A stretch of 64,000 nucleotides of DNA, taken from contig CAWDPO010000042.1 of assembly GCA_963804165.1 (NCBI GenBank), positions 85,219-149,218 of the forward strand, given 5' to 3'. How positions within the stretch are numbered: the first letter of the stretch is position 1; each line of letters starts with the position of its first letter. Of the stretch, positions 1 through 64,000 are shown in pieces. This DNA is from an uncultured delta proteobacterium (GTDB lineage: Bacteria > Desulfobacterota > Binatia > UBA9968). The position numbers were made by a program, and so were the translations under genes. Below the pieces are notes generated by a model, which did no database searches, had not been told where the DNA came from, and worked only from the letters and a program-made list of their open reading frames with translations.

Positions 1-6
1 GTCGGT

Positions 7-384
7 ATGCTGATCGGCCATTGGTATCTCATCGATACTGGGCAGAGTCTGGATCCTTTTATTCGAACTTATCGATTCTTCGTGATGTCGTTAATCGCGC
101 AATGCGCGTTTTTGGCGCTATCGCCGCTCATCCTATATTTTTTTGGAACCGCGCAAACCGCCATCGCCATGGAGCGCTTATGGCAACATCATTCAACGCT
201 GTTGATCACGCGGGCGATGGTCGGCCAAGTCGCACCGCTGATTCTGTCTTGGATGATCTGGCGTACCTTGCTTATACCCCACACCATGGCCGCCACCGGT
301 TTGTTTTATATCGCGTTATTGGGAGTGTTCGTCGGAGAGATCTTGGGCCGGCAGATTCTTGCTTTAACTTCGTTGCCCTTCTGA
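7..384 (+). CDS. Polytopic membrane protein, 3' part (5' end probably outside the window)
   Basis: Three hydrophobic segments, with an MLIGHWYL motif at the window edge. Confidence 0.6.
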   Translation: MLIGHWYLIDTGQSLDPFIRTYRFFVMSLIAQCAFLALSPLILYFFGTAQTAIAMERLWQHHSTLLITRAMVGQVAPLILSWMIWRTLLIPHTMAATGLFYIALLGVFVGEILGRQILALTSLPF

Positions 385-675
385 ATCAGGCGCACCGATG
401 TCACCTTTCGACTTCGGATAAGTCTTTAGCTTGGTGATTCGCAGACCGGCAGAAGTCCACCCCAAGTCGTAACCCACAGGCTCGCCGACATACAGGTCCA
501 GCGGCGATTTTGCTTCGCCCGAAAGCAGCACCAATTCGTACGAGAACGTCAATTCGCGACCGCTCTCAGTCTTGACGACGCCCGTATTGTTCGACGGGAA
601 AAGTTTGGTGATCACGCCCTGGTGGTAAAAATCTCCGCGTGCCGACTTTAAAGGGTCTTTGTCTTCTGGAGCCAT
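364..675 (-). CDS. Cold-shock/OB-fold-like small protein
   Basis: GVITKLFPSNNTGVVKTESGRELTF...LYVGEPVGYDL follows the CSD beta-barrel pattern. Confidence 0.55.
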   Translation of the reverse strand: MAPEDKDPLKSARGDFYHQGVITKLFPSNNTGVVKTESGRELTFSYELVLLSGEAKSPLDLYVGEPVGYDLGWTSAGLRITKLKTYPKSKGDIGAPDSEGQRS

Positions 676-782
676 TTTTCGGACTACCGCTTAAAGTGGC
701 CAGAGATCCGGGTGAATTTCATCCCGTCACATTGAAACCTGGCGGCTTGGTTATAACATTATCGCGCAATTGTCGATCGCGC

Positions 783-1292
783 CTAGCCGATCGGCTGTTT
801 CTGGGAAGCGATACGGCTTTGTAGTTCCATCAGGCCGTCGAGTACAGCTTCAGGCCGGGGTGGGCAACCGGGCACATAAACATCGACAGGGATAATCCGG
901 TCGATTCCCTGCACCGTAGCATAGTTATCATAAAAGCCGCCGCTGGCGGCGCAGGCGCCAAAAGCCATGACCCACTTAGGTTCGGACATCTGTTCATAGA
1001 CTCGCTTCAAGACCGGGGAGAGTTTGTGGTTCACCGTCCCGATCACCATAAGCAAATCAGCTTGTCGCGGACTGAAGCGCGGCAGCAACGCGCCGAACCG
1101 ATCGATATCGTAGGGTGACATCGACAGTGACATGTATTCCATCGCGCAGCAGGCCGTGGCGAACGGATACGGGAAGAGCGAATATTTCCGCGCCCATCCT
1201 ATAGCCTTGTCTAAGCGCGTCAGGGCTACCGTTTCGGCGAGTAACTTATCCTGTCCATAACGCGAAGTCGTTTCAGGTATTTTAGTATCCAT
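783..1292 (-). CDS. nuoB: NADH-quinone oxidoreductase subunit B
   Basis: ATACCAME, RFSPRQAD, GACAASGG and VPGCPPRPEA N2-cluster motifs. Confidence 0.95.
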   Translation of the reverse strand: MDTKIPETTSRYGQDKLLAETVALTRLDKAIGWARKYSLFPYPFATACCAMEYMSLSMSPYDIDRFGALLPRFSPRQADLLMVIGTVNHKLSPVLKRVYEQMSEPKWVMAFGACAASGGFYDNYATVQGIDRIIPVDVYVPGCPPRPEAVLDGLMELQSRIASQKQPIG

Positions 1293-1576
1293 AGTAAACG
1301 ATTCGTTCCCTCAGGTTACGATGCATTTTATCGCGCTTTTCGCCTCAATGCAGAAATCTACAATTTTTACCTGGATTAAACAAATTGGGGCGCGACGCGG
1401 GAAATACTACGGACGCGGGATATCGAGACTTTTTATCGTGATGTGAACGTGCGATCACCGGTCGGAAAATCGAGAGGAAATTTCCTGGAGAAGGCTAGAA
1501 TGACTCGGATTCGTCACGCCAATGGCGGCCGGCGGATCGGCTGCGCACGCTTGGCGTGACGCCGGTCTCAACGCGT

Positions 1577-1777
1577 TTACTTTTTTATAACGTTAACGGC
1601 TTGGGGACCCTTGTCGCCTTGGGCGATTTCAAAATCGACGCTCTCGCCTTCGTTGAGGGACTTGAATCCCTCCCCCTGAATCGCGCTGTAATGAACAAAG
1701 ACGTCGCCCCCACCTTCCTTTTCTATGAAGCCGTATCCCTTCGCATTGTTAAACCATTTAACCTTACCAGATGCCAT
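1577..1777 (-). CDS. cspA: Cold-shock protein, CspA family
   Basis: [18 protein letters not shown]...DVFVHYSAI; GAGGAGG RBS upstream of the ATG at 1777. Confidence 0.95.
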
Positions 1778-1946
1778 TGAACCTCCTCGCACGCAAAGCC
1801 CGTTAAGAAAATTCGCCCGCCTCAGTTCCGCAAAATTATCGCTACTTTTCCTCTATTTTTGATTCCAGTAGCGAAAGCTCGGCGCCGCCCGCAGGCGCAC
1901 GGCTAGCTGCGAACAAAAAACAGAGAAACCCAAATTTTCCGGGGCG

Positions 1947-1976
1947 AGATTAGGAAAACCTGACCACAATTGTCAA
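1947..1976 (-). promoter_or_regulatory. Putative sigma70 promoter of the csp gene, implying a ~165-nt 5' UTR
   Basis: TTGACA-N18-TAATCT on the minus strand; long leaders are typical of cspA genes. Confidence 0.45.
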
Positions 1977-2637
1977 GAAAAAAATTGCCGTTCGAGTTGA
2001 ACCGGTGCTCGGTCTCACCGAGTGCGAACCGATGTAAACTCGAAAGAGGTCGCCGCGTTGAGCTCTCAGGTCTTGATAATTGGACCTACCCGCAGATTGA
2101 CGCTCGATTTCCACAGGTGTCGGTGCGATGAGCGCCATACTCCGTTTCTAGCCATTCCCAAGGCGTGTTTTCGGACCTGAGGGGTCGTTTGTGCGGGCTC
2201 CGAAATCCTCCGGCTCGCGGATAGGGGCCGCGGATCGACCAATTCTAGCGATAATCAACCCATAAATGGTTATATATTCATGGTTAATTCGTTGTGCTGG
2301 TTTGTCGGGCCAGAATCACGATTTCGCGACCTTTGATTGTGAAAATCCGCCACGAATCCGGATTGGTTGGTCAAAGGCCGAGGGCGCCCTGAGCGATTTC
2401 GGTTCGGATAACGGGGGGCACGCGATTCAACGCTCAGGGGGTCATTTCTCGAGTTATGCCGAAGAATAAGCAAAGGTTAACTTGCCTAGTTACCTCTAAG
2501 TCATTGATCTATTTAAATAAATTATAAGCAATATTGACCTGGAGTAAGTTTTCCGTTATAGGTAGAGAAGTTAGCATGCAGAATTTTCCACGTCTCCTTA
2601 AAGCGTCAAAGTTGGCAGGATGATAGAAGACCACTGA

Positions 2638-3660
2638 ATGGCGATTTATACCTCACTTTCGAAAAGGGACATTACCAGGCTCATCGATGAGTTTGCGCTG
2701 GGCGAGTTCGTGTCTTTCAGCGGAACGCGTACTGGCTCGGTAAATACCCACTATCTCATTGAGACAAAGCGCGCAAAATTTTTTGCCAAAATCGATGAAA
2801 TCAAAAGCGAAGTTGAGGTAAAACAAGAACTTGATCTATTACTGCATTTGAGAAAGCAAAATTTTCCATGTCTTCAGCCGCTCAAGACCAAAAGCGGCAG
2901 GTACCACCTGGAATTTCAAGGAAAGTGTGTCACCGTGACGCGCCATCTCGACGGCGTCGAATTGCCTGTGGAATCAATGACCGCTACGCACTTGAGTTCA
3001 TTAGGACATGCTCTTGCCAACTTGCATTTAATAGGTCGAAGCTACAAGAAAGGCATCGATAACCGATTCGGTTTCAACCGGATCGTTGCGATTTATCGCG
3101 ATGTGCGTCGGCAGTTGCCTTCACACCTGAAAAATATCGTCAGGGTTTTGGACGACGAGTTCTCATATTTGGAGAACTACCTCGATAATAACTTGCCAAA
3201 GGGAATCATTCACGGCGACTTGTTCCCCGATAACGTAAAATTCAAGGGGAACCGCCTGACCGGCGTGATGGATTTTGAAGCGGCTTGCCGGGGAAAGTTG
3301 ATCTACGACCTCGCCACCGCAGTTAATGCACTCTGCTTTCTCGACGACCGCTATCGCATCGACAGATTCGAAGCCTTGATCTCCGGCTACGAGAGCCTGC
3401 GGCCACTCTCACTGCCGGAATGGGATTCATTTCCGAACGAATTGCGCTTTTCGGCCTTGCGCTTTACCGTAACCCGCATTAAAGATTTTTATCTTCGCAG
3501 TGCAGATGACAGCCAGCGTGTCTATAAAGATTTCAAAGAATTTTATGACCGTTTGTTGATTTTACGACGTGAAAAAAGCGGCGGGATGGAAGACATTTTG
3601 TTAGCCATGGCGACCGGCTATGACTATCGCAAATATCAGAAATCCAAGCCCTCTAAATGA
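2638..3660 (+). CDS. thrB: Homoserine kinase type II (APH fold)
   Basis: MAIYT N-terminus, LPKGIIHGDLFPDNV, MDFEAAC and ALRFTVTR. Confidence 0.85.
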   Translation: MAIYTSLSKRDITRLIDEFALGEFVSFSGTRTGSVNTHYLIETKRAKFFAKIDEIKSEVEVKQELDLLLHLRKQNFPCLQPLKTKSGRYHLEFQGKCVTVTRHLDGVELPVESMTATHLSSLGHALANLHLIGRSYKKGIDNRFGFNRIVAIYRDVRRQLPSHLKNIVRVLDDEFSYLENYLDNNLPKGIIHGDLFPDNVKFKGNRLTGVMDFEAACRGKLIYDLATAVNALCFLDDRYRIDRFEALISGYESLRPLSLPEWDSFPNELRFSALRFTVTRIKDFYLRSADDSQRVYKDFKEFYDRLLILRREKSGGMEDILLAMATGYDYRKYQKSKPSK

Positions 3661-3675
3661 CTAATCAATTTTAGA

Positions 3676-4077
3676 TCAGCTTTGCTCGCCAGAGGACTCC
3701 TCCAGCAGACGTTTGACCTTTACCTGAGTATCTCGACGAATGAGGTACACCATCGCCGTTAACGTCAAAAGCGCGCCAATAATGAACAACGCCCTCCCTC
3801 CCGTCAAAACGATATAAAAAAAATTGAGTTTCACTCTCGCTCCGTTGTATTTCTCTCGATCTTCATTGATGCGCCGCAGCACTTCTTCGTTTTTTTGGTG
3901 ATCCAGTTGTTGAAAATTGCGGTAACTCTCTTCCAATCCGGTGCGCGCCGTCTTGTATAACAGAGCTTGGTACTTGGAGGATTCGATTGCCCCGACCGTC
4001 CAATTCCCAATGCCCATCACCAGGCAAACGATCCCTGCAACCATGAGATTACTTGAATACATTTCGCGCGCTTTCAC
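3676..4077 (-). CDS. Hypothetical two-TM membrane protein
   Basis: Two hydrophobic segments flanking a helical loop. Confidence 0.65.
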   Translation of the reverse strand: MKAREMYSSNLMVAGIVCLVMGIGNWTVGAIESSKYQALLYKTARTGLEESYRNFQQLDHQKNEEVLRRINEDREKYNGARVKLNFFYIVLTGGRALFIIGALLTLTAMVYLIRRDTQVKVKRLLEESSGEQS

Positions 4078-4179
4078 AATATTGCTTCTCCTCAGGCCAG
4101 AATACCGGGCATTGACCTTTTTTTCCAGCCATCCCGGTGATCATTGCACAGACCCACGGAGTGGCTTAGGATTCTCAAC

Positions 4180-4905
4180 ATGAGCCGTTATGTCGTCGGC
4201 GATATTCATGGCTGTGTGGACGAGCTTCGCCGTTTAATTGAGACGTTGCCGTTAGCGCGCGGCGACCGCGTGGTTTTTCTGGGTGACTACGTTGATCGCG
4301 GCCCGGATTCCTCAGGTGTAGTTTCCTACTTGATATCGCTTCAAAAGCAACGCAATGACATTGACCTCGTATTCCTGAAAGGAAACCATGAGGACATGTT
4401 TTTGTCCTACCTCGGGTTAAACGGCCGACACGGCGACATGTTCTTGATCAATGGCGGAAAGGCGACACTGGCTAGCTACGGCCTTACAGCGGACAGATTT
4501 TCGGCGCCGCAAGCGTTGGCGGCGATGCCGGCCGAGCACCTGGATTTTTTCGAAGGTCTCGAAAGGTACTATTCCATGGATTCGTTCCTGTGCGTACACG
4601 CCGGGATTCACCCGCAAAAATCTCTCGCGGATCAGACGGACGAGGAACTATTTTGGATCCGCAACACATTTATTTTCAACTCTCACGGCCTTCCCTACAC
4701 GGTTTTGTTCGGACACACTCCGCAGCCGACCGTTTTATACGATCTCCCCTACAAAGTTGGCTTAGACACCGGGCTAGTATACGGCAACATGTTGACATGT
4801 CTCGATGTAGATGAGAAAGTCCTCTACCAGATCAACCGAGGAAGGAAGAGCATTCATCGAACTTCCGTGCAGCGGAGGTGGAATCCGTCTGCGGCCCTTC
4901 CCTGA
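4180..4905 (+). CDS. Metallophosphoesterase (PPP/ApaH-like Ser/Thr phosphatase)
   Basis: GDIHG, GDYVDRG, GNHE, HAG, FGHTP and LDTG motifs. Confidence 0.92.
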   Translation: MSRYVVGDIHGCVDELRRLIETLPLARGDRVVFLGDYVDRGPDSSGVVSYLISLQKQRNDIDLVFLKGNHEDMFLSYLGLNGRHGDMFLINGGKATLASYGLTADRFSAPQALAAMPAEHLDFFEGLERYYSMDSFLCVHAGIHPQKSLADQTDEELFWIRNTFIFNSHGLPYTVLFGHTPQPTVLYDLPYKVGLDTGLVYGNMLTCLDVDEKVLYQINRGRKSIHRTSVQRRWNPSAALP

Positions 4906-4947
4906 CAGATTGATCTTTTCCCCAATTCATCAAAACTTGAATGCCTT

Positions 4948-5024
4948 GGCGGTGTAGCTCAGTTGGTCAGAGCACGCGGCTCATATCCGCGGCGTCGACA
5001 GTTCGAATCCGTCCACCGCCACCA
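4948..5024 (+). tRNA. tRNA-Met(CAT), probably elongator; 3' half supplied by the integrated element
   Basis: GGCGGTG acceptor stem, CGCGG-CTCATAT-CCGCG anticodon arm, TTCGAAT T-loop and encoded CCA; G1-C72 pair and no GGG/CCC anticodon stem, so not an initiator. Confidence 0.93.
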
Positions 5025-5027
5025 ATT
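4978..5027 (+). repeat. attL core (direct repeat with 20481-20530)
   Basis: 47/50 identical to 20481-20530 by manual alignment. Confidence 0.93.
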
Positions 5028-5090
5028 CTTCTCTCGGTAAGATCACGAATTCCATAGGTACTTTGCTGTGTTGCTAGCATCCTAGCCAAC

Positions 5091-6380
5091 TCAGCCATTT
5101 TTGCTTGAATGCTGTTTTGTACACTTTTTTGCCCCCAAGTTGGACGTTTTCAGACTTGCCCCCAAAGAAATTTTAGGCGACTCCCCAAGCCTGAGACCGC
5201 TATCTTTCATGCGCTCCTGCATCGCGCGCAGATACTTTGTTGTCGTCGTCAAGTTCGTGTGTCTCATCAAGCTCATCAGCACGCGCGGGTCATCTGGTCT
5301 GAACCGTGCTAGCGAAGTAATCGCGCATGTCCTTCGGTCGCAGCTTCACGCTCGGCTGAATATTGCTCGATCCACAGGCAAAGCAACCAATGCCTTCGTC
5401 GACGTTGACCGACCTACATTTCGAGCAGCAATGGATGCGCGAGACGGCTTCGATTCGTTTGCAGTCCCGGCAGTGGCGACGCTTGCCGATGTTGCCGCCC
5501 GAACAGTCCGTGCAGCGAGAAGTAAGCCGCTCGATCTTCTCGAACAGGCGCCGGCGCGAATAGATTTTTTTCCCTTGGTCTGAGCCGATCGGCCGGCAAA
5601 GACATAATCAGACATGCTCCCAGCCTTGTGCTTTTTGAGACTTTCAATCAATGCCGGCGCCAACGGAAGGTATGCGTCGGACTCGTCAGTCTTCGTGCCG
5701 CGGCAATGAAAATAACCTTCATCGAAGTTAATATCTTCCCATCGGAGCCGGTTCGCTTCGTCCTTCCGTAATCCGCTGAAACGTAGAAAATCAAAGTAAG
5801 CTCTATCGGCCGGATTCTCGATGCTCTCTGCCGCTCTTTCCACTGCGGGTAGATTTAGCGGCGCCTTCTTCGGTTTCGTGCTGCCGATGATGCTTGTATC
5901 GAGTGCATCAACAGGATTTTTCACGAGCAGGTTTTTTTCAATCGCCCAATTGAGCAGCGCCCGAAGGTTTGTCACGTCATGCCACACCGTTTTCGGCTTA
6001 ACGTTTCGCTCTCGCTGTATCACGAGCTTTTGGACCTGATCTGACGTAATGGATCCGATCGGCGTTGCCGCACCGAAGAACGGAATGATGATCTTGTCGA
6101 AGTTCCATCTCATGCCGTCGATTCGCCACCCGGAACGGCCTTTTTCTGCGGATTCCACGAGGTACGCGCTGACCACGGTTATCAGTGCCGTTGGCGGTAA
6201 CTCCGGCGTCTTGGGTCTGCTCGCCACCTCTGTCTTGAGCTCAATGAGTGCCGCCTTCGCCTCTTCCCGCGTTGCCCAGACGTAGCGCTTGTAAGTGCGC
6301 CCTTGTAGGCAAACCCTGTAACCCCAGCGGTCCCGCTCCGCCCGATACTCGATTCCGTTTCTCTTTTTTCTCTTTGCCAT
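5091..6380 (-). CDS. int: Tyrosine integrase, frameshifted at ~5570, ~5292 and possibly ~5200, with a four-CxxC insertion
   Basis: FSGLRKDEANRLRWEDI (box I R), GTKT (K), then in shifted frames KDMRDYFAS and LMRHTNLTTTTKY (H, Y). Confidence 0.9.
5130..5164 (+). promoter_or_regulatory. Putative integrase arm-type sites, left arm (TGCCCCCA x2)
   Basis: TGCCCCCA at 5130-5137 and 5157-5164; the same octamer occurs twice just inside attR. Confidence 0.7.
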
Positions 6381-6555
6381 CGTTCCCCCGCTGGTAGTGA
6401 ACGCGTAGATTTATATATGTGTCTACGTCCTCTTGTCGATAACGCCTAACGCCCTTTCCGGCGCCTACTCTTACGAACGGTATCCCGAGAGTTGCAACGG
6501 TTCGCTTTTTTACTTGCAGCTGCGCCGCGACTTGTCTGTCCGTGAGAAGGATCAA
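6241..6555 (-). CDS. Excisionase/Xis-like HTH protein
   Basis: LLTDRQVAAQLQVKKRTV...IPFVRVG...VRRYRQEDVD pattern, directly upstream of int. Confidence 0.75.
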   Translation of the reverse strand: MILLTDRQVAAQLQVKKRTVATLGIPFVRVGAGKGVRRYRQEDVDTYINLRVHYQRGNDGKEKKEKRNRVSGGAGPLGLQGLPTRAHLQALRLGNAGRGEGGTH

Positions 6556-6727
6556 CGCCCGCCTCCTTTGCGACGAACGAAATCAACAGCTCCATCGGCG
6601 GCGTGACGATCATCTCGCCCCGCTCCATGCGCGCAACCGAATTGCGGGTCATTCTTACCTTGGCCGCAAATTCGTGCTGCGTAACCCCCAATGCACGGCG
6701 AATGTCGCCTAGCTGTTTGCCGGTCAT
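6446..6727 (-). CDS. XRE-family HTH regulator
   Basis: LGDIRRALGVTQHEFAAKVRMTRNSVARMERGE. Confidence 0.88.
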   Translation of the reverse strand: MTGKQLGDIRRALGVTQHEFAAKVRMTRNSVARMERGEMIVTPPMELLISFVAKEAGVDPSHGQTSRGAAASKKANRCNSRDTVRKSRRRKGR

Positions 6728-6736
6728 GATACATAA

Positions 6737-6765
6737 CGTATACTGCTTTTGTGTAACCCTGTCAA
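6737..6765 (-). promoter_or_regulatory. sigma70 promoter for the XRE-xis-int operon (near-leaderless)
   Basis: TTGACA-N17-TATACG, with the ATG 9 nt after the -10 box and no RBS. Confidence 0.7.
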
Positions 6766-6798
6766 TGCTAATGAACGCCCCGGGCCATCAAATGTGGC

Positions 6799-8073
6799 TG
6801 TAGTAGCAACGTGATTATGACAGGGGCTAACGGCAACGTAATTATGTCAGGGTGGGAGGATGACAACCCTGACGATGCAAGACGAGAAGCGACTAGACGT
6901 AATACAACGAGTGAATCGAAGCGAGCTGACCGTGGTGCAAGCGGCACTGGTGATGGGACTAAGCGAACGGCAGTGTTACCGGATCAAAGCATGTGTCGGT
7001 AAAGCCGGAGCCAAGGGAATCGTTCACGGTAACCGCGGACGGCCCTGTAAACGCAAGACCAAGGAGAAGACGGTTAGACGTGTCTTGGAATTAGCCCGAG
7101 GTAAATACCAAGGCTTCAACGACCATCATCTGACCGAGAAGCTCAAAGAACAAGAACAGATCGAGCTCAGCCGTGAGAAAGTCCGCCGTATCCTTCGTGC
7201 CCACGGGATCGGCTCCCCCAAGAAGCGTCGCGGGATTAAGCACCGAAGCCGCAGAGAAAGACGGGCCAGTGAGGGGATGATGCTCCTGCCACGAGCAAAG
7301 TCATGGGAGCCTTTTTTGCCCCGGCCGAGAGTTCCTGGGGTTACTTCCATCTGTTCTCCGAGATCTTCAAGCAGCATGGAGTATCCCAGTCGATCTATAC
7401 GGACTGTCACTCGGTATTCTGGACCGATCGGGAACCGACGTTAGAGGAGCAGTTGATCAACAGAAAACCCACCACCGAAGTCGGTCGAGGCTTGGAAGAG
7501 CTCGGGGTGACCTTGATCCTAGCCCATTCCCCTCAGGCCAAGGGGAGAATCGAGAGACTGTGGAACACTTTCCAGGACCGGCTGGTCAGTGAGCTGCGGT
7601 TGGCCAGGGCCAAGAGCGTGCAACAGGCAACCGTGGTCCTGGATCGTTATCTCCCCGTGCATAACCGTAAGTTTGCTAAGCCCGCTAAAGCACAGCCGGC
7701 CTGGAGAAAAGTCAGTGCTCTTAAGATCGAACGAGATTTGTGTTTCAAACAACAGCGCACAGTGGCTAAGGACAACACGGTAACTTTCGAACGGACGGTT
7801 TTGCAGATCCCAAGACCTCGCCCTTTCGTTCTCACGCCAACAAAAGAGTCGAGGTCAACGTGATGTTGGACGGTGCGGTGGAGATTTTCTACAAGACTGA
7901 GAAAATCGCAACCTTCGATTCAAAAACAACGCACGCAATTGGCCTATATCGAACGATCGGAAAAAAGGAGGGGTTCCGCTATGGTCCGCTTTCTAGGCTG
8001 GCCATTCAACCTGAGGTGTCACCCTGACATTTTTACCTTGCTGTTAACATGACATATTGACGTTGCTACGACA
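6799..8073 (+). mobile_element. IS1202-family (ISNCY) insertion sequence with a 16-bp target-site duplication
   Basis: Long imperfect TIRs TGTAGTAGCAACGT.../...ACGTTGCTACGACA; GGCCATCAAATGTGGC duplicated at 6783-6798 and 8074-8089. Confidence 0.9.
6860..8027 (+). pseudogene. DDE transposase pseudogene (internal deletion ~7285, frameshift ~7812)
   Basis: HGNRGRP, YTDCHSVF and HSPQAKGRIERLWNTFQDRL motifs; the QxDGS...IDD segment expected between GMMLL and ATSKV is missing. Confidence 0.85.
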
Positions 8074-8176
8074 GGCCATCAAATGTGGCTTGTTAACATT
8101 CTCACTAGTCCTGTATGCTAAACTTGGTGTATCCAATGGCATAGGCTGCCCAACGGCAACAAAGCCACAGCGAGCA

Positions 8177-8608
8177 ATGGCAGAAGCAGAAGCTCTTGAG
8201 ACCATTCTCGGCTCATTCGTCGTCGGTGGATTCGCCATCGCGGTTGTCTACTTCGCGGTTAGGGTCCGGGCGCGTAGAACCGCCCAGGCGCTCTTTGTCG
8301 ATTCCGTCCACGAGATCTTGTTCGACATATATCCCGAACCGCCTAACTGGCCGAAAAATAGTCGGCAAGTATTGCAAGAGCGCATGCCCGAGATGCAATT
8401 CGCGATCAACCAATTGCGCCCACACCTTCGCAAACGAGAAGTCGCTCGCCTGGACGACGCATGGACCAAATATAAGAACTACTGTCGCCAAATTAACGAT
8501 ACAGAAATAGCTGCTCTCCCTTTTTCTCAATCGACTTCGTCTGTGGATCAAAAAGGGCGATTCAAAGCTCACGTCGATCAACTCCTGTCGTATGCAAAGC
8601 ACATTTAA
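8177..8608 (+). CDS. Hypothetical protein with an N-terminal TM anchor (element cargo)
   Basis: ILGSFVVGGFAIAVVYFAV followed by a helical domain. Confidence 0.65.
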   Translation: MAEAEALETILGSFVVGGFAIAVVYFAVRVRARRTAQALFVDSVHEILFDIYPEPPNWPKNSRQVLQERMPEMQFAINQLRPHLRKREVARLDDAWTKYKNYCRQINDTEIAALPFSQSTSSVDQKGRFKAHVDQLLSYAKHI

Positions 8609-8687
8609 AATTTTCGCGTATTCTTCGTTGCGGATCTGATCGACCAAAAGGTCAAACGGACTCTTGGCCGGCTCGCCCATTTTTTAT

Positions 8688-9092
8688 CTACGCGCCCACG
8701 CCGGCGAACTTCTCGCGAAACGCTTGATAGTCCCTATTGAGCGCCTGTAGCTGGGTGGTCCGCTCGGCAACCTTCCTGTCTAGTTCCTCGATGCGAAGCC
8801 GACGCGCGTCCATGGTCGCGTACTGCTCATATTCTTTTTCCCAAGTTGCGAGTTGGCTTTTCTTTGCTTCGATTTGCGACTCAAGCGCTTTGATTTCGGC
8901 GTTGCGCTTATCCCATGCTTCATTGAGTATTTCGTTGGCTTGCTTCAGCTTTTCATTCTCTTCGGCGCTCGCCTGATATTCGATCGCACTGCGCAGTGTG
9001 CTTGCTTGCCACTCGGCGAATTCCAAAAATTTGGCTAATTCTTTTTGCTTGTCCATCGTCTTGCTTTTCCCTTTCGTGTTTTTGTTACTCAA
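8688..9092 (-). CDS. Coiled-coil hypothetical protein
   Basis: Heptad-rich E/K/Q sequence, start overlapping the upstream stop. Confidence 0.7.
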   Translation of the reverse strand: MSNKNTKGKSKTMDKQKELAKFLEFAEWQASTLRSAIEYQASAEENEKLKQANEILNEAWDKRNAEIKALESQIEAKKSQLATWEKEYEQYATMDARRLRIEELDRKVAERTTQLQALNRDYQAFREKFAGVGA

Positions 9093-9664
9093 ACAGTCTT
9101 TTGTCGCGCGTTGAATTTGGTGTTGATGCTCAATGGCTCCGGCCGTTCTGCAGGCGCGGTGATCGCAACCGGTGCCGCACGTTCACTGATCGCGGCGCAG
9201 TCAGCGAGCGCTTGAATGTAGCCGCCGACCTGGCGCATGTAGCGCCGACAAGTACCCTCCACGTCGCCCGGCGAAAGGAACGCGCCATACTCCCGAATAA
9301 GCGTTGCCCGCTTAACTCGATCAACCTCGTCCACGTAAACCGTTTGCCTGATGTGCTGCCAGCCAAGCTTGCTAAAATGGCTGACCGCGTTGCGGATCTG
9401 GTTTGGCACCTCGAATAACTTTTCGATTTCCCACAGTAGGTGAGAAATTTCCTGATGAGCGATATTGGCCGCCTTTACCTCGGCAACGAAGGGCTTGGCC
9501 TCTTTCTGAAAGAACGCGTCCAAGGCTGTTGCACGTTCGATTCCTTTCGGCGTTATTGCGTCGAGCTCCTTACGAAACTCTTTGACTGCCTCGGCCTTTC
9601 GCTTTTCGATTTCCTCGTCTGTAGGCCCGCCGACTACTTTTAGCTGGTCAGAGAAAGAATTCAT
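9089..9664 (-). CDS. Hypothetical protein of the element
   Basis: 191-aa ORF with a strong AGGAGG RBS. Confidence 0.75.
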   Translation of the reverse strand: MNSFSDQLKVVGGPTDEEIEKRKAEAVKEFRKELDAITPKGIERATALDAFFQKEAKPFVAEVKAANIAHQEISHLLWEIEKLFEVPNQIRNAVSHFSKLGWQHIRQTVYVDEVDRVKRATLIREYGAFLSPGDVEGTCRRYMRQVGGYIQALADCAAISERAAPVAITAPAERPEPLSINTKFNARQKTV

Positions 9665-9677
9665 GAATATCCTCCTT

Positions 9678-10154
9678 TTACTTTTGTGTCGCGAAACGGT
9701 GAATTAATTTGATGATGTCTGGATCATCGAACAAGCCTGGATAACGCTCGTAGAGCGCCTGGCCTTGCTCCATGGGTATGTGCTTCAGTGCAAAACCGTG
9801 AACAACGGCGATATTATCGTCGTACCGATCGGCCCAATCAGATCGGAGCACTCCCTCTGACGCTGCGCGCGCTGCAATGGGATCTTCATGGCTCTGGGCG
9901 TCGAAGTCGCGAGCAGCCGCCGCCATCTGCTGTTCAAGTTGTCCGCCGCCAATCACTTCCTCGCCGGGATATTTCAAATCAAAAAGTGCATCCACCAGCG
10001 CCTTAGCCTCAGCGTCGCCCGCATGAAATTTGTGATGCATCGCATGAGATGAGTCACGGATAATTTTTTCCGCCTCTTTGACGGCGCCCTCGGAAGTCGG
10101 CATTTGTCCCTGAAAGTAGCTGGGCAAATCGATTCGCCCGGTGATTTCGCTCAT
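9678..10154 (-). CDS. Putative capsid scaffold-like protein
   Basis: Acidic helical protein with LRSDWADRYDDN...GLFDDPDIIK and EAEKIIRD...H...LVDALFDLKYP segments recalling podophage scaffolds; GAAAGGA RBS. Confidence 0.45.
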   Translation of the reverse strand: MSEITGRIDLPSYFQGQMPTSEGAVKEAEKIIRDSSHAMHHKFHAGDAEAKALVDALFDLKYPGEEVIGGGQLEQQMAAAARDFDAQSHEDPIAARAASEGVLRSDWADRYDDNIAVVHGFALKHIPMEQGQALYERYPGLFDDPDIIKLIHRFATQK

Positions 10155-10199
10155 AGTGTTTGTTCCTTTCTTCCATGTGTGTTTTTTCCAGATTTTGCT

Positions 10200-10328
10200 G
10201 TCAAACCGTCAAAACGATTTATGAGTTCGACACTTGAGTCGTTTTTTCATGTGTCAAATGGATTCCCCTTTTGACAGATAGAAAAATCACTTCAGTCTTT
10301 ATTCTTATTGCTGTCTTGACGGTTTGAC
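10200..10328. other. Putative replication origin of the element
   Basis: 13-bp inverted repeat GTCAAACCGTCAA (10200-10212)/TTGACGGTTTGAC (10316-10328) enclosing a TGTCAAA/TTTGACA pair and AT-rich DNA at the 3' end of the rep gene. Confidence 0.6.
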
Positions 10329-12357
10329 GGATAAATCTCGATATTATCGGGAAGGTAACGCGCGCGCAGCTCCTTGACCCATTCACGCCCGATGGAATAA
10401 CCCCTACTCTTGCCGTCTTTTGACGGCCTGGGGTATGCCCCAAACTTCTTTAACTGTCCAGCGAGCTTTCGCGTCGAATCGATCCAAGACAGTTCAGCCG
10501 TTACCCTCGCGAGTAGATCCGCCGATAGAACGAATATGGTTTCCTCATCCGGCTTTTCGTTGAGACATGCCTCTAAGACGGTAACGAGTCCGGAAAGCGT
10601 AGAGTCTTCCGACGCGGTGCCCTTCGTGCCGGCCATGTCGCGCAGTAGGTCGCAGAAGCGCTCAGTTACAGCACCGCGTCCGTTGGAAAACTCGCAATCT
10701 GAAAAGATGGCAATTGTTAGCAGCGGTTCAACGATGTCTAAAAATCTATCGTCAAGGTCCTTAAGTCTATCGGTTGTCGCCAAAATATCATCGATGCCGT
10801 CATATAAATCGGCGATTCCCTTCTCGCGTTCGGTTGCCCACAGCCGCAAGTCCGTCCGAAGCTTTTCTAATTCTCTGCCTTGGCGTCGGATCGTAAAACG
10901 TTCGACGGTCTCGCTCGCCGTCTTACGGCTCATCGTGACTAATAGACTACGATCGGCGAGCGTATCGCTAAGGCTGTTGATACCCGCCAACGCCTTAGGA
11001 CAAAACGCATTGAAGTAGATGACTTCAAATCTATCCTCTACTCTTTGGGCTCGCGGCACTTTCGCGCCGCTCTGGAATCCCGCGTTGAGCAGTCCCATGA
11101 CATTGCTAAATTTTTCCCTGTCCTGATTGCGTAGCGATTCAAGCTCATCCAACAGCATCGTCGCGCCGCTATCTGCCAGCCGGAAAATAACGGCTTCGCT
11201 GGCGTTGGATAGGCGCGGCGTGGCTTGTGCGGCAAGTTGGCCGATGATCTCAAGCACAAGGGTTTTCCCGCAGCGCAGTACAGGTGAGTTGAGATGCAAA
11301 TAGCCGAAGTAGGCGAACAAGCGGTGCAAGTAGGTTCCCATCACCCACAGCGCGAGCAATAGCGGATAGCGTTTTTCTCTAAAAAACACGTAGCGGGAAA
11401 AAATAGCTTCGAGCGTATCTATCAAGTCGCGCGTCCGCGGCACTGGTGGGTAAAGTTCGATCGGCGCCGCCGCTGCTATCGCTTGCTCTAGTGCCGCTGT
11501 GAATTGTGCTGCGTCTTTGCACGTCAGCCACAAAGCCCGCGGATCTTTCTCGGGTAGCGAGACCGCCTTAACCGTGCTTCGATACTCGGCGCCCTTTAGC
11601 GCCGCCGTAATGCTCGAAACGAACTGCTCGCCGGCGTTGCCCGGCTCTTGCACAATGACAATTTCAGGGAAGGGTACCAGGCATAGGACCATTTCCGGCT
11701 TGAAGTTCCCGGCGCCCGGTATTCCAAGCGCCGCAATTCCGCAATGGGTTAAAACATGAACATCGCTGGCACCCTCGACGACGACAAGCCGATCTTTAGT
11801 TTCCGGTAACTGCCAAAGGCCGTAGGGTAAAACCTTATCGCCCTTGCGCCACGAGAAGCGCTGATCTTTTTTGTCGCCCTTTCCAGCTTGTGCCGACGCT
11901 GCACTGATATAGTCGCGCCGCTTTCATCCTTGTAGGGAATCTCAATGCCGGCTTCGTCATTGGTGAGTGAAAAGGTCTCGAGTAGAAAATTCTCGGGTAA
12001 CGCGCAAAAGTCAGCATACTCTGCGACCGTCAACGTCTTGGCTTTTCGCCTCGGCTTTTCCTCGCTGGTATCAATCTTGAACTTGCGAGCAAGGTCCTTG
12101 GCTGCATCGACTGGTTCTATGAAAAGCTCACCAGCGAGCAATAGATCGATATTCGATCCACCTTTGTGGCAACCGAAGCACTTCCAGCGATTCGTTTCAG
12201 TGTTGATCTTGAATGATGGCGTTTTCTCGGAGTGAAATGGGCAAATCGTAACGAGATCACGGCCGGAATGATTTAGTTCCAGGTTCGGAAAATACTCTCG
12301 AACGACCGACTCTATGGGAATCGCTCTGATGCGCTCGAATAGATCGCCGTGACTCAT
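10292..12357 (-). CDS. Replication protein: CHC2 zinc finger + TOPRIM + DUF3631, one frameshift at ~11870
   Basis: CPFHSEKTPSF...WKCFGC; VVVEGASD in the shifted frame; SPVLRCGKT, LLDE, LLNAGF and DTLADRS. Confidence 0.85.
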
Positions 12358-12996
12358 GCGTTTTTCAGTTCCGGAAAAACGTCGAAGGCCCGCCCGACCG
12401 CCGCCTCGGATAGCCGACCTTCGCAGAAGGCCATAACCAGTCGTCGCTTAAAATACCGCGCGTTGTGCGGGCTTCGGGCGCTCACCAATGGCGACTGGGA
12501 TCAAATGCTCGATGATCTCTATTTCGCTTTAACCGCTACGAAGCGTGGCGCCGAAAGGAACGACAAATACTCAGCGATCGTTAAAAACAAAATTGCTGTG
12601 TGGGAAGCGCTCGAAGAGCTAAGAAAGAGTATTGAGGCGGATGACGACGACACAACCGAACCGATCTTTCGCCGTAAAATGAACGACGTAACCCTCGTCA
12701 TCCGGCGCCGTGATGATCAAGGCGGCACATTTAATTGGGACGTTGAAAGCGATGACTTCGCTACGCTGATTTTTTTTGAATTTGCCAACTTGTTAAAAAT
12801 ATCCGGTCTGAACATATACGACGTTCACCGCTTCTCAAACGAGACATGCAAAAGACCTTTCATTCCCTTGAGGCAACCGCGCGAGGGCAGTCCCGCGTAC
12901 TGCTCAAACGGATGCGCCAGGATTGTAGCTGCAAGAAATTATAGAGCGAACAAAAAAAAGGCAAAGGCGAAGGCCAAGAAAAAAAAGCGTAAGTAG
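12349..12996 (+). CDS. CGNR-zinc-finger-like protein, 5' end uncertain
   Basis: C-terminal CKRPF...YCSNGCARIVAARNYR with a basic tail; first expected Cys is Phe. Confidence 0.55.
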   Translation: MTHAFFSSGKTSKARPTAASDSRPSQKAITSRRLKYRALCGLRALTNGDWDQMLDDLYFALTATKRGAERNDKYSAIVKNKIAVWEALEELRKSIEADDDDTTEPIFRRKMNDVTLVIRRRDDQGGTFNWDVESDDFATLIFFEFANLLKISGLNIYDVHRFSNETCKRPFIPLRQPREGSPAYCSNGCARIVAARNYRANKKKAKAKAKKKKRK

Positions 12997-13433
12997 AAAC
13001 GAAACGGCCGAGCCCTGCGCTAACAGAGACACCGGCCATGAACGGGGACCACCTTGCGAGCAATCACGCCATTCGTGCGCGTTCCACTAGCTCGTTGCCG
13101 GTGTATGAAAAGCCCCTCTGAACAAGCCACCCTGTACGTTTGATTTTTTCGTTCATCTGCAAGGGTTAATTCGACCGTTCTTGTCCAAAAACAGGGCGTT
13201 AGAGCGCCGTGGTTTCGCGGATTTATCCCGAAATCCCCTTGGCATACCTATTGCGCCCCTAAGGGACAAGGAGAAACCATGTATGGAAAGGATTCTCGAT
13301 TCCAACACTCCTCTTAAATTGCTGAACCGTCTCGCGAACATCGATTGGGCCTTCCACATCTTTGGCTAACCTACTTCAGCATTGTACTTGGTGCCTTCCG
13401 TTACTTTCTTAACGTCTGAATACCATCCGCCCG

Positions 13434-14416
13434 GTGGTGCGATTGAGTAGGAAGAAATCGGCGGAAAAGATTTCGTTCATCGAACCGATGTACGCACTCG
13501 CCGTGCGGCCTTTGCCCGAAGGCGATTGGCTCTACGAAATCAAACTCGACGGTTATCGCTGTCTTGCTGGCCGTGACGCTGACGGCGTAAAGCTCTGGTC
13601 GCGGCGCGGCAACGAATTAACTTCTCAATTCCCTACAATTGCCAACGCCTTTAAAAAACTTCCGTCCGGTACGCTCATCGATGGTGAGATCGTTGCGATG
13701 GATGCGAACCGCCAGATCTCCTTTAACCTGCTCCAGCACCATCGTTCACAGGCTTCGGCAATATGGTTTTTTTGCTTTGATGTTCTAATTCGATCCGGAA
13801 AAAGCATTCTTCAGCTGCCACTCATAAAGCGACGCGATTCCCTTGACGACATGTTACGGCAGGTGCGCAAGGATTCCTACGCTGTCGATGTTTCACAAAT
13901 CCTTGTCGCTGGTCCTTCAGAGATTATCCGTACGGTTAGCGAGTTCGGGCTTGAAGGAATCATTGCCAAGCGGCCGAATTCAATCTATGAGCCAGGACGG
14001 CGCAGCGGCGCATGGCTCAAGTACAAGATCAAACAGGGTCAGGAGTTCTCGTGATCGGCGGCTACACACCCGGCAATCCGTTCGATGCCGTCATCGTCGG
14101 ATATTACCAGGACGGTAAGTTATTCTACGCGGGAAAAGTTCGTGCCGGCTTTGTGCCGCACGTCAGGCGCGAGATTATGGCGAAGATGAAAGCGTTAAGA
14201 ATCGACGCTTGCCCGTTTGCCAATCTACCGGAGAAAAAGCTCACGCACTGGGCGCTCACCAGAAAAGAGATGAAAAACCGCGTCTGGCTCGAGCCGAAAC
14301 TCGTCGCCCAAATAGAGTTCACCGAATGGACTCCAGACGGCCACCTCCAGCACGCGAGTTTCAGCGGGTTACGAACCGATAGGGACCCGCAGGAAGTTGC
14401 TTGGGAGCTCGGTTAA
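13434..14416 (+). CDS. ligD: ATP-dependent DNA ligase (LigD ligase + OB domains), frameshift at ~14050
   Basis: EIKLDGYR (motif I), DGEIV, FDVL, EGIIAK, YEPGRRSGAWLK, EF/VIGGY and WTPDGHLQH. Confidence 0.88.
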
Positions 14417-14721
14417 GCGGAAAACGACGCATGCGACGACGCACCCGCGGGCGTGAGCTTGCAATCGTCATCAGTAGCCAATTTCGACAATTTAACCTGA
14501 TCCGTTCAAGCAGCGGCGTTTTGCAGGCGTATTTGCCGTTAAGTCCAGGAGCATTACGCTCTCACGCGTCGGTTTATTTCCTCGCTAGTTCCCAGATACT
14601 CTTTTCAAAATCACGGTACGGCGGTTGCTCAAAGTCCCCCTGCCGGTGACGGGAACCGCAACTTGATTTTACAACCTCGTCAATCTCGTACCTCGGCGCA
14701 ATTAATACAGCCACGCTCTTT

Positions 14722-14814
14722 ATGCTTTACGACCTTCTCCTAGCCGCCATAATCCTGGTACTGGCAATGCTTGTGCCTAAGCAGCCGCAGCGATGGAACC
14801 TAGTCCTGTGCTGA
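14722..14814 (+). CDS. MLYD membrane micropeptide, copy 1 (30 aa)
   Basis: MLYDLLLAAIILVLAMLVPKQPQRWNLVLC; N-terminus similar to copies 2 and 3. Confidence 0.45.
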   Translation: MLYDLLLAAIILVLAMLVPKQPQRWNLVLC

Positions 14815-15245
14815 TGCAGATAATTCGATATTTGATTACGGCGGCGCAGGCTGTCCTAGCCGTGTCGGTGATTATTGCGGGCGTCTCATCCGAAAATCAT
14901 GCAGTCGGTCTGGTCTTAGCTTTTGTGGGAGCAATTCTTGTTTTCCATTTGCTTATGAAGACTCCCGTGAAAGGAACGTTCCTCTGTCCGCGTTGCTCTA
15001 CGCGAATCAAACGCGGCACGGCTAAATGCCCTCACTGCAGCGCCCGTCTTGTCCTCCGACCGAAGGCAACATTCTATCACCGCGGCGCCAGAGAGATCCT
15101 GGCCGACGCGATCAATCATCCACGCGACCACAGTATCCGCGAGCGTGACTTGAATAGCACTGAGATTGTGATAACCGAACGGCACCATGCTTTACGACAT
15201 CCTCGTTGCCGTCCTGATCCTCATACCAACAGTGTTCGTGTATAG
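14793..15245 (+). CDS. Two-TM membrane protein with a zinc ribbon
   Basis: Two TM segments, then CPRC...CPHC. Confidence 0.65.
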   Translation: MEPSPVLMQIIRYLITAAQAVLAVSVIIAGVSSENHAVGLVLAFVGAILVFHLLMKTPVKGTFLCPRCSTRIKRGTAKCPHCSARLVLRPKATFYHRGAREILADAINHPRDHSIRERDLNSTEIVITERHHALRHPRCRPDPHTNSVRV

Positions 15246-15268
15246 ATGGACATGTCGCGCTGACATGC
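15143..15268 (+). repeat. ~125-bp diverged direct repeat (partner 16105-16228)
   Basis: Shared ACGGCACCATGCTTTAYGACATCCTCGTTGCCGTC...AGTGTTCGTGTATAGATGGAC plus upstream similarity. Confidence 0.85.
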
Positions 15269-15384
15269 CGAAGAAAATCGAGAGAGCCGGAAGCCGAAAA
15301 GAAGAACACTCTTTCGCAGCTGTCTCAGTGACCAATCAGGTAAAGACCACGCCTGCCAAGTTGGAGCAAGAGCACGCGTTCTAA
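15187..15384 (+). CDS. MLYD membrane micropeptide, copy 2 (extended to 65 aa by a 2-nt indel)
   Basis: MLYDILVAVLILIPTVFVYRWT... Confidence 0.55.
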   Translation: MLYDILVAVLILIPTVFVYRWTCRADMPKKIERAGSRKEEHSFAAVSVTNQVKTTPAKLEQEHAF

Positions 15385-15794
15385 GCTTTACGCGGTGTGA
15401 ACTCCCAACGCGCCGGCATTCTCGCTAGCTCCGCATTCAATCGGTCGATCTCTGCCTTAATCTTTTCATCTTTGGTGCGAAGGTATCGACTGCCAAGCCG
15501 GCCTAGGCGCTGATCGATCGCGTAGCGGACGGCGGCATGAATGCCGGCAAAGTTAACGCGAAGGTTTTGCTGTTGCCCTTCGCCCTGCTCGCCACCGAGG
15601 CTGAAAGGTTGCGGCGTGCGATCGAGGTGATGTCGGAATGCTTTCGCGTGCCCTTGCGTATCGATGTAGCGCTCGACCGCGTCTAGTGCCTCGTGAACCT
15701 CGGGCGTATCGATGCGGTGCTCTTTGCAATTGAGTGTTGCGTCCTCCAGTATTTTGAGGGCTTCAAGGACTCGCACACGACCATTTAGACCCAA
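15381..15794 (-). CDS. Hypothetical protein
   Basis: 137-aa ORF with protein-like composition; start uncertain. Confidence 0.55.
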   Translation of the reverse strand: MGLNGRVRVLEALKILEDATLNCKEHRIDTPEVHEALDAVERYIDTQGHAKAFRHHLDRTPQPFSLGGEQGEGQQQNLRVNFAGIHAAVRYAIDQRLGRLGSRYLRTKDEKIKAEIDRLNAELARMPARWEFTPRKA

Positions 15795-15929
15795 AGGCCG
15801 TGATACTGAAAATATATTCAGGTGTCAATCGGAGAAACTAATGGAAAATTCTGTTTTAAGGTTGACAGGCGTGTCCGTAATTGACCTATATTAACCTTGG
15901 TTTCCTACCTACATTTTAGGGGGCGCACC

Positions 15930-16100
15930 ATGGTCAAAGATACGCAATTGACGGAGCTCCAATCCGTTAATGAGAAGATGGCTCAACTCTCAAGACAGAT
16001 TCTAACCGAGCCATACAGCCCAAAGCGTGAAGAACAAGTAAGAGAACTCGGCCGACTTAAAGAGCAGGCAAGGCAACTACGAAACGAACAGCTGAACTGA
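15930..16100 (+). CDS. Small helical hypothetical protein
   Basis: AGGGGG RBS; amphipathic 56-aa ORF. Confidence 0.55.
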   Translation: MVKDTQLTELQSVNEKMAQLSRQILTEPYSPKREEQVRELGRLKEQARQLRNEQLN

Positions 16101-16104
16101 ACGC

Positions 16105-16228
16105 GCGTGGCTTGAACAGCGCTGATGTCGGTGATAACTGCACGGCACCATGCTTTATGACATCCTCGTTGCCGTCGTAGTTCTTGTACCAGTAGTGTTC
16201 GTGTATAGATGGACGCGGCGCTAACGCC
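16105..16228 (+). repeat. ~125-bp diverged direct repeat (partner 15143-15268)
   Basis: Manual alignment with 15143-15268. Confidence 0.85.
16150..16224 (+). CDS. MLYD membrane micropeptide, copy 3 (24 aa)
   Basis: MLYDILVAVVVLVPVVFVYRWTRR*; differences from copy 2 are mostly synonymous or conservative. Confidence 0.6.
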   Translation: MLYDILVAVVVLVPVVFVYRWTRR

Positions 16229-16272
16229 CATTAGCTTGCAATCAAACCCTCTGGGCGATAAAGGCAAGCGTC

Positions 16273-16446
16273 ATGCCCTACCCGCTCCGATTCTACCTGT
16301 ATCTCTTCGTCGCTAACGTCGCGGTGTTCCTCGCTGCTAAATGGCTTTCTCCGTACGGCCTCGGCTCCAATCCGGCGTTGTCCTTAGGTGCGGCCTATGT
16401 CGTCATTCTCATTCGCCGGCGGGTGCTCGGACGAAAGAATTTGTAA
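16273..16446 (+). CDS. Small two-TM membrane protein (57 aa, below the ORF-track cutoff)
   Basis: MPYPLRFYLYLFVANVAVFLAAKWLSPYGLGSNPALSLGAAYVVILIRRRVLGRKNL. Confidence 0.55.
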   Translation: MPYPLRFYLYLFVANVAVFLAAKWLSPYGLGSNPALSLGAAYVVILIRRRVLGRKNL

Positions 16447-16580
16447 TGACATGCAATCGAGCACAGCCGCGGGCGTGAAAGAACGAGGCTGCACCGCAAG
16501 GTCGGCCCCGTTTCTATTCTTTGCATGACGGTATAATGGGTTGTTGTTTGGCTCTCTAGCCTGAGCTAGACCTTATTCGG

Positions 16581-16739
16581 ATGAGGCGCAACCGGCATAG
16601 TTCCAAGCCGCGCCGCTGGAAGCGTAGCCACGCATTCACCACCCGTCATCGATGGAACCTCCGGCTAATCCGGCTAATCATAACCGTTGGTATCATTGCA
16701 CTACTGCTACTGCACCTACTGCGCATTATTTTCTTTTGA
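16581..16739 (+). CDS. Small Arg-rich protein with a C-terminal TM (52 aa)
   Basis: MRRNRHSSKPRRWKR...LIITVGIIALLLLHLLRIIFF; TATAAT ~45 nt upstream. Confidence 0.45.
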   Translation: MRRNRHSSKPRRWKRSHAFTTRHRWNLRLIRLIITVGIIALLLLHLLRIIFF

Positions 16740-16994
16740 GCCCGCACCTCTCCCGGCATGCCTGCGTAACCCGACCAGCTGCCTCGGGTTAGTCTCTGCG
16801 ATTTTAAGCACACGGCTGCGGTAATATCGCGGATCTAGCCCAAGAGTGGCGCACACCCATTTGTAGCTGCCAACGTCTGCCGACATTGATTCAAACCACG
16901 CGCGGGCGTTGCGTTGTCTGGAGTCGCGCGTAACGCCGGCAACGTCCGTAGTTGCCTCAATCAAAACGCCGAGCCAAAGCGCTTTTTCTTCCAT
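16716..16994 (-). CDS. Phage-type small hypothetical protein
   Basis: LWLGVLIEA...ARAWF...SYKWVCATLGLDP, a pattern I recall from prophage proteins. Confidence 0.65.
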   Translation of the reverse strand: MEEKALWLGVLIEATTDVAGVTRDSRQRNARAWFESMSADVGSYKWVCATLGLDPRYYRSRVLKIAETNPRQLVGLRRHAGRGAGSKENNAQ

Positions 16995-17123
16995 AGACAA
17001 TTTGTCGCTTTTCCGACAAGTGCCGGCCTTGTTGACAAGGGCGCCCTAAGTAAATAGTTTCGCGCCGCTGTGAAGCTCCGCAATCACCCTGGAATAAGCA
17101 CCTAGCCGCCGAGCTGGCTTGCA

Positions 17124-17369
17124 ATGTCGGGAGCGCACGAGAAAAGGTCGCCCGGTGAATCCGCCGTCCTCACGCACGTTGCTCTCTCCAAAATTGACCC
17201 GATAACGATTTGTTATCTAACCGTGCAATTTGAGAATGAGGAATACTTGGGAACTCTGCTCTGCAAAGGTCCCGAACTTTGTCGCACTGTGTACCAAATC
17301 CTGCAAAACCATATTGGAAAACCGATGAATGAGATTGGCGATTTCGACTTGCCCTACCCATCAACATAA
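17124..17369 (+). CDS. Hypothetical protein
   Basis: 81-aa ORF; TTGACA-N17-TAGTTT upstream. Confidence 0.55.
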   Translation: MSGAHEKRSPGESAVLTHVALSKIDPITICYLTVQFENEEYLGTLLCKGPELCRTVYQILQNHIGKPMNEIGDFDLPYPST

Positions 17370-17406
17370 GAGCTCTTCAAGTCAGGGCTCAGAAAGTAAA
17401 GGTTTT

Positions 17407-17625
17407 ATGCCAAAGCGCACGACAAAGCAGCCGCATATGTATTCATTTAGCGTTCAATTTGAAGGCAAGAAATACGAAGCGAGCTACTCTATACAGTCTG
17501 GCGTCGTCACTGTTACTTCCGATTACGGCTCTCAATCAACTCATGCTGGCGGAAAAGCCGATTTAACTGCGCGCATGTTGCTCCGCGAAATCCTGGAGGG
17601 TGCGAAAGCTCGCGGTAAACTTTAA
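17407..17625 (+). CDS. Hypothetical protein
   Basis: 72-aa ORF with an AAAGG RBS. Confidence 0.55.
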   Translation: MPKRTTKQPHMYSFSVQFEGKKYEASYSIQSGVVTVTSDYGSQSTHAGGKADLTARMLLREILEGAKARGKL

Positions 17626-19743
17626 TTTGAATATGATGTAATCCTTGGCCGTCATGAGCTGCGAAAATACGGTTTCTATAAAATCCTTTGCTTTGGAGTC
17701 CATGAGTTACCCACATGTTGTATTCGCCGCACCTCAAAGTGTCTGTTGATCGTGAGTGGCGGCCCCCCGGTGGCGGCCCTCCCGGGTCGATTCGATCGAC
17801 GCAAAGACTGAACGCGCGCGCCACATAGGACCACAGCGTGCGCTTATCCCGTCTTTCATCTTCGTACGACCATCGCCCGCTTAGGGCTTCTACGAGTAAA
17901 CGCGCATTGCTCCTATCTATCTGAAGCGCCGGCTTCATTGTGAATGGCTGCGCCTTCCCGAAGACGTCAAGCATCGAATCTTTCCGAGTCTCCCACGGGT
18001 GACAAGCCGGGTCCCAGCTACCGCCGAGGCTGCTGTTAAGCATCCCGGCGAAGTCGCTTTGTGCTTGAGTCTCTAATTCCTCAACGACACCGAAGAGTAG
18101 CCGGCGGTCGTTAAATACCCATGGGCAATTAGCCACAAGAAACGGTTTTACGATTGTCTCAACGTGGCGCCGTAAGCTCATCTGCTCGTTCGCGAATGCC
18201 GCAAGAACAGTAATCGCGCCGTCGTCACTTTGAGCAATGACGGTTGCCGGCACTTCAAACGTTTGGCCGATGTAGACGGGTCCGCGAAAAGGCTCGATCG
18301 CTTCCGTTGGAACGTGCTGCGACAAATTGAATCCACGAGCTGCACGGCTACCGATCTCGCCGCGATGGGCCATGGCTGCAACGCTCGCCATTGCCAGCGC
18401 GACGATGGCGTCAATCTTCTTGCTGGCCTTCTCTTTGGCGATTCTCCAGCCGCGGGGGTTCTCAACGGCTACCGTTGAAAGCGCTTGCTGTCTCAAATCG
18501 TCCGCCGGGTAGATCTCGAGGTTTAGCCCGGTGAGTAGATCGAAAAGGGTTTGCCCCATGAGCGTGCAGTTGGTTTGTGTCTGGGAAAACTCACGGATAG
18601 GCACGCCGGCGGCCTGTAGCGTGGTGATCGATCGGTGCATCTGGTACGGATCGGCGAGTATTTCCACAAATCGCTACGCTCGTTAAGGTCGCGCAAGTCC
18701 TGTTCGACGGTGTCCTCAAGGTCAAGCGGCTGTGTCGGCGTAGGTTTCCAAATCTTGTGAGACACGAGAATCAAGCGCTCGCCGGCTTCGTCCCACTTGA
18801 GAGCTACGCGCGCGGCATTGTCGTGCTTGATACCGACGTCGACGCCAACAAATAACGGCTCGCGGTCGGTGATGCTCGGTCGATGCAGTTGATTGACGCA
18901 CGGGTCACACATTTCAGGCGTGATGAATGTTTCTTCAGCCACCGCCCATTGGTTACGGTGCAAGCGCAGATAGGTGCCTGGCCTGAGTGTCTTTTTCTGG
19001 CTGTCGTAGTACGCCTGCGTTTGCCACTTCATGCGCGGTTCGTGGTCCCAGTAGGCAAACAACCGCGCCTCACGGTTACAGTAGATCGGCAAATCAGGGT
19101 GAAGCTTTTCGCCTTGGCCTTCGGGGTGCTCGTCCTTGCTCACGACTTGTTTGTACAGGTCCCAAAGCAAAGCCGATTCGCCTTCAAAGCCGGCATAGGT
19201 GGTAACCAGCCGGATCGAATTACGCCGGGTAGGCACGGGCGTCAACTCTTCCCAAAGCCGGATGCTCGACTCGCTCGTATAGCCCCAAAGCTCGTCATAG
19301 CTCACAAGTCCATGGTTAGAGCCCGCGGCGCCGGCATAGTCACCGCTGATCGCCGTTGCTGTGGTTCCGTTGGCAAGAAATATAGTCTTGCTCTGCACCT
19401 CGGCTTCCCGCTGCAGCTCGGGGTTGTGCTTGATGATGCCTTCCATGGTCTTGAACACACGCGCGAGGGTTTGCTCAAGGTCGTTGGCGAGTATCAGGAT
19501 TTCATTCGGCGCCTCTTGTGTGAATCCCCAGGCAAGCGTTAACGCGCCGTTCAGCGTGGTCTTGCCGCTCTTCTTGATGCAGCTGTAGATGATCGTGTCC
19601 CACGGCAAGCGGCCGTCCTGATCGAAGTCAAAGGCAAGGCGTAAGATTTCCCGCTGCTCGTCTATCAACGCGAACGGTTCTCCCAGCTCGTTTTTCTTAA
19701 CGACTCTGTCAATGAAGGTGATAGGGGAAACGATGTTGCTCAC
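17513..19743 (-). CDS. terL: Terminase large subunit with a C-terminal extension (frameshift ~18665; 3' end uncertain)
   Basis: Walker A IKKSGKTT, Walker B VSYDELW, and nuclease motifs VGVDVG...D, ADPYQM and KIDAIVALAMA. Confidence 0.88.
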
Positions 19744-19967
19744 ACTTGATCCAACAGCACGTGAAACTGAATAATGCCGACTTGATCGAGCATCGCCCTG
19801 GCGCGTCTCAGCGCATAGCCATCCATGCGGCAGTGATCAGAGCAGAACTTCTTACCGCTCTTCGCTTCTGTTGGAGCTTTGCAAAACGGATTGTCACACG
19901 GTTTAAAGCCGTGCTGCTCCGCCGTTAACGGCTCACTGGCGCACGATTGCATGATCTGTAGTGTCAT
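19740..19967 (-). CDS. Small zinc-finger protein between terS and terL
   Basis: CDNPFC...KKFCSDHCR. Confidence 0.7.
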   Translation of the reverse strand: MTLQIMQSCASEPLTAEQHGFKPCDNPFCKAPTEAKSGKKFCSDHCRMDGYALRRARAMLDQVGIIQFHVLLDQV

Positions 19968-20400
19968 TGCCCCCGCTGGTTGCTTCCGGCTGGTTTAGGA
20001 GGTCTGCAAGTGAAGTCGTTTTGACACGGCGTTGAAGGCCAAGGGCCTGAAGATTCCCGCGCATGTGACTCGAAAGCTTAACCCACGTATCGACTACGGA
20101 AATAACTTTGTTGTCGCGCACGATCTTGCCGTCTATCGACATCAGGTAGTTTTCAACGGTGCCTTTGAACAGCATTGTGTTGACGGTGTCGGTAATGAGC
20201 GTTCTTTCCTGGGAGCTTGGATCCCCGCCAAGCGCGCTAATCAATTCCTGCTCTTTTTCTCTGAGCACTTTGGCGAGAGACATGCGACCGTCAAGCTTTC
20301 CACCCAACATTCGGCGGTAAACATGCAGCGAATGTTTGACGGCGTGTGTATTGCCCTTAGCAACGGGTTTGACCGGCTTATCGCCCTTTTTGAACGGCAT
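19933..20400 (-). CDS. Putative terminase small subunit
   Basis: MPFKKG...KGNTHAVKH N-terminus and LQALGLQRRVK C-terminus; lies upstream of terL. Confidence 0.7.
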   Translation of the reverse strand: MPFKKGDKPVKPVAKGNTHAVKHSLHVYRRMLGGKLDGRMSLAKVLREKEQELISALGGDPSSQERTLITDTVNTMLFKGTVENYLMSIDGKIVRDNKVISVVDTWVKLSSHMRGNLQALGLQRRVKTTSLADLLNQPEATSGGNDTTDHAIVRQ

Positions 20401-20413
20401 TTTGCCTCTTACT

Positions 20414-20434
20414 TGCCCCCAAGACATGCCCCCA
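20414..20434 (+). promoter_or_regulatory. Putative integrase arm-type sites, right arm (TGCCCCCA x2)
   Basis: TGCCCCCA at 20414-20421 and 20427-20434. Confidence 0.7.
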
Positions 20435-20438
20435 GAAT

Positions 20439-20483
20439 AAAAAAGCCATGAAGATCAACAACTTTCGTCGCTGTCATCATGGC
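20439..20483 (-). terminator. Intrinsic terminator abutting attR
   Basis: GCCATGA...CAGCGAC-GAAA-GTTGTTG...TCATGGC hairpin followed by T6 on the minus strand. Confidence 0.7.
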
Positions 20484-20530
20484 TCATATCCGCGGCGTCG
20501 AGAGTTCGAATCTCTCCACCGCCACCAATT
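20481..20530 (+). repeat. attR core: displaced 3' half of tRNA-Met
   Basis: Anticodon loop through CCA, with a perfect GAGAG/CTCTC T-stem and no 5' half. Confidence 0.93.
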
Positions 20531-20593
20531 TCTTTTGCGAACAATCTCGGATTTCAGCGGTCTTTTCAAAAAGCTCGGCACCCGGGTGTCCCT

Positions 20594-21316
20594 TTAGAAT
20601 TTTCTCGACCATGCCTCTCCCCCATAACGCTCGCGTACTAGCGCCTCGATTCGTGCCAGGGGCACATGCGGCAACACCTCGTCCGCGGTCCACCCTTCTC
20701 TCAAACCATCACGCACTGACCCGGCGGGTATATTGAGATTGGCAACAAACTCCAAGTGTGGCCGATCACGGCGATACGCAGGCTGTTGAGCCGGCATGCG
20801 GAGATATCGTTCAATCAATGGCAAATTGAAGTCCAATAGAAATGTGCCGTGGACAAGAACGAAACGAGCCTTTCGATATTGCGCATTGCCGGAAACTTTG
20901 CGTCCTGAAATCGTGAGATCGCTTATGCCGTCGACGCGCGCTTTCACGCCGGCTAATTTCTCGATGACACGCCGATGTCGTTCCAGCACGTAGTGAAAAG
21001 CGTCACTGATAGTTCTTAGCCGGCATGTACTGTTATTTAGAATCAGCGAATAGTTGAGACAACCGGGACCTTGCACTACGACGCCGCCGCCACTTACGCG
21101 TCTCAATATTGATACTCCGTCTGCCTTGCACGTCAATAAATTTACTTCGGAGTGCAATCGATTGGAGTGACCGAGCACAATAAAATGGTCCGTCGACTCC
21201 CAAACTCGCAAGAGCGAGTCCGGGAGTCGATCGTTTTCGAACAACTCCAACAGCGCTTGGTCGCAGGCAAGATTAGTTGCCGGATCTCCGAGTGTAAGAT
21301 CGAGATATTTCATCAA
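20594..21316 (-). CDS. lplA: Lipoate-protein ligase A family protein
   Basis: NLACDQAL, RRVSGGGVV, KVSGNAQ and HGTFL; divergent from the PDH operon. Confidence 0.88.
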   Translation of the reverse strand: MMKYLDLTLGDPATNLACDQALLELFENDRLPDSLLRVWESTDHFIVLGHSNRLHSEVNLLTCKADGVSILRRVSGGGVVVQGPGCLNYSLILNNSTCRLRTISDAFHYVLERHRRVIEKLAGVKARVDGISDLTISGRKVSGNAQYRKARFVLVHGTFLLDFNLPLIERYLRMPAQQPAYRRDRPHLEFVANLNIPAGSVRDGLREGWTADEVLPHVPLARIEALVRERYGGEAWSRKF

Positions 21317-21366
21317 TTTGAGTTGCTTGTATTTTGTTGTCTGCTAAACTAGTAACGCGAGCACGC

Positions 21367-24087
21367 ATGGAACCGGAAAACAAAGATATCCCCGCTGTGA
21401 CCTCGGTCGAAGGTGACCGCCCGAACGGTAAAGGAAATAGAAATGAACGGCACAAATGGGTTGCCTCCCTGGAGTATATTCTCGAGTATATTTTAAAGAA
21501 CGAGCAATCGGAACAAGCTTCACGTCTTCTCGAAGAGCTCATCGAACGGCTGCGGGATTCAGGGCTCAAAATTGCCCAAACGGTAAACACGCCGTACATT
21601 AATACAATACCTCCGGAAAGAGAGCCGCCCTATCCAGGCAACCGAGAAATCGAACGGCGTATAAAAAGTTATATCCGCTGGAATGCGATGGCAATGGTGG
21701 TCAAAGCCAATCGCGTTCATCCCGACATCGGCGGCCATATCTCGACTTATGCCTCGTCAGCAACTCTTTACGAGGTCGCTCAGAATCATTTCTTCCGCGG
21801 CGGCGACGGTGAGAATCATCCCGACATGGTCTACTTTCAGGGCCATGCGTCGCCCGGCGCGTATTCGCGCGCCTATGTGGAATGGCGCATCAACGCACCC
21901 AAACTGCATCATTTCCGCCAGGAACTTTCCAGTGTCGGAGGCGTATCATCGTATCCGCATCCCTACTTGATGCCCGACTTCTGGCAGTTTCCCACGGTGT
22001 CCATGGGTCTGGCGCCGATTATGTCGATCTATCAAGCGAGGTTCGTGCGCTATCTCAAAAGCCGCGGGCAGCTCAGCGGTGAAGAGCCTCGCATTTTCTG
22101 TTTTGTCGGCGATGGCGAAATGGATGAACCGGAATCTTCGGGCGCGCTGACACTGGCATCGCGGGAAAATCTCGACAATCTCATCTGGGTGGTAAACTGC
22201 AACCTTCAACGTCTCGACGGCCCCGTCCGCGGTAACGGCAAAATTATTCAGGAACTCGAGGCGCTATTTCGCGGTGCAGGGTGGAATGTCATCAAAGTCA
22301 TCTGGGGCTCAGATTGGGATCCGCTATTGGCGAAGGATGAAAAAGGCTTGTTACTCAAACGAATGGAAGAAGCGGTTGACGGCGATTATCAGAAATACTC
22401 GGTGGAGCCGGGGAGCTACACCAGAAAACATTTTTTTGGCAAGTACCCTGAATTGCTCGAGATGGTCAATCCTATGACCGATGACCAGATTCGCAAGTTG
22501 CTGCGCGGCGGTCACGATCCCATGAAAGTGTACGCCGCGTACAAGGCGGCGGTCGAACATAAAGGCACACCAACCGTGATTCTCGCGAAGACTGTGAAAG
22601 GATACGGACTGGGCGAAGCCGGCGAAGGTCGGAATATCACACATCAGCAGAAAAAGCTCAACGAACGCGAGCTGCGCGAGTTTCGCAGCCGATTCGACAT
22701 ACCACTGCCCGATGAAGAAGTCGTCGAGACCCCCTTCTACCGCCCGCCCCTCGATAGCCCGGAAACCCAATACTTACTCGAGAGGCGCAAACAGTTGCGC
22801 GGCTTCGTTCCGGAACGGAAAGTTAGGGCGAAGTCGCTAAGAGTTCCTGAAGCTGCCGATTATGAGGAATTCCTCAAAGGCTCGGGCGAACATTCTATGT
22901 CGACCACCATGGCGACCGTGCGAATCCTGACAAAGCTCTTGCGTCACGAGGAGATCGGCAAACGCATCGTCCCGATCATTCCCGACGAAGCGAGAACGTT
23001 TGGCATGGATTCGTTATTCCGCCAGATCGGTATTTACTCTTCCAAGGGCCAACTCTATGAACCCGTCGATCGTGAGACGCTGCTTTATTACAACGAAACC
23101 AAAGACGGCCAGATTCTCGAAGAAGGCATTACCGAGGCAGGCGCCATGTCGTCGTTCATTGCCGCGGGCACGTCCTATGCGCATCTCGGCGTCAACATGA
23201 TTCCATTTTACTTTTATTACTCGATGTTCGGTTTCCAGCGCATCGGCGACCTCATCTGGGCGGCGGCGGATAGCAAGTCGAAGGGCTTTTTGTTGGGCGC
23301 GACAGCGGGACGAACGACGCTCAATGGCGAAGGATTACAGCATCAAGACGGCCATAGCCACGTGTTGGCAAGCACCGTTCCGACTCTGTTCACCTACGAC
23401 GCCGCCTTCGCTTACGAGATCGCCGTCATCGTGAAGGATGGATTGCGTCGCCTCTATGCAGAGGGGGAAGAGTATTTTTACTATCTCACGCTGTACAATG
23501 AGAGCTATCAGATGCCGGCCATGCCAGAAGGCACCGAAGAGGGAATACTGAAAGGCTTATATAAGCTCAAACCGGCGACGAAGGGTAAAAAATACAAGGC
23601 GCATATATTCGGCAGCGGCCCGCTGCTCCGAGAAGCGCTACGCGCGCAAGATATTCTTGCGGAACAATTCGACGTCGCGGCGGATGTATGGAGCGCGACG
23701 AGCTACAAACTGCTGCGCGGCGACGTATTGCGAACCAAGCGTTGGAACATGCTGCATCCGACGGCGCCGCCAAAACTATCCTATCTAGAATTAATCCTGC
23801 AAAACGAAGAAGGAGTTTTTGTCGCGGTGTCCGACTATATGAAAATGGTCCCTGACCAGATCGCACCGTGGGTGCCCGGCGGGCTGACGACCCTCGGCAC
23901 CGACGGTTTCGGCCGCAGCGACACGCGGCCCAATCTCCGACGATTTTTTGAGGTCGACGCGGAATTGTCGGCCGTCGCCACGCTCTATGCTCTCCATCAA
24001 AAGGAGGCATTTCCCGCTAAAGTTGTCGAGGAAGCGATCAAGAAGCTCGGTGTCGACCCCGAAAAGTCATTCCCTTTTTATCTCTAA
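21367..24087 (+). CDS. aceE: Pyruvate dehydrogenase E1, homodimeric type
   Basis: SSYPHP, PTVSMGL, GDGEMDEPES, NCNLQRLDGPV and GEGLQHQDGHS. Confidence 0.97.
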   Translation: MEPENKDIPAVTSVEGDRPNGKGNRNERHKWVASLEYILEYILKNEQSEQASRLLEELIERLRDSGLKIAQTVNTPYINTIPPEREPPYPGNREIERRIKSYIRWNAMAMVVKANRVHPDIGGHISTYASSATLYEVAQNHFFRGGDGENHPDMVYFQGHASPGAYSRAYVEWRINAPKLHHFRQELSSVGGVSSYPHPYLMPDFWQFPTVSMGLAPIMSIYQARFVRYLKSRGQLSGEEPRIFCFVGDGEMDEPESSGALTLASRENLDNLIWVVNCNLQRLDGPVRGNGKIIQELEALFRGAGWNVIKVIWGSDWDPLLAKDEKGLLLKRMEEAVDGDYQKYSVEPGSYTRKHFFGKYPELLEMVNPMTDDQIRKLLRGGHDPMKVYAAYKAAVEHKGTPTVILAKTVKGYGLGEAGEGRNITHQQKKLNERELREFRSRFDIPLPDEEVVETPFYRPPLDSPETQYLLERRKQLRGFVPERKVRAKSLRVPEAADYEEFLKGSGEHSMSTTMATVRILTKLLRHEEIGKRIVPIIPDEARTFGMDSLFRQIGIYSSKGQLYEPVDRETLLYYNETKDGQILEEGITEAGAMSSFIAAGTSYAHLGVNMIPFYFYYSMFGFQRIGDLIWAAADSKSKGFLLGATAGRTTLNGEGLQHQDGHSHVLASTVPTLFTYDAAFAYEIAVIVKDGLRRLYAEGEEYFYYLTLYNESYQMPAMPEGTEEGILKGLYKLKPATKGKKYKAHIFGSGPLLREALRAQDILAEQFDVAADVWSATSYKLLRGDVLRTKRWNMLHPTAPPKLSYLELILQNEEGVFVAVSDYMKMVPDQIAPWVPGGLTTLGTDGFGRSDTRPNLRRFFEVDAELSAVATLYALHQKEAFPAKVVEEAIKKLGVDPEKSFPFYL

Positions 24088-24120
24088 TCACTTTCAAAAG
24101 CGCAGCCGGAAACATTTTTC

Positions 24121-25437
24121 ATGGACGTCAAGCTTCCACAGCTCGCTGAAGGTGTAGAGTCCGGCACGGTCGTGAGCATTCTCGTCGCCGAAGGCCAGGA
24201 CGTCAAAAAAGACCAAGCCATTATGGAGCTGGAGACTCAAAAGGCCGTGGGCTCAATACCTGCTCCCAGTTCCGGTGTGGTCACGAAAATTTACGTCAAG
24301 CAAGGGATGGAGGTCTCGGTTGGACAACCGCTCATCTCAATCGAGAGCAGCGGTGCCACGACAACCACGAGCGCGCAACCGGCGCAAACGCCAACCGCGA
24401 CAGCGTCGGCAAAGCCGAATTCCTCTGTGGCACCCACCCGGCCGGCGCAAACACCTGGCAGCGCAATCACAGATGATTATCATTATGAGTCAAAGACGGG
24501 TATGCCACCCCCTGCGCCACCGTCAATTCGGAAAATCGCGCGCGAACTCGGCATTGACCTGACCCGAATCAAAGGCAGCGAAGCAGGCGGTAGAATCAAT
24601 CTCGGCGATCTGCGCGATTACGTTCAACGCTTGCAGCAGATCGCGCTTCACAGCGCCGCGCCGGCCGCGCAACCGGCGCCGGCGGGCGCGCCGACTCCGA
24701 CGCCGAGCGAAGCCATCGATTTTGCTAAATGGGGGCCGATACGCCGGGAAAAAATGTCGCCGCTCAGGCGCACGGTCAGCCGGCGCATGGTGGAATCATG
24801 GACGACGATCCCGAAAATAAACCAGTTCGCCGACGCCGATATCACGGCGCTACTGTCGTTGCGAAAAAAACATGCGCCGGCGTATGAGAAAAAAGGCGCG
24901 CATCTCACGCTCACGTCAATTTTGCTGTTCGTGCTTGGACGCGTCTTGAAAAAGCATCTGCGCGCGAATGCCAGCATCGACGAATCGACTCAGGAAATCA
25001 TCTATAAAGATTACTGCCACATCGGCGTCGCCGTCGACACTGAAGGCGGCCTGATCGTGCCGGTTTTGCGCGACGTCGATCGGAAAAATCTCTTGCAGCT
25101 CTCCGAAGAGCTTCACGCGCTCTCCGAGAAAACCCGCCAGCGCAAGATTTCCATCGAGGAGCTTCAAGGCGGCAGTTTCACGATCTCGAATCAGGGCAGC
25201 ATCGGTGGCGGCCACTTCACGCCGATCATTTATGCGCCCCAGGTCGCAATTCTCGGCGTCGGGCAAGGCCAAGCGAAACCGGTCGTCATCGACGGCAAAA
25301 TCGCCATTCGAACGATTCTGCCGCTTTGTCTTGCCTACGATCACCGCGTTCTCGACGGCGCCGACGCTGTTCGTTTTATAAAAGACGTTATTACCGGACT
25401 GGAAATCTTCGGCGAAGCGGAACTAACGCTTAAGTAA
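24121..25437 (+). CDS. aceF: Dihydrolipoamide acetyltransferase E2 (one lipoyl domain)
   Basis: ELETQKA lipoyl site, E3-binding domain and DHRVLDG. Confidence 0.95.
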   Translation: MDVKLPQLAEGVESGTVVSILVAEGQDVKKDQAIMELETQKAVGSIPAPSSGVVTKIYVKQGMEVSVGQPLISIESSGATTTTSAQPAQTPTATASAKPNSSVAPTRPAQTPGSAITDDYHYESKTGMPPPAPPSIRKIARELGIDLTRIKGSEAGGRINLGDLRDYVQRLQQIALHSAAPAAQPAPAGAPTPTPSEAIDFAKWGPIRREKMSPLRRTVSRRMVESWTTIPKINQFADADITALLSLRKKHAPAYEKKGAHLTLTSILLFVLGRVLKKHLRANASIDESTQEIIYKDYCHIGVAVDTEGGLIVPVLRDVDRKNLLQLSEELHALSEKTRQRKISIEELQGGSFTISNQGSIGGGHFTPIIYAPQVAILGVGQGQAKPVVIDGKIAIRTILPLCLAYDHRVLDGADAVRFIKDVITGLEIFGEAELTLK

Positions 25438-25445
25438 TCGCATCC

Positions 25446-26861
25446 ATGGAACCGACTACCACTGAGGTTTTAGTTCTCGGCGCCGGCCCCGGCGGTTACA
25501 CCGCTGCGTTTCACGCCGCCGACAAAGGCAAAAAAGTCACCCTCGTCGAACAAAGTCCGCGGCTGGGCGGCGTTTGTATGAACGTCGGATGCATTCCGTC
25601 CAAGGCTTTGCTACACGCCACCGCGATTATGCGCGAGGCGAAGGAGTCATCGCAACGCGGCATCGAGCTCGGCCAGCCGAAACTCAATCTTGAAACTCTG
25701 CGAACGTGGAAAGAATCGATTGTCGAAAAGCTCGGCCGCGGCATTAGTACGCTAGCGCAACAGCGCGGCGTCGATATCGTGCACGGCCGCGGGCACTTCG
25801 AAGATTCGCGAACCTTGCGCGTCGAAACCGGGGCGGGACAGAAGTTTATTCGCTACGAAAAAGCGATCATCGCGGTCGGTTCCAAGCCAGCCATGCCCAA
25901 CGCCTTCGACCTCGGCAACAAGCGGATCATGACCTCCACCGAGGCACTCGAGCTGCCGGATATCCCGCAAGACCTGCTCGTGGTCGGCGGCGGATATATC
26001 GGCATGGAACTCGGCACCGTCTATGCCGCCCTTGGCAGTCGCGTCGTCGTTCTCGAAGCCTTGCCTTCGATTCTCACAGGCGTCGACGCCGATCTAGTTC
26101 GGCCCGTCAGCCGCGTGGCGCAAAAAGCGTTCAGGGAAATCCGCCTCAACACCAAAGTGCTCAAGATGGCCACCGCCGGCAAGCAGATCAAAGTCACCAC
26201 AGAGATCAACAAAGAGCAGCGCGAGGAGCTTTACGATCGCGTCCTCGTGAGTGTCGGGCGGGTGCCCAATCTCAATGATCTCGGACTCCAAAACACCAAG
26301 GTCACAAGGGATGACAAAGGTTTCATTCAATGCAACGCCCAACAACAGACCGAAGACCCGAACATTTACGCTGTCGGTGACGTCAACGGCGGCACCCTGC
26401 TCGCCCATCGCGCGTTCAAGGAGGCCAAGATCGCCGTGGAAGCGATCCTCGGTGAAGCGAGTGCATTTGAAAACATCGTCATCCCCGCCGTGGTTTTCAC
26501 CGATCCGGAAATCGCGTGGTGCGGCCTCACCGAAACCGAAGCAAAACAAAAAGGCATCGACGTTCAGGTCGCGAAATTTCTCTGGGGCGCTTCCGGTCGT
26601 GCGCTCACGCTCGACCGCCCGGACGGGCTGACCAAGCTCATCATCGAACCGGAAACCGAACGGATTCTTGGCGTGGGCATCGTCGGCGCCGGCGCGGGCG
26701 AGTTGATTAGCGAAGGCGTTCTTGCCGTCGAGATGGGCGCCACCGCGCGCGACCTCGCCGACTCGGTGCACCCGCATCCGACGCTTTCGGAAACGCTCAT
26801 GGAAGCCGCGGAATCGTTTTATGGCACGGCGACGCACACGCTATCGCGGCGCAAATCGTAG
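25446..26861 (+). CDS. lpdA: Dihydrolipoamide dehydrogenase
   Basis: GAGPGGY, GGVCMNVGCIPSK and HPHPTLSE. Confidence 0.97.
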   Translation: MEPTTTEVLVLGAGPGGYTAAFHAADKGKKVTLVEQSPRLGGVCMNVGCIPSKALLHATAIMREAKESSQRGIELGQPKLNLETLRTWKESIVEKLGRGISTLAQQRGVDIVHGRGHFEDSRTLRVETGAGQKFIRYEKAIIAVGSKPAMPNAFDLGNKRIMTSTEALELPDIPQDLLVVGGGYIGMELGTVYAALGSRVVVLEALPSILTGVDADLVRPVSRVAQKAFREIRLNTKVLKMATAGKQIKVTTEINKEQREELYDRVLVSVGRVPNLNDLGLQNTKVTRDDKGFIQCNAQQQTEDPNIYAVGDVNGGTLLAHRAFKEAKIAVEAILGEASAFENIVIPAVVFTDPEIAWCGLTETEAKQKGIDVQVAKFLWGASGRALTLDRPDGLTKLIIEPETERILGVGIVGAGAGELISEGVLAVEMGATARDLADSVHPHPTLSETLMEAAESFYGTATHTLSRRKS

Positions 26862-26947
26862 CGGTAAATCCCGTGCCTGACCTCCTCCGGGTAGCGTCGG
26901 CGAATCAGAACGCAGCGCCGTGTTTGTCTTGGCGATTGATTAGATCC

Positions 26948-27838
26948 ATGCCCGATCCCTGTCCTCGTTTGTTTCTAGTTGACGGCAGCTCATATATTTT
27001 TCGCGCCTTCTTCGCCATCCCGCCGCTGACCAACGCCAACGGCATGCCGACCAATGCGATCTTCGGCTTTACCAACATGATGCTCAAGTTACTGAACGAG
27101 CATCGACCGGAATATGTCATGGTCGCTTTGGACGCCGGGCGGGAGACTTTTCGTAACCAAATATTCGCTGCCTATAAGGGCCATCGACCCGAAGCGCCGG
27201 CGGATCTGATCCGGCAATTTCCCTATTTTCGCAAGGTCCTCGACGCGCTCAGCGTCGTGCTGCTCGAGCTGCCCGGCTATGAAGCCGACGACATCATCGC
27301 CACCCTGTGCAAATCCCTGGGATGCCCGAACTGTGAAATCACCGTGGTGTCGAGCGACAAGGACTTAATGCAGCTGGTCAGCGACGGCATCAAGTTGTTA
27401 GACAGCGCCAAAGATCGTTGGATCGGCGACGACCAAGTTCGGAACAAATTCGGCGTCGTGCCGGAACAAGTGATCCAAGTCATGGGATTGATGGGCGACG
27501 CGGTCGACAACATTCCAGGCGTTAAAGGGATCGGCGAGAAAACCGCGATCACCTTGATCCAGCAATTCGGCACGTTGGAGAACCTCTTTAGCCGTCTCGA
27601 CGAAGTCGATAAAATGCAACTGCGCGGCGCCGCGCGTGTGCGAAAATTTCTCGATGACGGCAAAGATTTGGCGTATCTCAGCCGCGATCTCGCCACAGTG
27701 AAACGCGACGTGCCGATCGAGATCTCGCTGAATGATCTCCGCGGCCGCGCGCCGGATCTGAAAAAGGTCCAAGGGCTTTTCAATGAGCTGGGATTTTTTA
27801 ATTTGCTAAAACTACTCGAGGCCAAACAACCCGCATAA
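26948..27838 (+). CDS. Stand-alone 5'-3' exonuclease (PolA N-terminal/FEN domain)
   Basis: LVDGSSYIFRAFF, EADDIIATL, SSDKDLMQL and GDAVDNIPGVKGIGEKTA; ends before any polymerase domain. Confidence 0.92.
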   Translation: MPDPCPRLFLVDGSSYIFRAFFAIPPLTNANGMPTNAIFGFTNMMLKLLNEHRPEYVMVALDAGRETFRNQIFAAYKGHRPEAPADLIRQFPYFRKVLDALSVVLLELPGYEADDIIATLCKSLGCPNCEITVVSSDKDLMQLVSDGIKLLDSAKDRWIGDDQVRNKFGVVPEQVIQVMGLMGDAVDNIPGVKGIGEKTAITLIQQFGTLENLFSRLDEVDKMQLRGAARVRKFLDDGKDLAYLSRDLATVKRDVPIEISLNDLRGRAPDLKKVQGLFNELGFFNLLKLLEAKQPA

Positions 27839-27844
27839 GCCATC

Positions 27845-29518
27845 ATGCAAAGCCGCATGAAGTTGGGCGATTTTTTAGTCGCCTATCTCGAAAAAATCGG
27901 TGTCTCCCATTTATTCGGCATCCCCGGCGACCTCGTCATCAATCTGTTCTTCAAATTTGGCCGGCGCCGCGGGCTCAAGATCATCACCCTTTCGCACGAG
28001 CCCGGCGTCGGATTTGCGGCCGACGGATACGCGCGTGCCACGGGCCGCATCGGCGCCATCTGCGTTACCTACGGCGCAGGCGGCCACAACATGGTTAACC
28101 CCGTGGCAGGCTCTTTCGCGGAGCGCGTGCCGATCCTCGTCATCAGCGGCGGTCCAGGGGAAGACGAACGCAAGCTCGGCGTGCTGATTCATCATCAGGC
28201 CAAAGAAATCGAGTCGCAATATCGCATCTACCGCGAAGTCACCTGCGCGGCAAAAATTATCGACGATCCGCTCAGAGCGGCAACCGACATCGATGAAGTC
28301 ATCCGCTCGATCTGGCTGCACCAGCAGCCGGGCTATCTGGAAATCCACCGCGACATGGTGGAGCGCGAGATCCACGTGCCCAAAGACATCATCGAGTGGA
28401 ACGGTGAACTGCCGCAGCCACAGTCCGACCGGCGCAAGCTCGATGAGGCGGTGCGCGAGACCGTGGAGTGGTTCAACCGCGCGAAGAATCCGGTCATCCT
28501 GGTAGGCATCGAGAGTTATCGTTTTAAGGCGGCCAAGGAGATCATTGCCCTGGTGGAAAAAACCGGCGTCCCCTGCTGTGCTTCGGTGTTGGCAAAGGGT
28601 GCATTTCCCATGAATCATCCTCAATACATGGGCGTCTATCTCGGCGGCATCAGTCCGCCGCGCATCCGCAAGCGGGTCGAAAGCGCGGATTTGATCATAG
28701 CCTTTGGCATGCTCCTCACGGACATCGAAAGCGGCGGACGCGCCCCTTCGGAAGCGCTGCGCGATCGCTCGATCTGGGCGGCGGACAATCGGGTGAACGT
28801 GAGCTTCCACACGTATACCGACATCACGCTCAAAGAATTTGTCGCGGGACTTTTGAAAGCAAACCTGAAATCGCACCGGGAAAAAATCTTTTATAGCGAC
28901 AATCTGGGCAAACCGCCGGTCAACCTCGATCGTCAGATTCGCGTCGCCGACATTCTGCGTGAGATCAATCGTTTTCTGGCCAGTCACAAAAAAATATTGG
29001 TCGTGACCGAATCCGGCGACTCTCTTTTCGGCGGTCTTGATATCAAGGTCGGCAACGACGGCCTTTACTTGGCGCAAGGTTTTTACGCGTCTATGGGTTT
29101 TGCCGTTCCCGGCGCGCTCGGGGCGCAGATCGGCACGGGACTGCGTCCTTTGATTCTTACCGGCGACGGGGGATTTCAGATGACCGGCGTCGAGATCGTT
29201 CATGCGCTGCGCCACGGATGCAATCCCGTCGTGATTTTGGTCAACAACGGCGGGTGGGGAATCTTCCGTCCCGTCGCCAAAGAAGAGGAGCTGCTCGCCT
29301 TGCCGTCGCTGCGCTATTCCGACCTCGCGGTGCTTTGGGGTGGGGTTGGCATTAGGGTACAAACTGTGGCACAGTTGCGCCGGGCGTTGGAGAATGCAGC
29401 CCAATCTTCCGCTTTCGTCATTATTGAAGCCATGACCGGATATCGCGATCTTTCGCCGATCAGCGTCAAATACATCCGCGCCTCTGCGAAACGCGCGCTG
29501 AAGTCGGCAAAGAGCTAA
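27845..29518 (+). CDS. ipdC: ThDP-dependent alpha-keto acid decarboxylase (indole-/phenylpyruvate type)
   Basis: FGIPGD, ADGYAR, IHH and GDGGFQMT...NNGGW. Confidence 0.85.
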   Translation: MQSRMKLGDFLVAYLEKIGVSHLFGIPGDLVINLFFKFGRRRGLKIITLSHEPGVGFAADGYARATGRIGAICVTYGAGGHNMVNPVAGSFAERVPILVISGGPGEDERKLGVLIHHQAKEIESQYRIYREVTCAAKIIDDPLRAATDIDEVIRSIWLHQQPGYLEIHRDMVEREIHVPKDIIEWNGELPQPQSDRRKLDEAVRETVEWFNRAKNPVILVGIESYRFKAAKEIIALVEKTGVPCCASVLAKGAFPMNHPQYMGVYLGGISPPRIRKRVESADLIIAFGMLLTDIESGGRAPSEALRDRSIWAADNRVNVSFHTYTDITLKEFVAGLLKANLKSHREKIFYSDNLGKPPVNLDRQIRVADILREINRFLASHKKILVVTESGDSLFGGLDIKVGNDGLYLAQGFYASMGFAVPGALGAQIGTGLRPLILTGDGGFQMTGVEIVHALRHGCNPVVILVNNGGWGIFRPVAKEEELLALPSLRYSDLAVLWGGVGIRVQTVAQLRRALENAAQSSAFVIIEAMTGYRDLSPISVKYIRASAKRALKSAKS

Positions 29519-29551
29519 CTGCAACGGTTTTCAATCCTCGAGGTTAATTCC

Positions 29552-30703
29552 TTGATCCATCAAGAGCGGCTCAAGAATTTATTGATCGAGCTCATCAAGA
29601 TCGATAGCCTGTCGCGCAAAGAGCGCGAAGTTGCCACGCTCCTCAAACGCGAAATGGAAGAGTTGGGAGCGACGGTTTTTATCGACGACGCGGGCGAAAA
29701 AGTCGGCGGAAACACCGGCAACCTGATCGCCCATTTTCCCGGAAACGTTGCCGGCGCCAAGCCGCTGTTGCTTTCCGCTCACATGGACACTGTGGTTCCT
29801 GGCGAGGGCATTGTGCCGATTTTGGACGGCGACATTCTGCGCACCGATGGTCGTACCGTTCTGGGCGGCGACGATAAGAGCGGTGTCGCCATCATCTGCG
29901 AGGTGTTGCGCGTGATCAAAGAGCAACGCATTCCGTGTAGCGCCGTCGATGTGGTTTTTACGATCTGCGAAGAAGCTGGCTTGATCGGCGCCAAATGTCT
30001 CGACGTAGGCCGTCTGCGCGCGCGCACGGGTCTGGTGCTCGATAGCGATTCCGTCGGTTTTCTCTTTACCAAAGCGCCGGCGGCGAATCGCATGGAATTT
30101 CGCGTCTATGGACTTGAAGCGCACGCCGGCGTGTGCCCGGAAAAGGGCATCAACGCGATCAAAGTCGCCGCTGAAGGGATCGCGCAAATGCGCCTGGGCC
30201 GCATCGATCATGAGACCACCGCTAACATCGGCGTGGTCGAAGGCGGCATGGCGGTGAATATCGTGCCCAATCAGGTGATCCTGCGGGGCGAAGCCCGCAG
30301 TCACAGCGAGGAAAAGCTGAATCGACAGACCGAGCATATGAAGCGGTGTCTCGAGGATGCCGCGGCACGCTACGTGCTCGAGATCGACGGCAAGCGCCAC
30401 AGCGCTAGGATCGAAGCCAAGATCGATCGCGATTACGACCGCATGGACGTCCCCGAGAGCGCTCCGATCGTGCAACTCGTGCACGCCGCGGCGAAAAATC
30501 TCAACCTGGAAGTAAAGACGCTCGCTACCGGCGGCGGCTGCGACGCTAATGTGCTCAATCAGAAAGGCTTGGTCGTCGCCAATCTTTCGACCGGCATGCG
30601 AGAAATTCATACGGTCAACGAATGGCTCGACCTAAAAGATTTAAATCTTTCAGCCCAGATGGTACTGGAAATCGTCAGACTCAACGCGGCTCAAAATCCG
30701 TGA
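29552..30703 (+). CDS. M20 metallopeptidase (peptidase T-like)
   Basis: SAHMDTV, GGDDKSG, CEE and IHTVNE. Confidence 0.9.
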   Translation: MIHQERLKNLLIELIKIDSLSRKEREVATLLKREMEELGATVFIDDAGEKVGGNTGNLIAHFPGNVAGAKPLLLSAHMDTVVPGEGIVPILDGDILRTDGRTVLGGDDKSGVAIICEVLRVIKEQRIPCSAVDVVFTICEEAGLIGAKCLDVGRLRARTGLVLDSDSVGFLFTKAPAANRMEFRVYGLEAHAGVCPEKGINAIKVAAEGIAQMRLGRIDHETTANIGVVEGGMAVNIVPNQVILRGEARSHSEEKLNRQTEHMKRCLEDAAARYVLEIDGKRHSARIEAKIDRDYDRMDVPESAPIVQLVHAAAKNLNLEVKTLATGGGCDANVLNQKGLVVANLSTGMREIHTVNEWLDLKDLNLSAQMVLEIVRLNAAQNP

Positions 30704-30774
30704 GGGGCAAAGTATAAAGATGAGACGTTTTAGGAACTAAAACCCCTTACCGTTCACCCCTAAGCAGTCGAACG

Positions 30775-32220
30775 ATGCAAGCACAAGAAATCGGACTCCT
30801 GCTCAAACAGGAGCGCGGCCAGTTCCTTGAATTTATCAGCGCGTACGAATATCGCCGCGCAGCCGGCCAGAAAAAACGCGAGGAAGATTTAGCCCGCGAA
30901 GTTGCGCGCGCTCTCTCTGCCATGGCCAACGCCGATGGCGGAACCGTGCTCGTCGGCGTCGAACCTGACAAGAGCGTCACCGGCATACCCTATGATCACG
31001 ATGAACTGCACGCGATCATCGAGGCCCCGCAAAACTTGCTGCGTCCGCAGCTCAGCCCTTCGTGCGAGAAAGTCCGTCTGGGAAATTTACAGCTGCTTAA
31101 GTTCGAAGTCGCCTCGGGCCTGGAGATCTATCGAATCGCCGGCGGCCGCTCGTTTTACCGGATCGCCTCCGAGACCGCGTCGCTTCCCGCGGATCAGATC
31201 CATGCCCTGAAGGAAGCAAAAAAACACGTCTTCTACGAGCGCCAGCAAGCGCTCAATGCCACCTGGTTCGATCTCGATGCAGATTTGCTGGCGGAGTTCG
31301 TCAACAAAACCCAGCCCGGCAAGGATCCCCAAGTATTTCTCAGTCAGACCTACCACCTACTCGATCAGTCGCGCGCGCTTCCTTGCCCTAACATGGCCGC
31401 GCTCCTGCTATTCGCAAAGGATCCGACCCGTTGGCATCCACGCGCAGGCATCGATTTCGTCAAATACGACGGCGCGGAGCGGCAACACGGCAGCTCACTC
31501 AATGTAGTTAAACGAATTCGCTTCGAAGCACCGCTGGTGAGGTTGATCGACGAAGCGGTCGGCCGGATCAAAGAGCATATCCGCGAACGCACGATTCTAC
31601 ACGATCTTTTTTTCCGCGAGCGGCTGGAGTACCCTACGTTCGCGTGGCAGGAGGCCTTGGTCAACGCCGTGGCGCACCGCGATTACGGTTTGAGCGGCGC
31701 CTCCATTGAAGTGTGGATGTTCGACGATCACATTAGCGTGCGCAGCCCCGGCTTGCCCCCGGAGCCGGTCACCTTGGAACAACTGAGAAGGCAGAAGAGC
31801 ATTCACTTTTCCCGCAACCCGTTGATCGTCCGGGTGCTCGCGGATCTTGGTTACCTGCGCGAAATGGGCGAAGGCGTGCCGCGCATGTTTCAGGAAATGG
31901 AAACCTACGGACTGCACCCGCCCGAATTGTCCATCGACGGTTTTGTTTTTACCGTGACCCTGCGCAATGCGCCCGTCTATGACGAGGCAACGCTCAGATG
32001 GCTCAACCAATTCGGAACGGCACAGATCAATTTGCGCCAACGACGTCTGCTCGCCTACGCGTACTGCCACGGCAAAACCTTTTCGACCGCCGAATACGAG
32101 AGAATCGCCGAAGTCGATCGCGACACCGCCTATCGGGACATTCGTTTGATGATCAAAAGCGGCATCCTCGCGCCGCTCAAGCCCAAGAGCCGAAGCTATC
32201 GCATCATTGAAAAGCTTTAG
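30775..32220 (+). CDS. Schlafen/AlbA_2 + HATPase_c_4 + wHTH protein
   Basis: AMANADGGTVLVGV, EALVNAVAHRDY, SRNP and MGEGVPRM; C-terminal TAYRDI HTH. Confidence 0.88.
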   Translation: MQAQEIGLLLKQERGQFLEFISAYEYRRAAGQKKREEDLAREVARALSAMANADGGTVLVGVEPDKSVTGIPYDHDELHAIIEAPQNLLRPQLSPSCEKVRLGNLQLLKFEVASGLEIYRIAGGRSFYRIASETASLPADQIHALKEAKKHVFYERQQALNATWFDLDADLLAEFVNKTQPGKDPQVFLSQTYHLLDQSRALPCPNMAALLLFAKDPTRWHPRAGIDFVKYDGAERQHGSSLNVVKRIRFEAPLVRLIDEAVGRIKEHIRERTILHDLFFRERLEYPTFAWQEALVNAVAHRDYGLSGASIEVWMFDDHISVRSPGLPPEPVTLEQLRRQKSIHFSRNPLIVRVLADLGYLREMGEGVPRMFQEMETYGLHPPELSIDGFVFTVTLRNAPVYDEATLRWLNQFGTAQINLRQRRLLAYAYCHGKTFSTAEYERIAEVDRDTAYRDIRLMIKSGILAPLKPKSRSYRIIEKL

Positions 32221-32232
32221 GCGCAATCCGGC

Positions 32233-33222
32233 ATGAATTTTACCCAGCTCATGAGCCTGGCCGGCGGCCATGCCGAGGCGCGGATCGTCCAGACCGCCGT
32301 GGAACTCAGCGTCTTCGACTCGCTGGAAAAGGGCCCGCTCACCGCCAAAGAAATCGCCAGCCGCCTCAAACTCGAACCCAATGCAACCGAACTGATGCTG
32401 AACGCCCTCGCGTCTTTGGCGTTGCTGCACAAGAACGCTGAAATTTTTTTCCTCGCCGACGTCGCAAATAAATTTCTTGTGAAAAATTCGGCACAGTACG
32501 TTGGCGGCATGATTCGTTTTGATTCCGCGCTGTGGAATTGCTGGGAAAAACTGCCGGACGCGATGCGCTCGGGCAAATCGGTGCGGCCGGCAGACATGTA
32601 TCAAAGCGATGCCAACGAGACCGAAACTTTTATTAATGCGATGGACTCTCTCGTCAAGGCGCGTGGCGACGCTGAGATCGTGGCAAGCAGTCTCGACTGG
32701 AACGATATAAGCGAGATGCTCGATATCGGCGCTGGACCGGCGACCTACCCGATCGGGCTATGCCGGCGATTTCCTGGGCTCCGCGCGACGGTCTACGACT
32801 TGCCGGCCACGCTCACGATCTCCGAACGCTACGTGCGCGACGCAGGGCTAATGGACAGGATTCGCCTCCTCGCCGGCGACTATCGCAGCGATCCTATTCC
32901 CGGAACCTACGACGTGATTTTTATGTCGAACATCATTCACGGCGAAGATTACCGCAAGAACAAGTCGCTCGTTGGCAAGCTGGCGGCGAATCTCAAACCG
33001 TCCGGACGGCTCGTGATCAAAGATCACATTCTCGACGACACGCGTGTCGCGCCGCCGGTCGGCGCCATCTTCAGTCTGCTGATGCTGCTCACCACCGACG
33101 GCGGACGCTGTTACAGTTTCGGCGAAATCCAGCGCTGGATGGAACTGGCGGGCTTGGGGCAGGTGCGCCAGATCGATCTACCACCGCCGCTCACCTCGGC
33201 GCTCGTCATCGGCACCAAGTAA
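32233..33222 (+). CDS. SAM-dependent O-methyltransferase (Methyltransf_2 with dimerisation domain)
   Basis: LDIGAGPA, YDLP and SNIIH. Confidence 0.9.
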   Translation: MNFTQLMSLAGGHAEARIVQTAVELSVFDSLEKGPLTAKEIASRLKLEPNATELMLNALASLALLHKNAEIFFLADVANKFLVKNSAQYVGGMIRFDSALWNCWEKLPDAMRSGKSVRPADMYQSDANETETFINAMDSLVKARGDAEIVASSLDWNDISEMLDIGAGPATYPIGLCRRFPGLRATVYDLPATLTISERYVRDAGLMDRIRLLAGDYRSDPIPGTYDVIFMSNIIHGEDYRKNKSLVGKLAANLKPSGRLVIKDHILDDTRVAPPVGAIFSLLMLLTTDGGRCYSFGEIQRWMELAGLGQVRQIDLPPPLTSALVIGTK

Positions 33223-33286
33223 TTAGCTCCGCCAAAATTTATGCTACACTGGGAAAGAAATCGCGGCTAAGGAAGGACATCGCGCC

Positions 33287-33586
33287 ATCGACGAATCAGA
33301 ACAAAAAGCCAGAGAACAAGCGATCATTGAAAATCTCAAACCCGCTTGCCTATGCAATAAAATCCGCAAAGGCACCGTAGTCAAAGCCATTCAGGCGGGC
33401 GCCAAGACTTTCGAGCAGGTCAGCAAACGCACCGGCGTCGGCACCGGCCCCTGCGGCGGGCGGCGCTGCGGTTCGTTGGTTCGAGGCATGTTGGGAGAGC
33501 CGGTGACGCCTTGCAACGAGTGCGGCTGGCCGGTTTTGTCAGGCTCGGTATGCCCGCGTTGCGATTACGCCAAACAGGAAAGTTGA
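33287..33586 (+). CDS. BFD-like [2Fe-2S] protein with a C-terminal zinc ribbon; apparent ATC start; absent from the ORF track
   Basis: CLCNKI...TGVGTGPCGGRRC, then CNEC...CPRC; AGGAAGGA 9 nt before the ATC. Confidence 0.8.
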   Translation: MDESEQKAREQAIIENLKPACLCNKIRKGTVVKAIQAGAKTFEQVSKRTGVGTGPCGGRRCGSLVRGMLGEPVTPCNECGWPVLSGSVCPRCDYAKQES

Positions 33587-33868
33587 TGGGTCCGTGACAG
33601 GTAAGCCTGATGAATTCGCGGGCTGACGCTCGGTTGATGATCACCGGCTCCTCGCGCGCTTTGCGAGTCAAGCCCAATTCAAAACAAACTCCGGCGGCAC
33701 TGGGTGCTGCGGATTAATACGCCGTGACGCTCCGAACCGCGGCATCATCGGTGCCTATGGTGATGGGGCGGTCCCCTTCTCTTGCGAAATCCAGCGCGCA
33801 TTTCCTGATTTTCGCGATCGATCGTGTACCCCGTCTCGTTACCCTCGTCCACGTCAGCATGAGGCGAA

Positions 33869-34309
33869 CTAATTCTTCTCGCTGGCAAGTTTTTTTAAGA
33901 ATCGTTTGCGCTGATGGGTGCAAGATGTTGCTTTATTCTGAGCCGCCTCTTCCGTCTGGCATCCCATGCACACCGGGCAAATCCATTCGCCGCAGGCGCA
34001 GCGCCCGCCCGCTTTGCCGGCCAACCCGGGCTTGGTATAGAAAGCTTCCTGACACCGGACACAGCGGATCTGCGTCGCCGCGTCGAGAATTTCTAAATCC
34101 TCGCTGGGCGCGATATGGCGCATCGACTCGCCGTTAACCACCACGCGATATTGAAAAACCTCTTTGGTAGTTGGCGTCTCCAATAAAGTCCCACCTTTCG
34201 TGAAGCAGGCTTTAATCGCTGTCGTGCCTTCGATCTTGCCCTCGTAACCTTTTGTTTTATGGCGCACCAACGTGCCATCTCGCAAATTTATATCAACGCT
34301 ATTCGGCAT
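33869..34309 (-). CDS. Hypothetical protein, SH3-like N-terminus plus a Cys-rich domain
   Basis: GTLVRHKTKGYEGKI; CVRC, CAC, CPVCMGC. Confidence 0.7.
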   Translation of the reverse strand: MPNSVDINLRDGTLVRHKTKGYEGKIEGTTAIKACFTKGGTLLETPTTKEVFQYRVVVNGESMRHIAPSEDLEILDAATQIRCVRCQEAFYTKPGLAGKAGGRCACGEWICPVCMGCQTEEAAQNKATSCTHQRKRFLKKLASEKN

Positions 34310-34515
34310 ACCGACCTCCATTTCGCAAACAAAAGCCTCCGGCTCAATTAAAGCTCGGAGGCTCCGCAATTACGTCGAATCAGCTCTAAATGAGATCTCA
34401 TACTAACATTTCGGTCCTTGCTTAGCGAACTATCCCCACCCTCGATAAACTCCACTTTAAGTTCCATCGCGTTGTCGAATATCACCAATCTCAGATCAGC
34501 AGCGGGCTGCGACGA

Positions 34516-34809
34516 TCAAGAAGAATAAATTTGCACGTCGCTTTCCTCGATGCGCCGGCCGCGGGTTATCAATTTAACGATGCTGCACACGTTGCGGCTA
34601 ACGTCTCCAATGTTCGCTGCGGGAAAACCGTCTTTAATATATCTGCCGATGAATTTTTGCTCCCCCAGATCGATGATTTGAAGAAAATCATTCGCGTCAC
34701 TATCCTCGAAGTAGTGCTGGGTCCCCGGGGCTGGACTATCCAGCTCAACTTGCAGGGCCTTTGAAATTTTGATGCCCACAAACAATCGCTTCGCCACATC
34801 CATCATCAA
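34516..34809 (-). CDS. Hypothetical protein
   Basis: 97-aa ORF with an AGGAG RBS. Confidence 0.7.
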   Translation of the reverse strand: MMMDVAKRLFVGIKISKALQVELDSPAPGTQHYFEDSDANDFLQIIDLGEQKFIGRYIKDGFPAANIGDVSRNVCSIVKLITRGRRIEESDVQIYSS

Positions 34810-34974
34810 TCACTCTCCTTCGCTCTATTTTCGTTCGCGCCGAAGCGCGGTCATCCGGGCACCCTTTAGCTACGAGAACTGACTTGGAAAGCCGACACCT
34901 GAGACAGCCGACGGTCCGGCTCACAGCCAGTTGTGATGCCACTCCGAGAAATAAAAAGATACCAAATTATCCGG

Positions 34975-35346
34975 CTATCCCGCGAAATTTGATATCTTCA
35001 GCGCGACGCCAAGCGGCAACGTGTTATCGCCGATGCTCAAAGCCGTGCCGAGTTTTTCCAACTCCCACGAGGACACGGTTTCCTTGGCAACCGCATCCTT
35101 GCCACTGGAGTCCGATTTCTTGTCTCCTTGGGGCAATTTGACCAGATACTTTACGTTGTTGCCGTCACTCAAGGTCAGCGAAAGAACCAGATCCTTTCCT
35201 TCCTGTGAACCCAAAGTCTGCATTGACGCGATGCGAGTCGAAAGCGTGGTCTTACCGACTGTGTCTGCGTACAGCCAAATGAACGAGCCGATGGTCGCAA
35301 TCAGAAGCAGCCAAGCATATTGGCCGAACCTTTTCTGCCGCTTCAT
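34975..35346 (-). CDS. Membrane-anchored hypothetical protein
   Basis: N-terminal TM, start overlapping the upstream ORF stop. Confidence 0.7.
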   Translation of the reverse strand: MKRQKRFGQYAWLLLIATIGSFIWLYADTVGKTTLSTRIASMQTLGSQEGKDLVLSLTLSDGNNVKYLVKLPQGDKKSDSSGKDAVAKETVSSWELEKLGTALSIGDNTLPLGVALKISNFAG

Positions 35347-35525
35347 CGCGCGATTGCGCTGGCGATCGAAGAACTGGCGGACAGTGTCTCGTTCGGCAGC
35401 AATCTCTTGACCGGGTCTTGCTCTGGAGAACTTGGCGGTTGATCGAAGGATAGTCCGATACTGTTCAGGATCATGCCCAAGATGATTAAAACCAAAGGTA
35501 TGGCAATTATCAGCAGAGGATGCAT
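35343..35525 (-). CDS. Small membrane protein
   Basis: MHPLLIIAIPLVLIILGMIL with a GGGGGAG RBS. Confidence 0.55.
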   Translation of the reverse strand: MHPLLIIAIPLVLIILGMILNSIGLSFDQPPSSPEQDPVKRLLPNETLSASSSIASAIAR

Positions 35526-35840
35526 ATTTCTCCCCCCCACGTGCAGGCGTTTGATCGCCTGCGGATTTAGGAAGAGGGAGGGGAGCAAGACCAGGAAATC
35601 GTCCAGCGTAGTGTCTACGCCGCGTTCATGCCGATGCAGAATTTAGGGTCCCGGTCTTCGACCTCTTGCGCGCCAGTAGCGTCAAGGCATGATCTAGCGA
35701 GACTCTATAGGAACACCCTAGAAGTAGCAAATGTAACACTGTTGTCGGATGATCTAGAAAGCTCGAACAGGAGACTGACACGTCGAGCGATGAAAATCAG
35801 CCGCGCGACTGACGCTGCATTGTGCCTCCGTGCTATCTGA

Positions 35841-36545
35841 CTAGAATTTTTCCGACCAGGGCCGCAATTCGATGTGAGAAGCCCAGCTGCTGCGCTGCTG
35901 GCGGTGTAGCTGCATATAGGTTTGCGCGATGGCGTCGGGGTCGAGGTTACCGTCGGATCCACGCGACGTCAGACGTTCCGGCCGTCGCGTCGGCTCGTAG
36001 ATGCCACCGTCGATGACGACCTGCGCGACGTGGATGTTCTGCGGTTGCAGCTCGCGCGCCATGCTTTGGACGAGGCCGGTCAGTCCCATCTTGCCCATGG
36101 CAAAGGCCGCGGAATTCGCAAATCCCTTAATACTTGCAGAAGCGCCGGTGAATAGAATCGTTCCATGCCCGGCTTTGATCATCCGCTTCGCTGCCGCCTG
36201 TCCTACGAGAAATCCGCCGTAACAGGTCACCAGGATCGTGTTGCGCACCGCGTCAGCATCCAACTCGGTAATCGGACCGCGCACACGACCGCTCGCATTG
36301 TAGACAACCACATCGGGTTCGCCGCTGTCTTTGCTCAGCGAATCGAATAGCTTATCGACGTCCTTCGGAATGCTCGCGTCGCATGAGTAAGCCCGGCCAT
36401 CGATTTCTTTGACCAAGCTCTCCAGCTTCTTGGTATCCCGCGCGGCCAACGCCACCCGCATGCCTTCTTTGGTAAAAAGCCGTGCCAACGATGCGCTCAG
36501 CCCCGGCCCGCTGCCGACAATCAACGCGATTTCTTGTTCAGCCAT
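35841..36545 (-). CDS. Short-chain dehydrogenase/reductase
   Basis: VGSGPGLS, VYNA, FTGASAS and FAMGK. Confidence 0.9.
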   Translation of the reverse strand: MAEQEIALIVGSGPGLSASLARLFTKEGMRVALAARDTKKLESLVKEIDGRAYSCDASIPKDVDKLFDSLSKDSGEPDVVVYNASGRVRGPITELDADAVRNTILVTCYGGFLVGQAAAKRMIKAGHGTILFTGASASIKGFANSAAFAMGKMGLTGLVQSMARELQPQNIHVAQVVIDGGIYEPTRRPERLTSRGSDGNLDPDAIAQTYMQLHRQQRSSWASHIELRPWSEKF

Positions 36546-36815
36546 GGGATCCTCCAATGGGCGGATATCAAGACGGCTTACAGGTGTCAATCAGCCCAAG
36601 ACGAATTACCATAAACGCGCCGTCAACGAGTTGCGCTGCCATCCTCTCTTCCGGCGCGGAAAACCATCGAGACAGCTAATGAACCTCTAATTTTTCAAAG
36701 AGCTCCGGATACATTACGCGGACTTTGCTTACCCACTGCTCAAAAACATCAGATCCCGGACCGATTCCGGAACGGCTTGAAGCTATTGACCGGTTGGAAC
36801 GATTAGAACAAATTT

Positions 36816-37487
36816 TCACACCGGCCATTTCTCCATTCGGTACGCTTGCTCCCAGAACATAAACTCATAACGGCTGCTCAAGATGAAATTGGCATTCATT
36901 CGATTTCTCTCTGCACGGCTCGCCGCCGCCCCGAGTTTATCCATTAGATTAATTTGCTCATGCACGGGTCGCCAAAACGCTTCGCCGGCGTAGGTCTCGA
37001 TCCACTCACGATAAATTTTCGGCCTGCGCGGACGATTCTTGTGCAATCGCCGGCCGACTTCGCCATAGATCCAATAACAAGGAAGAACCGCCGCGACGAG
37101 TTCGCCGAGAGTGCCGCTGCGCGCCACCGACTGCAGATGGCCGATATACGCCTCGGTAACCGGCCCCTTGGTCACGCTGTCCAATTGTTTGCGAGACAAG
37201 CCCACGCTCTCGCCGAAACTGGCATGGAAACTACGCTCCACCTCCACCGCACCAAGGGCGTGCCGGCAAAACAGCGCCAAGGTTTCAAGATTGGGGGACC
37301 TGGCCCCGCCTTGACAGAGCACCTGAGCAAAGTCGAGCAAGTAAACGTAGTCCTGCAGGATGAAATAAATAAACCGATCCATCGGCAAGGTTCCCGCGTG
37401 CAGCTCGCGCAGAAACGGATGACCGTCAATCGCTTGCCATATTCGGCTCGCGCGACGTCTTAATTGCGCGCTGTATTTTTCCTCCAT
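36816..37487 (-). CDS. tenA: Thiaminase II
   Basis: HPF, QDYVYL, LPCYWIY, WIETY and YEFMFW. Confidence 0.92.
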   Translation of the reverse strand: MEEKYSAQLRRRASRIWQAIDGHPFLRELHAGTLPMDRFIYFILQDYVYLLDFAQVLCQGGARSPNLETLALFCRHALGAVEVERSFHASFGESVGLSRKQLDSVTKGPVTEAYIGHLQSVARSGTLGELVAAVLPCYWIYGEVGRRLHKNRPRRPKIYREWIETYAGEAFWRPVHEQINLMDKLGAAASRAERNRMNANFILSSRYEFMFWEQAYRMEKWPV

Positions 37488-37606
37488 GGGCTAGGCTTAA
37501 CGAAAAATCGAGATCAAGAAAAGAGGTAAAGTTTCCGGTGGAATAAACGACCCTCGGCCCAAACCGAGCATTCTGGCGTAGTCGACCGGAAGTCTACTCC
37601 AGTTTC

Positions 37607-37719
37607 CGTCATTCCGACGGAGGCCGGAATCCAAGCAGGATTTGAGCCTGGACTGAAAACGAACCTGGATGCCACCGGTTGGAATTTAACGTGAGCACCG
37701 TCGAAGGGCCCGCATGACG
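37607..37719. repeat. REP-like palindromic intergenic element
   Basis: CGTCATTCCGACGGAGGCCGGAATCCA...CTGGATGCC...GCATGACG inverted ends. Confidence 0.55.
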
Positions 37720-37806
37720 AACTTTCAATTTACCTACTGGCGAGGGTTAGCGGCATTATTTTGCGATTCGCTCATGTACGAAATTTGGAACGTCATTCCG
37801 TTCGCT

Positions 37807-38349
37807 CTAATCCAGCTGAAGCGTCGCGGGCTCATTCGCCATGCGCTCGCCTATCCCGACATGACGAAGGCGCTCCCAGAGCCCCTCGATCTCGGCCAAA
37901 ACAGCTTCGTCCGACTGTTCAATATCGATCGAGTGCGCGATCGGTACCCAGCAAGCTCGGCCGGTCACCCAGAACACTTCCGAACGATTGCCTTCGGGAT
38001 CGAAGTAGTAACAACCGAGCGCGCTCACATGATTCACCACGGCGTCGATGCGTAAACCTGCGGCGATGATCCGACGACGAAACGCGCGCAGATCGTCAAG
38101 CGTGGCGACGCGCAGCGAGATCTGATTGATCAGTTGCGGTTCGCTGCCGTCTGGGCGTCCGCGGAAAAGCGCGATCTCATGGTCGGCTCTTTCGGCGTCG
38201 GCGCTCAAAAAGACGATCCCCGCCCGCCAGTTCTGCTTGGTAATCCGCATGCCGAGAGTATCGCGATAAAACGCAACCATCCGCTCCAAGTCACGAACAT
38301 AGATCCCGACGTGTCCAAGCCCTACAACCGCTGCCATCATGGCCTCCAA
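37807..38349 (-). CDS. VOC/glyoxalase family protein
   Basis: LGHVGIYVRDLERMVAFY, HEIAL and YFDPEGNRSE. Confidence 0.9.
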   Translation of the reverse strand: MEAMMAAVVGLGHVGIYVRDLERMVAFYRDTLGMRITKQNWRAGIVFLSADAERADHEIALFRGRPDGSEPQLINQISLRVATLDDLRAFRRRIIAAGLRIDAVVNHVSALGCYYFDPEGNRSEVFWVTGRACWVPIAHSIDIEQSDEAVLAEIEGLWERLRHVGIGERMANEPATLQLD

Positions 38350-38482
38350 ATGTTTTTGCGCCGATATTCAAACCCGCCTAGCACCTAGAGTTGTCACCTG
38401 GTGACGATGCCAAGCTGTCCGCCCTTTCACACCTGTCCCCGGTGTCCTTCGCGCCGTTGCGCGATCTAAAAAACACCGCCGG

Positions 38483-39322
38483 TCATTTCTCTCCCGAGGG
38501 CCGTTTCACCGGCTCCAATCCGGGGCGGAACTTTTTCTCGTCGAGAAACTCGCGCATGCCGCGAGCCCGCGTCTGCTCCGGGTCCGCGGCGCGCAGCGCC
38601 ATACTTTTCGCGCCCAGGTACTCGTAAGCTTGATCCATGTCCATGCCGCGCACGGCGCGGATCGCTTGTTTGGTGTAGGCCAGAACCATCGGGCTCTTCG
38701 CGATCAGTTCGCGAGCGACGGTTACGGTTTCTTCGCGTAGCTTTTCCGCCGGCACGGACAGCGTGGCGATCCCCATTTCCACGGCCTTACGGCCGTCGAT
38801 CGTTCGCCCGGTCATGGCGTAGAATAAGGCGTTGCGAAACGACACCATGTCGCCGAAGACTTTGCTCACGTTGCCGCCGGGAATGATGCCCCAGTTGACC
38901 TCCGACAATCCAAAAGTAGCGTTGTCCGCGGCGATCACGATGTCGCAGGCCGCCAGAGAAATGAACGCGCCGCCGTAGCAGTAACCGTTCACCATGGCGA
39001 TGGTCGGCTTGCGTGACCAGGTGAGCAGCTCGGCCCAGCGGCGGTGCGCCGTCATGCCCCGGAACCGCGCCACGGGATCCTTGTCGGTCTCGCGAAAGTA
39101 TTGCCGCAAATCCATTCCCGCGCTCCAGCTGTTGCCCGCGCCGGTGATCACGATGACTTTTGTGTCGTCGTCGGTTTCCAGGTCGTATGTGATTTGCTCC
39201 ATTTCGGTTAGCAGTGTCGGATTAAACGCGTTGCGTTTTTCCGGGCGGTTGAAAGTGATCCAGGTGATCCCTTCGTCATCGGTCTCGACCAGTACGCAAG
39301 TGTATTCTTTCTTCGTAGTCAT
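38483..39322 (-). CDS. p-Hydroxycinnamoyl-CoA hydratase/lyase (crotonase family)
   Basis: NRPEKRNA, AGMDLRQYFRE and FGLSEVNWGIIPGGNVSK. Confidence 0.85.
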   Translation of the reverse strand: MTTKKEYTCVLVETDDEGITWITFNRPEKRNAFNPTLLTEMEQITYDLETDDDTKVIVITGAGNSWSAGMDLRQYFRETDKDPVARFRGMTAHRRWAELLTWSRKPTIAMVNGYCYGGAFISLAACDIVIAADNATFGLSEVNWGIIPGGNVSKVFGDMVSFRNALFYAMTGRTIDGRKAVEMGIATLSVPAEKLREETVTVARELIAKSPMVLAYTKQAIRAVRGMDMDQAYEYLGAKSMALRAADPEQTRARGMREFLDEKKFRPGLEPVKRPSGEK

Positions 39323-39865
39323 TGGGGGACACTCCTTTGAAAAAATAATGAATTGTCACTCTCTAATGCGTGATCGGAGATCTTAATACCTATTCCATCC
39401 GGCGCGGCGATCACGTGAGTTCTTGTCATGACGGCGAAGCTAGTCGATCTCCTTTCTTCCAGTCAAGCGGAAATTGGTATTATGATGGAGAGATTTTGTC
39501 ACACTGGATGAAATTGCACCGATTAATAACAGATACACTGATAAATTTTCACAGGAATATGAGTCGTAAGCACGCGTACGAGTGCAACCACATCGGAACC
39601 GCGCAAGAACGCCCGCATGGACGTAGCGCGCTTCACTTCGTTCTGAAATGGCGGCGCCCGCCGACGAGCCATAGGATTGGACATTTCTTTGAGCTAGATG
39701 TAAGAAAACTTTAAAAATACCTGAATTGGCACCCGACGGTCCGATTCTCCGCGAGGGCCCACAGCGGCCAGTGAATCACACCGACGCGCCGCAAGACAGC
39801 GCGCGAATGACGCGGCAACGCGACACACTAACTTTCGGGCAATCAGTACGTCGGGCGGTGTCGCG

Positions 39866-40903
39866 TTGGTGTTAACGAAGGATAGAGAGAAGGTACTCCG
39901 CTTGGCAAAGACGCTCCTATTCGTTTTGTTTCTTCACCTGAGTTTCCCGTTCGCGTCGGCGGCGCAGGATGGCCACAGCCAAAAGTTGATTGAGGGCGCG
40001 AAAAAAGAGAACACCCTGGTCTGGTACACGTCGGCGAGCATCGAGGATGTCAAAGCGATTTTTACCGCGTTCAATAAGAAGTACCCTTTCATCAAGACGG
40101 ATTTTTATCGCGCCGGCTCGGCAAGCCTGTTCAACCGCATATTGAACGAAGCTCGCGTCGGCAAGGTCTTGTTCGACCTGATTGCCATTAGAGGCCTGGA
40201 AACACACCAGCTGGTGAAAGCGGGATTCTTGCAGCGCTATGTTTCTCCCGAGAGCACGGTGTATCCGGCCGGCTTCAAAGACGCGAAAGGCTATTGGGTT
40301 GATTATTTCGACGCCTACAACGTGATCGGCTATAACACCAAGCTCGTGTCCCGCGATCAGGCGCCGAAGAGTTGGGAAGATCTGCTCGACCCCAAATGGA
40401 AGGGCAAGATGGCTCTCGATGAAGAGAACTTCTCCTGGTACGGCGCCATGACGCAGAAATGGGGACGCGAAAAAACCCAGCGCTACATGCGGGCGCTGGC
40501 TAAACAGGATATCCAGCTGCGTAGCGGCCAGACCCTAATCGCGCAGCTGATGGCCGCGGGGGAGTTTTCGGTGGCGATGGTCCTGGCGCACCGGATCGAG
40601 AAAATGAAGGAACAAGGCGCGCCGGTGGAATGGGTCACGACGTTGGATCCGGTCACCGCCTCGCTGCACCCCATCGGGGTCGCCGCCAAGTCGGCGCATC
40701 CGAATGCCGCGAAGTTGTTCATCGATTTTATCCTGTCAAGAGAAGGACAGCAGCTCATGCTCTCTATCGAACGTACGCCCGCGAGACCGGGCATCGATAC
40801 AAAAATGGAAGCGCGAAAGCTGAAACTGTACGCCATTCCGCCCGAGCTGGGCGAGCACTACGATCAGTTCCAAAAAGAGTTCCGCGAGATCTTTGGCCGC
40901 TAA
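39866..40903 (+). CDS. ABC transporter substrate-binding protein (iron/thiamine-like cluster)
   Basis: Signal peptide, YNTKLV, PKSWEDLLDPKWKG and HPNAAKLFIDF. Confidence 0.88.
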   Translation: MVLTKDREKVLRLAKTLLFVLFLHLSFPFASAAQDGHSQKLIEGAKKENTLVWYTSASIEDVKAIFTAFNKKYPFIKTDFYRAGSASLFNRILNEARVGKVLFDLIAIRGLETHQLVKAGFLQRYVSPESTVYPAGFKDAKGYWVDYFDAYNVIGYNTKLVSRDQAPKSWEDLLDPKWKGKMALDEENFSWYGAMTQKWGREKTQRYMRALAKQDIQLRSGQTLIAQLMAAGEFSVAMVLAHRIEKMKEQGAPVEWVTTLDPVTASLHPIGVAAKSAHPNAAKLFIDFILSREGQQLMLSIERTPARPGIDTKMEARKLKLYAIPPELGEHYDQFQKEFREIFGR

Positions 40904-41274
40904 TAGTTTGCGCCAGATATCCAACATACAAAGAACGAGTAAATGAATTGTCGCGACAAATCGCTGCGCCTGGCGCGGTTCACAAGCTTCCGAAACTCAA
41001 GCGGGACAGCACGCCAAGATACTAAAAACATCGAGTAGTAGAACAGTCAGGTGAAAAACGCCGGTGCGATAGTCGTTTTCCTATCGGCATCGGTTCGCCT
41101 TCCAGCCATTGTCTTTATTAATTGATACTGTGGTATTTGCGAATACTTGCGGTGGAGGAACCGCCATGTGATCAGCAACGACACGTAGATAAAAATACCC
41201 AATTCTGCGTGTTTTGTAGTATTCGATATTTAGCGACACGAGCCGGACCTAGCGAGACCGAGGCGAATTCATGT

Positions 41275-42143
41275 ATGAATCAAAGCTTCACAACTTCAAG
41301 GCACGGTCGATTTGTGGCGAAAAATCGAGTGAAGTTAATAGACGCCAAATTGCCGGCGCAGCCTCTTTTCCGCACGCTGCGACTCGGCTTGATCAGCCAG
41401 CGGTTGGCCTTAGTCGTCGTGGTCATCGGTATTTGGTGGTTGTCATCGCTTTCGGTACCGCATTACATATTGCCCGGGCCGAGCCCGCGTCTGGGACGCT
41501 TTTCAGCTCATCGTCGCCAACGGCGACCTGTGGAATAATCTCATTATCACACTGTGGCGGGTGGCCGTAGGTTTCGTCGTCGCGGCGCTGGTCGGCCTGC
41601 CGTTTGGCATCGTGCTTGGAGCGAACAAGCGCGCCGGCGAGTTTTTCGAGCCCGTGATTCCGGTGCTAACACGGTCTCTTCGGCGATCTGGGCGATCTTC
41701 GCCATCATCTGGTTCGGTATTTCCAACGCGACCACTATATTCGTCGTTTTCATGACGGCCATGCCTTTGATCATCACCAATGTCTGGCAGGGCACGCGCA
41801 CGGTGAACGCCGATTTTATCGAGCTCGCCCAAGTGCTGCGCATGCCGCAATGGAAGGTCATGACAAAAATTTATCTGCCGACCATTCTCCCTTACTTTTT
41901 CTCGGGTGCCCGGCTTGCGTTCGGCTTCGGCTGGCGCGTGTCGTTGGTCGCCGAAACGATCGGCTCTTCCAGCGGCGTCGGCTATCGTCTCGGCAAGCAG
42001 CGGACTTGATCCGAACCGACCAGGTATTCGCCTGGACTTTGACTTTGGTGATCATGATGGCGGCAATCGAAATGGGGATGATGAAGCCGCTGGAAAATTA
42101 TCTCTTTCGCTGGAAAAAAGGACGCGGAAACACAATGAGCTGA
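41275..42143 (+). pseudogene. SsuC/TauC-like ABC permease split by ~3 frameshifts
   Basis: Fragments ILPGP, FVVAALVGLPFG, LPTILPYFFSGARLAFGFGWRVSLVAETIG in successive frames. Confidence 0.75.
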
Positions 42144-42194
42144 GAGGCGCGGCCAGAGCAAGAAAACCGGCTATCGAAAAATCGCATCCTCTGC

Positions 42195-43051
42195 ATGAAT
42201 CAGAACGACCCCGAGCAAACTTGTAACGAAGCGGAGCAAACGCCGCCGGCGATCCGGCTGAGCGGCGTCGAAAAACACTTCACCAACGGCGACCAGACAA
42301 TCGAGGTGCTGAAGAACGTCAATCTCACCGTCTCGCCCCAGGCGATCATCGGCTTGATCGGCGCATCCGGCTCGGGCAAGAGCACGCTGCTGAATATTAT
42401 TTCCGGCATCTTGAAACCCGACCGCGGCCAGGTTTGTATCTGCGGCGCGGCCAGCGAAGAGTTCAATGACTGGGGCTCCGTGAGCTACATGTTTCAAGAC
42501 GATCGTCTGCTGCCTTGGCGCACGGCCATCCGCAACGTCGAGTTCGCTCTGGAAGCCGGTTCCACCGCGAAAAAAGAACGCGCCCAACGCGCGCTCCAAG
42601 CGCTGCAGTTGGTCGAGCTGGAGAGTTTCGAGGAAGCGTTTCCCTATCAGCTTTCCGGCGGCATGCGCAGCCGAGTCGCGCTCGCGCGCAGCCTGGTGAC
42701 CGAGCCGCGCATTCTGCTGATGGACGAACCCTTTTCGCGGCTCGATGCGCAAACCCGCGAGCTCATGCATGAAGAGCTGCTGCGTATTCACGAACTCAAG
42801 CGCATGACCGTGGTCTTCGTCACCCACGATGTAGCCGAAGCCGTGCTGCTCGCCGACCGGTGGCGGTGATGTCGCCGCGGCCGGGAACAATCCGAGAAGT
42901 GGTGGACATCGCGCCGCCGCGGCCGCGGGATATTACTCAGCCGGAAGTGACTAAGCTACATTCAACGTCTTCGCGCGCTGATTTAATTGTCATGATGCAA
43001 GCGAGCCACGCTGCAGCGAATTTATCCTATCTTGTCATCCTTCATCCATGA
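42195..43051 (+). CDS. SsuB/TauB-like ABC ATPase (frameshift ~42862; 3' end approximate)
   Basis: [21 protein letters not shown] and VTHD. Confidence 0.85.
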
Positions 43052-43064
43052 ACAGGAGGCAAAG

Positions 43065-44051
43065 ATGAAACCAACAAAATGATTGTCGCGGTATTTGCTT
43101 TAGCGATGGCAGTGTCCGTTCCCGCGCAGCTGATCGCGCAAAAAATGAGCGTCGGCTACTGGACCAGCGGCTTTAGTTTGGGATTCGGCGCGGTGATGGA
43201 GCAAATGAAGTTCGCCGAAAATCAGGGTCTCAATGTCGAATGGGTAAAATTTGCCGAGGTCAACGGACCGACGCGCGCGATCGTGTCCAACGCCATCGAC
43301 GTCGCCTTTGCCGCGCCCTCGACCAACTCCATCGGCATCGCCGCCGACGGCGTGCCGGTAAAAATCGTACTCGCAACCCAGATCGCCGAAGCACAAATCG
43401 TCGTGCTCGACGGCTCGCCGGTCAAGATCGGTCGGCGAACTCAAGGGCAAGAAGATCGGCATGTCGCCGCCGGGAAGTGCGACCCACGCCATCGCCAGCG
43501 CGATCCTGGAACAGAATTTCGGTCTGAAACCAAAAGAATATAGCGTCGCGCCGGGAAACGAGGCCCAACTCGCGCAGTTTCTCAGTCAGAAGGAAATCGA
43601 CGCCGGTGTGCTCCGCTCCGTGACTCTTGCGCAGATTGAAGAGATCAAACTGCGCCGCTTGGCGAGCGTGGTCGACGAGTGGAAAAAACTCACCAAAGGA
43701 AATGCGCCGCCGATCCTCGCCGTGACCATCGTCTATAGCGATTATCTCGCCAAGAACCAGGAGCCGGTCGCGAAATTTATCGCCGCCACCCGCAACGCGC
43801 TGCAATTCGGCTCCAAAAACAAGCCGCGTGTCGCCGAGATATTACAGAAAGCCGCGAACATGAATGCCACCGACGCGCGCGCCTACGCTAACCAGTGGGA
43901 CGGCGCGTACATCGCGAGCTTCGAACCGGCCGACATCGCTTCGCTGAAGAGAATGTACGATATCGTCAAAGCCGCCGGCGGCGCTACCAAGGACGCGCCC
44001 GACAGCGCCTTTGACGCCGGACCTTACATGGGGGCGAAGAAGATTAAATAA
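43065..44051 (+). CDS. SsuA/NMT1-like substrate-binding protein (frameshifts ~43078 and ~43430)
   Basis: AGGAGG RBS, signal peptide and ELKGKKIGMSPPGSATH. Confidence 0.8.
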
Positions 44052-44420
44052 GCCGAGCGGCAGACGATCAGCCGACAAAGCACGCTAGAGCGCGGAAGGA
44101 CAAGTGTCTTTTCCGGATCCGATTGCTTGCCAAAACTATGCTGATCCGAATCTCTTCGAGCCCCTGCCGTGGGGGTTCTTCTCACTTTGGTCCGGCAGAC
44201 GCGCTCAAGTGTCTGCCCGTTCATCCAGCGTGGCCTGACAATCGGCGAGCTCGCGCTCACCGGCAGAGCGAACAATCCTATAGTTGTTATCCTTGGAAAC
44301 CCAAGATTCGTCGAGTTGGGGCTCCCGATAGTGCTGCGACACGAGCGCTCGTCGGCACGAAAGATGTTTCAAACCGCGGCGCCTTGTAGTCTCGTTCCGA
44401 TCCTTGATACAAACTAAAAT

Positions 44421-45717
44421 GTGCGATCACCGAGCGCTGCTGAGCAAACAACCAACGAGTCAAAGTTCTTCTACGGCTGGACGATCGTCGCCGTTGGCTT
44501 TCTCGCCCACATCGCCTCGGCCTTCTCGATATCGAGCACGCTGAGCGTCTTTCTCAAACCGCTCTCTCAGGACCTGGGGATTTCCCGCGGGATCTTTTCG
44601 CTCATCCGTTCGGGTGAGATCCTGATCGGCGCGGCGGCAGCGCCGCTCATCGGCACGCTGTTAGACCGTCACGGCGGACGCTGGCTCATGGCCGCGGGCG
44701 GTGTGATTTCGGGAGCAGGGTTTCTTCTCCTCGGCCAGGCCCATGTTTTTTGGCAGTTCCTGCTTGTCCGCTGGCTCTTGGTCAGTCCCGGCGACGCGCT
44801 CATGGGTTCGATGGTGGTCAATGTTTCGATATCGCGCTGGTTCGTGCGCATGCGCGGTCGCGCTCTTGCCATCGCCGGTATGGGCCACGGTCTGGCTAAA
44901 GTCTGCATGCCAGTCGCGGCGGCTTCACTGATTCTCTACGCGGGCTGGCGCGGCGCTTGGATAGTCTTCGGCCTCGTTACTCTGGCGCTGGTCGTCGGCC
45001 CCGCTCTGCTCTTTATGCGCCGGCGCCCTGAAGACATGGGGCTCGTCCCGGATGGCAGCTCTCGTGCGCGAAAAGAAACCTCGAGCCTCCGCGAACAACA
45101 CCGCGACTGCTCGTGCGCAGGCACGCACAAGCGACGACGTCGCCTGGAGTCGTCGCGAAGCGCTAGGCACCTCGGCATTCTGGCTCATCGTCATCACTTT
45201 CGGCGTTGCCCACGTCGGCGTGACCGGGCTCAACCTTCACGTCTTTTCTTTCGTCAGCGATCAGGGGCATCCGGCGATGGTGGCGGCGCTCGTCATGAGC
45301 ATCATCGCAATCATGCAGTTCAGCACGCCGATGGTTTGGGGTGTGCTCGCCGAACGCGCCAATATCGCCAGGCTCATCATGGCGAAGTTCATCATTCAAG
45401 CCTTGGGGATTTTGCTGGCACTGTCCGACCCCGGACTGCTTTCTCTTTACGCGGGGTTTTTTCTCTACGGCATCGGCATGGGTGGAACTTCGATCCTCGC
45501 CGAAATGATCTGGGCCAATTACTTTGGACGCGTTTCGCTGGGAAAAATCCGCGGTATGGGTTCATTGATCACCAGCGCCTTCTCCGCCGGCGGCCCGCCG
45601 TTCTTCGGCCTGCTTTTCGATGCCACTCAAAGCTATTTTCTTTCCTTTAGTATCTTCATCGCTTTGTTGTTCGCTTCAGCGGTCCTGAGCTTCTTCCTGC
45701 ACCCGCCTAGTAAATGA
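44421..45717 (+). CDS. MFS transporter (frameshift ~45060-45110)
   Basis: FFYGWTIV, GTLLDRHGGR and RRRPEDMGL; TM pattern continues across two frames. Confidence 0.85.
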
Positions 45718-45776
45718 AGCGGTCGTTTCGTTCAAACAATGATTCACCCGCTGTTTCCTAATAGCAGCAGTTCGAG

Positions 45777-46697
45777 TCAAGAATTTTCAGGGAGTGGAAT
45801 AAATTCATCGTCGCCCGGCACCGGCGGAAAGCGACCGCTTTTCCAGTCGGCTTTTGCCTGCTCGATGCGCTCGCGCGAGCTGGAGACGAAGTTCCACCAG
45901 AGATGCCGTGGACCGTCGAGGGGCTCGCCGCCGAAAAGAAGCAGCCGCGCGGTTGCCTTCGCCTTGACCGTAATCTCATGACCGGATGAGAAAACCAAAA
46001 GCCGTCCCGGACTAAAGCGCTGCCCTGCGATCTCGACGTCGCCCTCAAGGAGATAAAGCGCGCGCTCGAAGTATTCGTTCGCGATTGACAGCGTAGCGCT
46101 CGGTTGAAGCTGCGCATCCACGTAAAACAGCGACGAGAATGTTTTCACAGGTGATGTTTTACCGTAAAGGGAACCAGCGATGACGCGCACCGTTTTTCCT
46201 TCACCTTCAATGACCGGCAACGAGGCGGCAGCATAATGCGTAAAGTTGGGAGCCGTCTCCTCGTGCTGCTTCGGGAGTGCCACCCAGATCTGAATGCCAT
46301 AAAGACTTTGCCGCCGTTTTCTTAGCTCAGCATCGGAACGTTCGGAGTGAACAATGCCGCGCCCCGCGGTCATCCAGTTGACCGCGCCGGGCTCGATCGA
46401 CTGCACGGTGCCGAGACTGTCCCGATGAACGATGGTCCCGGCGAACAGATAAGTGACCGTGGCAAGACCAATGTGCGGATGCGGCCGCACGTCGATGCCT
46501 GAACCGGGCACCAGGTCCGCAGGTCCCATCTGATCGAAGAACACGAACGGCCCCACGTTGCGCCGCTCCAACGATGGCAGTAAGCGGCGGACTTCGAAGC
46601 CGCCAATGTCGCGCGGCCGCGGCACGATGACGGTCTCGAGCGCCTTGCAGCCCGGCGTTGCGTTCGCTTCCGGTTCTTCAGCAGACAGCCAACTCAT
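45777..46697 (-). CDS. Pirin family protein
   Basis: [19 protein letters not shown] and [12 protein letters not shown]. Confidence 0.95.
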
Positions 46698-46930
46698 GAC
46701 GCTTTCCTTAATATAAAAAACACCGCACTAATTATTGATGGTAAAGACCTGGCCTTCTCCATTGCGGGTGAAAGTATTAACGACAACGATATCGCCGAAT
46801 CGGAAAGGCCCAGCGCCGCCGTCAAAATTCGGTAGCGATTGAGTGTGCATCAGCTCGTTGGATTCATGCAAATGAATAGGGAAAGCCAGGAGTCACCAAT
46901 AACGGTGATGTTCAAGAAGTCGCTTGCAAG

Positions 46931-47848
46931 CTAGTTGTGCGGGCTTGAAGCGGCGCCTGCCACGTAACCGTTAAGCGGCTGCGGGCTCGCGTCGATCTCG
47001 CGCAGAAAATCTTCAACAGCGTTCCAAAACTCGTCGCGCCGTTCGATGCCGTAGTGGCGCGCCCCGGCGAGCGTGACCACGCGCTGCGGCCCACCCCAGG
47101 CGCGCGCCAACGCCGCGCCGTTTGCGGCCGGCGTAACGTCGTCGTTTTCCCCGAGGACGAAGAGCGAGGGAATATTGATCATCGGCGCCATCGCGGCGGC
47201 GTCGTAGCGGCCGTTGAGGATGAGCCCGACCGGAAGCCACGGATACCGTTCCCCGCCGAGCGCGGCAAAGCTATCGAAAGGCGTGGCGAGAATCGCACCG
47301 CGCAGGCGGCGTGCTTTCGCCAGCGCGACGCTGAAATAGCTACCCAAGCTCCGGCCGAGCACAACGATTTTCGACGCGTCCACGTCGGGCCTTGCGATGG
47401 CGTAGTCGTAGATTCGTTTTGTGTCTTCCAAGAGGATTCCCTCAGAGGGCTCGCCTTCGGAGAGGCCGAAGCCACGATAATTCATGAACAGCCAGCCCCA
47501 ATGCTCGGGTTTGTCGGCGCGTTCGATCATCCAGGAAGTTTCCCGGCGCACACCACCAAAGACGATCACCAACGGAAACCGTCCGCCGACTCGCGCCGTT
47601 TCGGGACGCTTGAGCCAACCATGGAGTGTCACACCATCCAGCGTTTTTAAGCGCACTTCCTCGATACCATTGCCGGTGGATGCAATTCTTGCGAGTCGCG
47701 CGCGGTCCGAGTCCCACCGTCGAAACAGGAAACGTTGCTCGATCGGTTCGAGCACGAGATTGCAACCGGCGACGAGCAACGCTGCGACAGCGGCGATGAT
47801 GACAAGCGAGGATCTAAACTTGAATCGACTGGATTTGGACTTAAGCAT
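46931..47848 (-). CDS. Alpha/beta hydrolase, probable lipoprotein
   Basis: LVAGC lipobox, YRGFGLSEG and GRSLG nucleophile elbow. Confidence 0.88.
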   Translation of the reverse strand: MLKSKSSRFKFRSSLVIIAAVAALLVAGCNLVLEPIEQRFLFRRWDSDRARLARIASTGNGIEEVRLKTLDGVTLHGWLKRPETARVGGRFPLVIVFGGVRRETSWMIERADKPEHWGWLFMNYRGFGLSEGEPSEGILLEDTKRIYDYAIARPDVDASKIVVLGRSLGSYFSVALAKARRLRGAILATPFDSFAALGGERYPWLPVGLILNGRYDAAAMAPMINIPSLFVLGENDDVTPAANGAALARAWGGPQRVVTLAGARHYGIERRDEFWNAVEDFLREIDASPQPLNGYVAGAASSPHN

Positions 47849-48012
47849 GAAATCTATTCGCTACTTCCCTTTTACTTTCATGACGGATGAGACTGTCCTG
47901 CCTCGACTGAACCCACTGGATATTAGAATAGACGCGACACTCCTACAATACACTCAGAAAATCCGGACGCGGCACTACCAGCTCTGCGGTCTCGGCAGTT
48001 AGCTATCCCGCT

Positions 48013-48075
48013 TTCTAACTGAGCGGCGGCCACGGGCGAAGCCGGTTGACTGTCCGCTCGATGGAAGGGTTAGCC
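48013..48075 (-). repeat. Degenerate integron attC site downstream of GST
   Basis: GGCTAAC-CCTTCCATCGAGCGGACAGTCAACCGGCTTCGCCCGTGGCCGCCGCTCA-GTTAGAA; the stop codon lies in the R'' box and the right arm looks shortened. Confidence 0.7.
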
Positions 48076-48705
48076 GTCATAGCGGTAGGTGCTGTCACCG
48101 TGCGGCGCGGCCATGAACTCTGGAAGCGCTTCGGCCTTCGCGGAGAAGGCGACCAGGGACGGATAGTTGCCGGCTGGCACGACTTCAGCGAGCATTTGTT
48201 GCGTGAAGTGCCATGCGACCGCTGCACTCACACCCGCTTGGGTGATGGCTGTACTGGTGGCAGCGGGCGGACGGCGCGCAACTTCCTCCTCGAGGGCACG
48301 ATAGGCTGCGAGCAACTGACCGGTGACTCGCGTTACCCAAGATTCATGCAACTTCTCGGGCGGCCGCAGGCCGCGTTCGTAGATGATCTGAACGCTCTTT
48401 TCGCAGGCGGCGAGAGCCAACCCGATGATTCGCAGAGCGTGCTGAAGCTCCTGTGACTTGGATGGCATGAGGCTACGGGGACGCGCAACTGCTTCCGCAT
48501 ACTCCAGGATCAACGTCGAATCCATCAGCACCTCGCCGTCGTTGCAGATGAGGGTGGGTGCCTTGACGACGGGATTGATCTGCTGGAACTGAGTGAACGT
48601 ACGGAAGACCGAAAGCGATTGATGCTCGAAGCGCAGGTCGAGAAGCTGCAGCGAGATAGCTACGCGGCGGACGTAAGGCGAATCGAGCATTCCGATGAGC
48701 TGCAC
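48070..48705 (-). CDS. Glutathione S-transferase (gene cassette)
   Basis: SPYVRRV, NPVVKAPTL and LMDSTLILEY. Confidence 0.92.
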   Translation of the reverse strand: MQLIGMLDSPYVRRVAISLQLLDLRFEHQSLSVFRTFTQFQQINPVVKAPTLICNDGEVLMDSTLILEYAEAVARPRSLMPSKSQELQHALRIIGLALAACEKSVQIIYERGLRPPEKLHESWVTRVTGQLLAAYRALEEEVARRPPAATSTAITQAGVSAAVAWHFTQQMLAEVVPAGNYPSLVAFSAKAEALPEFMAAPHGDSTYRYDG

Positions 48706-49059
48706 GGGTGTTCCTCTTCGTGACGGCTAACTAATTGAGTATACTGATTCGTGTACTAGCATATTTAAAAATCACCACACACCGAAATTAGTTGGGCAAT
48801 CAAGGTACTTGTCAAATCCTGATCCTCCGCTCCATTCATAATACGCTGGTCAGCGTCTTATCAATATACCTGCTACAACTTGAGTCCCGCAGCTAACGTT
48901 TCAGCCGGCCTCCGCACACCTCTTCCGGCGCCACTACAATCTCGATGCGCGTCCCCTATGCGATCATGCTGTGATTTTACTGAGGCTTGTTTGTATGCCT
49001 AATATTCACGACCAGATTCAATTTTTGGGTTTTGGAACGGCCGAGCAGCCGGCCCAACT

Positions 49060-50667
49060 ATGTCTACCGATCATCTACCGCACGCATCGACTTGGAGTCC
49101 ACTGCGCCAGCCGCTGTTCCGCGCTCTTTGGCTGGCTTCCGTGGCGTCTAACATCGGCACCTGGATGCAAAATGTCGGCGCGGCGTGGCTGATGACATCG
49201 CTCGCTCCCAGTCCGACGATGGTGGCGCTGGTGCAAGCGGCAACGAGCTTGCCGGTTTTTCTCGTAGGGCTGCCCGCCGGAGCAGTAGCGGATCTTGTCG
49301 ACCGCCGCCGTTTGTTGCTGGTCACGCAGGGCTGGATGCTCGCTGCGGCCAGCGTGCTCGGCGTCTTGACGATCATGGACGCGATCACGCCCTGGAATTT
49401 GTTGACGCTGACTTTCGCGCTCGGTCTCGGCGCGGCGATGAATGCGCCGGCGTGGCAAGCGATCATTCCGGAATTGGTCGGCGATGCCGAACTGCGGGGC
49501 GCGGTAACTCTGAACGGTATCGGCTATAACGTGGCGCGCGCCGTCGGCCCGGCGCTCGGCGGTATCGTCGTTGCCACGCTGGGATCGGGCGCCGTGTTCA
49601 TATTGAACGCATGTTCCTTTCTCGGCGTGATGGTTGTCCTCTATCGCTGGCCGCGGACGCTAAACGTGAGCGCGTTGCCCGCGGAGGATGTGTTCGGCGC
49701 CATGCGTGCCGGCATCCGCTACGTCCGTCACGCGCCCGCCGTGCAGGCGGTTCTCCTGCACACGGGCACCTTCATCTTTGGCGGCAGCGCGCTGTGGGCG
49801 CTCTTGCCGCTGGTGGCACGCGACGAATTGGCGCTCGATGCGACCGGCTACGGTGTGATCTTGGGTTGTTTGGGCGCCGGAGCCGTCGGCGGCGGCCTGT
49901 TCTTGCCGCGGATCCAGCAGCGCATGTCGACCGACGCATTACTGGCCAGTGCCATCGCGCTCTTCGCTTTGGCAACCGCGGGTCCGGTTTATGCGCGTCA
50001 CTTCGCGCTTCTCTGCGCCGTGATGATCGCCGGCGGTGTCGCCTGGATCACAATCATGTCTACCTTCAATGTCGCGGCCCAAGTGACAGTACCGGCATGG
50101 GTGCGGGCACGCGCGTTGGCGGTCTACGGCATCGTGTCCCAAGGCGGCATGGCGCTCGGCAGCGCTTTTTGGGGATTGGTAGCTGAGCGCGTGAGTCTCT
50201 CGACGACGTTGCTATTGGCCGGCGCCACTCTGGCCGTTGGCATAGTGACGACGCTACGTTATCGCTTGCGGCTGGACGAGAAGATCGATTTCACGCCATC
50301 GCCGCACTGGCCCGAGCCGATCTTGTCTATGCATCCTGAGCCGGACGCCGGTCCGGTATTGGTGACGGTGGAATATATGATCGACGCGGCGCGGGCGCAG
50401 GAATTTGTGACGGCCATGCACAGCATGCGCCTTCTACGCCTGCGCGACGGCGCCTATCGATGGGGACTTTACAATGATTCCGCGACACCGACGCGATTTC
50501 TGGAAACCTTCGTCGTCGAATCGTGGGCCGAACACCTGCGCCAACACGAGCGCGTCACGGTAGCGGACAAAGAAACCGAAGATGTCGTCCGCGCCTTCCA
50601 CGTCGGCGCGGCACCGCCGGCGATCTCGCACCTCATCTATGCCCGCGCCATAGCGCCCAAGAGATAA
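49060..50667 (+). CDS. MFS_3 transporter with a C-terminal soluble domain
   Basis: SNIGTWMQ, ADLVDRRRLL and ESWAEHLRQHER. Confidence 0.92.
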   Translation: MSTDHLPHASTWSPLRQPLFRALWLASVASNIGTWMQNVGAAWLMTSLAPSPTMVALVQAATSLPVFLVGLPAGAVADLVDRRRLLLVTQGWMLAAASVLGVLTIMDAITPWNLLTLTFALGLGAAMNAPAWQAIIPELVGDAELRGAVTLNGIGYNVARAVGPALGGIVVATLGSGAVFILNACSFLGVMVVLYRWPRTLNVSALPAEDVFGAMRAGIRYVRHAPAVQAVLLHTGTFIFGGSALWALLPLVARDELALDATGYGVILGCLGAGAVGGGLFLPRIQQRMSTDALLASAIALFALATAGPVYARHFALLCAVMIAGGVAWITIMSTFNVAAQVTVPAWVRARALAVYGIVSQGGMALGSAFWGLVAERVSLSTTLLLAGATLAVGIVTTLRYRLRLDEKIDFTPSPHWPEPILSMHPEPDAGPVLVTVEYMIDAARAQEFVTAMHSMRLLRLRDGAYRWGLYNDSATPTRFLETFVVESWAEHLRQHERVTVADKETEDVVRAFHVGAAPPAISHLIYARAIAPKR

Positions 50668-50722
50668 CGGGCGCAAAGACAATGCGGCGATAATCGAAAG
50701 CTCGCCGCTTTGCAGGACAAAT

Positions 50723-51865
50723 TTAGGTCAATTTCGGCGTAAGAATTCGGAAACCCGCGGCGGGATACGGCGAGTCGGGCACGTCTTTGTCACCGGCGTA
50801 ACCGATCAGGCGGTGAATTTGTCGGGCAGCGTCGGTTGGCGCAACACCCCGGCCCAGCACCATGTCGAGATAATTAAATTCGATCAAAGCGCTGGCCGTC
50901 CAGTCAACACTGCGATCGTAGCCGGATACGGGAAAGCGCACGGTCTCCTGCAGCGCCCGCGCCAACCCGCCGGCCTCGCCGTCCTGGATCATGAGACACG
51001 CGGAAAAATGCAGCAGCATTATGTTGTCGGCATAGCGCAGGCTTTCCACCAGCCGTTTCGTGTCCAGCGGCTTGCCCTGAACCGTAAGGCCTTCCTGAGT
51101 TCCGTGACTGGCGAGGACAACCACCACCGGCTCGGGCAAATACATCAACTCCCGACACCAACGCTGCAGGCCAGCCTCATCTTCGAAAAACCGCTGGCGA
51201 ACGTTCACATGCGGGAGGCGCGCGAAGAACTCGCGCAACATGCTACCGAAGGCGTATTCCTTCTCGAGGTATGAGCGCTGCCAGTGCGCTTCGATTACGA
51301 CTAACCAGAGTAAGTTGGGCATCGCCATCAGGCGCTGTCCCCGCCAAGGTGCCCATTGCTCCGTGCCGTCGGCGCGCCATTCACCGCGAAAACTAGTCGC
51401 GCCCGGATCGAGCTCGAAATGGCCTATTCCTTGTGTGCGCGGTTCGCGATAGCGAAGCGTGAGCCGATCGTTTTCCAGTCGGCCTTCAAGGGCGGATGGC
51501 CCCGCGCTTTCGTAGAAACCGATGACGCGATCGGTTTCGTGCGCCAATCGCAGCAGGCCGAACGAACTGTCCCAAATTCCTTCGAATTCTCGCTCACCGA
51601 TCCAGGCTGACCAATCCGCGACACCTTTCGGCCGCCACAGGCCGGCGAACCTCCCGTGGCGCACCAGCTCGAACCATCCTTCTCCTTCGACCGTAGGTTC
51701 TTGGTAGTGAAAGTGAAATCGGCCGTTCCGGATCGATCCTTCGATCGGACAGCGATTCTCACGGTAGGTATAGAATCCTTCAACTCGATTCCCATCGTGA
51801 GTCAGTTCCATGGGACCGAACGTGGTAAACCAGCGGCCGGAAAAATTTGACATGAAGACCGACAT
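50723..51865 (-). CDS. Hypothetical protein: two repeated beta-rich domains plus a caspase/CHAT-like alpha/beta domain
   Basis: FSGRWFTTFG/FEGIWDSSFG repeat; LASHG...HFSAC dyad-like motifs. Confidence 0.7.
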   Translation of the reverse strand: MSVFMSNFSGRWFTTFGPMELTHDGNRVEGFYTYRENRCPIEGSIRNGRFHFHYQEPTVEGEGWFELVRHGRFAGLWRPKGVADWSAWIGEREFEGIWDSSFGLLRLAHETDRVIGFYESAGPSALEGRLENDRLTLRYREPRTQGIGHFELDPGATSFRGEWRADGTEQWAPWRGQRLMAMPNLLWLVVIEAHWQRSYLEKEYAFGSMLREFFARLPHVNVRQRFFEDEAGLQRWCRELMYLPEPVVVVLASHGTQEGLTVQGKPLDTKRLVESLRYADNIMLLHFSACLMIQDGEAGGLARALQETVRFPVSGYDRSVDWTASALIEFNYLDMVLGRGVAPTDAARQIHRLIGYAGDKDVPDSPYPAAGFRILTPKLT

Positions 51866-52168
51866 CCCTGTCTGAATTGCCTAAGTTATCCTGACCATAA
51901 ATTCGCTACTCTCCGATATCAAACATTTGAGCGGGAGCAAAATGCTCGACCGGAGCTTCGGTTATATCCGAGTATCCGCCATTTTCGAGAATCATGTCTT
52001 TTGGCGCTCCGATGGTCTGGCTAGTCCGGATGTTTTCGAACATTTTTTGGTAGCGAGATCACCTTATCGTCATGAATTTATAATACAGCAGACATAAGCA
52101 AGAAATATTCTCCCCGTAGAATCCGCCGTTGTTTGAATTCAACGCGGGCCCGAAACGGGAGGTATTCT

Positions 52169-53768
52169 ATGTCATTCAACGATCATGTCTCTCGACGCAA
52201 GTTCTTGAAGTCTTCGGCGTTGTTGTTGGGAGCGGCAGCCGTTCCCTTGGTCGGCAATCGTACAGCCAGCGCGGCCAGCGTTAACGCCATCTCGGGCGCC
52301 ACGCAGCAACTGGAGCAGGGCATCCAGATCGGCGACGTTGTCGGCGACCGCGCCGTCATCTGGAGCCGCTCAGACCGGCCGGCACGTTTGTTGGTGGAGT
52401 ACGATGTGAGCCAAAGCTTTAACGACGCCGTTCGCGTGCGCGGGCCGTTCGCTCTGGAAGCCAGCGACTATACGGCGCGCGTCGACTTGACCGATCTGCC
52501 CGAGGACAGTGAAATCCACGTGCGCGTGATGTTTCATGACCTCTCGAATAATCGCGCTCTGAGCGACCCGGTCCATGGCCATTTCCGCACCGCGCCGGCA
52601 AAGAGTCGCTCGATCCGCTTCCTCTGGAGCGGCGATACCGCGGGCCAGGGCTGGGGAATCAATCCGGAATTTGGCGGTATGAAAATCTATGAGGCCATGC
52701 TGCAGACGCGCCCAGATTTCTTCATCCACTCCGGCGACAATATCTACGCCGACGGTCCCATCCAAGAAATCGTCACCGCCGAAGAAGGAAAAGTGTGGCA
52801 CAACATCGTCACCCCCGAAGTATCCAAGGTGGCCGAAACCCTCGCCGAGTTCCGCGGCAGATACAAATACAATCTGCTGGACGAAAACGTTCGCCGGTTC
52901 AACGCCGAAGTCCCGCAAATCTGGCAGTGGGACGACCACGAAGTCGTCAATAATTGGTCCGATTCGAAGGACCTCTCGGCGGATGCGCGCTACACCGAGA
53001 AGAACGTGCCGCTCCTGATCGCCCGCGGTTCCCGCGCATTTCTTGAATACGCTCCCATGCGTTACTTCAACATAGAAGAAAGTGAAAGGGTCTATCGGCA
53101 TATTCCCTATGGCAGACTTTTGGACGTGTTCGTGCTTGATATGCGCAGCTATCGAGCGGGCAAGAGTTTCAACCGGCAGGCGGCGCCCGGACCCGAGACC
53201 GCTTTCTTAGGCGAAGAACAAATCGCTTGGCTGAAAATCGCACTGCGCGAGTCGAAGGCCGTGTGGAAAGTGATCGCGGCCGATATGCCGCTCGGGTTGC
53301 AGGTTGGTGACGGCGCCGACTCCGCCGGCCGTCCTGCGTTGGGAAAATAGCGCGAACGGTGACGGGCCTGTGTTGGGCCGGGAATTCGAGATCGCGGACA
53401 TCCTAAGATACATCAAACGTCAACGGATCGACAACGTGGTTTGGCTCACGGGCCGACGTGCACTATTGCGCAGCGCATTACTACGATCCCCAGAAAGCGC
53501 AGTTTCGCGACTTCGATTCCTTCTGGGAATTTGTCTGCCGGCCCGCTAAATGCCGGCAGCTTCGGTCCCAATGTGTTGGACAATACCTTCGGTCCGCAAA
53601 GTGACCTTTCAGAAAGCGCCGCCGGCGGCCAACTATTCTCCGCTTGCCGGCCTGCAATTCTTCGGACAAGTGGATATCGACGGTCGCAGTGCGGTGATGA
53701 CGGTAAGCTTAAAGGACATTAACGGAGTGCCTGTTTTCACTCAGACCCTACACCCGAGAGGCCGGTAG
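52169..53768 (+). CDS. phoD: Alkaline phosphatase D, Tat-exported (several frameshifts after 53340)
   Basis: SRRKFLK Tat signal, GDNIYAD, WDDHEV and LDMRSYR. Confidence 0.88.
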
Positions 53769-54129
53769 TCGCGGACATTAACATTTATTGGGGCGAATGC
53801 GGGCCCGAATTGAAGAGCAGCGCTCCAATCACAAATGCCGGGAATCTCCATCCACCAACACCCACCAACTTCCTCTAGCTCGAACGTCTTGGCGGTATCT
53901 TCAATCCGTCTTGCTTCGATGACGGGACCGATACGTTCCGAACCACGCATCGTAACCAAGGCCTGCCCTGCGGTCTGGAAGCGCACTTCCAGAAATCCAC
54001 TCGCTCTCAATAAAACTCTTGGAGAACTCCTGACAGTCAAAATTGTCAAATCGGGATCTATTGTAAACATCATTGTCAACATATCGTCAGAGCGTCTCTG
54101 TAACTTGTTGAAATATTGACTGTCGAATA

Positions 54130-54145
54130 TGGCATCTCGCTTGCT
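54130..54145 (+). promoter_or_regulatory. sigma54 promoter
   Basis: TGGCAT-CTCGC-TTGCT (-24/-12), followed by an RBS and ATG at 54183. Confidence 0.7.
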
Positions 54146-54182
54146 GTAATTTTGTTTAACTCGGCGTTAAGGAAGGGAAGCC

Positions 54183-54554
54183 ATGGCTAGAATCATAAAG
54201 GAACCGTTTGCTCCAAAGAGAAGAATTTTCAACAAAGGTATTTCTCGGACCGGATGGTGGCGCGGATTCTTTGCCGTCCTCTCTCTAGCTTTCCTGAAAA
54301 CTCACTCCTAGTAGCGGAATCCAAGGCCGGCTTTGCTGTCACGGCCTGGTTATTCGGCCGGCCTGACGTTCACATTCCAATTCCCGCACAAAATCACGTT
54401 TCTCTCGAATCACGATCCAAACGAGACCGTAGTTGCACGGCAATCAGCGGCCGTTGACGGCCTGCAATGGCGTGTTGCGGCCCGGCTTTCGAATAGCAAT
54501 GCTGACGTAACCGTTACAGCGAGGGCAAGCTCTCGCCGGGAGCCGCAATTGTAA
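54183..54554 (+). pseudogene. Small, possibly exported protein broken into fragments
   Basis: AAGGAAGGG RBS and ATG, early stop near 54310, downstream ORF 54333-54554. Confidence 0.3.
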
Positions 54555-54628
54555 GTCATTCAAACAAATCCGTACCGAACGGAACCCGGCGACACAATAC
54601 TAATTATTTCTTGATTAACCGCGGAAAT

Positions 54629-54664
54629 AAAAAAGGCCCGCACTCCTAGGAGTGCGGGCCTTTT
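54629..54664. terminator. Bidirectional intrinsic terminator
   Basis: AAAAAAGGCCCGCACTCCTAGGAGTGCGGGCCTTTT palindrome. Confidence 0.9.
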
Positions 54665-54689
54665 GTTTGCCGGCATTAGGCTCGGGGGG

Positions 54690-57050
54690 TTACCATTTGC
54701 CGACAACCGGGATATCGCCCGCGGTGCCGAAATTCGGCACGTAGAGATCCAAGGTCGGGCCATCCCACTTGTTGTTGCCGTTAAGATCCAAGTACCAATC
54801 CCCGGTCGAAGGACGGAAAACCCCGATCTTGCTGACCCCGGTGCCGTTCCAGTCACCGACCACGGGCATGTCCCCGGCTACACCAAAAGAAAAGCAGGTG
54901 TCCTTGCCACAGCCGTCCCAGGTTTTCTTATTGTTGCGGTCAAGAAACCACTGGCGCGTGCTGGGCCTGAAAAGTCCCATCTGGCTCGTCCCACGGCCCA
55001 TCCAATCGCCCACTACCGGGATGTCGCCGGCTTGATAGCTATTAAAATTGACGCAGGAGTCGGCGTTGCAGCCGTCCAGGGTATCATTGCCGTTGCTATC
55101 GAGGTGCCAGCGCTTTTCCGTCGCTCTAAAGATCCCGATGCCGGCTTCGGCCGCCGTCGTCCATTTGCCCACCACAGGCAGATCGCTGGACGCGCCGAAG
55201 GAATCGATGCAGATATCGATCTGACAGCCGTCAAAGGCGCCGTTGCCGTTGCCGTCCAAAAGCCACTGAGCTGAATCCGATACGAAGACCCCAAGCTTCA
55301 CTTTGCCCGAGCCGTCCCAATCGCCGACCACGGGCAGCGCCGCTGAGCCGCTAAAGGCTTCGACACAGATATCGGTGCTGCACCCTTCCCAAGTGCCGCT
55401 GCCATTCTGATCGAGGTACCACTGTCCGGTGGACGGGCGGTAAACTCCGATCCGATCCATCAAGTTATTCTGAAAGTTGGCCGTGACCGTGGTACTGGAC
55501 GATACCGTGACGGTACAGTCCCCTGCCCCGGTGCAGCCGCCGCTCCAGCCGGTGAAGACGTATCCGGTCTCTGCCGTGGCGCGCAGTGAGATGGCGTTTC
55601 CACCAAACACATTGGAGACGCAGGTGGTGCCGCAGTCGATCCCGGAGGTCATGCTCTTGACGTTGCCTTTGCCCTTTTTCTCCACAGTCAGCGTATTGCC
55701 GTTGACCGAGAACTTGGCCGTGCAGGTCTTGCTGGCGTTGAGGGTCACCGTACCGTCGCTGCAGTCAGCGTCTCCACTCCAGCCCGCAAACTTGGAATTG
55801 GTCCCAGGGACCGGAGTCAGGCTAACCACCTGTCCGGAGGTGTAGAGCTGGGTACAGTCGCTGCCACAGTCGATGCCGGCCGGGGAGCTAACGATCCGAC
55901 CGCTGGCTGTGCCGCTCGACGTGACCTCATTGACGATGCTCGTGGTGAGCGTATAGCCGGGTGTCAGATTGAACGTTGCCGTACAACTAAAGGCCGCATT
56001 GACCGTGACCACGCCGTCGGTGCAGTCGGCATTGCCCGACCAGCCCCCAAAGGTGGAGCCGCTGGCGGCCACGGCACTCAAGGTCACCACGGTGTTGGCG
56101 GTATAAGTCTCTGAACAATCCGTTCCGCAGCTGATGCCGGCCGGTGCGCTCGTGATCGTGCCGCTGCCGGTGCCGGCTCGGCTTACAGACAGCGTGACGG
56201 CGTTGACCGAGAACTTGGCCGTGCAGGTCTTGCTGGCGTTGAGGGTCACCGTACCGTCGCTGCAGTCAGCGTCTCCACTCCAGCCCGCAAACTTGGAATT
56301 GGTCCCGGGGACCGGAGTCAGGCTAACCACCTGTCCGGAGGTGTAGAGCTGGGTACAGTCGCTGCCGCAGTCGATGCCGGCCGGGGAGCTAACGATCCGA
56401 CCGCTGGCTGTGCCGCTCGACGTGACCTCATTGACGATGCTCGTGGTCAGCGTATAGCTGGACACGACGGGCACGAGATTGAAAGTGGCCGTACAACTAA
56501 AGGCCGCATTGACCGTGACCACGCCGTCGGTGCAGTCGGCATTGCCCGACCAGCCCCCAAAGGTGGAGCCGCTGGCGGCCACGGCGCTCAAGGTCACCAC
56601 GGTGTTGGCGACATAAGACTCGGAACAATCAGTGCCGCAGTTGATGCCGGCCGGTGCGCTCGTGATCGTGCCGCTGCCGGTGCCGGCTCGGCTTACAGAA
56701 AGGGCAAAGGTGACGACCGCCGCCGCGGGTGTCGTGGCGCAGTTCTCATTGGAGTAGGGTGAATTGCCGCCCGAGTTAAACGCCAGGACGCGGTAACAGT
56801 AGGTCGTACCGTTGGTTAAATTTTGATCGGTGTAGCTTACGGCGTTGGCGCCGAGGCTCGCCAGCTGTTGGTAGGTGCCGCTGGTGCCGATGCGCCGTTC
56901 GATGCGAAAACCGTCTTCGTTACTCGAACTGTCGGTCCAAGTTAAAGTTAAGGTCGGTAAGGCCGCGTTGGCAGGTTGCTGGGTTCCCAATAAACCCAAA
57001 ACCAGTGTGGAAAATAACAGAAACCATCTTAATGAACTCTTTAATAGCAC
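54690..57050 (-). CDS. Secreted/surface protein: Fn3 + five Cys-containing B-repeat-like domains + C-terminal VVGDW repeat domain
   Basis: Signal peptide, LTWTDSSSNEDGFRIER, repeated PAGIxCGxDC...FxGWSG..C and PVVGDWxGxG...GVFRPS. Confidence 0.88.
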   Translation of the reverse strand: MLLKSSLRWFLLFSTLVLGLLGTQQPANAALPTLTLTWTDSSSNEDGFRIERRIGTSGTYQQLASLGANAVSYTDQNLTNGTTYCYRVLAFNSGGNSPYSNENCATTPAAAVVTFALSVSRAGTGSGTITSAPAGINCGTDCSESYVANTVVTLSAVAASGSTFGGWSGNADCTDGVVTVNAAFSCTATFNLVPVVSSYTLTTSIVNEVTSSGTASGRIVSSPAGIDCGSDCTQLYTSGQVVSLTPVPGTNSKFAGWSGDADCSDGTVTLNASKTCTAKFSVNAVTLSVSRAGTGSGTITSAPAGISCGTDCSETYTANTVVTLSAVAASGSTFGGWSGNADCTDGVVTVNAAFSCTATFNLTPGYTLTTSIVNEVTSSGTASGRIVSSPAGIDCGSDCTQLYTSGQVVSLTPVPGTNSKFAGWSGDADCSDGTVTLNASKTCTAKFSVNGNTLTVEKKGKGNVKSMTSGIDCGTTCVSNVFGGNAISLRATAETGYVFTGWSGGCTGAGDCTVTVSSSTTVTANFQNNLMDRIGVYRPSTGQWYLDQNGSGTWEGCSTDICVEAFSGSAALPVVGDWDGSGKVKLGVFVSDSAQWLLDGNGNGAFDGCQIDICIDSFGASSDLPVVGKWTTAAEAGIGIFRATEKRWHLDSNGNDTLDGCNADSCVNFNSYQAGDIPVVGDWMGRGTSQMGLFRPSTRQWFLDRNNKKTWDGCGKDTCFSFGVAGDMPVVGDWNGTGVSKIGVFRPSTGDWYLDLNGNNKWDGPTLDLYVPNFGTAGDIPVVGKW
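55701..56699. repeat. Intragenic tandem duplication of ~500 bp (55701-56189 and 56202-56699)
   Basis: Near-identical nucleotide copies encoding two domains each. Confidence 0.92.
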
Positions 57051-57116
57051 AAAACACCCCCGAGAACCTCGTTGTGAAACCGAAACGTTGCACGGTTCTC
57101 CAGTGAGATGTGCTAT

Positions 57117-57203
57117 CGTCCGGCAACCCTGCTACCGTATCTCGTGAGAGACTTAGGCCAGTGGCTTTGCGTCCCGCGCTTTCGCGCGGTTTGCCCTTGA
57201 CGG
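57117..57203 (-). ncRNA. c-di-GMP-I (GEMM) riboswitch
   Basis: AAGGGCAAACCGCGC-GAAA-GCGCGGGACGCAAAGCCACTGGCCTAAG...GGTAGCAGGGTTGCCG; P1 CGTC/GACG. Confidence 0.92.
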
Positions 57204-57323
57204 AGTAGAGCGATCTTTAGTCTATCGTTCCTCCAACTTATTCTTCATCTTACGCTTCATCGTATTGTTGCTTTTCGACATCATGTCCTTGCGCAATTTC
57301 CTCTGATGTCGATAAATCTATAT

Positions 57324-57339
57324 AGCAACCCCCATGCCA
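57324..57339 (-). promoter_or_regulatory. sigma54 promoter of the riboswitch-surface protein transcript
   Basis: TGGCAT-GGGGG-TTGCT on the minus strand. Confidence 0.75.
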
Positions 57340-57559
57340 CGTTCGTCGCCTTGATCCTTGCGCAGTTGAAGTCATTTCTTGTCATCCCCTAGCGCTCGTC
57401 CCCCCACAAATTCGTCGACCGTTTTCGTGCGCTCGGCCAATGAGCTAACTGCTTCACGATTTGCTCTTTCACCTACAAACCGATGGCTGAACTCCCTAGC
57501 GCGTCATTTCTTACCCCTCTTACCGCTGCGCCGGACACCATAGCCTTGAGAAGATTTTA

Positions 57560-57756
57560 ATGAACTATCCCGCAGCAAACTGACGGCGCCTCAGAATATA
57601 GCGATGAGAATTTGTCCCAAAGACACCTCCGAATGTTTTAATCGGGGAGCCACGTCCGGTCCCCGCCTGGATTCCCAATAGAAGCATTCGGAAATAACGG
57701 ACGCTACGAGGGCTGGAATTGCTCTTGACGCAGCAAGCTACGGGAAATCGAACCCC
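57560..57756. repeat. Degenerate REP/MITE-like composite element
   Basis: TGAACTATCCCGCAGCAAACTGACGG and CGCAGCAAGCTACGGGAAATCGAACCC ends around a CTGGATTCCC...GGAAATAACG REP-like unit. Confidence 0.45.
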
Positions 57757-57924
57757 ATCCCGTCTGTGACTTGCCTAAGGTGCTTAACTTCAATTCTCCC
57801 AGAGAATAATCCGTGCTCGGAGAAAACTAGGAAAACTCTCCTTCTTCACCTTTCTACGAGCCAATCCGCAGTCCGGTTTGTTTTCGCACTTTTTCCCGAG
57901 TCCCTAGTTATAGGACGACTCCAC

Positions 57925-58758
57925 CTACTTCCTCACACTCGTGTCCTCCAGCTCTGCGCCCTTCACCCAGCCGATCGCGCCGCTTTTGGTTTTCACCATG
58001 TACCAAAATTCGCCGGCGCCGGAGACTTTACCGAGCGGGACTAGGTCCTCGCCGCGCTCCAGTTTGCCGATGACTTCGGATTGCGCATCCTGCTGCGCGT
58101 GGAGCAATATGCCATTGCCCTTCGCCCGCAGCCCTTTGGACAGAGGCATCGTGGGTTCGAGATCCATCGCGCCGCCGGCTACTTCGGCGCCGCCACCGCT
58201 GACCAGCTTGCGAAAAACATCGACGACTTCGCGTGCCGCCCAATCGCGGGAGCCGGATTTCATGCCGATGGCCTGGCCGTTGCCGTCGATCAAGAACGTC
58301 ACGGGGATGCCATACACACGATAAGACGCCGCGACGCGGCCATCGCTATCCAAAGGCGCGCGAAAGTTAAGTCCATTAGTTTTCATGTAGCGCATGACCT
58401 GGGCCGCGCTTTCGCGCTGATTGATCGCCAAAATAGTAAAGCCTTGACCGCCAAATGACCGGCTGAGTTGCTCCATCGACGGCATCTCTTCCCTGCAGGG
58501 TCCGCACCAGGTCGCCCAGAAATTGACTAAGATCAAATTGCCGCGATTGCCGCCCAGGCTGGCGATGCCACCGCCGCCGTCTTTTAAATTGAAATCCGGC
58601 GCGCGCGTGAACGCCGGCTTGGTCAAACCGATCGACTTGATCAGTTCATCGACCGAAGCCCCTGCTTTAGCCTGCGCGTATGCGGACCCGACGCCGAGCA
58701 TACCTAGAGCACACCCGGCAACAATATATTTCCCAAATTCGAGCAATTGTCCGATCAT
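57925..58758 (-). CDS. TlpA/ResA-like thioredoxin with a C-terminal SH3b domain
   Basis: NFWATWCGPCREEMP; WYMVKTKSGAIGWV. Confidence 0.9.
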   Translation of the reverse strand: MIGQLLEFGKYIVAGCALGMLGVGSAYAQAKAGASVDELIKSIGLTKPAFTRAPDFNLKDGGGGIASLGGNRGNLILVNFWATWCGPCREEMPSMEQLSRSFGGQGFTILAINQRESAAQVMRYMKTNGLNFRAPLDSDGRVAASYRVYGIPVTFLIDGNGQAIGMKSGSRDWAAREVVDVFRKLVSGGGAEVAGGAMDLEPTMPLSKGLRAKGNGILLHAQQDAQSEVIGKLERGEDLVPLGKVSGAGEFWYMVKTKSGAIGWVKGAELEDTSVRK

Positions 58759-58971
58759 CTAGCGTCCTCCACGGAATGATTGGATAGGCTCATATCGAAA
58801 TCGCGCCGATCTGTCGAATCCTCGCGGCCGAGGGCATCGGATTGACCGTCGAATTTGCATCGGCTACTCTCGGGTCGACTATATGTTATGTCATTGAGCT
58901 ATCTCAACGAAGCGCGCCGCACGGCGCAGTGATCTCGATAAATCCAAAACCACGTCCACTGAAATCTCTTA

Positions 58972-60885
58972 GTGATGATACCGCACCGCCGCAGTGCTAT
59001 TTCGATCCTGCTCACGGCGCTCACCGTACTGCTTTGCGCCGCGCCTCGATTGGCGCTCGCTCAGGGCGCCACGAAGGCGATCGTGCTCGCCTGGGACGGC
59101 ACGGTGCCGGCCTTTGTGCACGAGATGCTCCGTGCAGGCAAACTGCCGAATCTCGCCACGTTGATCGACGGCGGCGTCTTCGCCGACGACGTCAGGCCGG
59201 AATTTCCGTCGAAGACCGCCCCTGGATTCGCCTCCTTGATGACCGGCGCACCGCCGCGGGTGACCGGTATTAGCGGCAATCGCGTGCCGCGAGCGCCGCG
59301 AGCGCAGTTCACGATCCTCGAAAGTGTAGCGGGGTTCGACGAGGCGCCTTTGGGCGCCGAGCCGATCTGGTCCGTGGCGGAGCGTGCCGGGAAAAAGGCG
59401 GTCGTGTCACATATCCCGGCATTCGCCGGCGAGCGCTCCGAGCACGCCGTGAGATTCTCCGGTTACACACTAACTGCGGGCCGCGATGCCATCGTTACCA
59501 AACGCGCTGTGCAAAACGAGCCATCGACTGCGTGGACCGACGCGCCGTCAAGTGACGCGCCACCGATCGAAATCGCGTTCGCCGTCGGTGAAACTCGTTT
59601 CTACGGACTTTTCATCGACGATCCCGGTGACAGCCAAACCGGCTACGACACGCTGCTGATCGCGATTGGCCGCGACGCCAGGGACATCAAAGCCAAGCTC
59701 AAACCGACGCCCGCCAACGTCGGCGGAGAATTGTTTTGGAGTGACCCCATCGCGATCAAATCAACTGGCAACCAGAACGCTAGAATTTATTTTCGGCTCT
59801 TCGATCTCAAGGCCGACGGCAGCGATTTTTTTCTCTACTACACCCGGCCGGCGCGCGATCTGATCGTACCCGAGGCCGATGTCGCCGCCGGAGCTACTGT
59901 GCGTGCCTTCATCGGCAACGGCGCCAGTATTCTTTACAATCAAGGCGCATTCGGTCGAACCCTTCCGAACGGCGGCAGCGGCGGCGCCGAAGCGCGCTAT
60001 CTCGAAACCGTCGGCATGGCACAGCACCAGCTGATGGAAACCAACCGCTGGGCGATGGATCACTTGCCTTGGGATCTCTACCTCGCTTACACACCGTTTC
60101 CCGACGAGGCCGAGCATCTCTGGCGCGGCTACCTCGATCCGACTCTGCCCAACTACCGTCAAGCCATCGCCGATCAATTACGGCCGTTCTTGGAGCGAGT
60201 CTATCGAACGTCGGACGAACATCTCGGTCTGCTATTGGCCAAGCGTCCGCCAAACTCGATTTTTGCGCTGATCTCCGATCACGGCATACAAGGCATCAAC
60301 AAGCGCGTGGCACTGAATCGCGCGCTCCAGGAAGGCGGACTCTTGACCCTAGACGGCCAAGGCAGAGTCGATCTGAACAAAACTCAAGTGCTCTACCCCG
60401 CGGTCAACAACGGCTACTTGTTGATCAATACGACGGATCGAAAAAACGGTATCGTTGCGCCGGATGAACGCGCATCCGTCATCGGCAAGGCTCGCGACCT
60501 ACTCGCGTCGCTTCGCGACGGGGACCGCGCCGTAGTCAAAACCGTATACGACGCGGAGACCGAGGGGACAGCGATGGGCATCGGCGGCGAAGTCGGCGGC
60601 GACCTCTATATCGAGCTCGCGCCCGCCTATGATTTCGATCCGCGCTTGGGACCCGGTCCGCTCATCACGGAAGCGGAACCTTACGGCAACCATGGCGCCG
60701 ATCCGTCGCAATCTGCGATGCACACGCTGATGGTCCTCAACGGCCCCGGCATCCGCGTCGGTCAGAGGGTTGCCGACGCGCGCATTATCGATTTTGCCCC
60801 GACGCTCGCCTGGCTGCTCAATTTGCCTGCGCCAAAGGATGCTACCGGCCGGGTGTTATACGAAGCCTTTGACGCGCCCCGATAA
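58972..60885 (+). CDS. Alkaline-phosphatase-superfamily nucleotide pyrophosphatase/phosphodiesterase
   Basis: AWDG, PSKTAPG, DEAEH, SDHG and GNHG. Confidence 0.88.
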   Translation: MMIPHRRSAISILLTALTVLLCAAPRLALAQGATKAIVLAWDGTVPAFVHEMLRAGKLPNLATLIDGGVFADDVRPEFPSKTAPGFASLMTGAPPRVTGISGNRVPRAPRAQFTILESVAGFDEAPLGAEPIWSVAERAGKKAVVSHIPAFAGERSEHAVRFSGYTLTAGRDAIVTKRAVQNEPSTAWTDAPSSDAPPIEIAFAVGETRFYGLFIDDPGDSQTGYDTLLIAIGRDARDIKAKLKPTPANVGGELFWSDPIAIKSTGNQNARIYFRLFDLKADGSDFFLYYTRPARDLIVPEADVAAGATVRAFIGNGASILYNQGAFGRTLPNGGSGGAEARYLETVGMAQHQLMETNRWAMDHLPWDLYLAYTPFPDEAEHLWRGYLDPTLPNYRQAIADQLRPFLERVYRTSDEHLGLLLAKRPPNSIFALISDHGIQGINKRVALNRALQEGGLLTLDGQGRVDLNKTQVLYPAVNNGYLLINTTDRKNGIVAPDERASVIGKARDLLASLRDGDRAVVKTVYDAETEGTAMGIGGEVGGDLYIELAPAYDFDPRLGPGPLITEAEPYGNHGADPSQSAMHTLMVLNGPGIRVGQRVADARIIDFAPTLAWLLNLPAPKDATGRVLYEAFDAPR

Positions 60886-60945
60886 CCCGGTAATAATCCT
60901 TCGTCCCGTTCGCGGGGCGAGAACAGTTTCAAAGGAGATCCAGCC

Positions 60946-62244
60946 GTGACTGTTAAATCCCCATGGGAACCGCCAGCTGTCGTCGCGCGCGAAGACGTTA
61001 TCGAACTGCATCGTCAAGTCACCGCGATGCCGGACATACCGATCGACGTTCGCGAAGACATTTTTCGTATCCACGAATTAGACTTGGACTGGGACATCGG
61101 TGCGGTGATTTATCAACCCCATGACGCGAGCAAAATCCCGATCGGCCCGGACGGCAAGAAGGTTGGCGTGTTCCTGCTGCACGGCGGCGTGTCGGATTTC
61201 AAATCCGTCGATCGCGTCGCGCGGATGCTGGCGGCGAAGTTCGGCATCAAAGTAGCGAGCATGACCTTTCCAGGCCGATTCTACTTTTTGGACGAGAGTC
61301 GCGATTGGCCGGGCGACGTCGAAAATGGCGACGGCTCCGCTCGCACGCCGCTCTGGACGAAAGAAACGCAAATCACACCGGATCAGTACACTATTGTCCG
61401 CGATACTTCGAAGCGGGAAGATTACGGCACGCTGATCTCGCTCTCGGCAAAGGAAGGCACGGAATTTTTTTATCGCATGGCCGCCTGGCCAGCAGCTTTT
61501 GAGGCAGGGGTCAACGAAACCGCCCGGCGCCATTTCCCCGATGGTGAATTCTCGATCTACATCCACGGCCACTCTACGGGCGGCCCGTTCGCCATGATGG
61601 CGTCGCAGCGCGTGCCGAACATCGCCGGTCTGGTCGGCTACGGCAGCTCACCCTTTGGTTGGATGTATCCCATCGTCAGCGGCGACAACTGGGAGTTTCC
61701 GTTCAATCAATTGCGCCTGCGCACGTGGCGCGACACTGCGCGCTACATGTACGAAGGGATGAAAAATGAAGAGATGGGGTTACCCATGCTCATCGAGCTC
61801 ACATTCGAGCGTTGGGAGAGCGCGAAAAGGCGCCCGAATTTCAAGGCAGAGGATTTCATTCACAAGAATTCAACCCGCGCATTGGAAGCCGCGGCGCGAG
61901 TCTCGGCCGAACGTTTGAAGCTATCCAACGGCGAGACCGAGAAACTGGTGCAGCGCTATCTCGGATACACGCGCGAGCTGAGCGGTCCCGGTGCAAAGGC
62001 CGTGCCGAATTTTCTTTCGATTCACGGCCTCAACGATGATACCGTGACTCTCAAACGCTGTGAAAAATCGTTGTCGCTTTTCGCCGGCCTCGCTCCCGCG
62101 CCAACCGTAAGAAGCATCTCCCTGGGCGCGGGAATTCATTCCTGGGGCTGGACCAGCAACCAATTGCCGCAAGGTATCGTCACGCCGGTCGCCAAGCTCT
62201 GGCACGACGCGATCATGAACGGGTTTTTTATCAGGCGCGAGTAA
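60946..62244 (+). CDS. Alpha/beta-hydrolase-fold protein
   Basis: LLHGG, GHSTGG and HGLNDD. Confidence 0.8.
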   Translation: MTVKSPWEPPAVVAREDVIELHRQVTAMPDIPIDVREDIFRIHELDLDWDIGAVIYQPHDASKIPIGPDGKKVGVFLLHGGVSDFKSVDRVARMLAAKFGIKVASMTFPGRFYFLDESRDWPGDVENGDGSARTPLWTKETQITPDQYTIVRDTSKREDYGTLISLSAKEGTEFFYRMAAWPAAFEAGVNETARRHFPDGEFSIYIHGHSTGGPFAMMASQRVPNIAGLVGYGSSPFGWMYPIVSGDNWEFPFNQLRLRTWRDTARYMYEGMKNEEMGLPMLIELTFERWESAKRRPNFKAEDFIHKNSTRALEAAARVSAERLKLSNGETEKLVQRYLGYTRELSGPGAKAVPNFLSIHGLNDDTVTLKRCEKSLSLFAGLAPAPTVRSISLGAGIHSWGWTSNQLPQGIVTPVAKLWHDAIMNGFFIRRE

Positions 62245-62278
62245 GAACCAGATGACCAACAGCGTTGCACCCACGACC

Positions 62279-62343
62279 TTGAACATTAAACTTTGAACCT
62301 TGAACTGCGCGAAAGCGCAGGACGGCTTGAACGTTTTGAACGA
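62279..62343. repeat. TTGAAC short-repeat cluster with a GAAA hairpin
   Basis: Five TTGAAC hexamers and TGCGC-GAAA-GCGCA. Confidence 0.6.
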
Positions 62344-62361
62344 ATTCTCTAGGGTATTGCC

Positions 62362-62898
62362 ATGGCAGACAAGGACCATCTCCTTCTGACGGCAATCGGC
62401 CCCGATCAAGTCGGACTGGTGCAAAAGATTTCCGAATTTATTTCGCGCCACGACTGCAATATCGAAGACAGCAAGATGGCGGTTTTTTGCGGTGAGTTTG
62501 CGGTGATCGTATTGATCAGCGGCGCGGGCGAAAACCTGGTGAAGATCGGCCGCGACTATCGCGAGATCGAAACCGAGACCGGTCTCTCGATATCCATCAA
62601 GACGCCCTTGACCAGAAAAACCGCGGAATCTTTCCTGCCTTACAAGTTGACGGCCTCGTGCATGGACCATCCCGGTATCGTCCACCGAATCAGCGCGGTC
62701 CTGAGCGCGCTGGGCGTCAACATCGAATCGATGGAGACCAAAACCTATTCGGCTCCAGTCAGCGGTACGCCGATTTTTCAGCTCGAAGCCGATCTCGCGA
62801 TTCCGGTTCGGGCCAACATCAATCAGTTGCGCGAGCGCTTCGTGGAGATTCAGCGCGAAGAAAACATCGATATCGATCTCATCGCTGCGAAAAATTAA
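62362..62898 (+). CDS. gcvR: GcvR-like double ACT-domain protein
   Basis: TAIGPDQVGLV, NIEDSKM and MDHPGIVH. Confidence 0.85.
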   Translation: MADKDHLLLTAIGPDQVGLVQKISEFISRHDCNIEDSKMAVFCGEFAVIVLISGAGENLVKIGRDYREIETETGLSISIKTPLTRKTAESFLPYKLTASCMDHPGIVHRISAVLSALGVNIESMETKTYSAPVSGTPIFQLEADLAIPVRANINQLRERFVEIQREENIDIDLIAAKN

Positions 62899-62937
62899 TC
62901 ATTTCTCGGCGACTTGAAGTCGTGCCTTGTTTGGACC

Positions 62938-64000
62938 TTATGCCGTCAGTCGAACTCCGAGTCCGGGACCCGTCGGCACCCGCACGGCACCGTCGACGAC
63001 TTCCAGACCTTCGATCAGATCGCCGTCCAAAGCGCTGAACTCGGCGATTTCGGCGGGCGCCACGACATTCGTCATCGCACTGACGAAGTGGGCTTGCGCC
63101 GCATCAACTAGGCGCGAACTCGCCGTACCGCCGACGTGGCACACCAGCCCCGCCGCCTCACACACGCGCGCCGCAGCGACGCTCTCTTGCAATCCGCCAA
63201 ACTTGAGAAGCTTGATACTCACCGCATCGGCGATCTGATCGCGAGCGATTTGAAAAACGTCTCTGGCCGTCTGGACTTCCTGATCTGCCAATATGGTCGG
63301 CTCGACAGCGCGCGCCACCTCTGCCATACCCTTTAGGTCCGAGCCTTGTACCGGTTGCTCGACCATGGACAAGCCGTGCTCAACCAAGGTCGCTACTGTC
63401 TTTATGGCATTCCCCGCATCGTACTTGCCGTTAAAATCCACGGTCAGCGTCACAGCGTGTCCCACGGCGCTTCGTACGGCCTTGAAGCGTTCCAAATCAC
63501 CCGCGGGATTTGTGCCGAGCTTGACCTTCAAATTTCGATATCCTTGCCGAACATAAGTCGATGCCGTTTCCGCCATCTCCGTCGGGCTGCCGAGACTAAG
63601 CATCTTGAGCACAGGAATGTTCTCTCGAACACCGCCGCCTAGTAAAGTTGATAACGAAACGCCGAGTGCCTTGCCGAGTAAGTCGAAAAGCGCCAGTTCG
63701 ATCCCCGCTTTGTGCCGTGTGTATCCCGGCACCGCTCGATGCAACGCATTGAACAAGGAAGCGATCTGCAGCGGGTCTTTGCCGATAATAAGCTCGCTCG
63801 TTGCGGCTTTGACGGCTTCGAGGCCCGCGCCAAAGGAATCGCCGCGCAAATTCGGGATTACCGATCCCGCGCCGATCCCATTGACCCCGTCGGTGGTATG
63901 AATCGTCACATAAAACACATCGACGTAGTCGGCGCTGTAGCTAGCCGTCTGCCAGTGTCCGCGGCGTTTCAGGCGATGCGGCAAGAAAGTGATCTTGTCA
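62938..64000 (-). CDS. Mandelate racemase/muconate lactonising enzyme family, 5' end outside the window
   Basis: DLLGKALG, KVK, VDFN, EQP, ADQE and GPGLG. Confidence 0.9.
   Translation of the reverse strand, partial: DKITFLPHRLKRRGHWQTASYSADYVDVFYVTIHTTDGVNGIGAGSVIPNLRGDSFGAGLEAVKAATSELIIGKDPLQIASLFNALHRAVPGYTRHKAGIELALFDLLGKALGVSLSTLLGGGVRENIPVLKMLSLGSPTEMAETASTYVRQGYRNLKVKLGTNPAGDLERFKAVRSAVGHAVTLTVDFNGKYDAGNAIKTVATLVEHGLSMVEQPVQGSDLKGMAEVARAVEPTILADQEVQTARDVFQIARDQIADAVSIKLLKFGGLQESVAAARVCEAAGLVCHVGGTASSRLVDAAQAHFVSAMTNVVAPAEIAEFSALDGDLIEGLEVVDGAVRVPTGPGLGVRLTA

Follow-up and report, generated by a model that had tools for sequence, protein, structure and literature searches.

Can a mobile island carry the DNA-packaging motor of a tailed phage while encoding no shell to fill? 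The question is raised by a stretch of 64,000 nucleotides, called the window below, for which the original prediction described an att-bounded island with its own large and small terminases (TerL and TerS) and no portal, capsid or tail. We analyzed the island, its relatives in other genomes and the architecture of its TerL, and compared it with known phage satellites.

The island in the tRNA-Met gene

The att-bounded mobile island in the tRNA-Met gene is real (Table 1). Two 50-nt direct repeats, identical at 47 of 50 positions, are spaced 15,503 nt apart and delimit an element of the predicted 15.5 kb, or approximately 14.2 kb without the inserted insertion sequence (IS). The IS proper occupies 6798-8074, with inverted ends at 6798-6854 and 8020-8074, a 17-nt flanking duplication (6783-6799 and 8074-8090), and two transposase ORFs of the HTH type (6860-7444 and 7303-7863). 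A 94% copy is located on contig C8 of the same genome, and Logan contigs from public runs end at 6798 and 8073, at the IS edges. TTGCCCCCA occurs three times in the window as an exact copy, each time no more than 150 nt from an att end; a copy with one mismatch is found at 20426. Judging by their sequence and placement, the repeats at 5129-5164 and 20413-20434 are candidate arm-type sites of the integrase.

Table 1. Features of the island and its boundaries, in window coordinates.
Feature	Positions	Strand	Evidence or remark
tRNA-Met (CAT)	4948-5024	+	ARAGORN; sole tRNA in the 64-kb window
attL repeat	4978-5027		direct-repeat search; 50 nt, takes in the 3' 47 nt of tRNA-Met
Tyrosine integrase, broken	5091-6380	-	PF00589; three frames
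Two exact TTGCCCCCA(A) repeats adjoining attL	5129-5164	+	repeat search
XRE-type HTH regulator	6446-6727	-	HTH_3 E 6.2e-8; HTH_31 E 5.2e-7 (Pfam)
Inserted IS	6783-8090	+	inverted ends, flanking duplication, transposase ORFs
Four small genes, no assigned function	8213-10154	-	155, 134, 191 and 158 aa
GTCAAA/TTGAC repeat cluster, direct and inverted	10187-10341	.	at the 3' end of the rep gene
DUF3631 protein, 466 aa	10292-11692	-	PF12307 E 6.7e-6, 26.8 bits (cut-off 24)
CHC2 zinc-finger (DnaG-type) primase protein, 202 aa	11749-12357	-	PF01807 E 1.1e-19
ATP-dependent DNA ligase, split	13434-14416	+	PF01068 E 2.1e-34 and PF04679 E 8.7e-22; two ORFs
Variable cargo: small membrane-protein genes and ORFs of no known family	14722-17625	.	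repeats, paralogue searches
Large terminase (TerL), broken	17513-19743	-	phrog_9, E 4.2e-22 and 6.4e-11 on its two ORFs
Four-Cys zinc-finger protein, 75 aa	19740-19967	-	conserved between the TerS-position gene and terL
TerS-position protein, 164 aa	19933-20427	-	size and position
attR, copy of the tRNA-Met 3' end	20481-20530	+	47/50 identical to attL

The main ORF of the integrase (5346-6380) matches PF00589 with an E-value of 6.8e-9 over profile positions 22-108 of 172 only, and is sound to approximately residue 265, close to an A7 run at about 5575-5581. The second frame (5290-5607) encodes a Cys-rich insert, LRPKDMRDYFAS, and the third (5091-5345) contains LMRHTNLTTTTKYLR; the NCBIfam matches are Xer-like and fall under the cut-off. 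The primase is additionally recognized by the N-terminal part of TIGR01391 (NCBIfam, E 3.4e-20), and the adjacent DUF3631 protein is presumed to be a helicase-like replication protein. Three of the eight window copies of TGTCAAA sit at 10199-10276, within the repeat cluster that, from its sequence, is a candidate origin or operator. The middle two of the four small genes at 8213-10154 overlap by 4 nt, and the 134-aa product is coiled-coil-like. These four genes have no significant match in Pfam, PHROG, NCBIfam or PADLOC and are absent from the related elements examined by tblastn. Many ORFs of the variable cargo have paralogues elsewhere in the same genome; the region yielded no match in Pfam, PADLOC or NCBIfam, and a PADLOC scan of ten cargo proteins found no defence family.

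Homologues of the zinc-finger protein were found by tblastn on C4, G003:C32, G018:C13, C26 and C6, and also in cluster 34 and L158, but it matches no family in Pfam, PHROG or NCBIfam. The TerS-position gene is always immediately upstream of the zinc-finger gene and terL in the loci compared. None of its 32 homologues is named or contains a Pfam domain. A profile search against PDB sequences returned only an engineered protein, and the AlphaFold2 (AF2) model is poor (pLDDT 62), with nothing below E 2 in Foldseek. The name TerS is putative, given by size and position alone. Most of the predicted gene content was recovered, namely the XRE regulator, the primase-DUF3631 pair, the origin-like array and the zinc finger. 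Of the terminase pair, TerL was confirmed by phrog_9, whereas TerS drew no support from Pfam, PHROG, NCBIfam, PDB or fold searches. No xis was found, and the protein called scaffold-like (8688-9092 or 9089-9664) has only weak coiled-coil matches.

The window copy is degenerate, not intact. Its terL lacks one nucleotide near 18665 compared with three relatives and is read as two ORFs (A, 18523-19743; B, 17513-18667), with homology stopping at about 17740. A programmed frameshift was considered here and rejected, because the relatives have a plain open frame. The ligase contains two extra nucleotides ("TC") near 14047 that are missing from its paralogues on C23 and C3, which are in frame. Together with the integrase, this makes at least four frame disruptions in addition to the IS. 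An integrase gene is present, as proposed, but the element is not the complete one envisaged: with int, terL and ligase broken and an IS inserted, this copy is probably stranded. In contigs of 100-283 nt from five public DNA runs of three studies, each covering a small share of the element, we saw no excised, circular or packaged form and none of the attP junction reads that had been proposed as a check. These contigs did not reach the sites of the frame disruptions, and the listing of runs containing the element included no RNA run. A second copy, on C4, is more decayed, with 830 nt of its terL missing, and genome G018 of the same genus contains 19 TerL matches, most of them partial. Given these fragmentary copies and the disruptions in the window, decay is common in the genus.

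Head and tail genes in the island and its relatives

As predicted, nothing in the island resembles a portal, capsid or tail gene. Only four of its ORFs reach 250 aa (344, 466, 384 and 406 aa), all four are identified, and no ORF without an identification is longer than 219 aa. No head or tail family was matched among the ORFs scanned against Pfam and PHROG, and the portal, HK97-fold capsid, tail and lysis genes that flank the terminase in a tailed prophage were not found beside terL. PF04860 and PF05065 also have no match anywhere in the same genome, which is 81% complete. Portal and capsid genes were sought with the two Pfam families just named, with three HMMs built for the purpose and by PHROG scans. 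For 149 neighbouring ORFs, 25 of 128 PHROG families are represented among the matches listed, so an unusual capsid gene or single head-gene matches could escape. Adjacent genes may also be hidden by contig breaks, the MAG contigs being short.

The same arrangement recurs in other genomes. TerL was found in 10 of the 61 genomes searched, all ten from the family of the window genome (f1), and the terS-znf-terL order is conserved on G003:C32, G018:C13 and G018:C26. Att-bounded elements of 12.7-16.5 kb in the same genus combine terS, in some cases the zinc-finger gene, and terL with a primase and an integrase. One of them, on G003:C32, is 12.7 kb long and flanked by 52-nt repeats. Another, seen in L076, L162 and L163, is an intact 16.5-kb element at a tRNA-Leu gene in Illumina-derived assemblies. 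In L162 it is bounded by 103-nt repeats and encodes an intact TerL of 690 aa, a primase of 687 aa and an integrase of 338 aa. HTH_17 proteins are present in related elements. Neither outcome named beforehand as fatal to the prediction was observed, since the gene set is found again in relatives, and these are compact att-bounded islands instead of full prophages.

Beyond the genus, related TerLs occupy 76 loci in species-representative genomes across phyla and 517 metagenome stretches. A cluster-1 tyrosine integrase is encoded at 39 of the 76 loci, and a serine recombinase at four. In true phage relatives the portal gene directly follows terL. The portal adjoining TerL in 23 phage loci of IMG/VR has no match at any of the 76 genome loci or in the window genome. 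(These phage loci were found by an alignment-based scan; a scan with a single TerL protein gave no match.) Only one of 40 genomes, G085, has PF04860/PF05065 matches on the same contig as TerL; there they are 21-36 kb distant (the portal at 24 kb) and on the opposite strand. In a tree of 90 TerLs, built with FastTree and without bootstrap, the kin of the window are placed in two clades, one of 14 rows (support 95) and another of 36 rows (support 98). Neither clade has a portal-linked member; the portal-linked phages fall outside, except L034 at the base. These islands apparently represent a large, undescribed family that targets tRNA genes and keeps a phage-type terminase without capsid genes. 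In the literature searched, as far as its texts were accessible, no publication describing capsid-less islands with their own TerS and TerL was found.

A second nuclease-fold domain in TerL

Intact TerL orthologues are 689-707 aa long. Stretches with the Walker A, Walker B and nuclease motifs can be recognized in the TerL translations. In an alignment of 20 sequences, G59-K60-T61, D364 and D444 are invariant, and D301 is nearly so. Hence the protein has what defines a large terminase, a Walker A/B ATPase followed by an RNase H-like nuclease with acidic residues, although in the window its gene is broken by the 1-nt deletion. Tailed-phage TerLs of phrog_9 have the same two parts. The window lineage differs from them by a C-terminal extension, modelled by AF2 with pLDDT 79, whose top Foldseek matches are TerL nuclease domains. 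It resembles the solved nuclease domains of D6E, SPP1 G2P, G20c, P22 and Sf6; the match list also includes Holliday-junction resolvases, in line with an RNase H/RuvC-like fold.

The extension aligns with the nuclease domain of another TerL lineage, of 500-565 aa, whose three acidic positions are missing from it. That lineage adjoins portals in IMG/VR contigs, and the nearest full-length relatives of the extension are TerLs of true phages. By alignment and structural model, the TerL of the window lineage is a protein with two nuclease-fold domains in tandem, the second belonging to a different TerL lineage and predicted to be inactive. We know of no described TerL with tandem nuclease domains of which the second is inactive, and the inactivated domain is new here. 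The TerL of the phage in G033 was considered as the direct donor and rejected, because its pairwise similarity to the extension is not significant. A query with the portal of L254 matched none of 61 relatives.

Transfer of the islands and comparison with known satellites

The explanation that we favour, with confidence slightly above even, is that the window holds a degenerate copy of a tRNA-targeting, self-replicating element, whose family keeps a terminase without portal, capsid, tail or lysis genes and whose intact members ride in helper capsids. Helper dependence of the intact members is inferred. Upon infection by a helper phage, or upon induction of that phage, the element would be excised by its own integrase and replicated from its own origin by its own primase and helicase. 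Its terminase would then cut the element DNA and pump it into procapsids made by the helper, and the filled particles would receive helper tails. As a pure conjecture, the dead extra nuclease domain of TerL may dock the foreign motor on the helper portal. A more specific version, which we put forward tentatively, is that these are old and widespread soil satellites of many phyla that bring a whole terminase and steal empty procapsids and tails. Here the TerL of the window lineage would have captured and inactivated a helper-type TerL nuclease as a portal adaptor. The domain sequence would then point to helpers with an L254-like portal of 552-563 aa, and so indicate the helper phage lineage.

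If true, a satellite that has the motor without a shell depends on its helper in a different way: only a compatible portal would be required, and the helper range could therefore widen. A TerL with a second, foreign nuclease domain, dead as judged from alignment and model, that is kept under purifying selection may also offer a handle on terminase-portal recognition. Satellite finders that use TerL as a marker of phages or cfPICIs would miss such elements or label them defective prophages. Because the elements are common in soil MAGs, they may move genes in phyla without known mobile-element biology.

Satellites and islands often bear interference functions, and an unlikely alternative is that the terminase serves another purpose, phage-packaging interference or resolution of the replication concatemers of the island itself, which would spread by other means. 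The resolvase-like fold of the extension, a GHKL-type ATPase (L087) and a response regulator (L076) in related elements, and the lack of a helper signal (PF04860/PF05065 in the same genome, the L254 portal in 61 relatives) are consistent with such a role. However, an ATPase-plus-nuclease TerL with a conserved gene at the TerS position upstream is the packaging arrangement of tailed phages, and the ten window proteins scanned include no known defence family. Interference and own transfer are also not mutually exclusive in known satellites.

It is improbable that the frame breaks are errors of long-read MAG sequencing in a copy that is really intact and active. One integrase break does coincide with the A7 run, the same-genus genomes with fragmentary genes are titled as one long-read MAG series, and the Illumina-derived 16.5-kb element is intact. 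But the terL and ligase breaks lie outside homopolymers, the IS insertion is real, and, against four breaks in 14 kb of the element, the host genes of the window show about one candidate split gene in 43 kb.

Even less probable is a deletion remnant, that is, a former full prophage that has lost its head, tail and lysis modules and retains the terminase as a functionless leftover. The decay of the window and C4 copies and the partial TerL matches in G018 are what such a remnant would look like. Against it, the intact relatives share a compact att-bounded layout without head genes, and two TerL clades have no portal-linked member. TerL is also maintained: 45 of 46 matches in 40 other genomes are free of internal stops, and dN/dS is 0.06-0.21 with the extension included, indicating purifying selection. 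Independent deletions would not leave int, rep, terS and terL in 10-17 kb time and again. Finally, it is very improbable that the small proteins form the novel capsid and portal of a complete minimal virus: although each element has 4-10 ORFs without a detectable family and the PHROG evidence covers 25 of 128 families among the matches listed, the window has no such ORF above 219 aa, these genes are not conserved across related elements as a capsid module should be, and, to our knowledge, every TerL-using virus has a capsid protein of the HK97 fold together with a portal that is 300 aa or longer.

A capsid-less satellite that packages with its own motor, as in the favoured explanation, departs from each of the known families compared here. 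P4-like satellites also integrate at tRNA genes, encode their own primase and take all virion proteins from a helper. P4, however, employs the helper terminase, which acts on a cos site common to both, and it codes for Sid, Psu and Delta; P4 has no terminase, whereas the window element has TerL, and no PHROG match of the Sid, Psu, Delta or alpha-type primase kind was found among ten element proteins.

According to the accessible part of the PICI account, PICIs typically encode no phage-like structural gene besides the small terminase and lack TerL, while cfPICIs pair TerL with capsid genes (PMC10085698), in agreement with the original prediction. PICIs such as SaPIs and EcCICFT073 resemble the island in size (10-17 kb), an integrase, an int-adjoining regulator, a gene at the TerS position and the lack of virion and lysis genes; they also have their own primase/replicase with origin, for which the island has candidates (PMC10085698, accessible part). 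The likeness includes an integrase at one end (PF00589, in three frames). The CHC2 primase finger and the DUF3631 protein, detected here with Pfam profiles other than those of SatelliteFinder, form a candidate primase-replicase module. In the same partial source, PICIs steal the helper TerL, whereas a full TerL is a core gene of the window family, and the PICI regulator is AlpA, MerR or Stl, in contrast to the XRE-type HTH_3 regulator of the window (PMC10085698). The island also differs in that TerL accompanies a TerS assigned by position and that no capsid-morphogenesis gene was found in it.

In the satellite families that we found described, again from partial texts, a capsid-less satellite borrows the helper motor, and cfPICIs alone bring TerL together with TerS (PMC10085698; 10.1101/2022.09.08.507074). 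Of this pair, the island has TerL by phrog_9 and a putative TerS assigned by position. By the same accounts cfPICIs also need a major capsid protein, protease, portal-side (head-tail) adaptor and connector, of which none was matched in the window element by Pfam or PHROG (PMC10085698; 10.1101/2022.09.08.507074). The available portions of the accounts of PICMI, VEIME, tycheposons and EPIPs mention a small terminase, an MCP or "motor-like ATPases" and no capsid-less TerS and TerL pair (PMC10803314; PMC9618062; 10.1101/2020.12.28.424599; PMC12822802). As described there, these hitchers are likewise small and integrative and have int and rep, and TerS is found in some. In the parts available, EPIPs combine TerS with a tape-measure protein (PMC12822802; compare L033), and a ligase is among the hallmark genes of tycheposons, as in the window element (10.1101/2020.12.28.424599).

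Island anatomy and relatives

The island in tRNA-Met belongs to a compact family of elements that combine integration, replication and terminase genes and in which head genes were not detected. Its measured extent agrees with the size of about 14.2 kb without the insertion sequence (IS) given in the original prediction; a 94% copy of the IS is found on contig C8. Over the whole 64 kb, the nonamer TTGCCCCCA has only three exact copies, each no more than 150 nt from an att end, and they fit candidate arm-type integrase sites flanking the former attP. The GTCAAA-type repeat cluster is a candidate origin or operator.

Features of the tRNA-Met island and of one host gene pair
Feature	Position	Strand	Remarks
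tRNA-Met(CAT)	4948-5024		sole tRNA gene of the window
att repeat	4978-5027; 20481-20530		first copy: last 47 nt of tRNA-Met + 3 nt; 47/50 identical, 15,503 nt apart
TTGCCCCCA nonamer	5129, 5156, 20413		exact copies; one-mismatch copy at 20426
Integrase		minus	innermost from attR, last gene of the series
Later integrase frames	5290-5607; 5091-5345	minus (5290-5607)	5290-5607 is the middle frame
XRE regulator		minus	beyond IS, before integrase
IS	6798-8074		inverted ends, 17-nt flanking duplication, HTH transposase ORFs
Four unknown genes		minus	between DUF3631 gene and IS
GTCAAA-type cluster	10187-10341
DUF3631 protein		minus	26.8 bits, cut-off 24
CHC2 primase finger protein		minus	PF01807, E 1.1e-19
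Mixed small genes		minus	between TerL and CHC2 primase gene
ATP-dependent ligase		plus	PF01068, E 2.1e-34; PF04679, E 8.7e-22
Ligase/small-gene cargo block	13137-17627
Small membrane-protein gene starts	14722-14775; 15187-15240; 16150-16203		paralogous
TerL, first ORF	18523-19743	minus	third gene inward of attR; phrog_9 positions 189-518, E 4.2e-22
TerL, second ORF	17513-18667	minus	phrog_9 positions 568-687, E 6.4e-11
75-aa four-Cys zinc-finger protein (znf)	19740-19967	minus	second inward of attR
164-aa TerS-position protein	19933-20427	minus	first inward of attR
Host ORF pair	43079-44051		overlapping, same strand, 154 + 196 aa

TerL is recognized by a clear PHROG match, its Pfam match being weak (E 0.0096, under the cut-off). 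Only four ORFs of the element reach 250 aa (344, 466, 384 and 406 aa), namely the integrase, the DUF3631 protein and the two pieces of TerL. No protein of the element matched head, tail or lysis families in Pfam, PHROGs, NCBIfam or PADLOC, and the longest unidentified ORF is at most 219 aa, in line with the predicted lack of capsid, portal and tail genes.

The TerL query matched 10 of the 61 genomes searched, the window's own included, all in the window's family; no match was found in the other two families. Eight of 30 same-genus genomes carry a match. Since the frame is open in two relatives (691 aa in G024:C410 and 707 aa in G003:C32), the two TerL ORFs of the window are one gene for a protein of about 690 aa with a C-terminal extension. 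The terS-znf-terL order recurs in G003:C32, G018:C13 and G018:C26, and znf-terL in G018:C6, with a ligase nearby in G003:C32 and G018:C26. The G003:C32 element spans 12.7 kb, with 52-nt repeats (50/52) at tRNA-Arg(CCT). It contains terS, znf, TerL (689 aa) and the ligase, together with a 608-aa PrimPol-AAA_25 primase, HTH_17 proteins and an integrase in fragments; no head gene was found in it. An intact Illumina-derived element of 16.5 kb with 103-nt repeats at tRNA-Leu was seen three times (loci L076, L162 and L163). Besides TerL (690 aa), a primase (687 aa) and an integrase (338 aa), it carries a TerS-position gene, a response regulator, an HTH_17 protein and an unknown protein of 360 aa. 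At L162 (2363-5335) and also at L163, it is adjoined by a 2.9-kb remnant of one more such element, which lies between two att copies and keeps a TerL fragment of 131 aa, a tandem occupation of tRNA-Leu. Portal and capsid families were searched in five genomes of the family, four of the window's genus (G003, G018, G024, G030) and one of a sister genus (G031); PF04860 was found in none and PF05065 in one, on a contig without TerL.

Elsewhere in the window's genome, copies of the ligase and the small middle genes with 69-91% identity occur at several places (C23:243.5-246.5 kb, C3:68-70 kb, C46:409.6-410.3 kb and C4:83.1-83.8 kb), none with an adjoining terminase. This cargo block moves or recombines separately from the packaging module. 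The three small membrane-protein starts, 'MLYD(I/L)L(V/L)A...', are 70-72% identical over 54 nt, and two of them lie inside a longer 91-nt repeat.

The wider TerL family and described satellites

At least 873 TerL homologues were found, and 16 of the 120 best have lengths of 660-700 aa. Related TerLs occur at 76 MAG loci in a scan of species-representative genomes, with record titles naming Binatia, Acidobacteriota, Nitrospira, Planctomycetota, Alphaproteobacteria, Acidimicrobiaceae and others, and in 517 confirmed metagenome stretches. Clustering of every ORF of at least 80 aa at 118 loci revealed a tyrosine integrase within 8.5 kb of TerL at 40 loci (39 genomic) and a serine recombinase at four. 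Primase clusters lie upstream of TerL, and three clusters of TerS-position proteins immediately before it. TerL is under purifying selection; it is free of internal stops in 45 of 46 matches, and dN/dS, extension included, is 0.06-0.21 among the window, G003, L076, L158 and L159, with dS saturated in most pairs.

Other members of the TerL family are linked to portals. At 23 IMG/VR loci (TerL 36-41% identical), one portal cluster with a weak PHROG portal match directly follows TerL (598-872 aa, median 623 aa), and at L034 (TerL 48% identical) the portal is clear (phrog_113, E 3e-78). HMMs of three clusters (the IMG/VR portal cluster, the one next downstream and another of portal size) had no match in any ORF of the genomic loci or in the six-frame translation of the window's genome. 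In a FastTree phylogeny of 90 TerLs, the window's kin form a 14-row clade (support 95) adjoining a 36-row clade (support 98). Neither contains portal-linked members, and the portal-linked phages fall outside, L034 being basal; the portal label comes from ORF clusters, and 15 rows had flanks too short for a call. Among 40 genomes with TerL loci, a tally resting partly on the unpublished genome G090, PF04860 was found in four and PF05065 in seven, on the TerL contig in G085 only, 21-36 kb off and on the opposite strand. On this Acidobacteriota MAG contig (G085:C18), an HK97-type portal and two capsid genes occupy 447608-462654 and the TerL island 483651-485021; the former may represent a resident prophage, possibly acting as helper.

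Three side observations concern L034 and IMG/VR loci. In the true phage L034, an 872-aa protein (10859-13477) matches both an ATP-dependent ligase (phrog_114) and a head-maturation protease; thus, a ligase accompanies this TerL lineage in phage and islands. At L033 (IMG/VR, TerL 64% identical), TerL is followed by an 860-aa tape-measure-like protein (9861-12443) and a portal is absent, reminiscent of EPIP satellites, whose genes include tape-measure. At L059, L036 and L054 (IMG/VR), long plus-strand ORFs (table 11) disappear about 4-5 kb downstream of TerL, past the portal and one gene, which may reflect a different genetic code or strand organisation.

In the SatelliteFinder definitions, as excerpted from PMC10085698, PICIs have TerS and no other structural genes, and cfPICIs have TerL plus capsid and connector genes. 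The excerpts on VEIMEs (PMC9618062), tycheposons (10.1101/2020.12.28.424599) and EPIPs (PMC12822802) mention a small terminase, MCP or tape-measure protein. Unlike the window's family with its TerL and TerS-position gene, none of these excerpted descriptions, by which the comparison is made, has a TerS+TerL pair without capsid; the excerpted hitcher review mentions terminases in general terms only. A full-text literature search, supplements apart, found no published description of capsid-less TerS+TerL elements. The class-level idea of a capsid-less terminase element is supported.

The TerL extension and a proposed packaging model

The extension is a second, C-terminal nuclease-like domain. 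Its predicted fold (G003 TerL residues 465-689) has a mean pLDDT of 79, and above 90 over residues 20-150. In Foldseek, this model comes closest to nuclease domains of terminases (D6E at 1e-5, SPP1 G2P, G20c, RB49, P22 and Sf6), followed by RuvC-type resolvases. Comparison with 1.84 billion representatives gave 193 matches, many in proteins below 200 aa. In about 12 matched proteins of 500-565 aa, the extension aligns to the C-terminal nuclease part with 27-40% identity; a script found the Walker A motif in six of the 11 checked. These TerLs keep three acidic positions (xGxD[GFY]G, YDPS/DPxG and HPxxDxGD), where the extension has GQ(V/T)F, a non-conserved stretch and HVANA. Because the acidic positions are absent, the extension is a dead copy of the nuclease domain of a different TerL lineage.

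That lineage has 364 confirmed IMG/VR stretches, with a direct extension match at 10 of 13 tested loci (L250-L262, E 1e-11 to 1e-26). An ORF of 552-563 aa follows TerL at all eight mapped loci, and the one checked is a portal (PDB 8ck0, E 5.9e-35). In the window's genus, the extension itself is the sole match of the lineage profile. A same-family genome, G033, has a distant full member of the lineage inside a true head module, where matches to PDB 8jov (E 2e-27) and PDB 8h89 (E 3e-40) mark a portal and a capsid protein, respectively; no pairwise similarity was found between this TerL and the extension. By sequence, the TerL of the window's lineage is chimeric.

A plausible mechanism is that the own terminase of intact members would package element DNA into helper procapsids, with the 164-aa protein as putative small subunit. 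The TerLs of lambda, T3/T7 and P22 bind the portal through their C-terminal end; the dead nuclease domain might likewise dock on a helper portal. No helper was found by the PF04860/PF05065 search of the window's genome or the search of 61 relatives for an L254-type portal.

Probable decay of the window copy

The anatomy of an att-bounded terminase element without head genes held, but the predicted completeness did not, as the integrase, terL and ligase genes are broken. Compared with three relatives in a single frame, terL lacks one base near 18665, outside a homopolymer; their intact reading at the break is '...D(V/L)(V/M)E(I/C)LADPYQ' (n=3). The ligase gene is interrupted near 14047 by two additional bases ('TC'), judged by its in-frame paralogues on C23 and C3. 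Only the first 265 or so residues of the main integrase ORF are credible, up to an A7 run, and the rest of the gene is spread over two further frames with a Cys-rich insert, a LRPKDMRDYFAS stretch and the tyrosine-bearing LMRHTNLTTTTKYLR. The insert, in the middle frame, has several CxxC pairs ahead of a 'RDYFAS' box and resembles a zinc ribbon inserted into a tyrosine recombinase.

Four frame disruptions in the 14-kb element compare with about one candidate split gene in the window's 43 kb of host genes, which favours real decay over assembly error. Public-run contigs for the window were 100-283 nt long, and none was reported over the frame-break sites. The sole split-gene candidate seen among host genes, the ORF pair in the table, looks like a single gene interrupted by a frameshift. 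Contig C4 has another copy of the element, in a more decayed state, beside tRNA-Ser(GGA), with terS, znf, terL minus 830 nt and integrase fragments.

Follow-up and report, generated by a model that had tools for sequence, protein, structure and literature searches.

A predicted zinc-ribbon-like insert precedes box II in a family of tyrosine integrases found beside tRNA-Met

A minus-strand gene in a 64,000-nucleotide stretch of DNA from an uncultured delta proteobacterium (the window, meaning the whole stretch analysed) encodes a lambda-Int-like tyrosine integrase that runs from 6380 to 4967 and adjoins a tRNA-Met gene (4948-5024). Its catalytic domain carries an insert with eight cysteines (Cys8) immediately before box II, and lysine stands in place of the missing His II of the HxxR motif. 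As assembled, three-frame translation resolves the gene into four frame pieces (Table 1). We are nonetheless close to certain both of the identity of the gene and of the reality of the insert.

Table 1. The integrase gene, its frame pieces and breaks, and neighbouring features (window coordinates)
Feature	Position	Strand	Content or proposed role	Basis
Whole integrase gene, as read-through	4967..6380	-	Arm-binding, core-binding and catalytic domains, and a long tail ending antisense inside the tRNA gene	
N-terminal piece, M1-K272	5565..6380	-	Arg I R205 (5766-5768), beta-hairpin Lys K230 (5691-5693)	
Middle piece, second frame	5296..5571	-	Pre-box-II helix LFEKIERLT, Cys8 insert, box II start K-D-M-R-D-Y-F-A-S	
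Cys8 insert proper, S30-S86 of the 105-aa piece, ~56 aa	5350..5520	-		Alignment to insert-less homologues
K-D-M-R	5323..5334	-	Lys for His II, and Arg II, of box II	Aligned with XerA and XerD
C-terminal catalytic piece DDPRVLMSLMRHTNLTTTTKYL, same frame as the N-terminal piece	5133..5294	-	His III 5259-5261, catalytic Tyr 5232-5234, start of tail	
Tail piece ending ...GGGGRIRTVDAADMSRVL-stop	4967..5134	-	Last ~19 codons antisense of the tRNA-Met gene	
Frame break 1, A7 run (plus-strand T7)	5565..5571	-	Reading G-K-K-I-Y-S as in homologues requires one extra base	
Frame break 2, CC on the minus strand, one surplus base	5296..5297	-	Without the surplus base reads ...ASTVQTDDPRVLMSL... as in homologues	
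Frame break 3, at or adjoining a G5 run (plus-strand C5)	5132..5136	-	Tail GQKSVQNSIQAKMAELARML... goes on in a third frame	
tRNA-Met, anticodon CAT	4948..5024	+	Integration target, attL side	ARAGORN
Displaced 3' part of tRNA-Met, attR side	20481..20527	+	Marks distal end of the ~15.5 kb island	Repeat search and alignment
Xis/AlpA-like helix-turn-helix gene directly upstream of the integrase	6241..6555	-	3' end overlaps the integrase start	
Two TTGCCCCCAA copies inside the integrase tail, 27 nt apart	5129..5165	+	Candidate arm-type integrase sites	Repeat search

The original prediction, made from the letters of the window, had called the gene a tyrosine integrase, and matches to PF00589 confirm this for the N-terminal piece (36.2 bits against a cut-off of 27.1, E 6.8e-9) and for the homologues P0004, P0009, P0002 and P0043 (50.1, 59.5, 54.5 and 48.8 bits). 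Over residues 1-275 the N-terminal piece is 84-86% identical to P0002, P0004 and P0005; the called ORF that contains it (5346-6380) continues out of frame past K272. A word search found 42 homologues, of 403-519 aa in one frame, and the full scan returned 3582 matches at E<=1e-3, 56 of them at E<=1e-30. Sixteen intact full-length homologues (438-519 aa) have four CxxC motifs like those of the window, together with K-D-[LM]-R, within a single open frame, and in these the Cys-rich frame does join the integrase frames upstream and downstream of it, as had been proposed. The family is one of soil bacteria and of mobile elements.

The AlphaFold model of P0004 (pLDDT 87.5) gave 67 PDB matches at E<=0.001 in Foldseek. 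The best were full-length lambda Int (1z1b_A, E 3.4e-12), Tn1549 Int and XerA, and all of the matches listed are tyrosine recombinases or close relatives (lambda Int, Tn1549 Int, XerA, XerD, XerH, IntI4 and Cre), at an identity to solved chains of only 15-18%. In the same model an arm-binding N-domain is predicted from strands 11-14, 19-26 and 29-36 and a helix at 39-55 (pLDDT 88-97), and the profile match to 1z1b spans chain residues 21-342. In intact relatives an N-domain of the arm type is followed by a core-binding domain, by a catalytic domain that holds Arg I, Lys-beta, Lys (for His II), Arg II, His III and Tyr, and by a long tail whose end is antisense to the tRNA gene. All of these catalytic residues are kept in the window, where the pieces hold R205, K230, the R of KDMR, the H of MRHT and the Y of TTKYL, and each piece is free of stops within its own frame. 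Across an alignment of 75 sequences (A2) R354 never varies, and R205, K230, H375 and Y384 hardly do; in the alignment of the middle piece with 16 homologues, across GKKIYSRRR...DYFASTVQT (A1), K351 and R354 are both invariant.

Minus-strand translation puts the four CxxC motifs precisely where the original prediction had them, at 5374-5514, with the first insert Cys codon at 5512-5514 and the last at 5374-5376, and confirms KDMR, at 5323-5334. The stop-to-stop minus-strand frame, 5293-5607, reads LCLCRPIGSDQGKKIYSRRRLFEKIERLTSRCTDCSGGNIGKRRHCRDCKRIEAVSRIHCCSKCRSVNVDEGIGCFACGSSNIQPSVKLRPKDMRDYFASTVQTR up to its stop. It has no ATG, GTG or TTG start, and for this reason the Cys-rich frame is missing from the ORF list, an omission that had also been pointed out. 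The predicted position directly before box II holds as well: the insert fills the loop that links the box II helix to the helix preceding it, and the distance from the upstream anchor to box II, 207 nt, equals that in the intact loci L004 and L007.

A search for homologues with the same insert, proposed as a check on the original prediction, found a Cys-rich insert of 53-57 aa in 20 of the 109 relatives that span the site, with four CxxC motifs in 18 of the 20. The insert is net basic (7-13 K+R against 3-8 D+E), and pairwise dN/dS values of 0.12-0.26 among the window, L004 and L007 indicate that it is under purifying selection. It is modelled with high confidence both in the full-length protein (pLDDT 92-97) and on its own (93-96), with three predicted strands between the CxxC knuckles, and its eight cysteines are shared by two Cys8 variants only ~30% identical to each other. 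The module is predicted to be zinc-ribbon-like, with two zinc-knuckle pairs forming a small beta-ribbon domain.

Searches with the insert fold pointed neither to a specific relative nor to a new fold. Pfam PF12773 (DZR) matched residues 61-81 of the 105-aa piece at 14.2 bits against a cut-off of 27.3 (E 0.051), and P0004 gave no DZR match at E<=1. Foldseek with the insert alone returned no match at E<=1e-3, the best being RING and zinc-ribbon chains at E 0.14-0.8; the VIA wide fold search reached a best Z of 3.5, with the zinc ribbons of L40e, Trf, Nob1 and MCM as weak look-alikes, and the ESM Atlas search gave no usable match. At the sequence level, a word search with the window insert alone found one candidate, a fragment of the same integrase family. 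A profile of six inserts gave 27 matches, 18 of them with PF00589 and the rest integrases or pieces of 117-268 aa that we took as integrase fragments; no Cys8 module outside the integrase family was found among the 27. None of 300 other genomes sampled from the same phylum matched at E<=1e-50, and a narrow search pattern run over species-representative genomes found four loci, in three Candidatus Binatia MAGs and one Verrucomicrobiia MAG. No further copy of the integrase, which is single, was found in its own genome. A weak Cys-rich match lies on contig 3 of that genome (E 0.007).

We found no literature description of a zinc-ribbon insert in the catalytic domain of a tyrosine recombinase. The word "zinc" is missing from the main text of the 2021 classification of tyrosine recombinases (PMC8138268), a source whose appendix figures on catalytic-domain insertions may bear on this point. 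The insert is not fixed in the family but is one of several modules.

The 109 relatives comprise 54 with no insert, 13 with 3-12 aa, 3 with 22-25 aa, 18 with 28-29 aa, 20 with a Cys-rich insert and 1 with another filling. As judged from these alignments, the loop before box II is a hypervariable site with at least four alternative fillings (none, ~24 aa, 28 aa and Cys8); the 28-aa filling is a helical piece, and the Cys8 filling comes in two variants. A tree of 47 proteins, computed with the insert left out, requires seven changes of the Cys state, at least three of them forced by well-supported branches. The closest DNA relative of the window, L008, is 87.5% identical over 2471-5322 and 81.9% over 5534-6573; its loop holds the 28-aa module, and across 5338-5533 the two sequences fail to align. 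The Xis-like protein of the window is 93% identical to that of L008, 86% to that of L003, which has no insert, and 70-82% to those of other Cys8 loci. Exchange of fillings between near-identical backbones that share an Xis-like gene and a tRNA-Met target best explains these comparisons. Relatives with Cys8, with the 28-aa module and without an insert all sit at tRNA-Met(CAT), and the insert is therefore not what picks the target gene. Across the related loci we looked for the insert type to track either the Xis-like gene or the target tRNA and found that it tracks neither; any DNA contact made by the insert is therefore not what defines the att site.

The lysine of box II has a distribution of its own. 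In the profile alignment the K of KDLRD/KDMR aligns with the histidine of XerA (4a8e, PHQLRH) and XerD (1a0p, PHVLRH), in agreement with the claimed change from HxxR to KDMR. Among the 109 relatives the first position of box II is K in 81 and H in 17, the H carriers being more distant. The proposed pairing of the insert with K-x-x-R holds in so far as both are present, in the window and in all 20 Cys-insert proteins. It does not extend to a linkage between them: K is also found in 17 of the 18 proteins with the 28-aa insert and in 36 of the 54 without one, and on this distribution the lysine is a clade-wide trait not tied to Cys8. A K-x-x-R box II has a precedent in SSV1-type archaeal integrases, and Y is described at the His II position in the pNOB8 type (both in PMC8371274) and in IntDes (PMC8138268).

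The setting of the gene is best explained by a ~15.5 kb integrative element, inserted in tRNA-Met, of which the integrase is part. The account as a whole, including the exchangeable loop module, its proposed DNA contact and the decay of the window copy, we consider somewhat more likely than not. The last 47 nt of tRNA-Met (4978-5024) are repeated at the far end of the island with 44 of 47 positions identical, all three mismatches falling in the T-stem. Only the last three integrase codons and the stop lie beyond this repeat, and the tRNA-encoded protein end ...DAADMSRVL (...DSADMSRVL in P0007) is common to 13 of the 16 aligned homologues. The Xis-like gene upstream, which is kept in related loci, matches PF12728 (HTH_17) at E 0.0013, below the curated cut-off. 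Copies similar to TTGCCCCCAA occur at 20411-20434, at the opposite island end; read on the minus strand, the copies in the integrase encode the L-G-A repeats of its tail.

As assembled, the window copy cannot yield a full-length integrase, because three single-base frame breaks interrupt it. The original prediction had invoked a single frameshift at the A-run, and this proved too few: reading through the gene needs three uncompensated single-base frame changes, together with a probable compensated pair in the tail. The residues "AVSGLG" are in a different frame from the tail around them, a hint that two shifts cancel each other there; from one homologue to another the tail differs greatly.

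We lean towards real decay of a fixed island as the cause of the breaks, and judge it likelier than assembly error. The integrase lies in two or more frames in 24 of 65 related loci, many of them short-read assemblies, and the frameshifts in relatives form a nested pattern, with one in L010, two in L012, L013, L014 and L018, and three in L005 and L015. The breaks in the window are concentrated in a handful of genes, namely the integrase, an IS transposase, and an ABC permease and its binding protein, while ~27 kb of long ORFs seem unbroken, as do rpoB, rpoC, dnaE and uvrA elsewhere in the genome (~14 kb).

A serious alternative, to which we give somewhat less than an even chance, is that the organism has an unbroken integrase gene and that all three breaks arose as local consensus errors during assembly. 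Each break falls at a run of identical bases (A7, CC, G5), further genes of the window are likewise frame-broken, and the retained catalytic residues and stop-free pieces also speak for it, as does a genome only 80.9% complete in just 46 contigs, which fits an indel-prone assembly. Moreover, run X1, which samples a near-identical population, yielded an independent metagenome contig of 226 nt (window 5245-5471, depth 3.5) that is one base shorter at 5296, and this mends the downstream joint; two further contigs of the run match the window at 100% identity over 231 and 229 nt. However, the sole other difference of the 226-nt contig, a synonymous change at 5277, suggests that it represents another allele rather than the same molecule. 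Against assembly error stand also the unevenness of the breaks, with single genes bearing three each beside long unbroken stretches, the position of the ABC-gene breaks away from long runs, and the real, nested frameshifts of the related integrases. Metagenome contigs from four runs cover neither 5494-5601 (the A7 joint) nor 5132-5136 (the tail break); of the two joints of the Cys-rich frame, an independent contig supports the one at 5296. A programmed -1 ribosomal frameshift or transcriptional slippage on A_AAA_AAA at break 1 is disfavoured to the point that we rejected it: the zero frame does read GG[A AAA AAA], which is a slippery heptamer of the classic type, and a -1 shift is what the gene would require, but an A7/A8 run is present in none of the homologue loci with a detected G-K-K-I-Y motif (L003-L061), the intact ones read through, other broken relatives have their breaks elsewhere, and two more breaks of opposite sign would be left without explanation.

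For the Cys8 module, the most likely role is that of an accessory DNA contact, a reading we put forward tentatively. The basic module would bind zinc and add a DNA contact just outside the core-type site, and would thereby adjust binding or synapsis, leaving the choice of target unaffected. Its placement relative to DNA rests on homology and on Cre numbering: the pre-loop helix corresponds to the helix carrying ...AGI in XerA and XerD, and we take it to be the major-groove helix J of Cre. In the account given in PMC7438526, Cre helix J reads the major groove, and Dre R282 and R284, in the loop after helix J, touch the minor groove and a phosphate.

It is possible, if rather unlikely, that the module instead serves in protein contact or as a switch, by mediating protomer contacts in the synapse, by docking an accessory factor, or by responding to zinc or redox state. 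Swaps of whole modules at one surface loop of near-identical backbones resemble the way in which an interaction surface diversifies, insert types do not differ in target tRNA or candidate arm repeats, and eight conserved cysteines could sense redox state or metal. Yet the only obvious partner, the Xis-like protein, tracks the backbone rather than the insert, no other candidate partner was identified, and the module is net basic and adjoins the DNA-reading helix. A further reading seems less probable still: the loop would be a cassette-like specificity or control site at which modules are recombined between co-resident elements competing for tRNA-Met, with Cys8 as a zinc-dependent clamp on flanking DNA that changes synapsis or directionality. 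If true, the Cys8 clamp would play in tyrosine integrases the part that a zinc-ribbon domain plays in large serine integrases. We consider it improbable that the insert just decorates a tolerant loop and contributes nothing specific to recombination. Insert-less relatives are indeed common (about half of those spanning the site) and use the same tRNA target, and many different fillings are tolerated, but such a view sits poorly with the low dN/dS of the insert, with the retention of all eight cysteines in 18 of 20 carriers and across two divergent variants, and with the confident prediction of the module as a folded unit.

Tyrosine integrases are the main movers of genomic islands and prophages and are also engineered for use in genome editing, and subgroup insertions in their catalytic domain, namely I2 of integrons and the beta-insertion of Tn916, each proved to shape the DNA substrate. 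Near-identical integrases that differ in one loop module, with the same target and Xis-like partner, constitute a natural experiment on what such a module does, and the loop series would point to a catalytic-domain position that tolerates domain insertion.

Among known systems, the family is closest in build to lambda integrase (1z1b, 1z1g, 5j0n) and other arm-binding integrases, with which it shares three domains, an N-domain made of a three-stranded sheet and a helix, site-specific insertion (here beside a tRNA gene), an Xis-like gene upstream, and repeats near both element ends that are candidate arm sites. Unlike these, it has Lys for His II, a 53-57 aa Cys8 module before box II, and a tail of ~87 residues after the catalytic Tyr that runs antisense into the tRNA gene. 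SSV1-type archaeal integrases (R...KxxR...Y) likewise have Lys at the first box II position (PMC8371274). In contrast to them, the present family is bacterial and has an arm-type N-domain, and its gene is contiguous beside the tRNA, whereas in the SSV1 type attP lies within the integrase gene and integration splits it; no SSV1 integrase chain was among the 45 solved-structure matches of the profile search.

The I2 insertion of integron integrases presumably lies elsewhere in the catalytic domain than the Cys8 site, going by IntI1 numbering, and the integron integrase model TIGR02249 scores 22.7 bits on the window against a cut-off of 265. I2 is a clade-specific alpha-helix in the catalytic core that reads DNA (PMC7790495; PMC8138268), and a helix without Cys. 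The parallel drawn in the original prediction, of an integron insertion in this general region, therefore stands for a DNA-reading insertion of the catalytic core (PMC7790495) and would be an analogy rather than a shared site. IntTn916 and Tn1549 Int, the latter among the best structural matches, are also alike in having a subgroup-specific insertion in the catalytic domain, which is beta-stranded and shapes the DNA substrate (PMC8138268). Large serine integrases belong to an unrelated catalytic class, and their zinc ribbon is a separate C-terminal domain with a coiled coil. That ribbon serves att-site recognition. Finally, in a eukaryotic tyrosine-recombinase domain a zinc ribbon is inserted beside the DNA-reading helices, its basic residues being predicted to add DNA contacts; as described in PMC3537659, that ribbon is single, lies in the N-terminal domain and is built on HxxxC and CxC motifs, unlike the four CxxC motifs that precede box II here.

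Comparison with homologous sequences indicates that the Cys-rich stretch lies in a genuine frame of the integrase, as the original prediction had claimed; its coordinates match the first and last Cys codons exactly. As assembled, the gene is distributed over several reading frames (see table), and the Cys-rich frame is missing from the ORF list because the middle frame lacks a start codon. A word-based search with integrase residues 1-275 returned 42 proteins, of which 16 were fetched; nine of these carry the Cys-rich stretch within the same flanking segments in a single open frame of 452-519 aa, three have a different stretch of 28 aa at the same place and four have nothing there. In the window, the upstream anchor and box II are 207 nt apart, just as in the intact loci L004 and L007, showing that the insert itself is unbroken, and pairwise dN/dS values for the insert among these three sequences are 0.12-0.26.

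Coordinates of the integrase pieces, the frame breaks and other features of the window
Feature	Position	Strand	Details
tRNA-Met(CAT)	4948-5024	plus	single tRNA found by ARAGORN in the window
Integrase N-piece M1-K272	6380-5565	minus	first frame
Integrase middle piece	5571-5296	minus	second frame; GKKIYSRRRLFEKIERLT, Cys-rich stretch, KLRPKDMRDYFASTVQT
Integrase piece DDPRVLMSLMRHTNLTTTTKYLRAMQERMK...	5294-5133	minus	first frame again
Integrase tail GQKSVQNSIQAKMAELARML...GGGGRIRTVDAADMSRVL-stop	5134-4967	minus	third frame
Called ORF	5346-6380		344 aa; out of frame beyond K272
Four CxxC motifs, first Cys codon	5512-5514		
Four CxxC motifs, last Cys codon	5374-5376		
K-D-M-R	5323-5334	minus	
Break 1	5565-5571	minus	A7 run (plus-strand T7); one extra base needed for homologue-like reading
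Break 2	5296-5297	minus	one surplus base
Break 3	5132-5136	minus	at or beside G5 run
tRNA 3' 47 nt	4978-5024		
Direct repeat of the 47 nt	20481-20527		44/47 identical
TTGCCCCCAA-like repeats	5129-5138, 5156-5165, 20411-20421, 20424-20434		near both island ends; candidate arm-type sites
Xis-like ORF	6241-6555		overlaps first ~46 integrase codons (start 6380), other frame
IS-type transposase	6860-7863	plus	two overlapping ORFs, HTH_28/HTH_29 in first, weak rve_3 match in second; looks frame-broken
DUF3631 protein (466 aa) and adjoining CHC2 primase-type zinc-finger protein (202 aa)	10292-12357	minus	
ORFs of 384 and 406 aa	17513-19743	minus	overlap ~145 nt; may be another frame-broken gene
Terminase-ATPase match	18523-19743		weak
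ABC-transporter permease (BPD_transp_1)	41100-42260	plus	three frame changes needed to read through
NMT1/VitK2-type binding protein	43060-44060	plus	adjoins permease; one frame change needed

PF00589 matches the N-piece and its homologues. An AlphaFold model of the Cys8-bearing homologue P0004, built from a 75-sequence alignment (mean pLDDT 87.5), has an N-terminal three-stranded sheet and helix (residues 11-55), followed by a helical core-binding domain and the catalytic domain. Its best Foldseek match was full-length lambda integrase (1z1b_A, E 3.4e-12), with Tn1549 Int, XerA, IntI4, XerH and Cre next. In a profile search of solved structures, the integrase stretch ...ieklaGi/kltpKdLRdyfA aligned with GRKAGV-ELTPHQLRHSFA of XerA and with LAGIdseKLSPHVLRHAFA of XerD. 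The insert therefore ends up five to six residues ahead of the His II position, where Lys stands in place of His, in agreement with the replacement of HxxR by KDMR seen in the original prediction.

With P0004 as query, a full HMMER scan yielded 3582 matches at E<=1e-3, of which 153 reached E<=1e-10 and 56 reached E<=1e-30. When 186 fetched proteins, the window's own left out, were aligned to the insert-less P0009, 109 spanned the site: 54 had no filling, 13 had 3-12 extra residues, three had 22-25 aa, 18 had 28-29 aa, 20 had a Cys-rich filling of 53-57 aa and one had another filling. Homologues with the same insert, the proposed check on the prediction, were thus found, and 18 of the 20 retain four CxxC motifs (P0039 and P0046 are degenerate). 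Lys occupies the His II position in 81 of the 109 relatives, including all 20 Cys-insert, 17/18 28-aa-insert and 36/54 insert-less proteins, while His is found in 17, the distant ones. Type IB topoisomerases also have Lys at this position. SSV1-type archaeal integrases are listed as R...KxxR...Y in a review (PMC8371274), and the 2021 classification gives Tyr at the His II position in IntDes and weak conservation there in IntBPP-1 (PMC8138268).

The Cys8 module is a conserved, selected unit with a confidently predicted fold, located in the loop following the last helix before box II, a helix which, by Cre numbering, we take to correspond to Cre helix J. Its consensus is T-s-x-C-x-[DE]-C-x4-I-x-K-R-R-x-C-x-D-C-x-R-x-E-x-x-S-R-x-H-R-C-S-K-C-x-S-x-x-V-x-E-G-x-G-C-x-A-C-G-S-x-N. 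The module has a net basic charge (K+R 7-13 versus D+E 3-8), and in the P0004 model (residues 288-345) it has a pLDDT of 92-97 with strands at 298-304, 310-312 and 327-333. A second variant, found in P0043, P0044, L011 and L019, is shorter by 3 residues and shares ~30% identity with the window insert while keeping all eight Cys. Pfam DZR scored below threshold on the Cys-rich piece, and an insert-only model gave no Foldseek match at E<=1e-3, while in a VIA search small zinc ribbons scored highest, with a Z of 3.5. A profile of six inserts matched 27 sequences, all of them integrases of this family or apparent fragments of such proteins. Separately, the Cys-rich piece weakly matched contig 3 of its own genome (40608-40799, L002; E 0.007, 33% identity).

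More notable than other aspects of this feature is that the loop is swappable: the alignments and tree indicate that the loop before box II is a hypervariable site with exchanged fillings. In a tree of 47 full-length relatives, with insert and tail left out, the Cys state required 7 changes, at least three of them forced by well-supported branches, and all insert states combined required 11. P0004 (Cys8) clusters with P0002, P0005 and P0015 (28 aa), P0011 (Cys8) is sister to the insert-less P0014, and the sisters P0034 and P0043 differ in which of the two Cys8 variants they carry. At the DNA level the window's closest relative, L008, is 87.5% identical across window 2471-5322 (chromosomal flank, tRNA and integrase 3' part) and 81.9% across 5534-6573 (integrase 5' part), yet it carries the 28-aa module, leaving block 5338-5533 unaligned. 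By sequence identity, the Xis-like gene tracks the backbone rather than the insert: the window's copy is 93% identical to the L008 copy and 86% to that of the insert-less L003, but 70-82% to the copies in other Cys8 loci.

Among 65 related loci, the tRNA beside the integrase was tRNA-Met(CAT) in 21 and tRNA-Val(CAC) in 23, the remaining 21 having no tRNA within the available sequence. All nine Cys8 loci with a tRNA were at Met, and tRNA-Met(CAT) also flanks loci that have no insert or the 28-aa one, L003, L008 and L009 among them. The 23 tRNA-Val loci form a sister subclade (L020-L027, L029, L030, L033, L035-L037, L044, L045, L049, L052-L054, L056, L057, L060) with K-E-L-R-D-Y-F-A-T-Q and a 28-aa insert, and lie beside their tRNA in the same manner. 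In the window, the 47-nt repeat bounds an island of ~15.5 kb, which holds the integrase, the Xis-like HTH gene, an XRE-type HTH gene, the apparently broken transposase, the DUF3631 and CHC2 primase-type proteins and the weak terminase-ATPase match. The DUF3631, CHC2 and putative terminase genes are what one might expect of a small integrative element of satellite-like or P4-like type. The three differences between the repeat copies all fall in the T-stem, which is perfect in the distal copy (GAGAG/CTCTC) and has one A-C mismatch in the full tRNA gene (GACAG/CCGTC).

The integrase ORF extends ~87 codons past the catalytic domain and ends antisense within the tRNA gene (...GGGGxxRTxDAADMSRVL-stop), an ending shared by 13 of 16 aligned homologues and seen at L003-L009, L011-L013 and others. 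Beyond the att repeat the ORF has just three more codons and its stop; after excision, the element would therefore encode a C-terminus that differs slightly. On the minus strand, the TTGCCCCCAA-like repeats encode conserved 'LGA' repeats of this tail, and the apparent protein conservation may therefore partly be conservation of DNA sites. The overlap of the Xis-like and integrase genes is present in related loci too.

On balance, the integrase frame breaks in the window are slightly more likely than not to be real decay. The integrase is spread over at least two frames, at varied positions, in 24 of the 65 related loci (L005, L010, L012-L015, L018 and 17 others), many with contig names that point to short-read assemblers. 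Within one near-identical group the shifts are nested, with one in L010, two in L012, L013, L014 and L018, and three in L005 and L015, and this build-up suggests that decay is widespread among these integrases once they have integrated. The window breaks are concentrated in few genes, namely the integrase, the transposase, and the ABC permease and binding protein, and none of those in the latter two lies at a long homopolymer; ~27 kb of long window ORFs are apparently intact, and outside the window rpoB, rpoC, dnaE and uvrA have no breaks. Local assembly error has a somewhat less than even chance of having made the integrase breaks, given that every one of the three lies at a run of identical bases, that a metagenome allele (X1, below) keeps the frame at 5296 and that genome completeness is just 80.9% although the genome is in 46 contigs. 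Four soil-metagenome runs contain parts of the stretch, and in one (X1) a 226-nt contig (window 5245-5471, depth 3.5) has one base fewer at 5296, reading ...ASTVQTDDPRVLMSL... as in homologues, its sole other difference, at 5277, being synonymous. In a near-identical population, one of the three joints is thus seen intact, the metagenome contigs spanning the break 2 joint alone, with 5494-5601 and the tail outside their coverage; two further contigs from X1 match the window without any difference across 231 and 229 nt. A programmed frameshift at break 1, where the A7 run stands in slippery register, is unlikely, because none of the homologue loci listed has such a run and intact loci read straight through.

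Taken together, the observation behind the original prediction holds, and its interpretation is supported in part. We infer that the basic Cys8 module would bind two zinc ions and contact DNA just outside the core-type site, with an effect on affinity, bending or synapsis. The module is not what defines the att site, since the target, candidate arm repeats and Xis-like gene are unchanged with or without the insert. Alternatively, the module may have a protein-contact or switch role, or may be a tolerated decoration. Literature searches found no paper describing the insert, PMC8138268 does not use the word 'zinc' in its main text, and proteins with the insert in public collections are labelled 'integrase' only. 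In published accounts, helix J of Cre reads the major groove, and in Dre the loop residues R282 and R284 make contact with the minor groove and with a phosphate (PMC7438526). DIRS1-type recombinases have, next to the helices of the N-terminal domain that read DNA, an inserted zinc ribbon for which additional DNA contacts are predicted (PMC3537659), and catalytic-domain insertions act on the DNA substrate in both integron integrases (I2; PMC7790495) and Tn916 (beta-insertion; PMC8138268).
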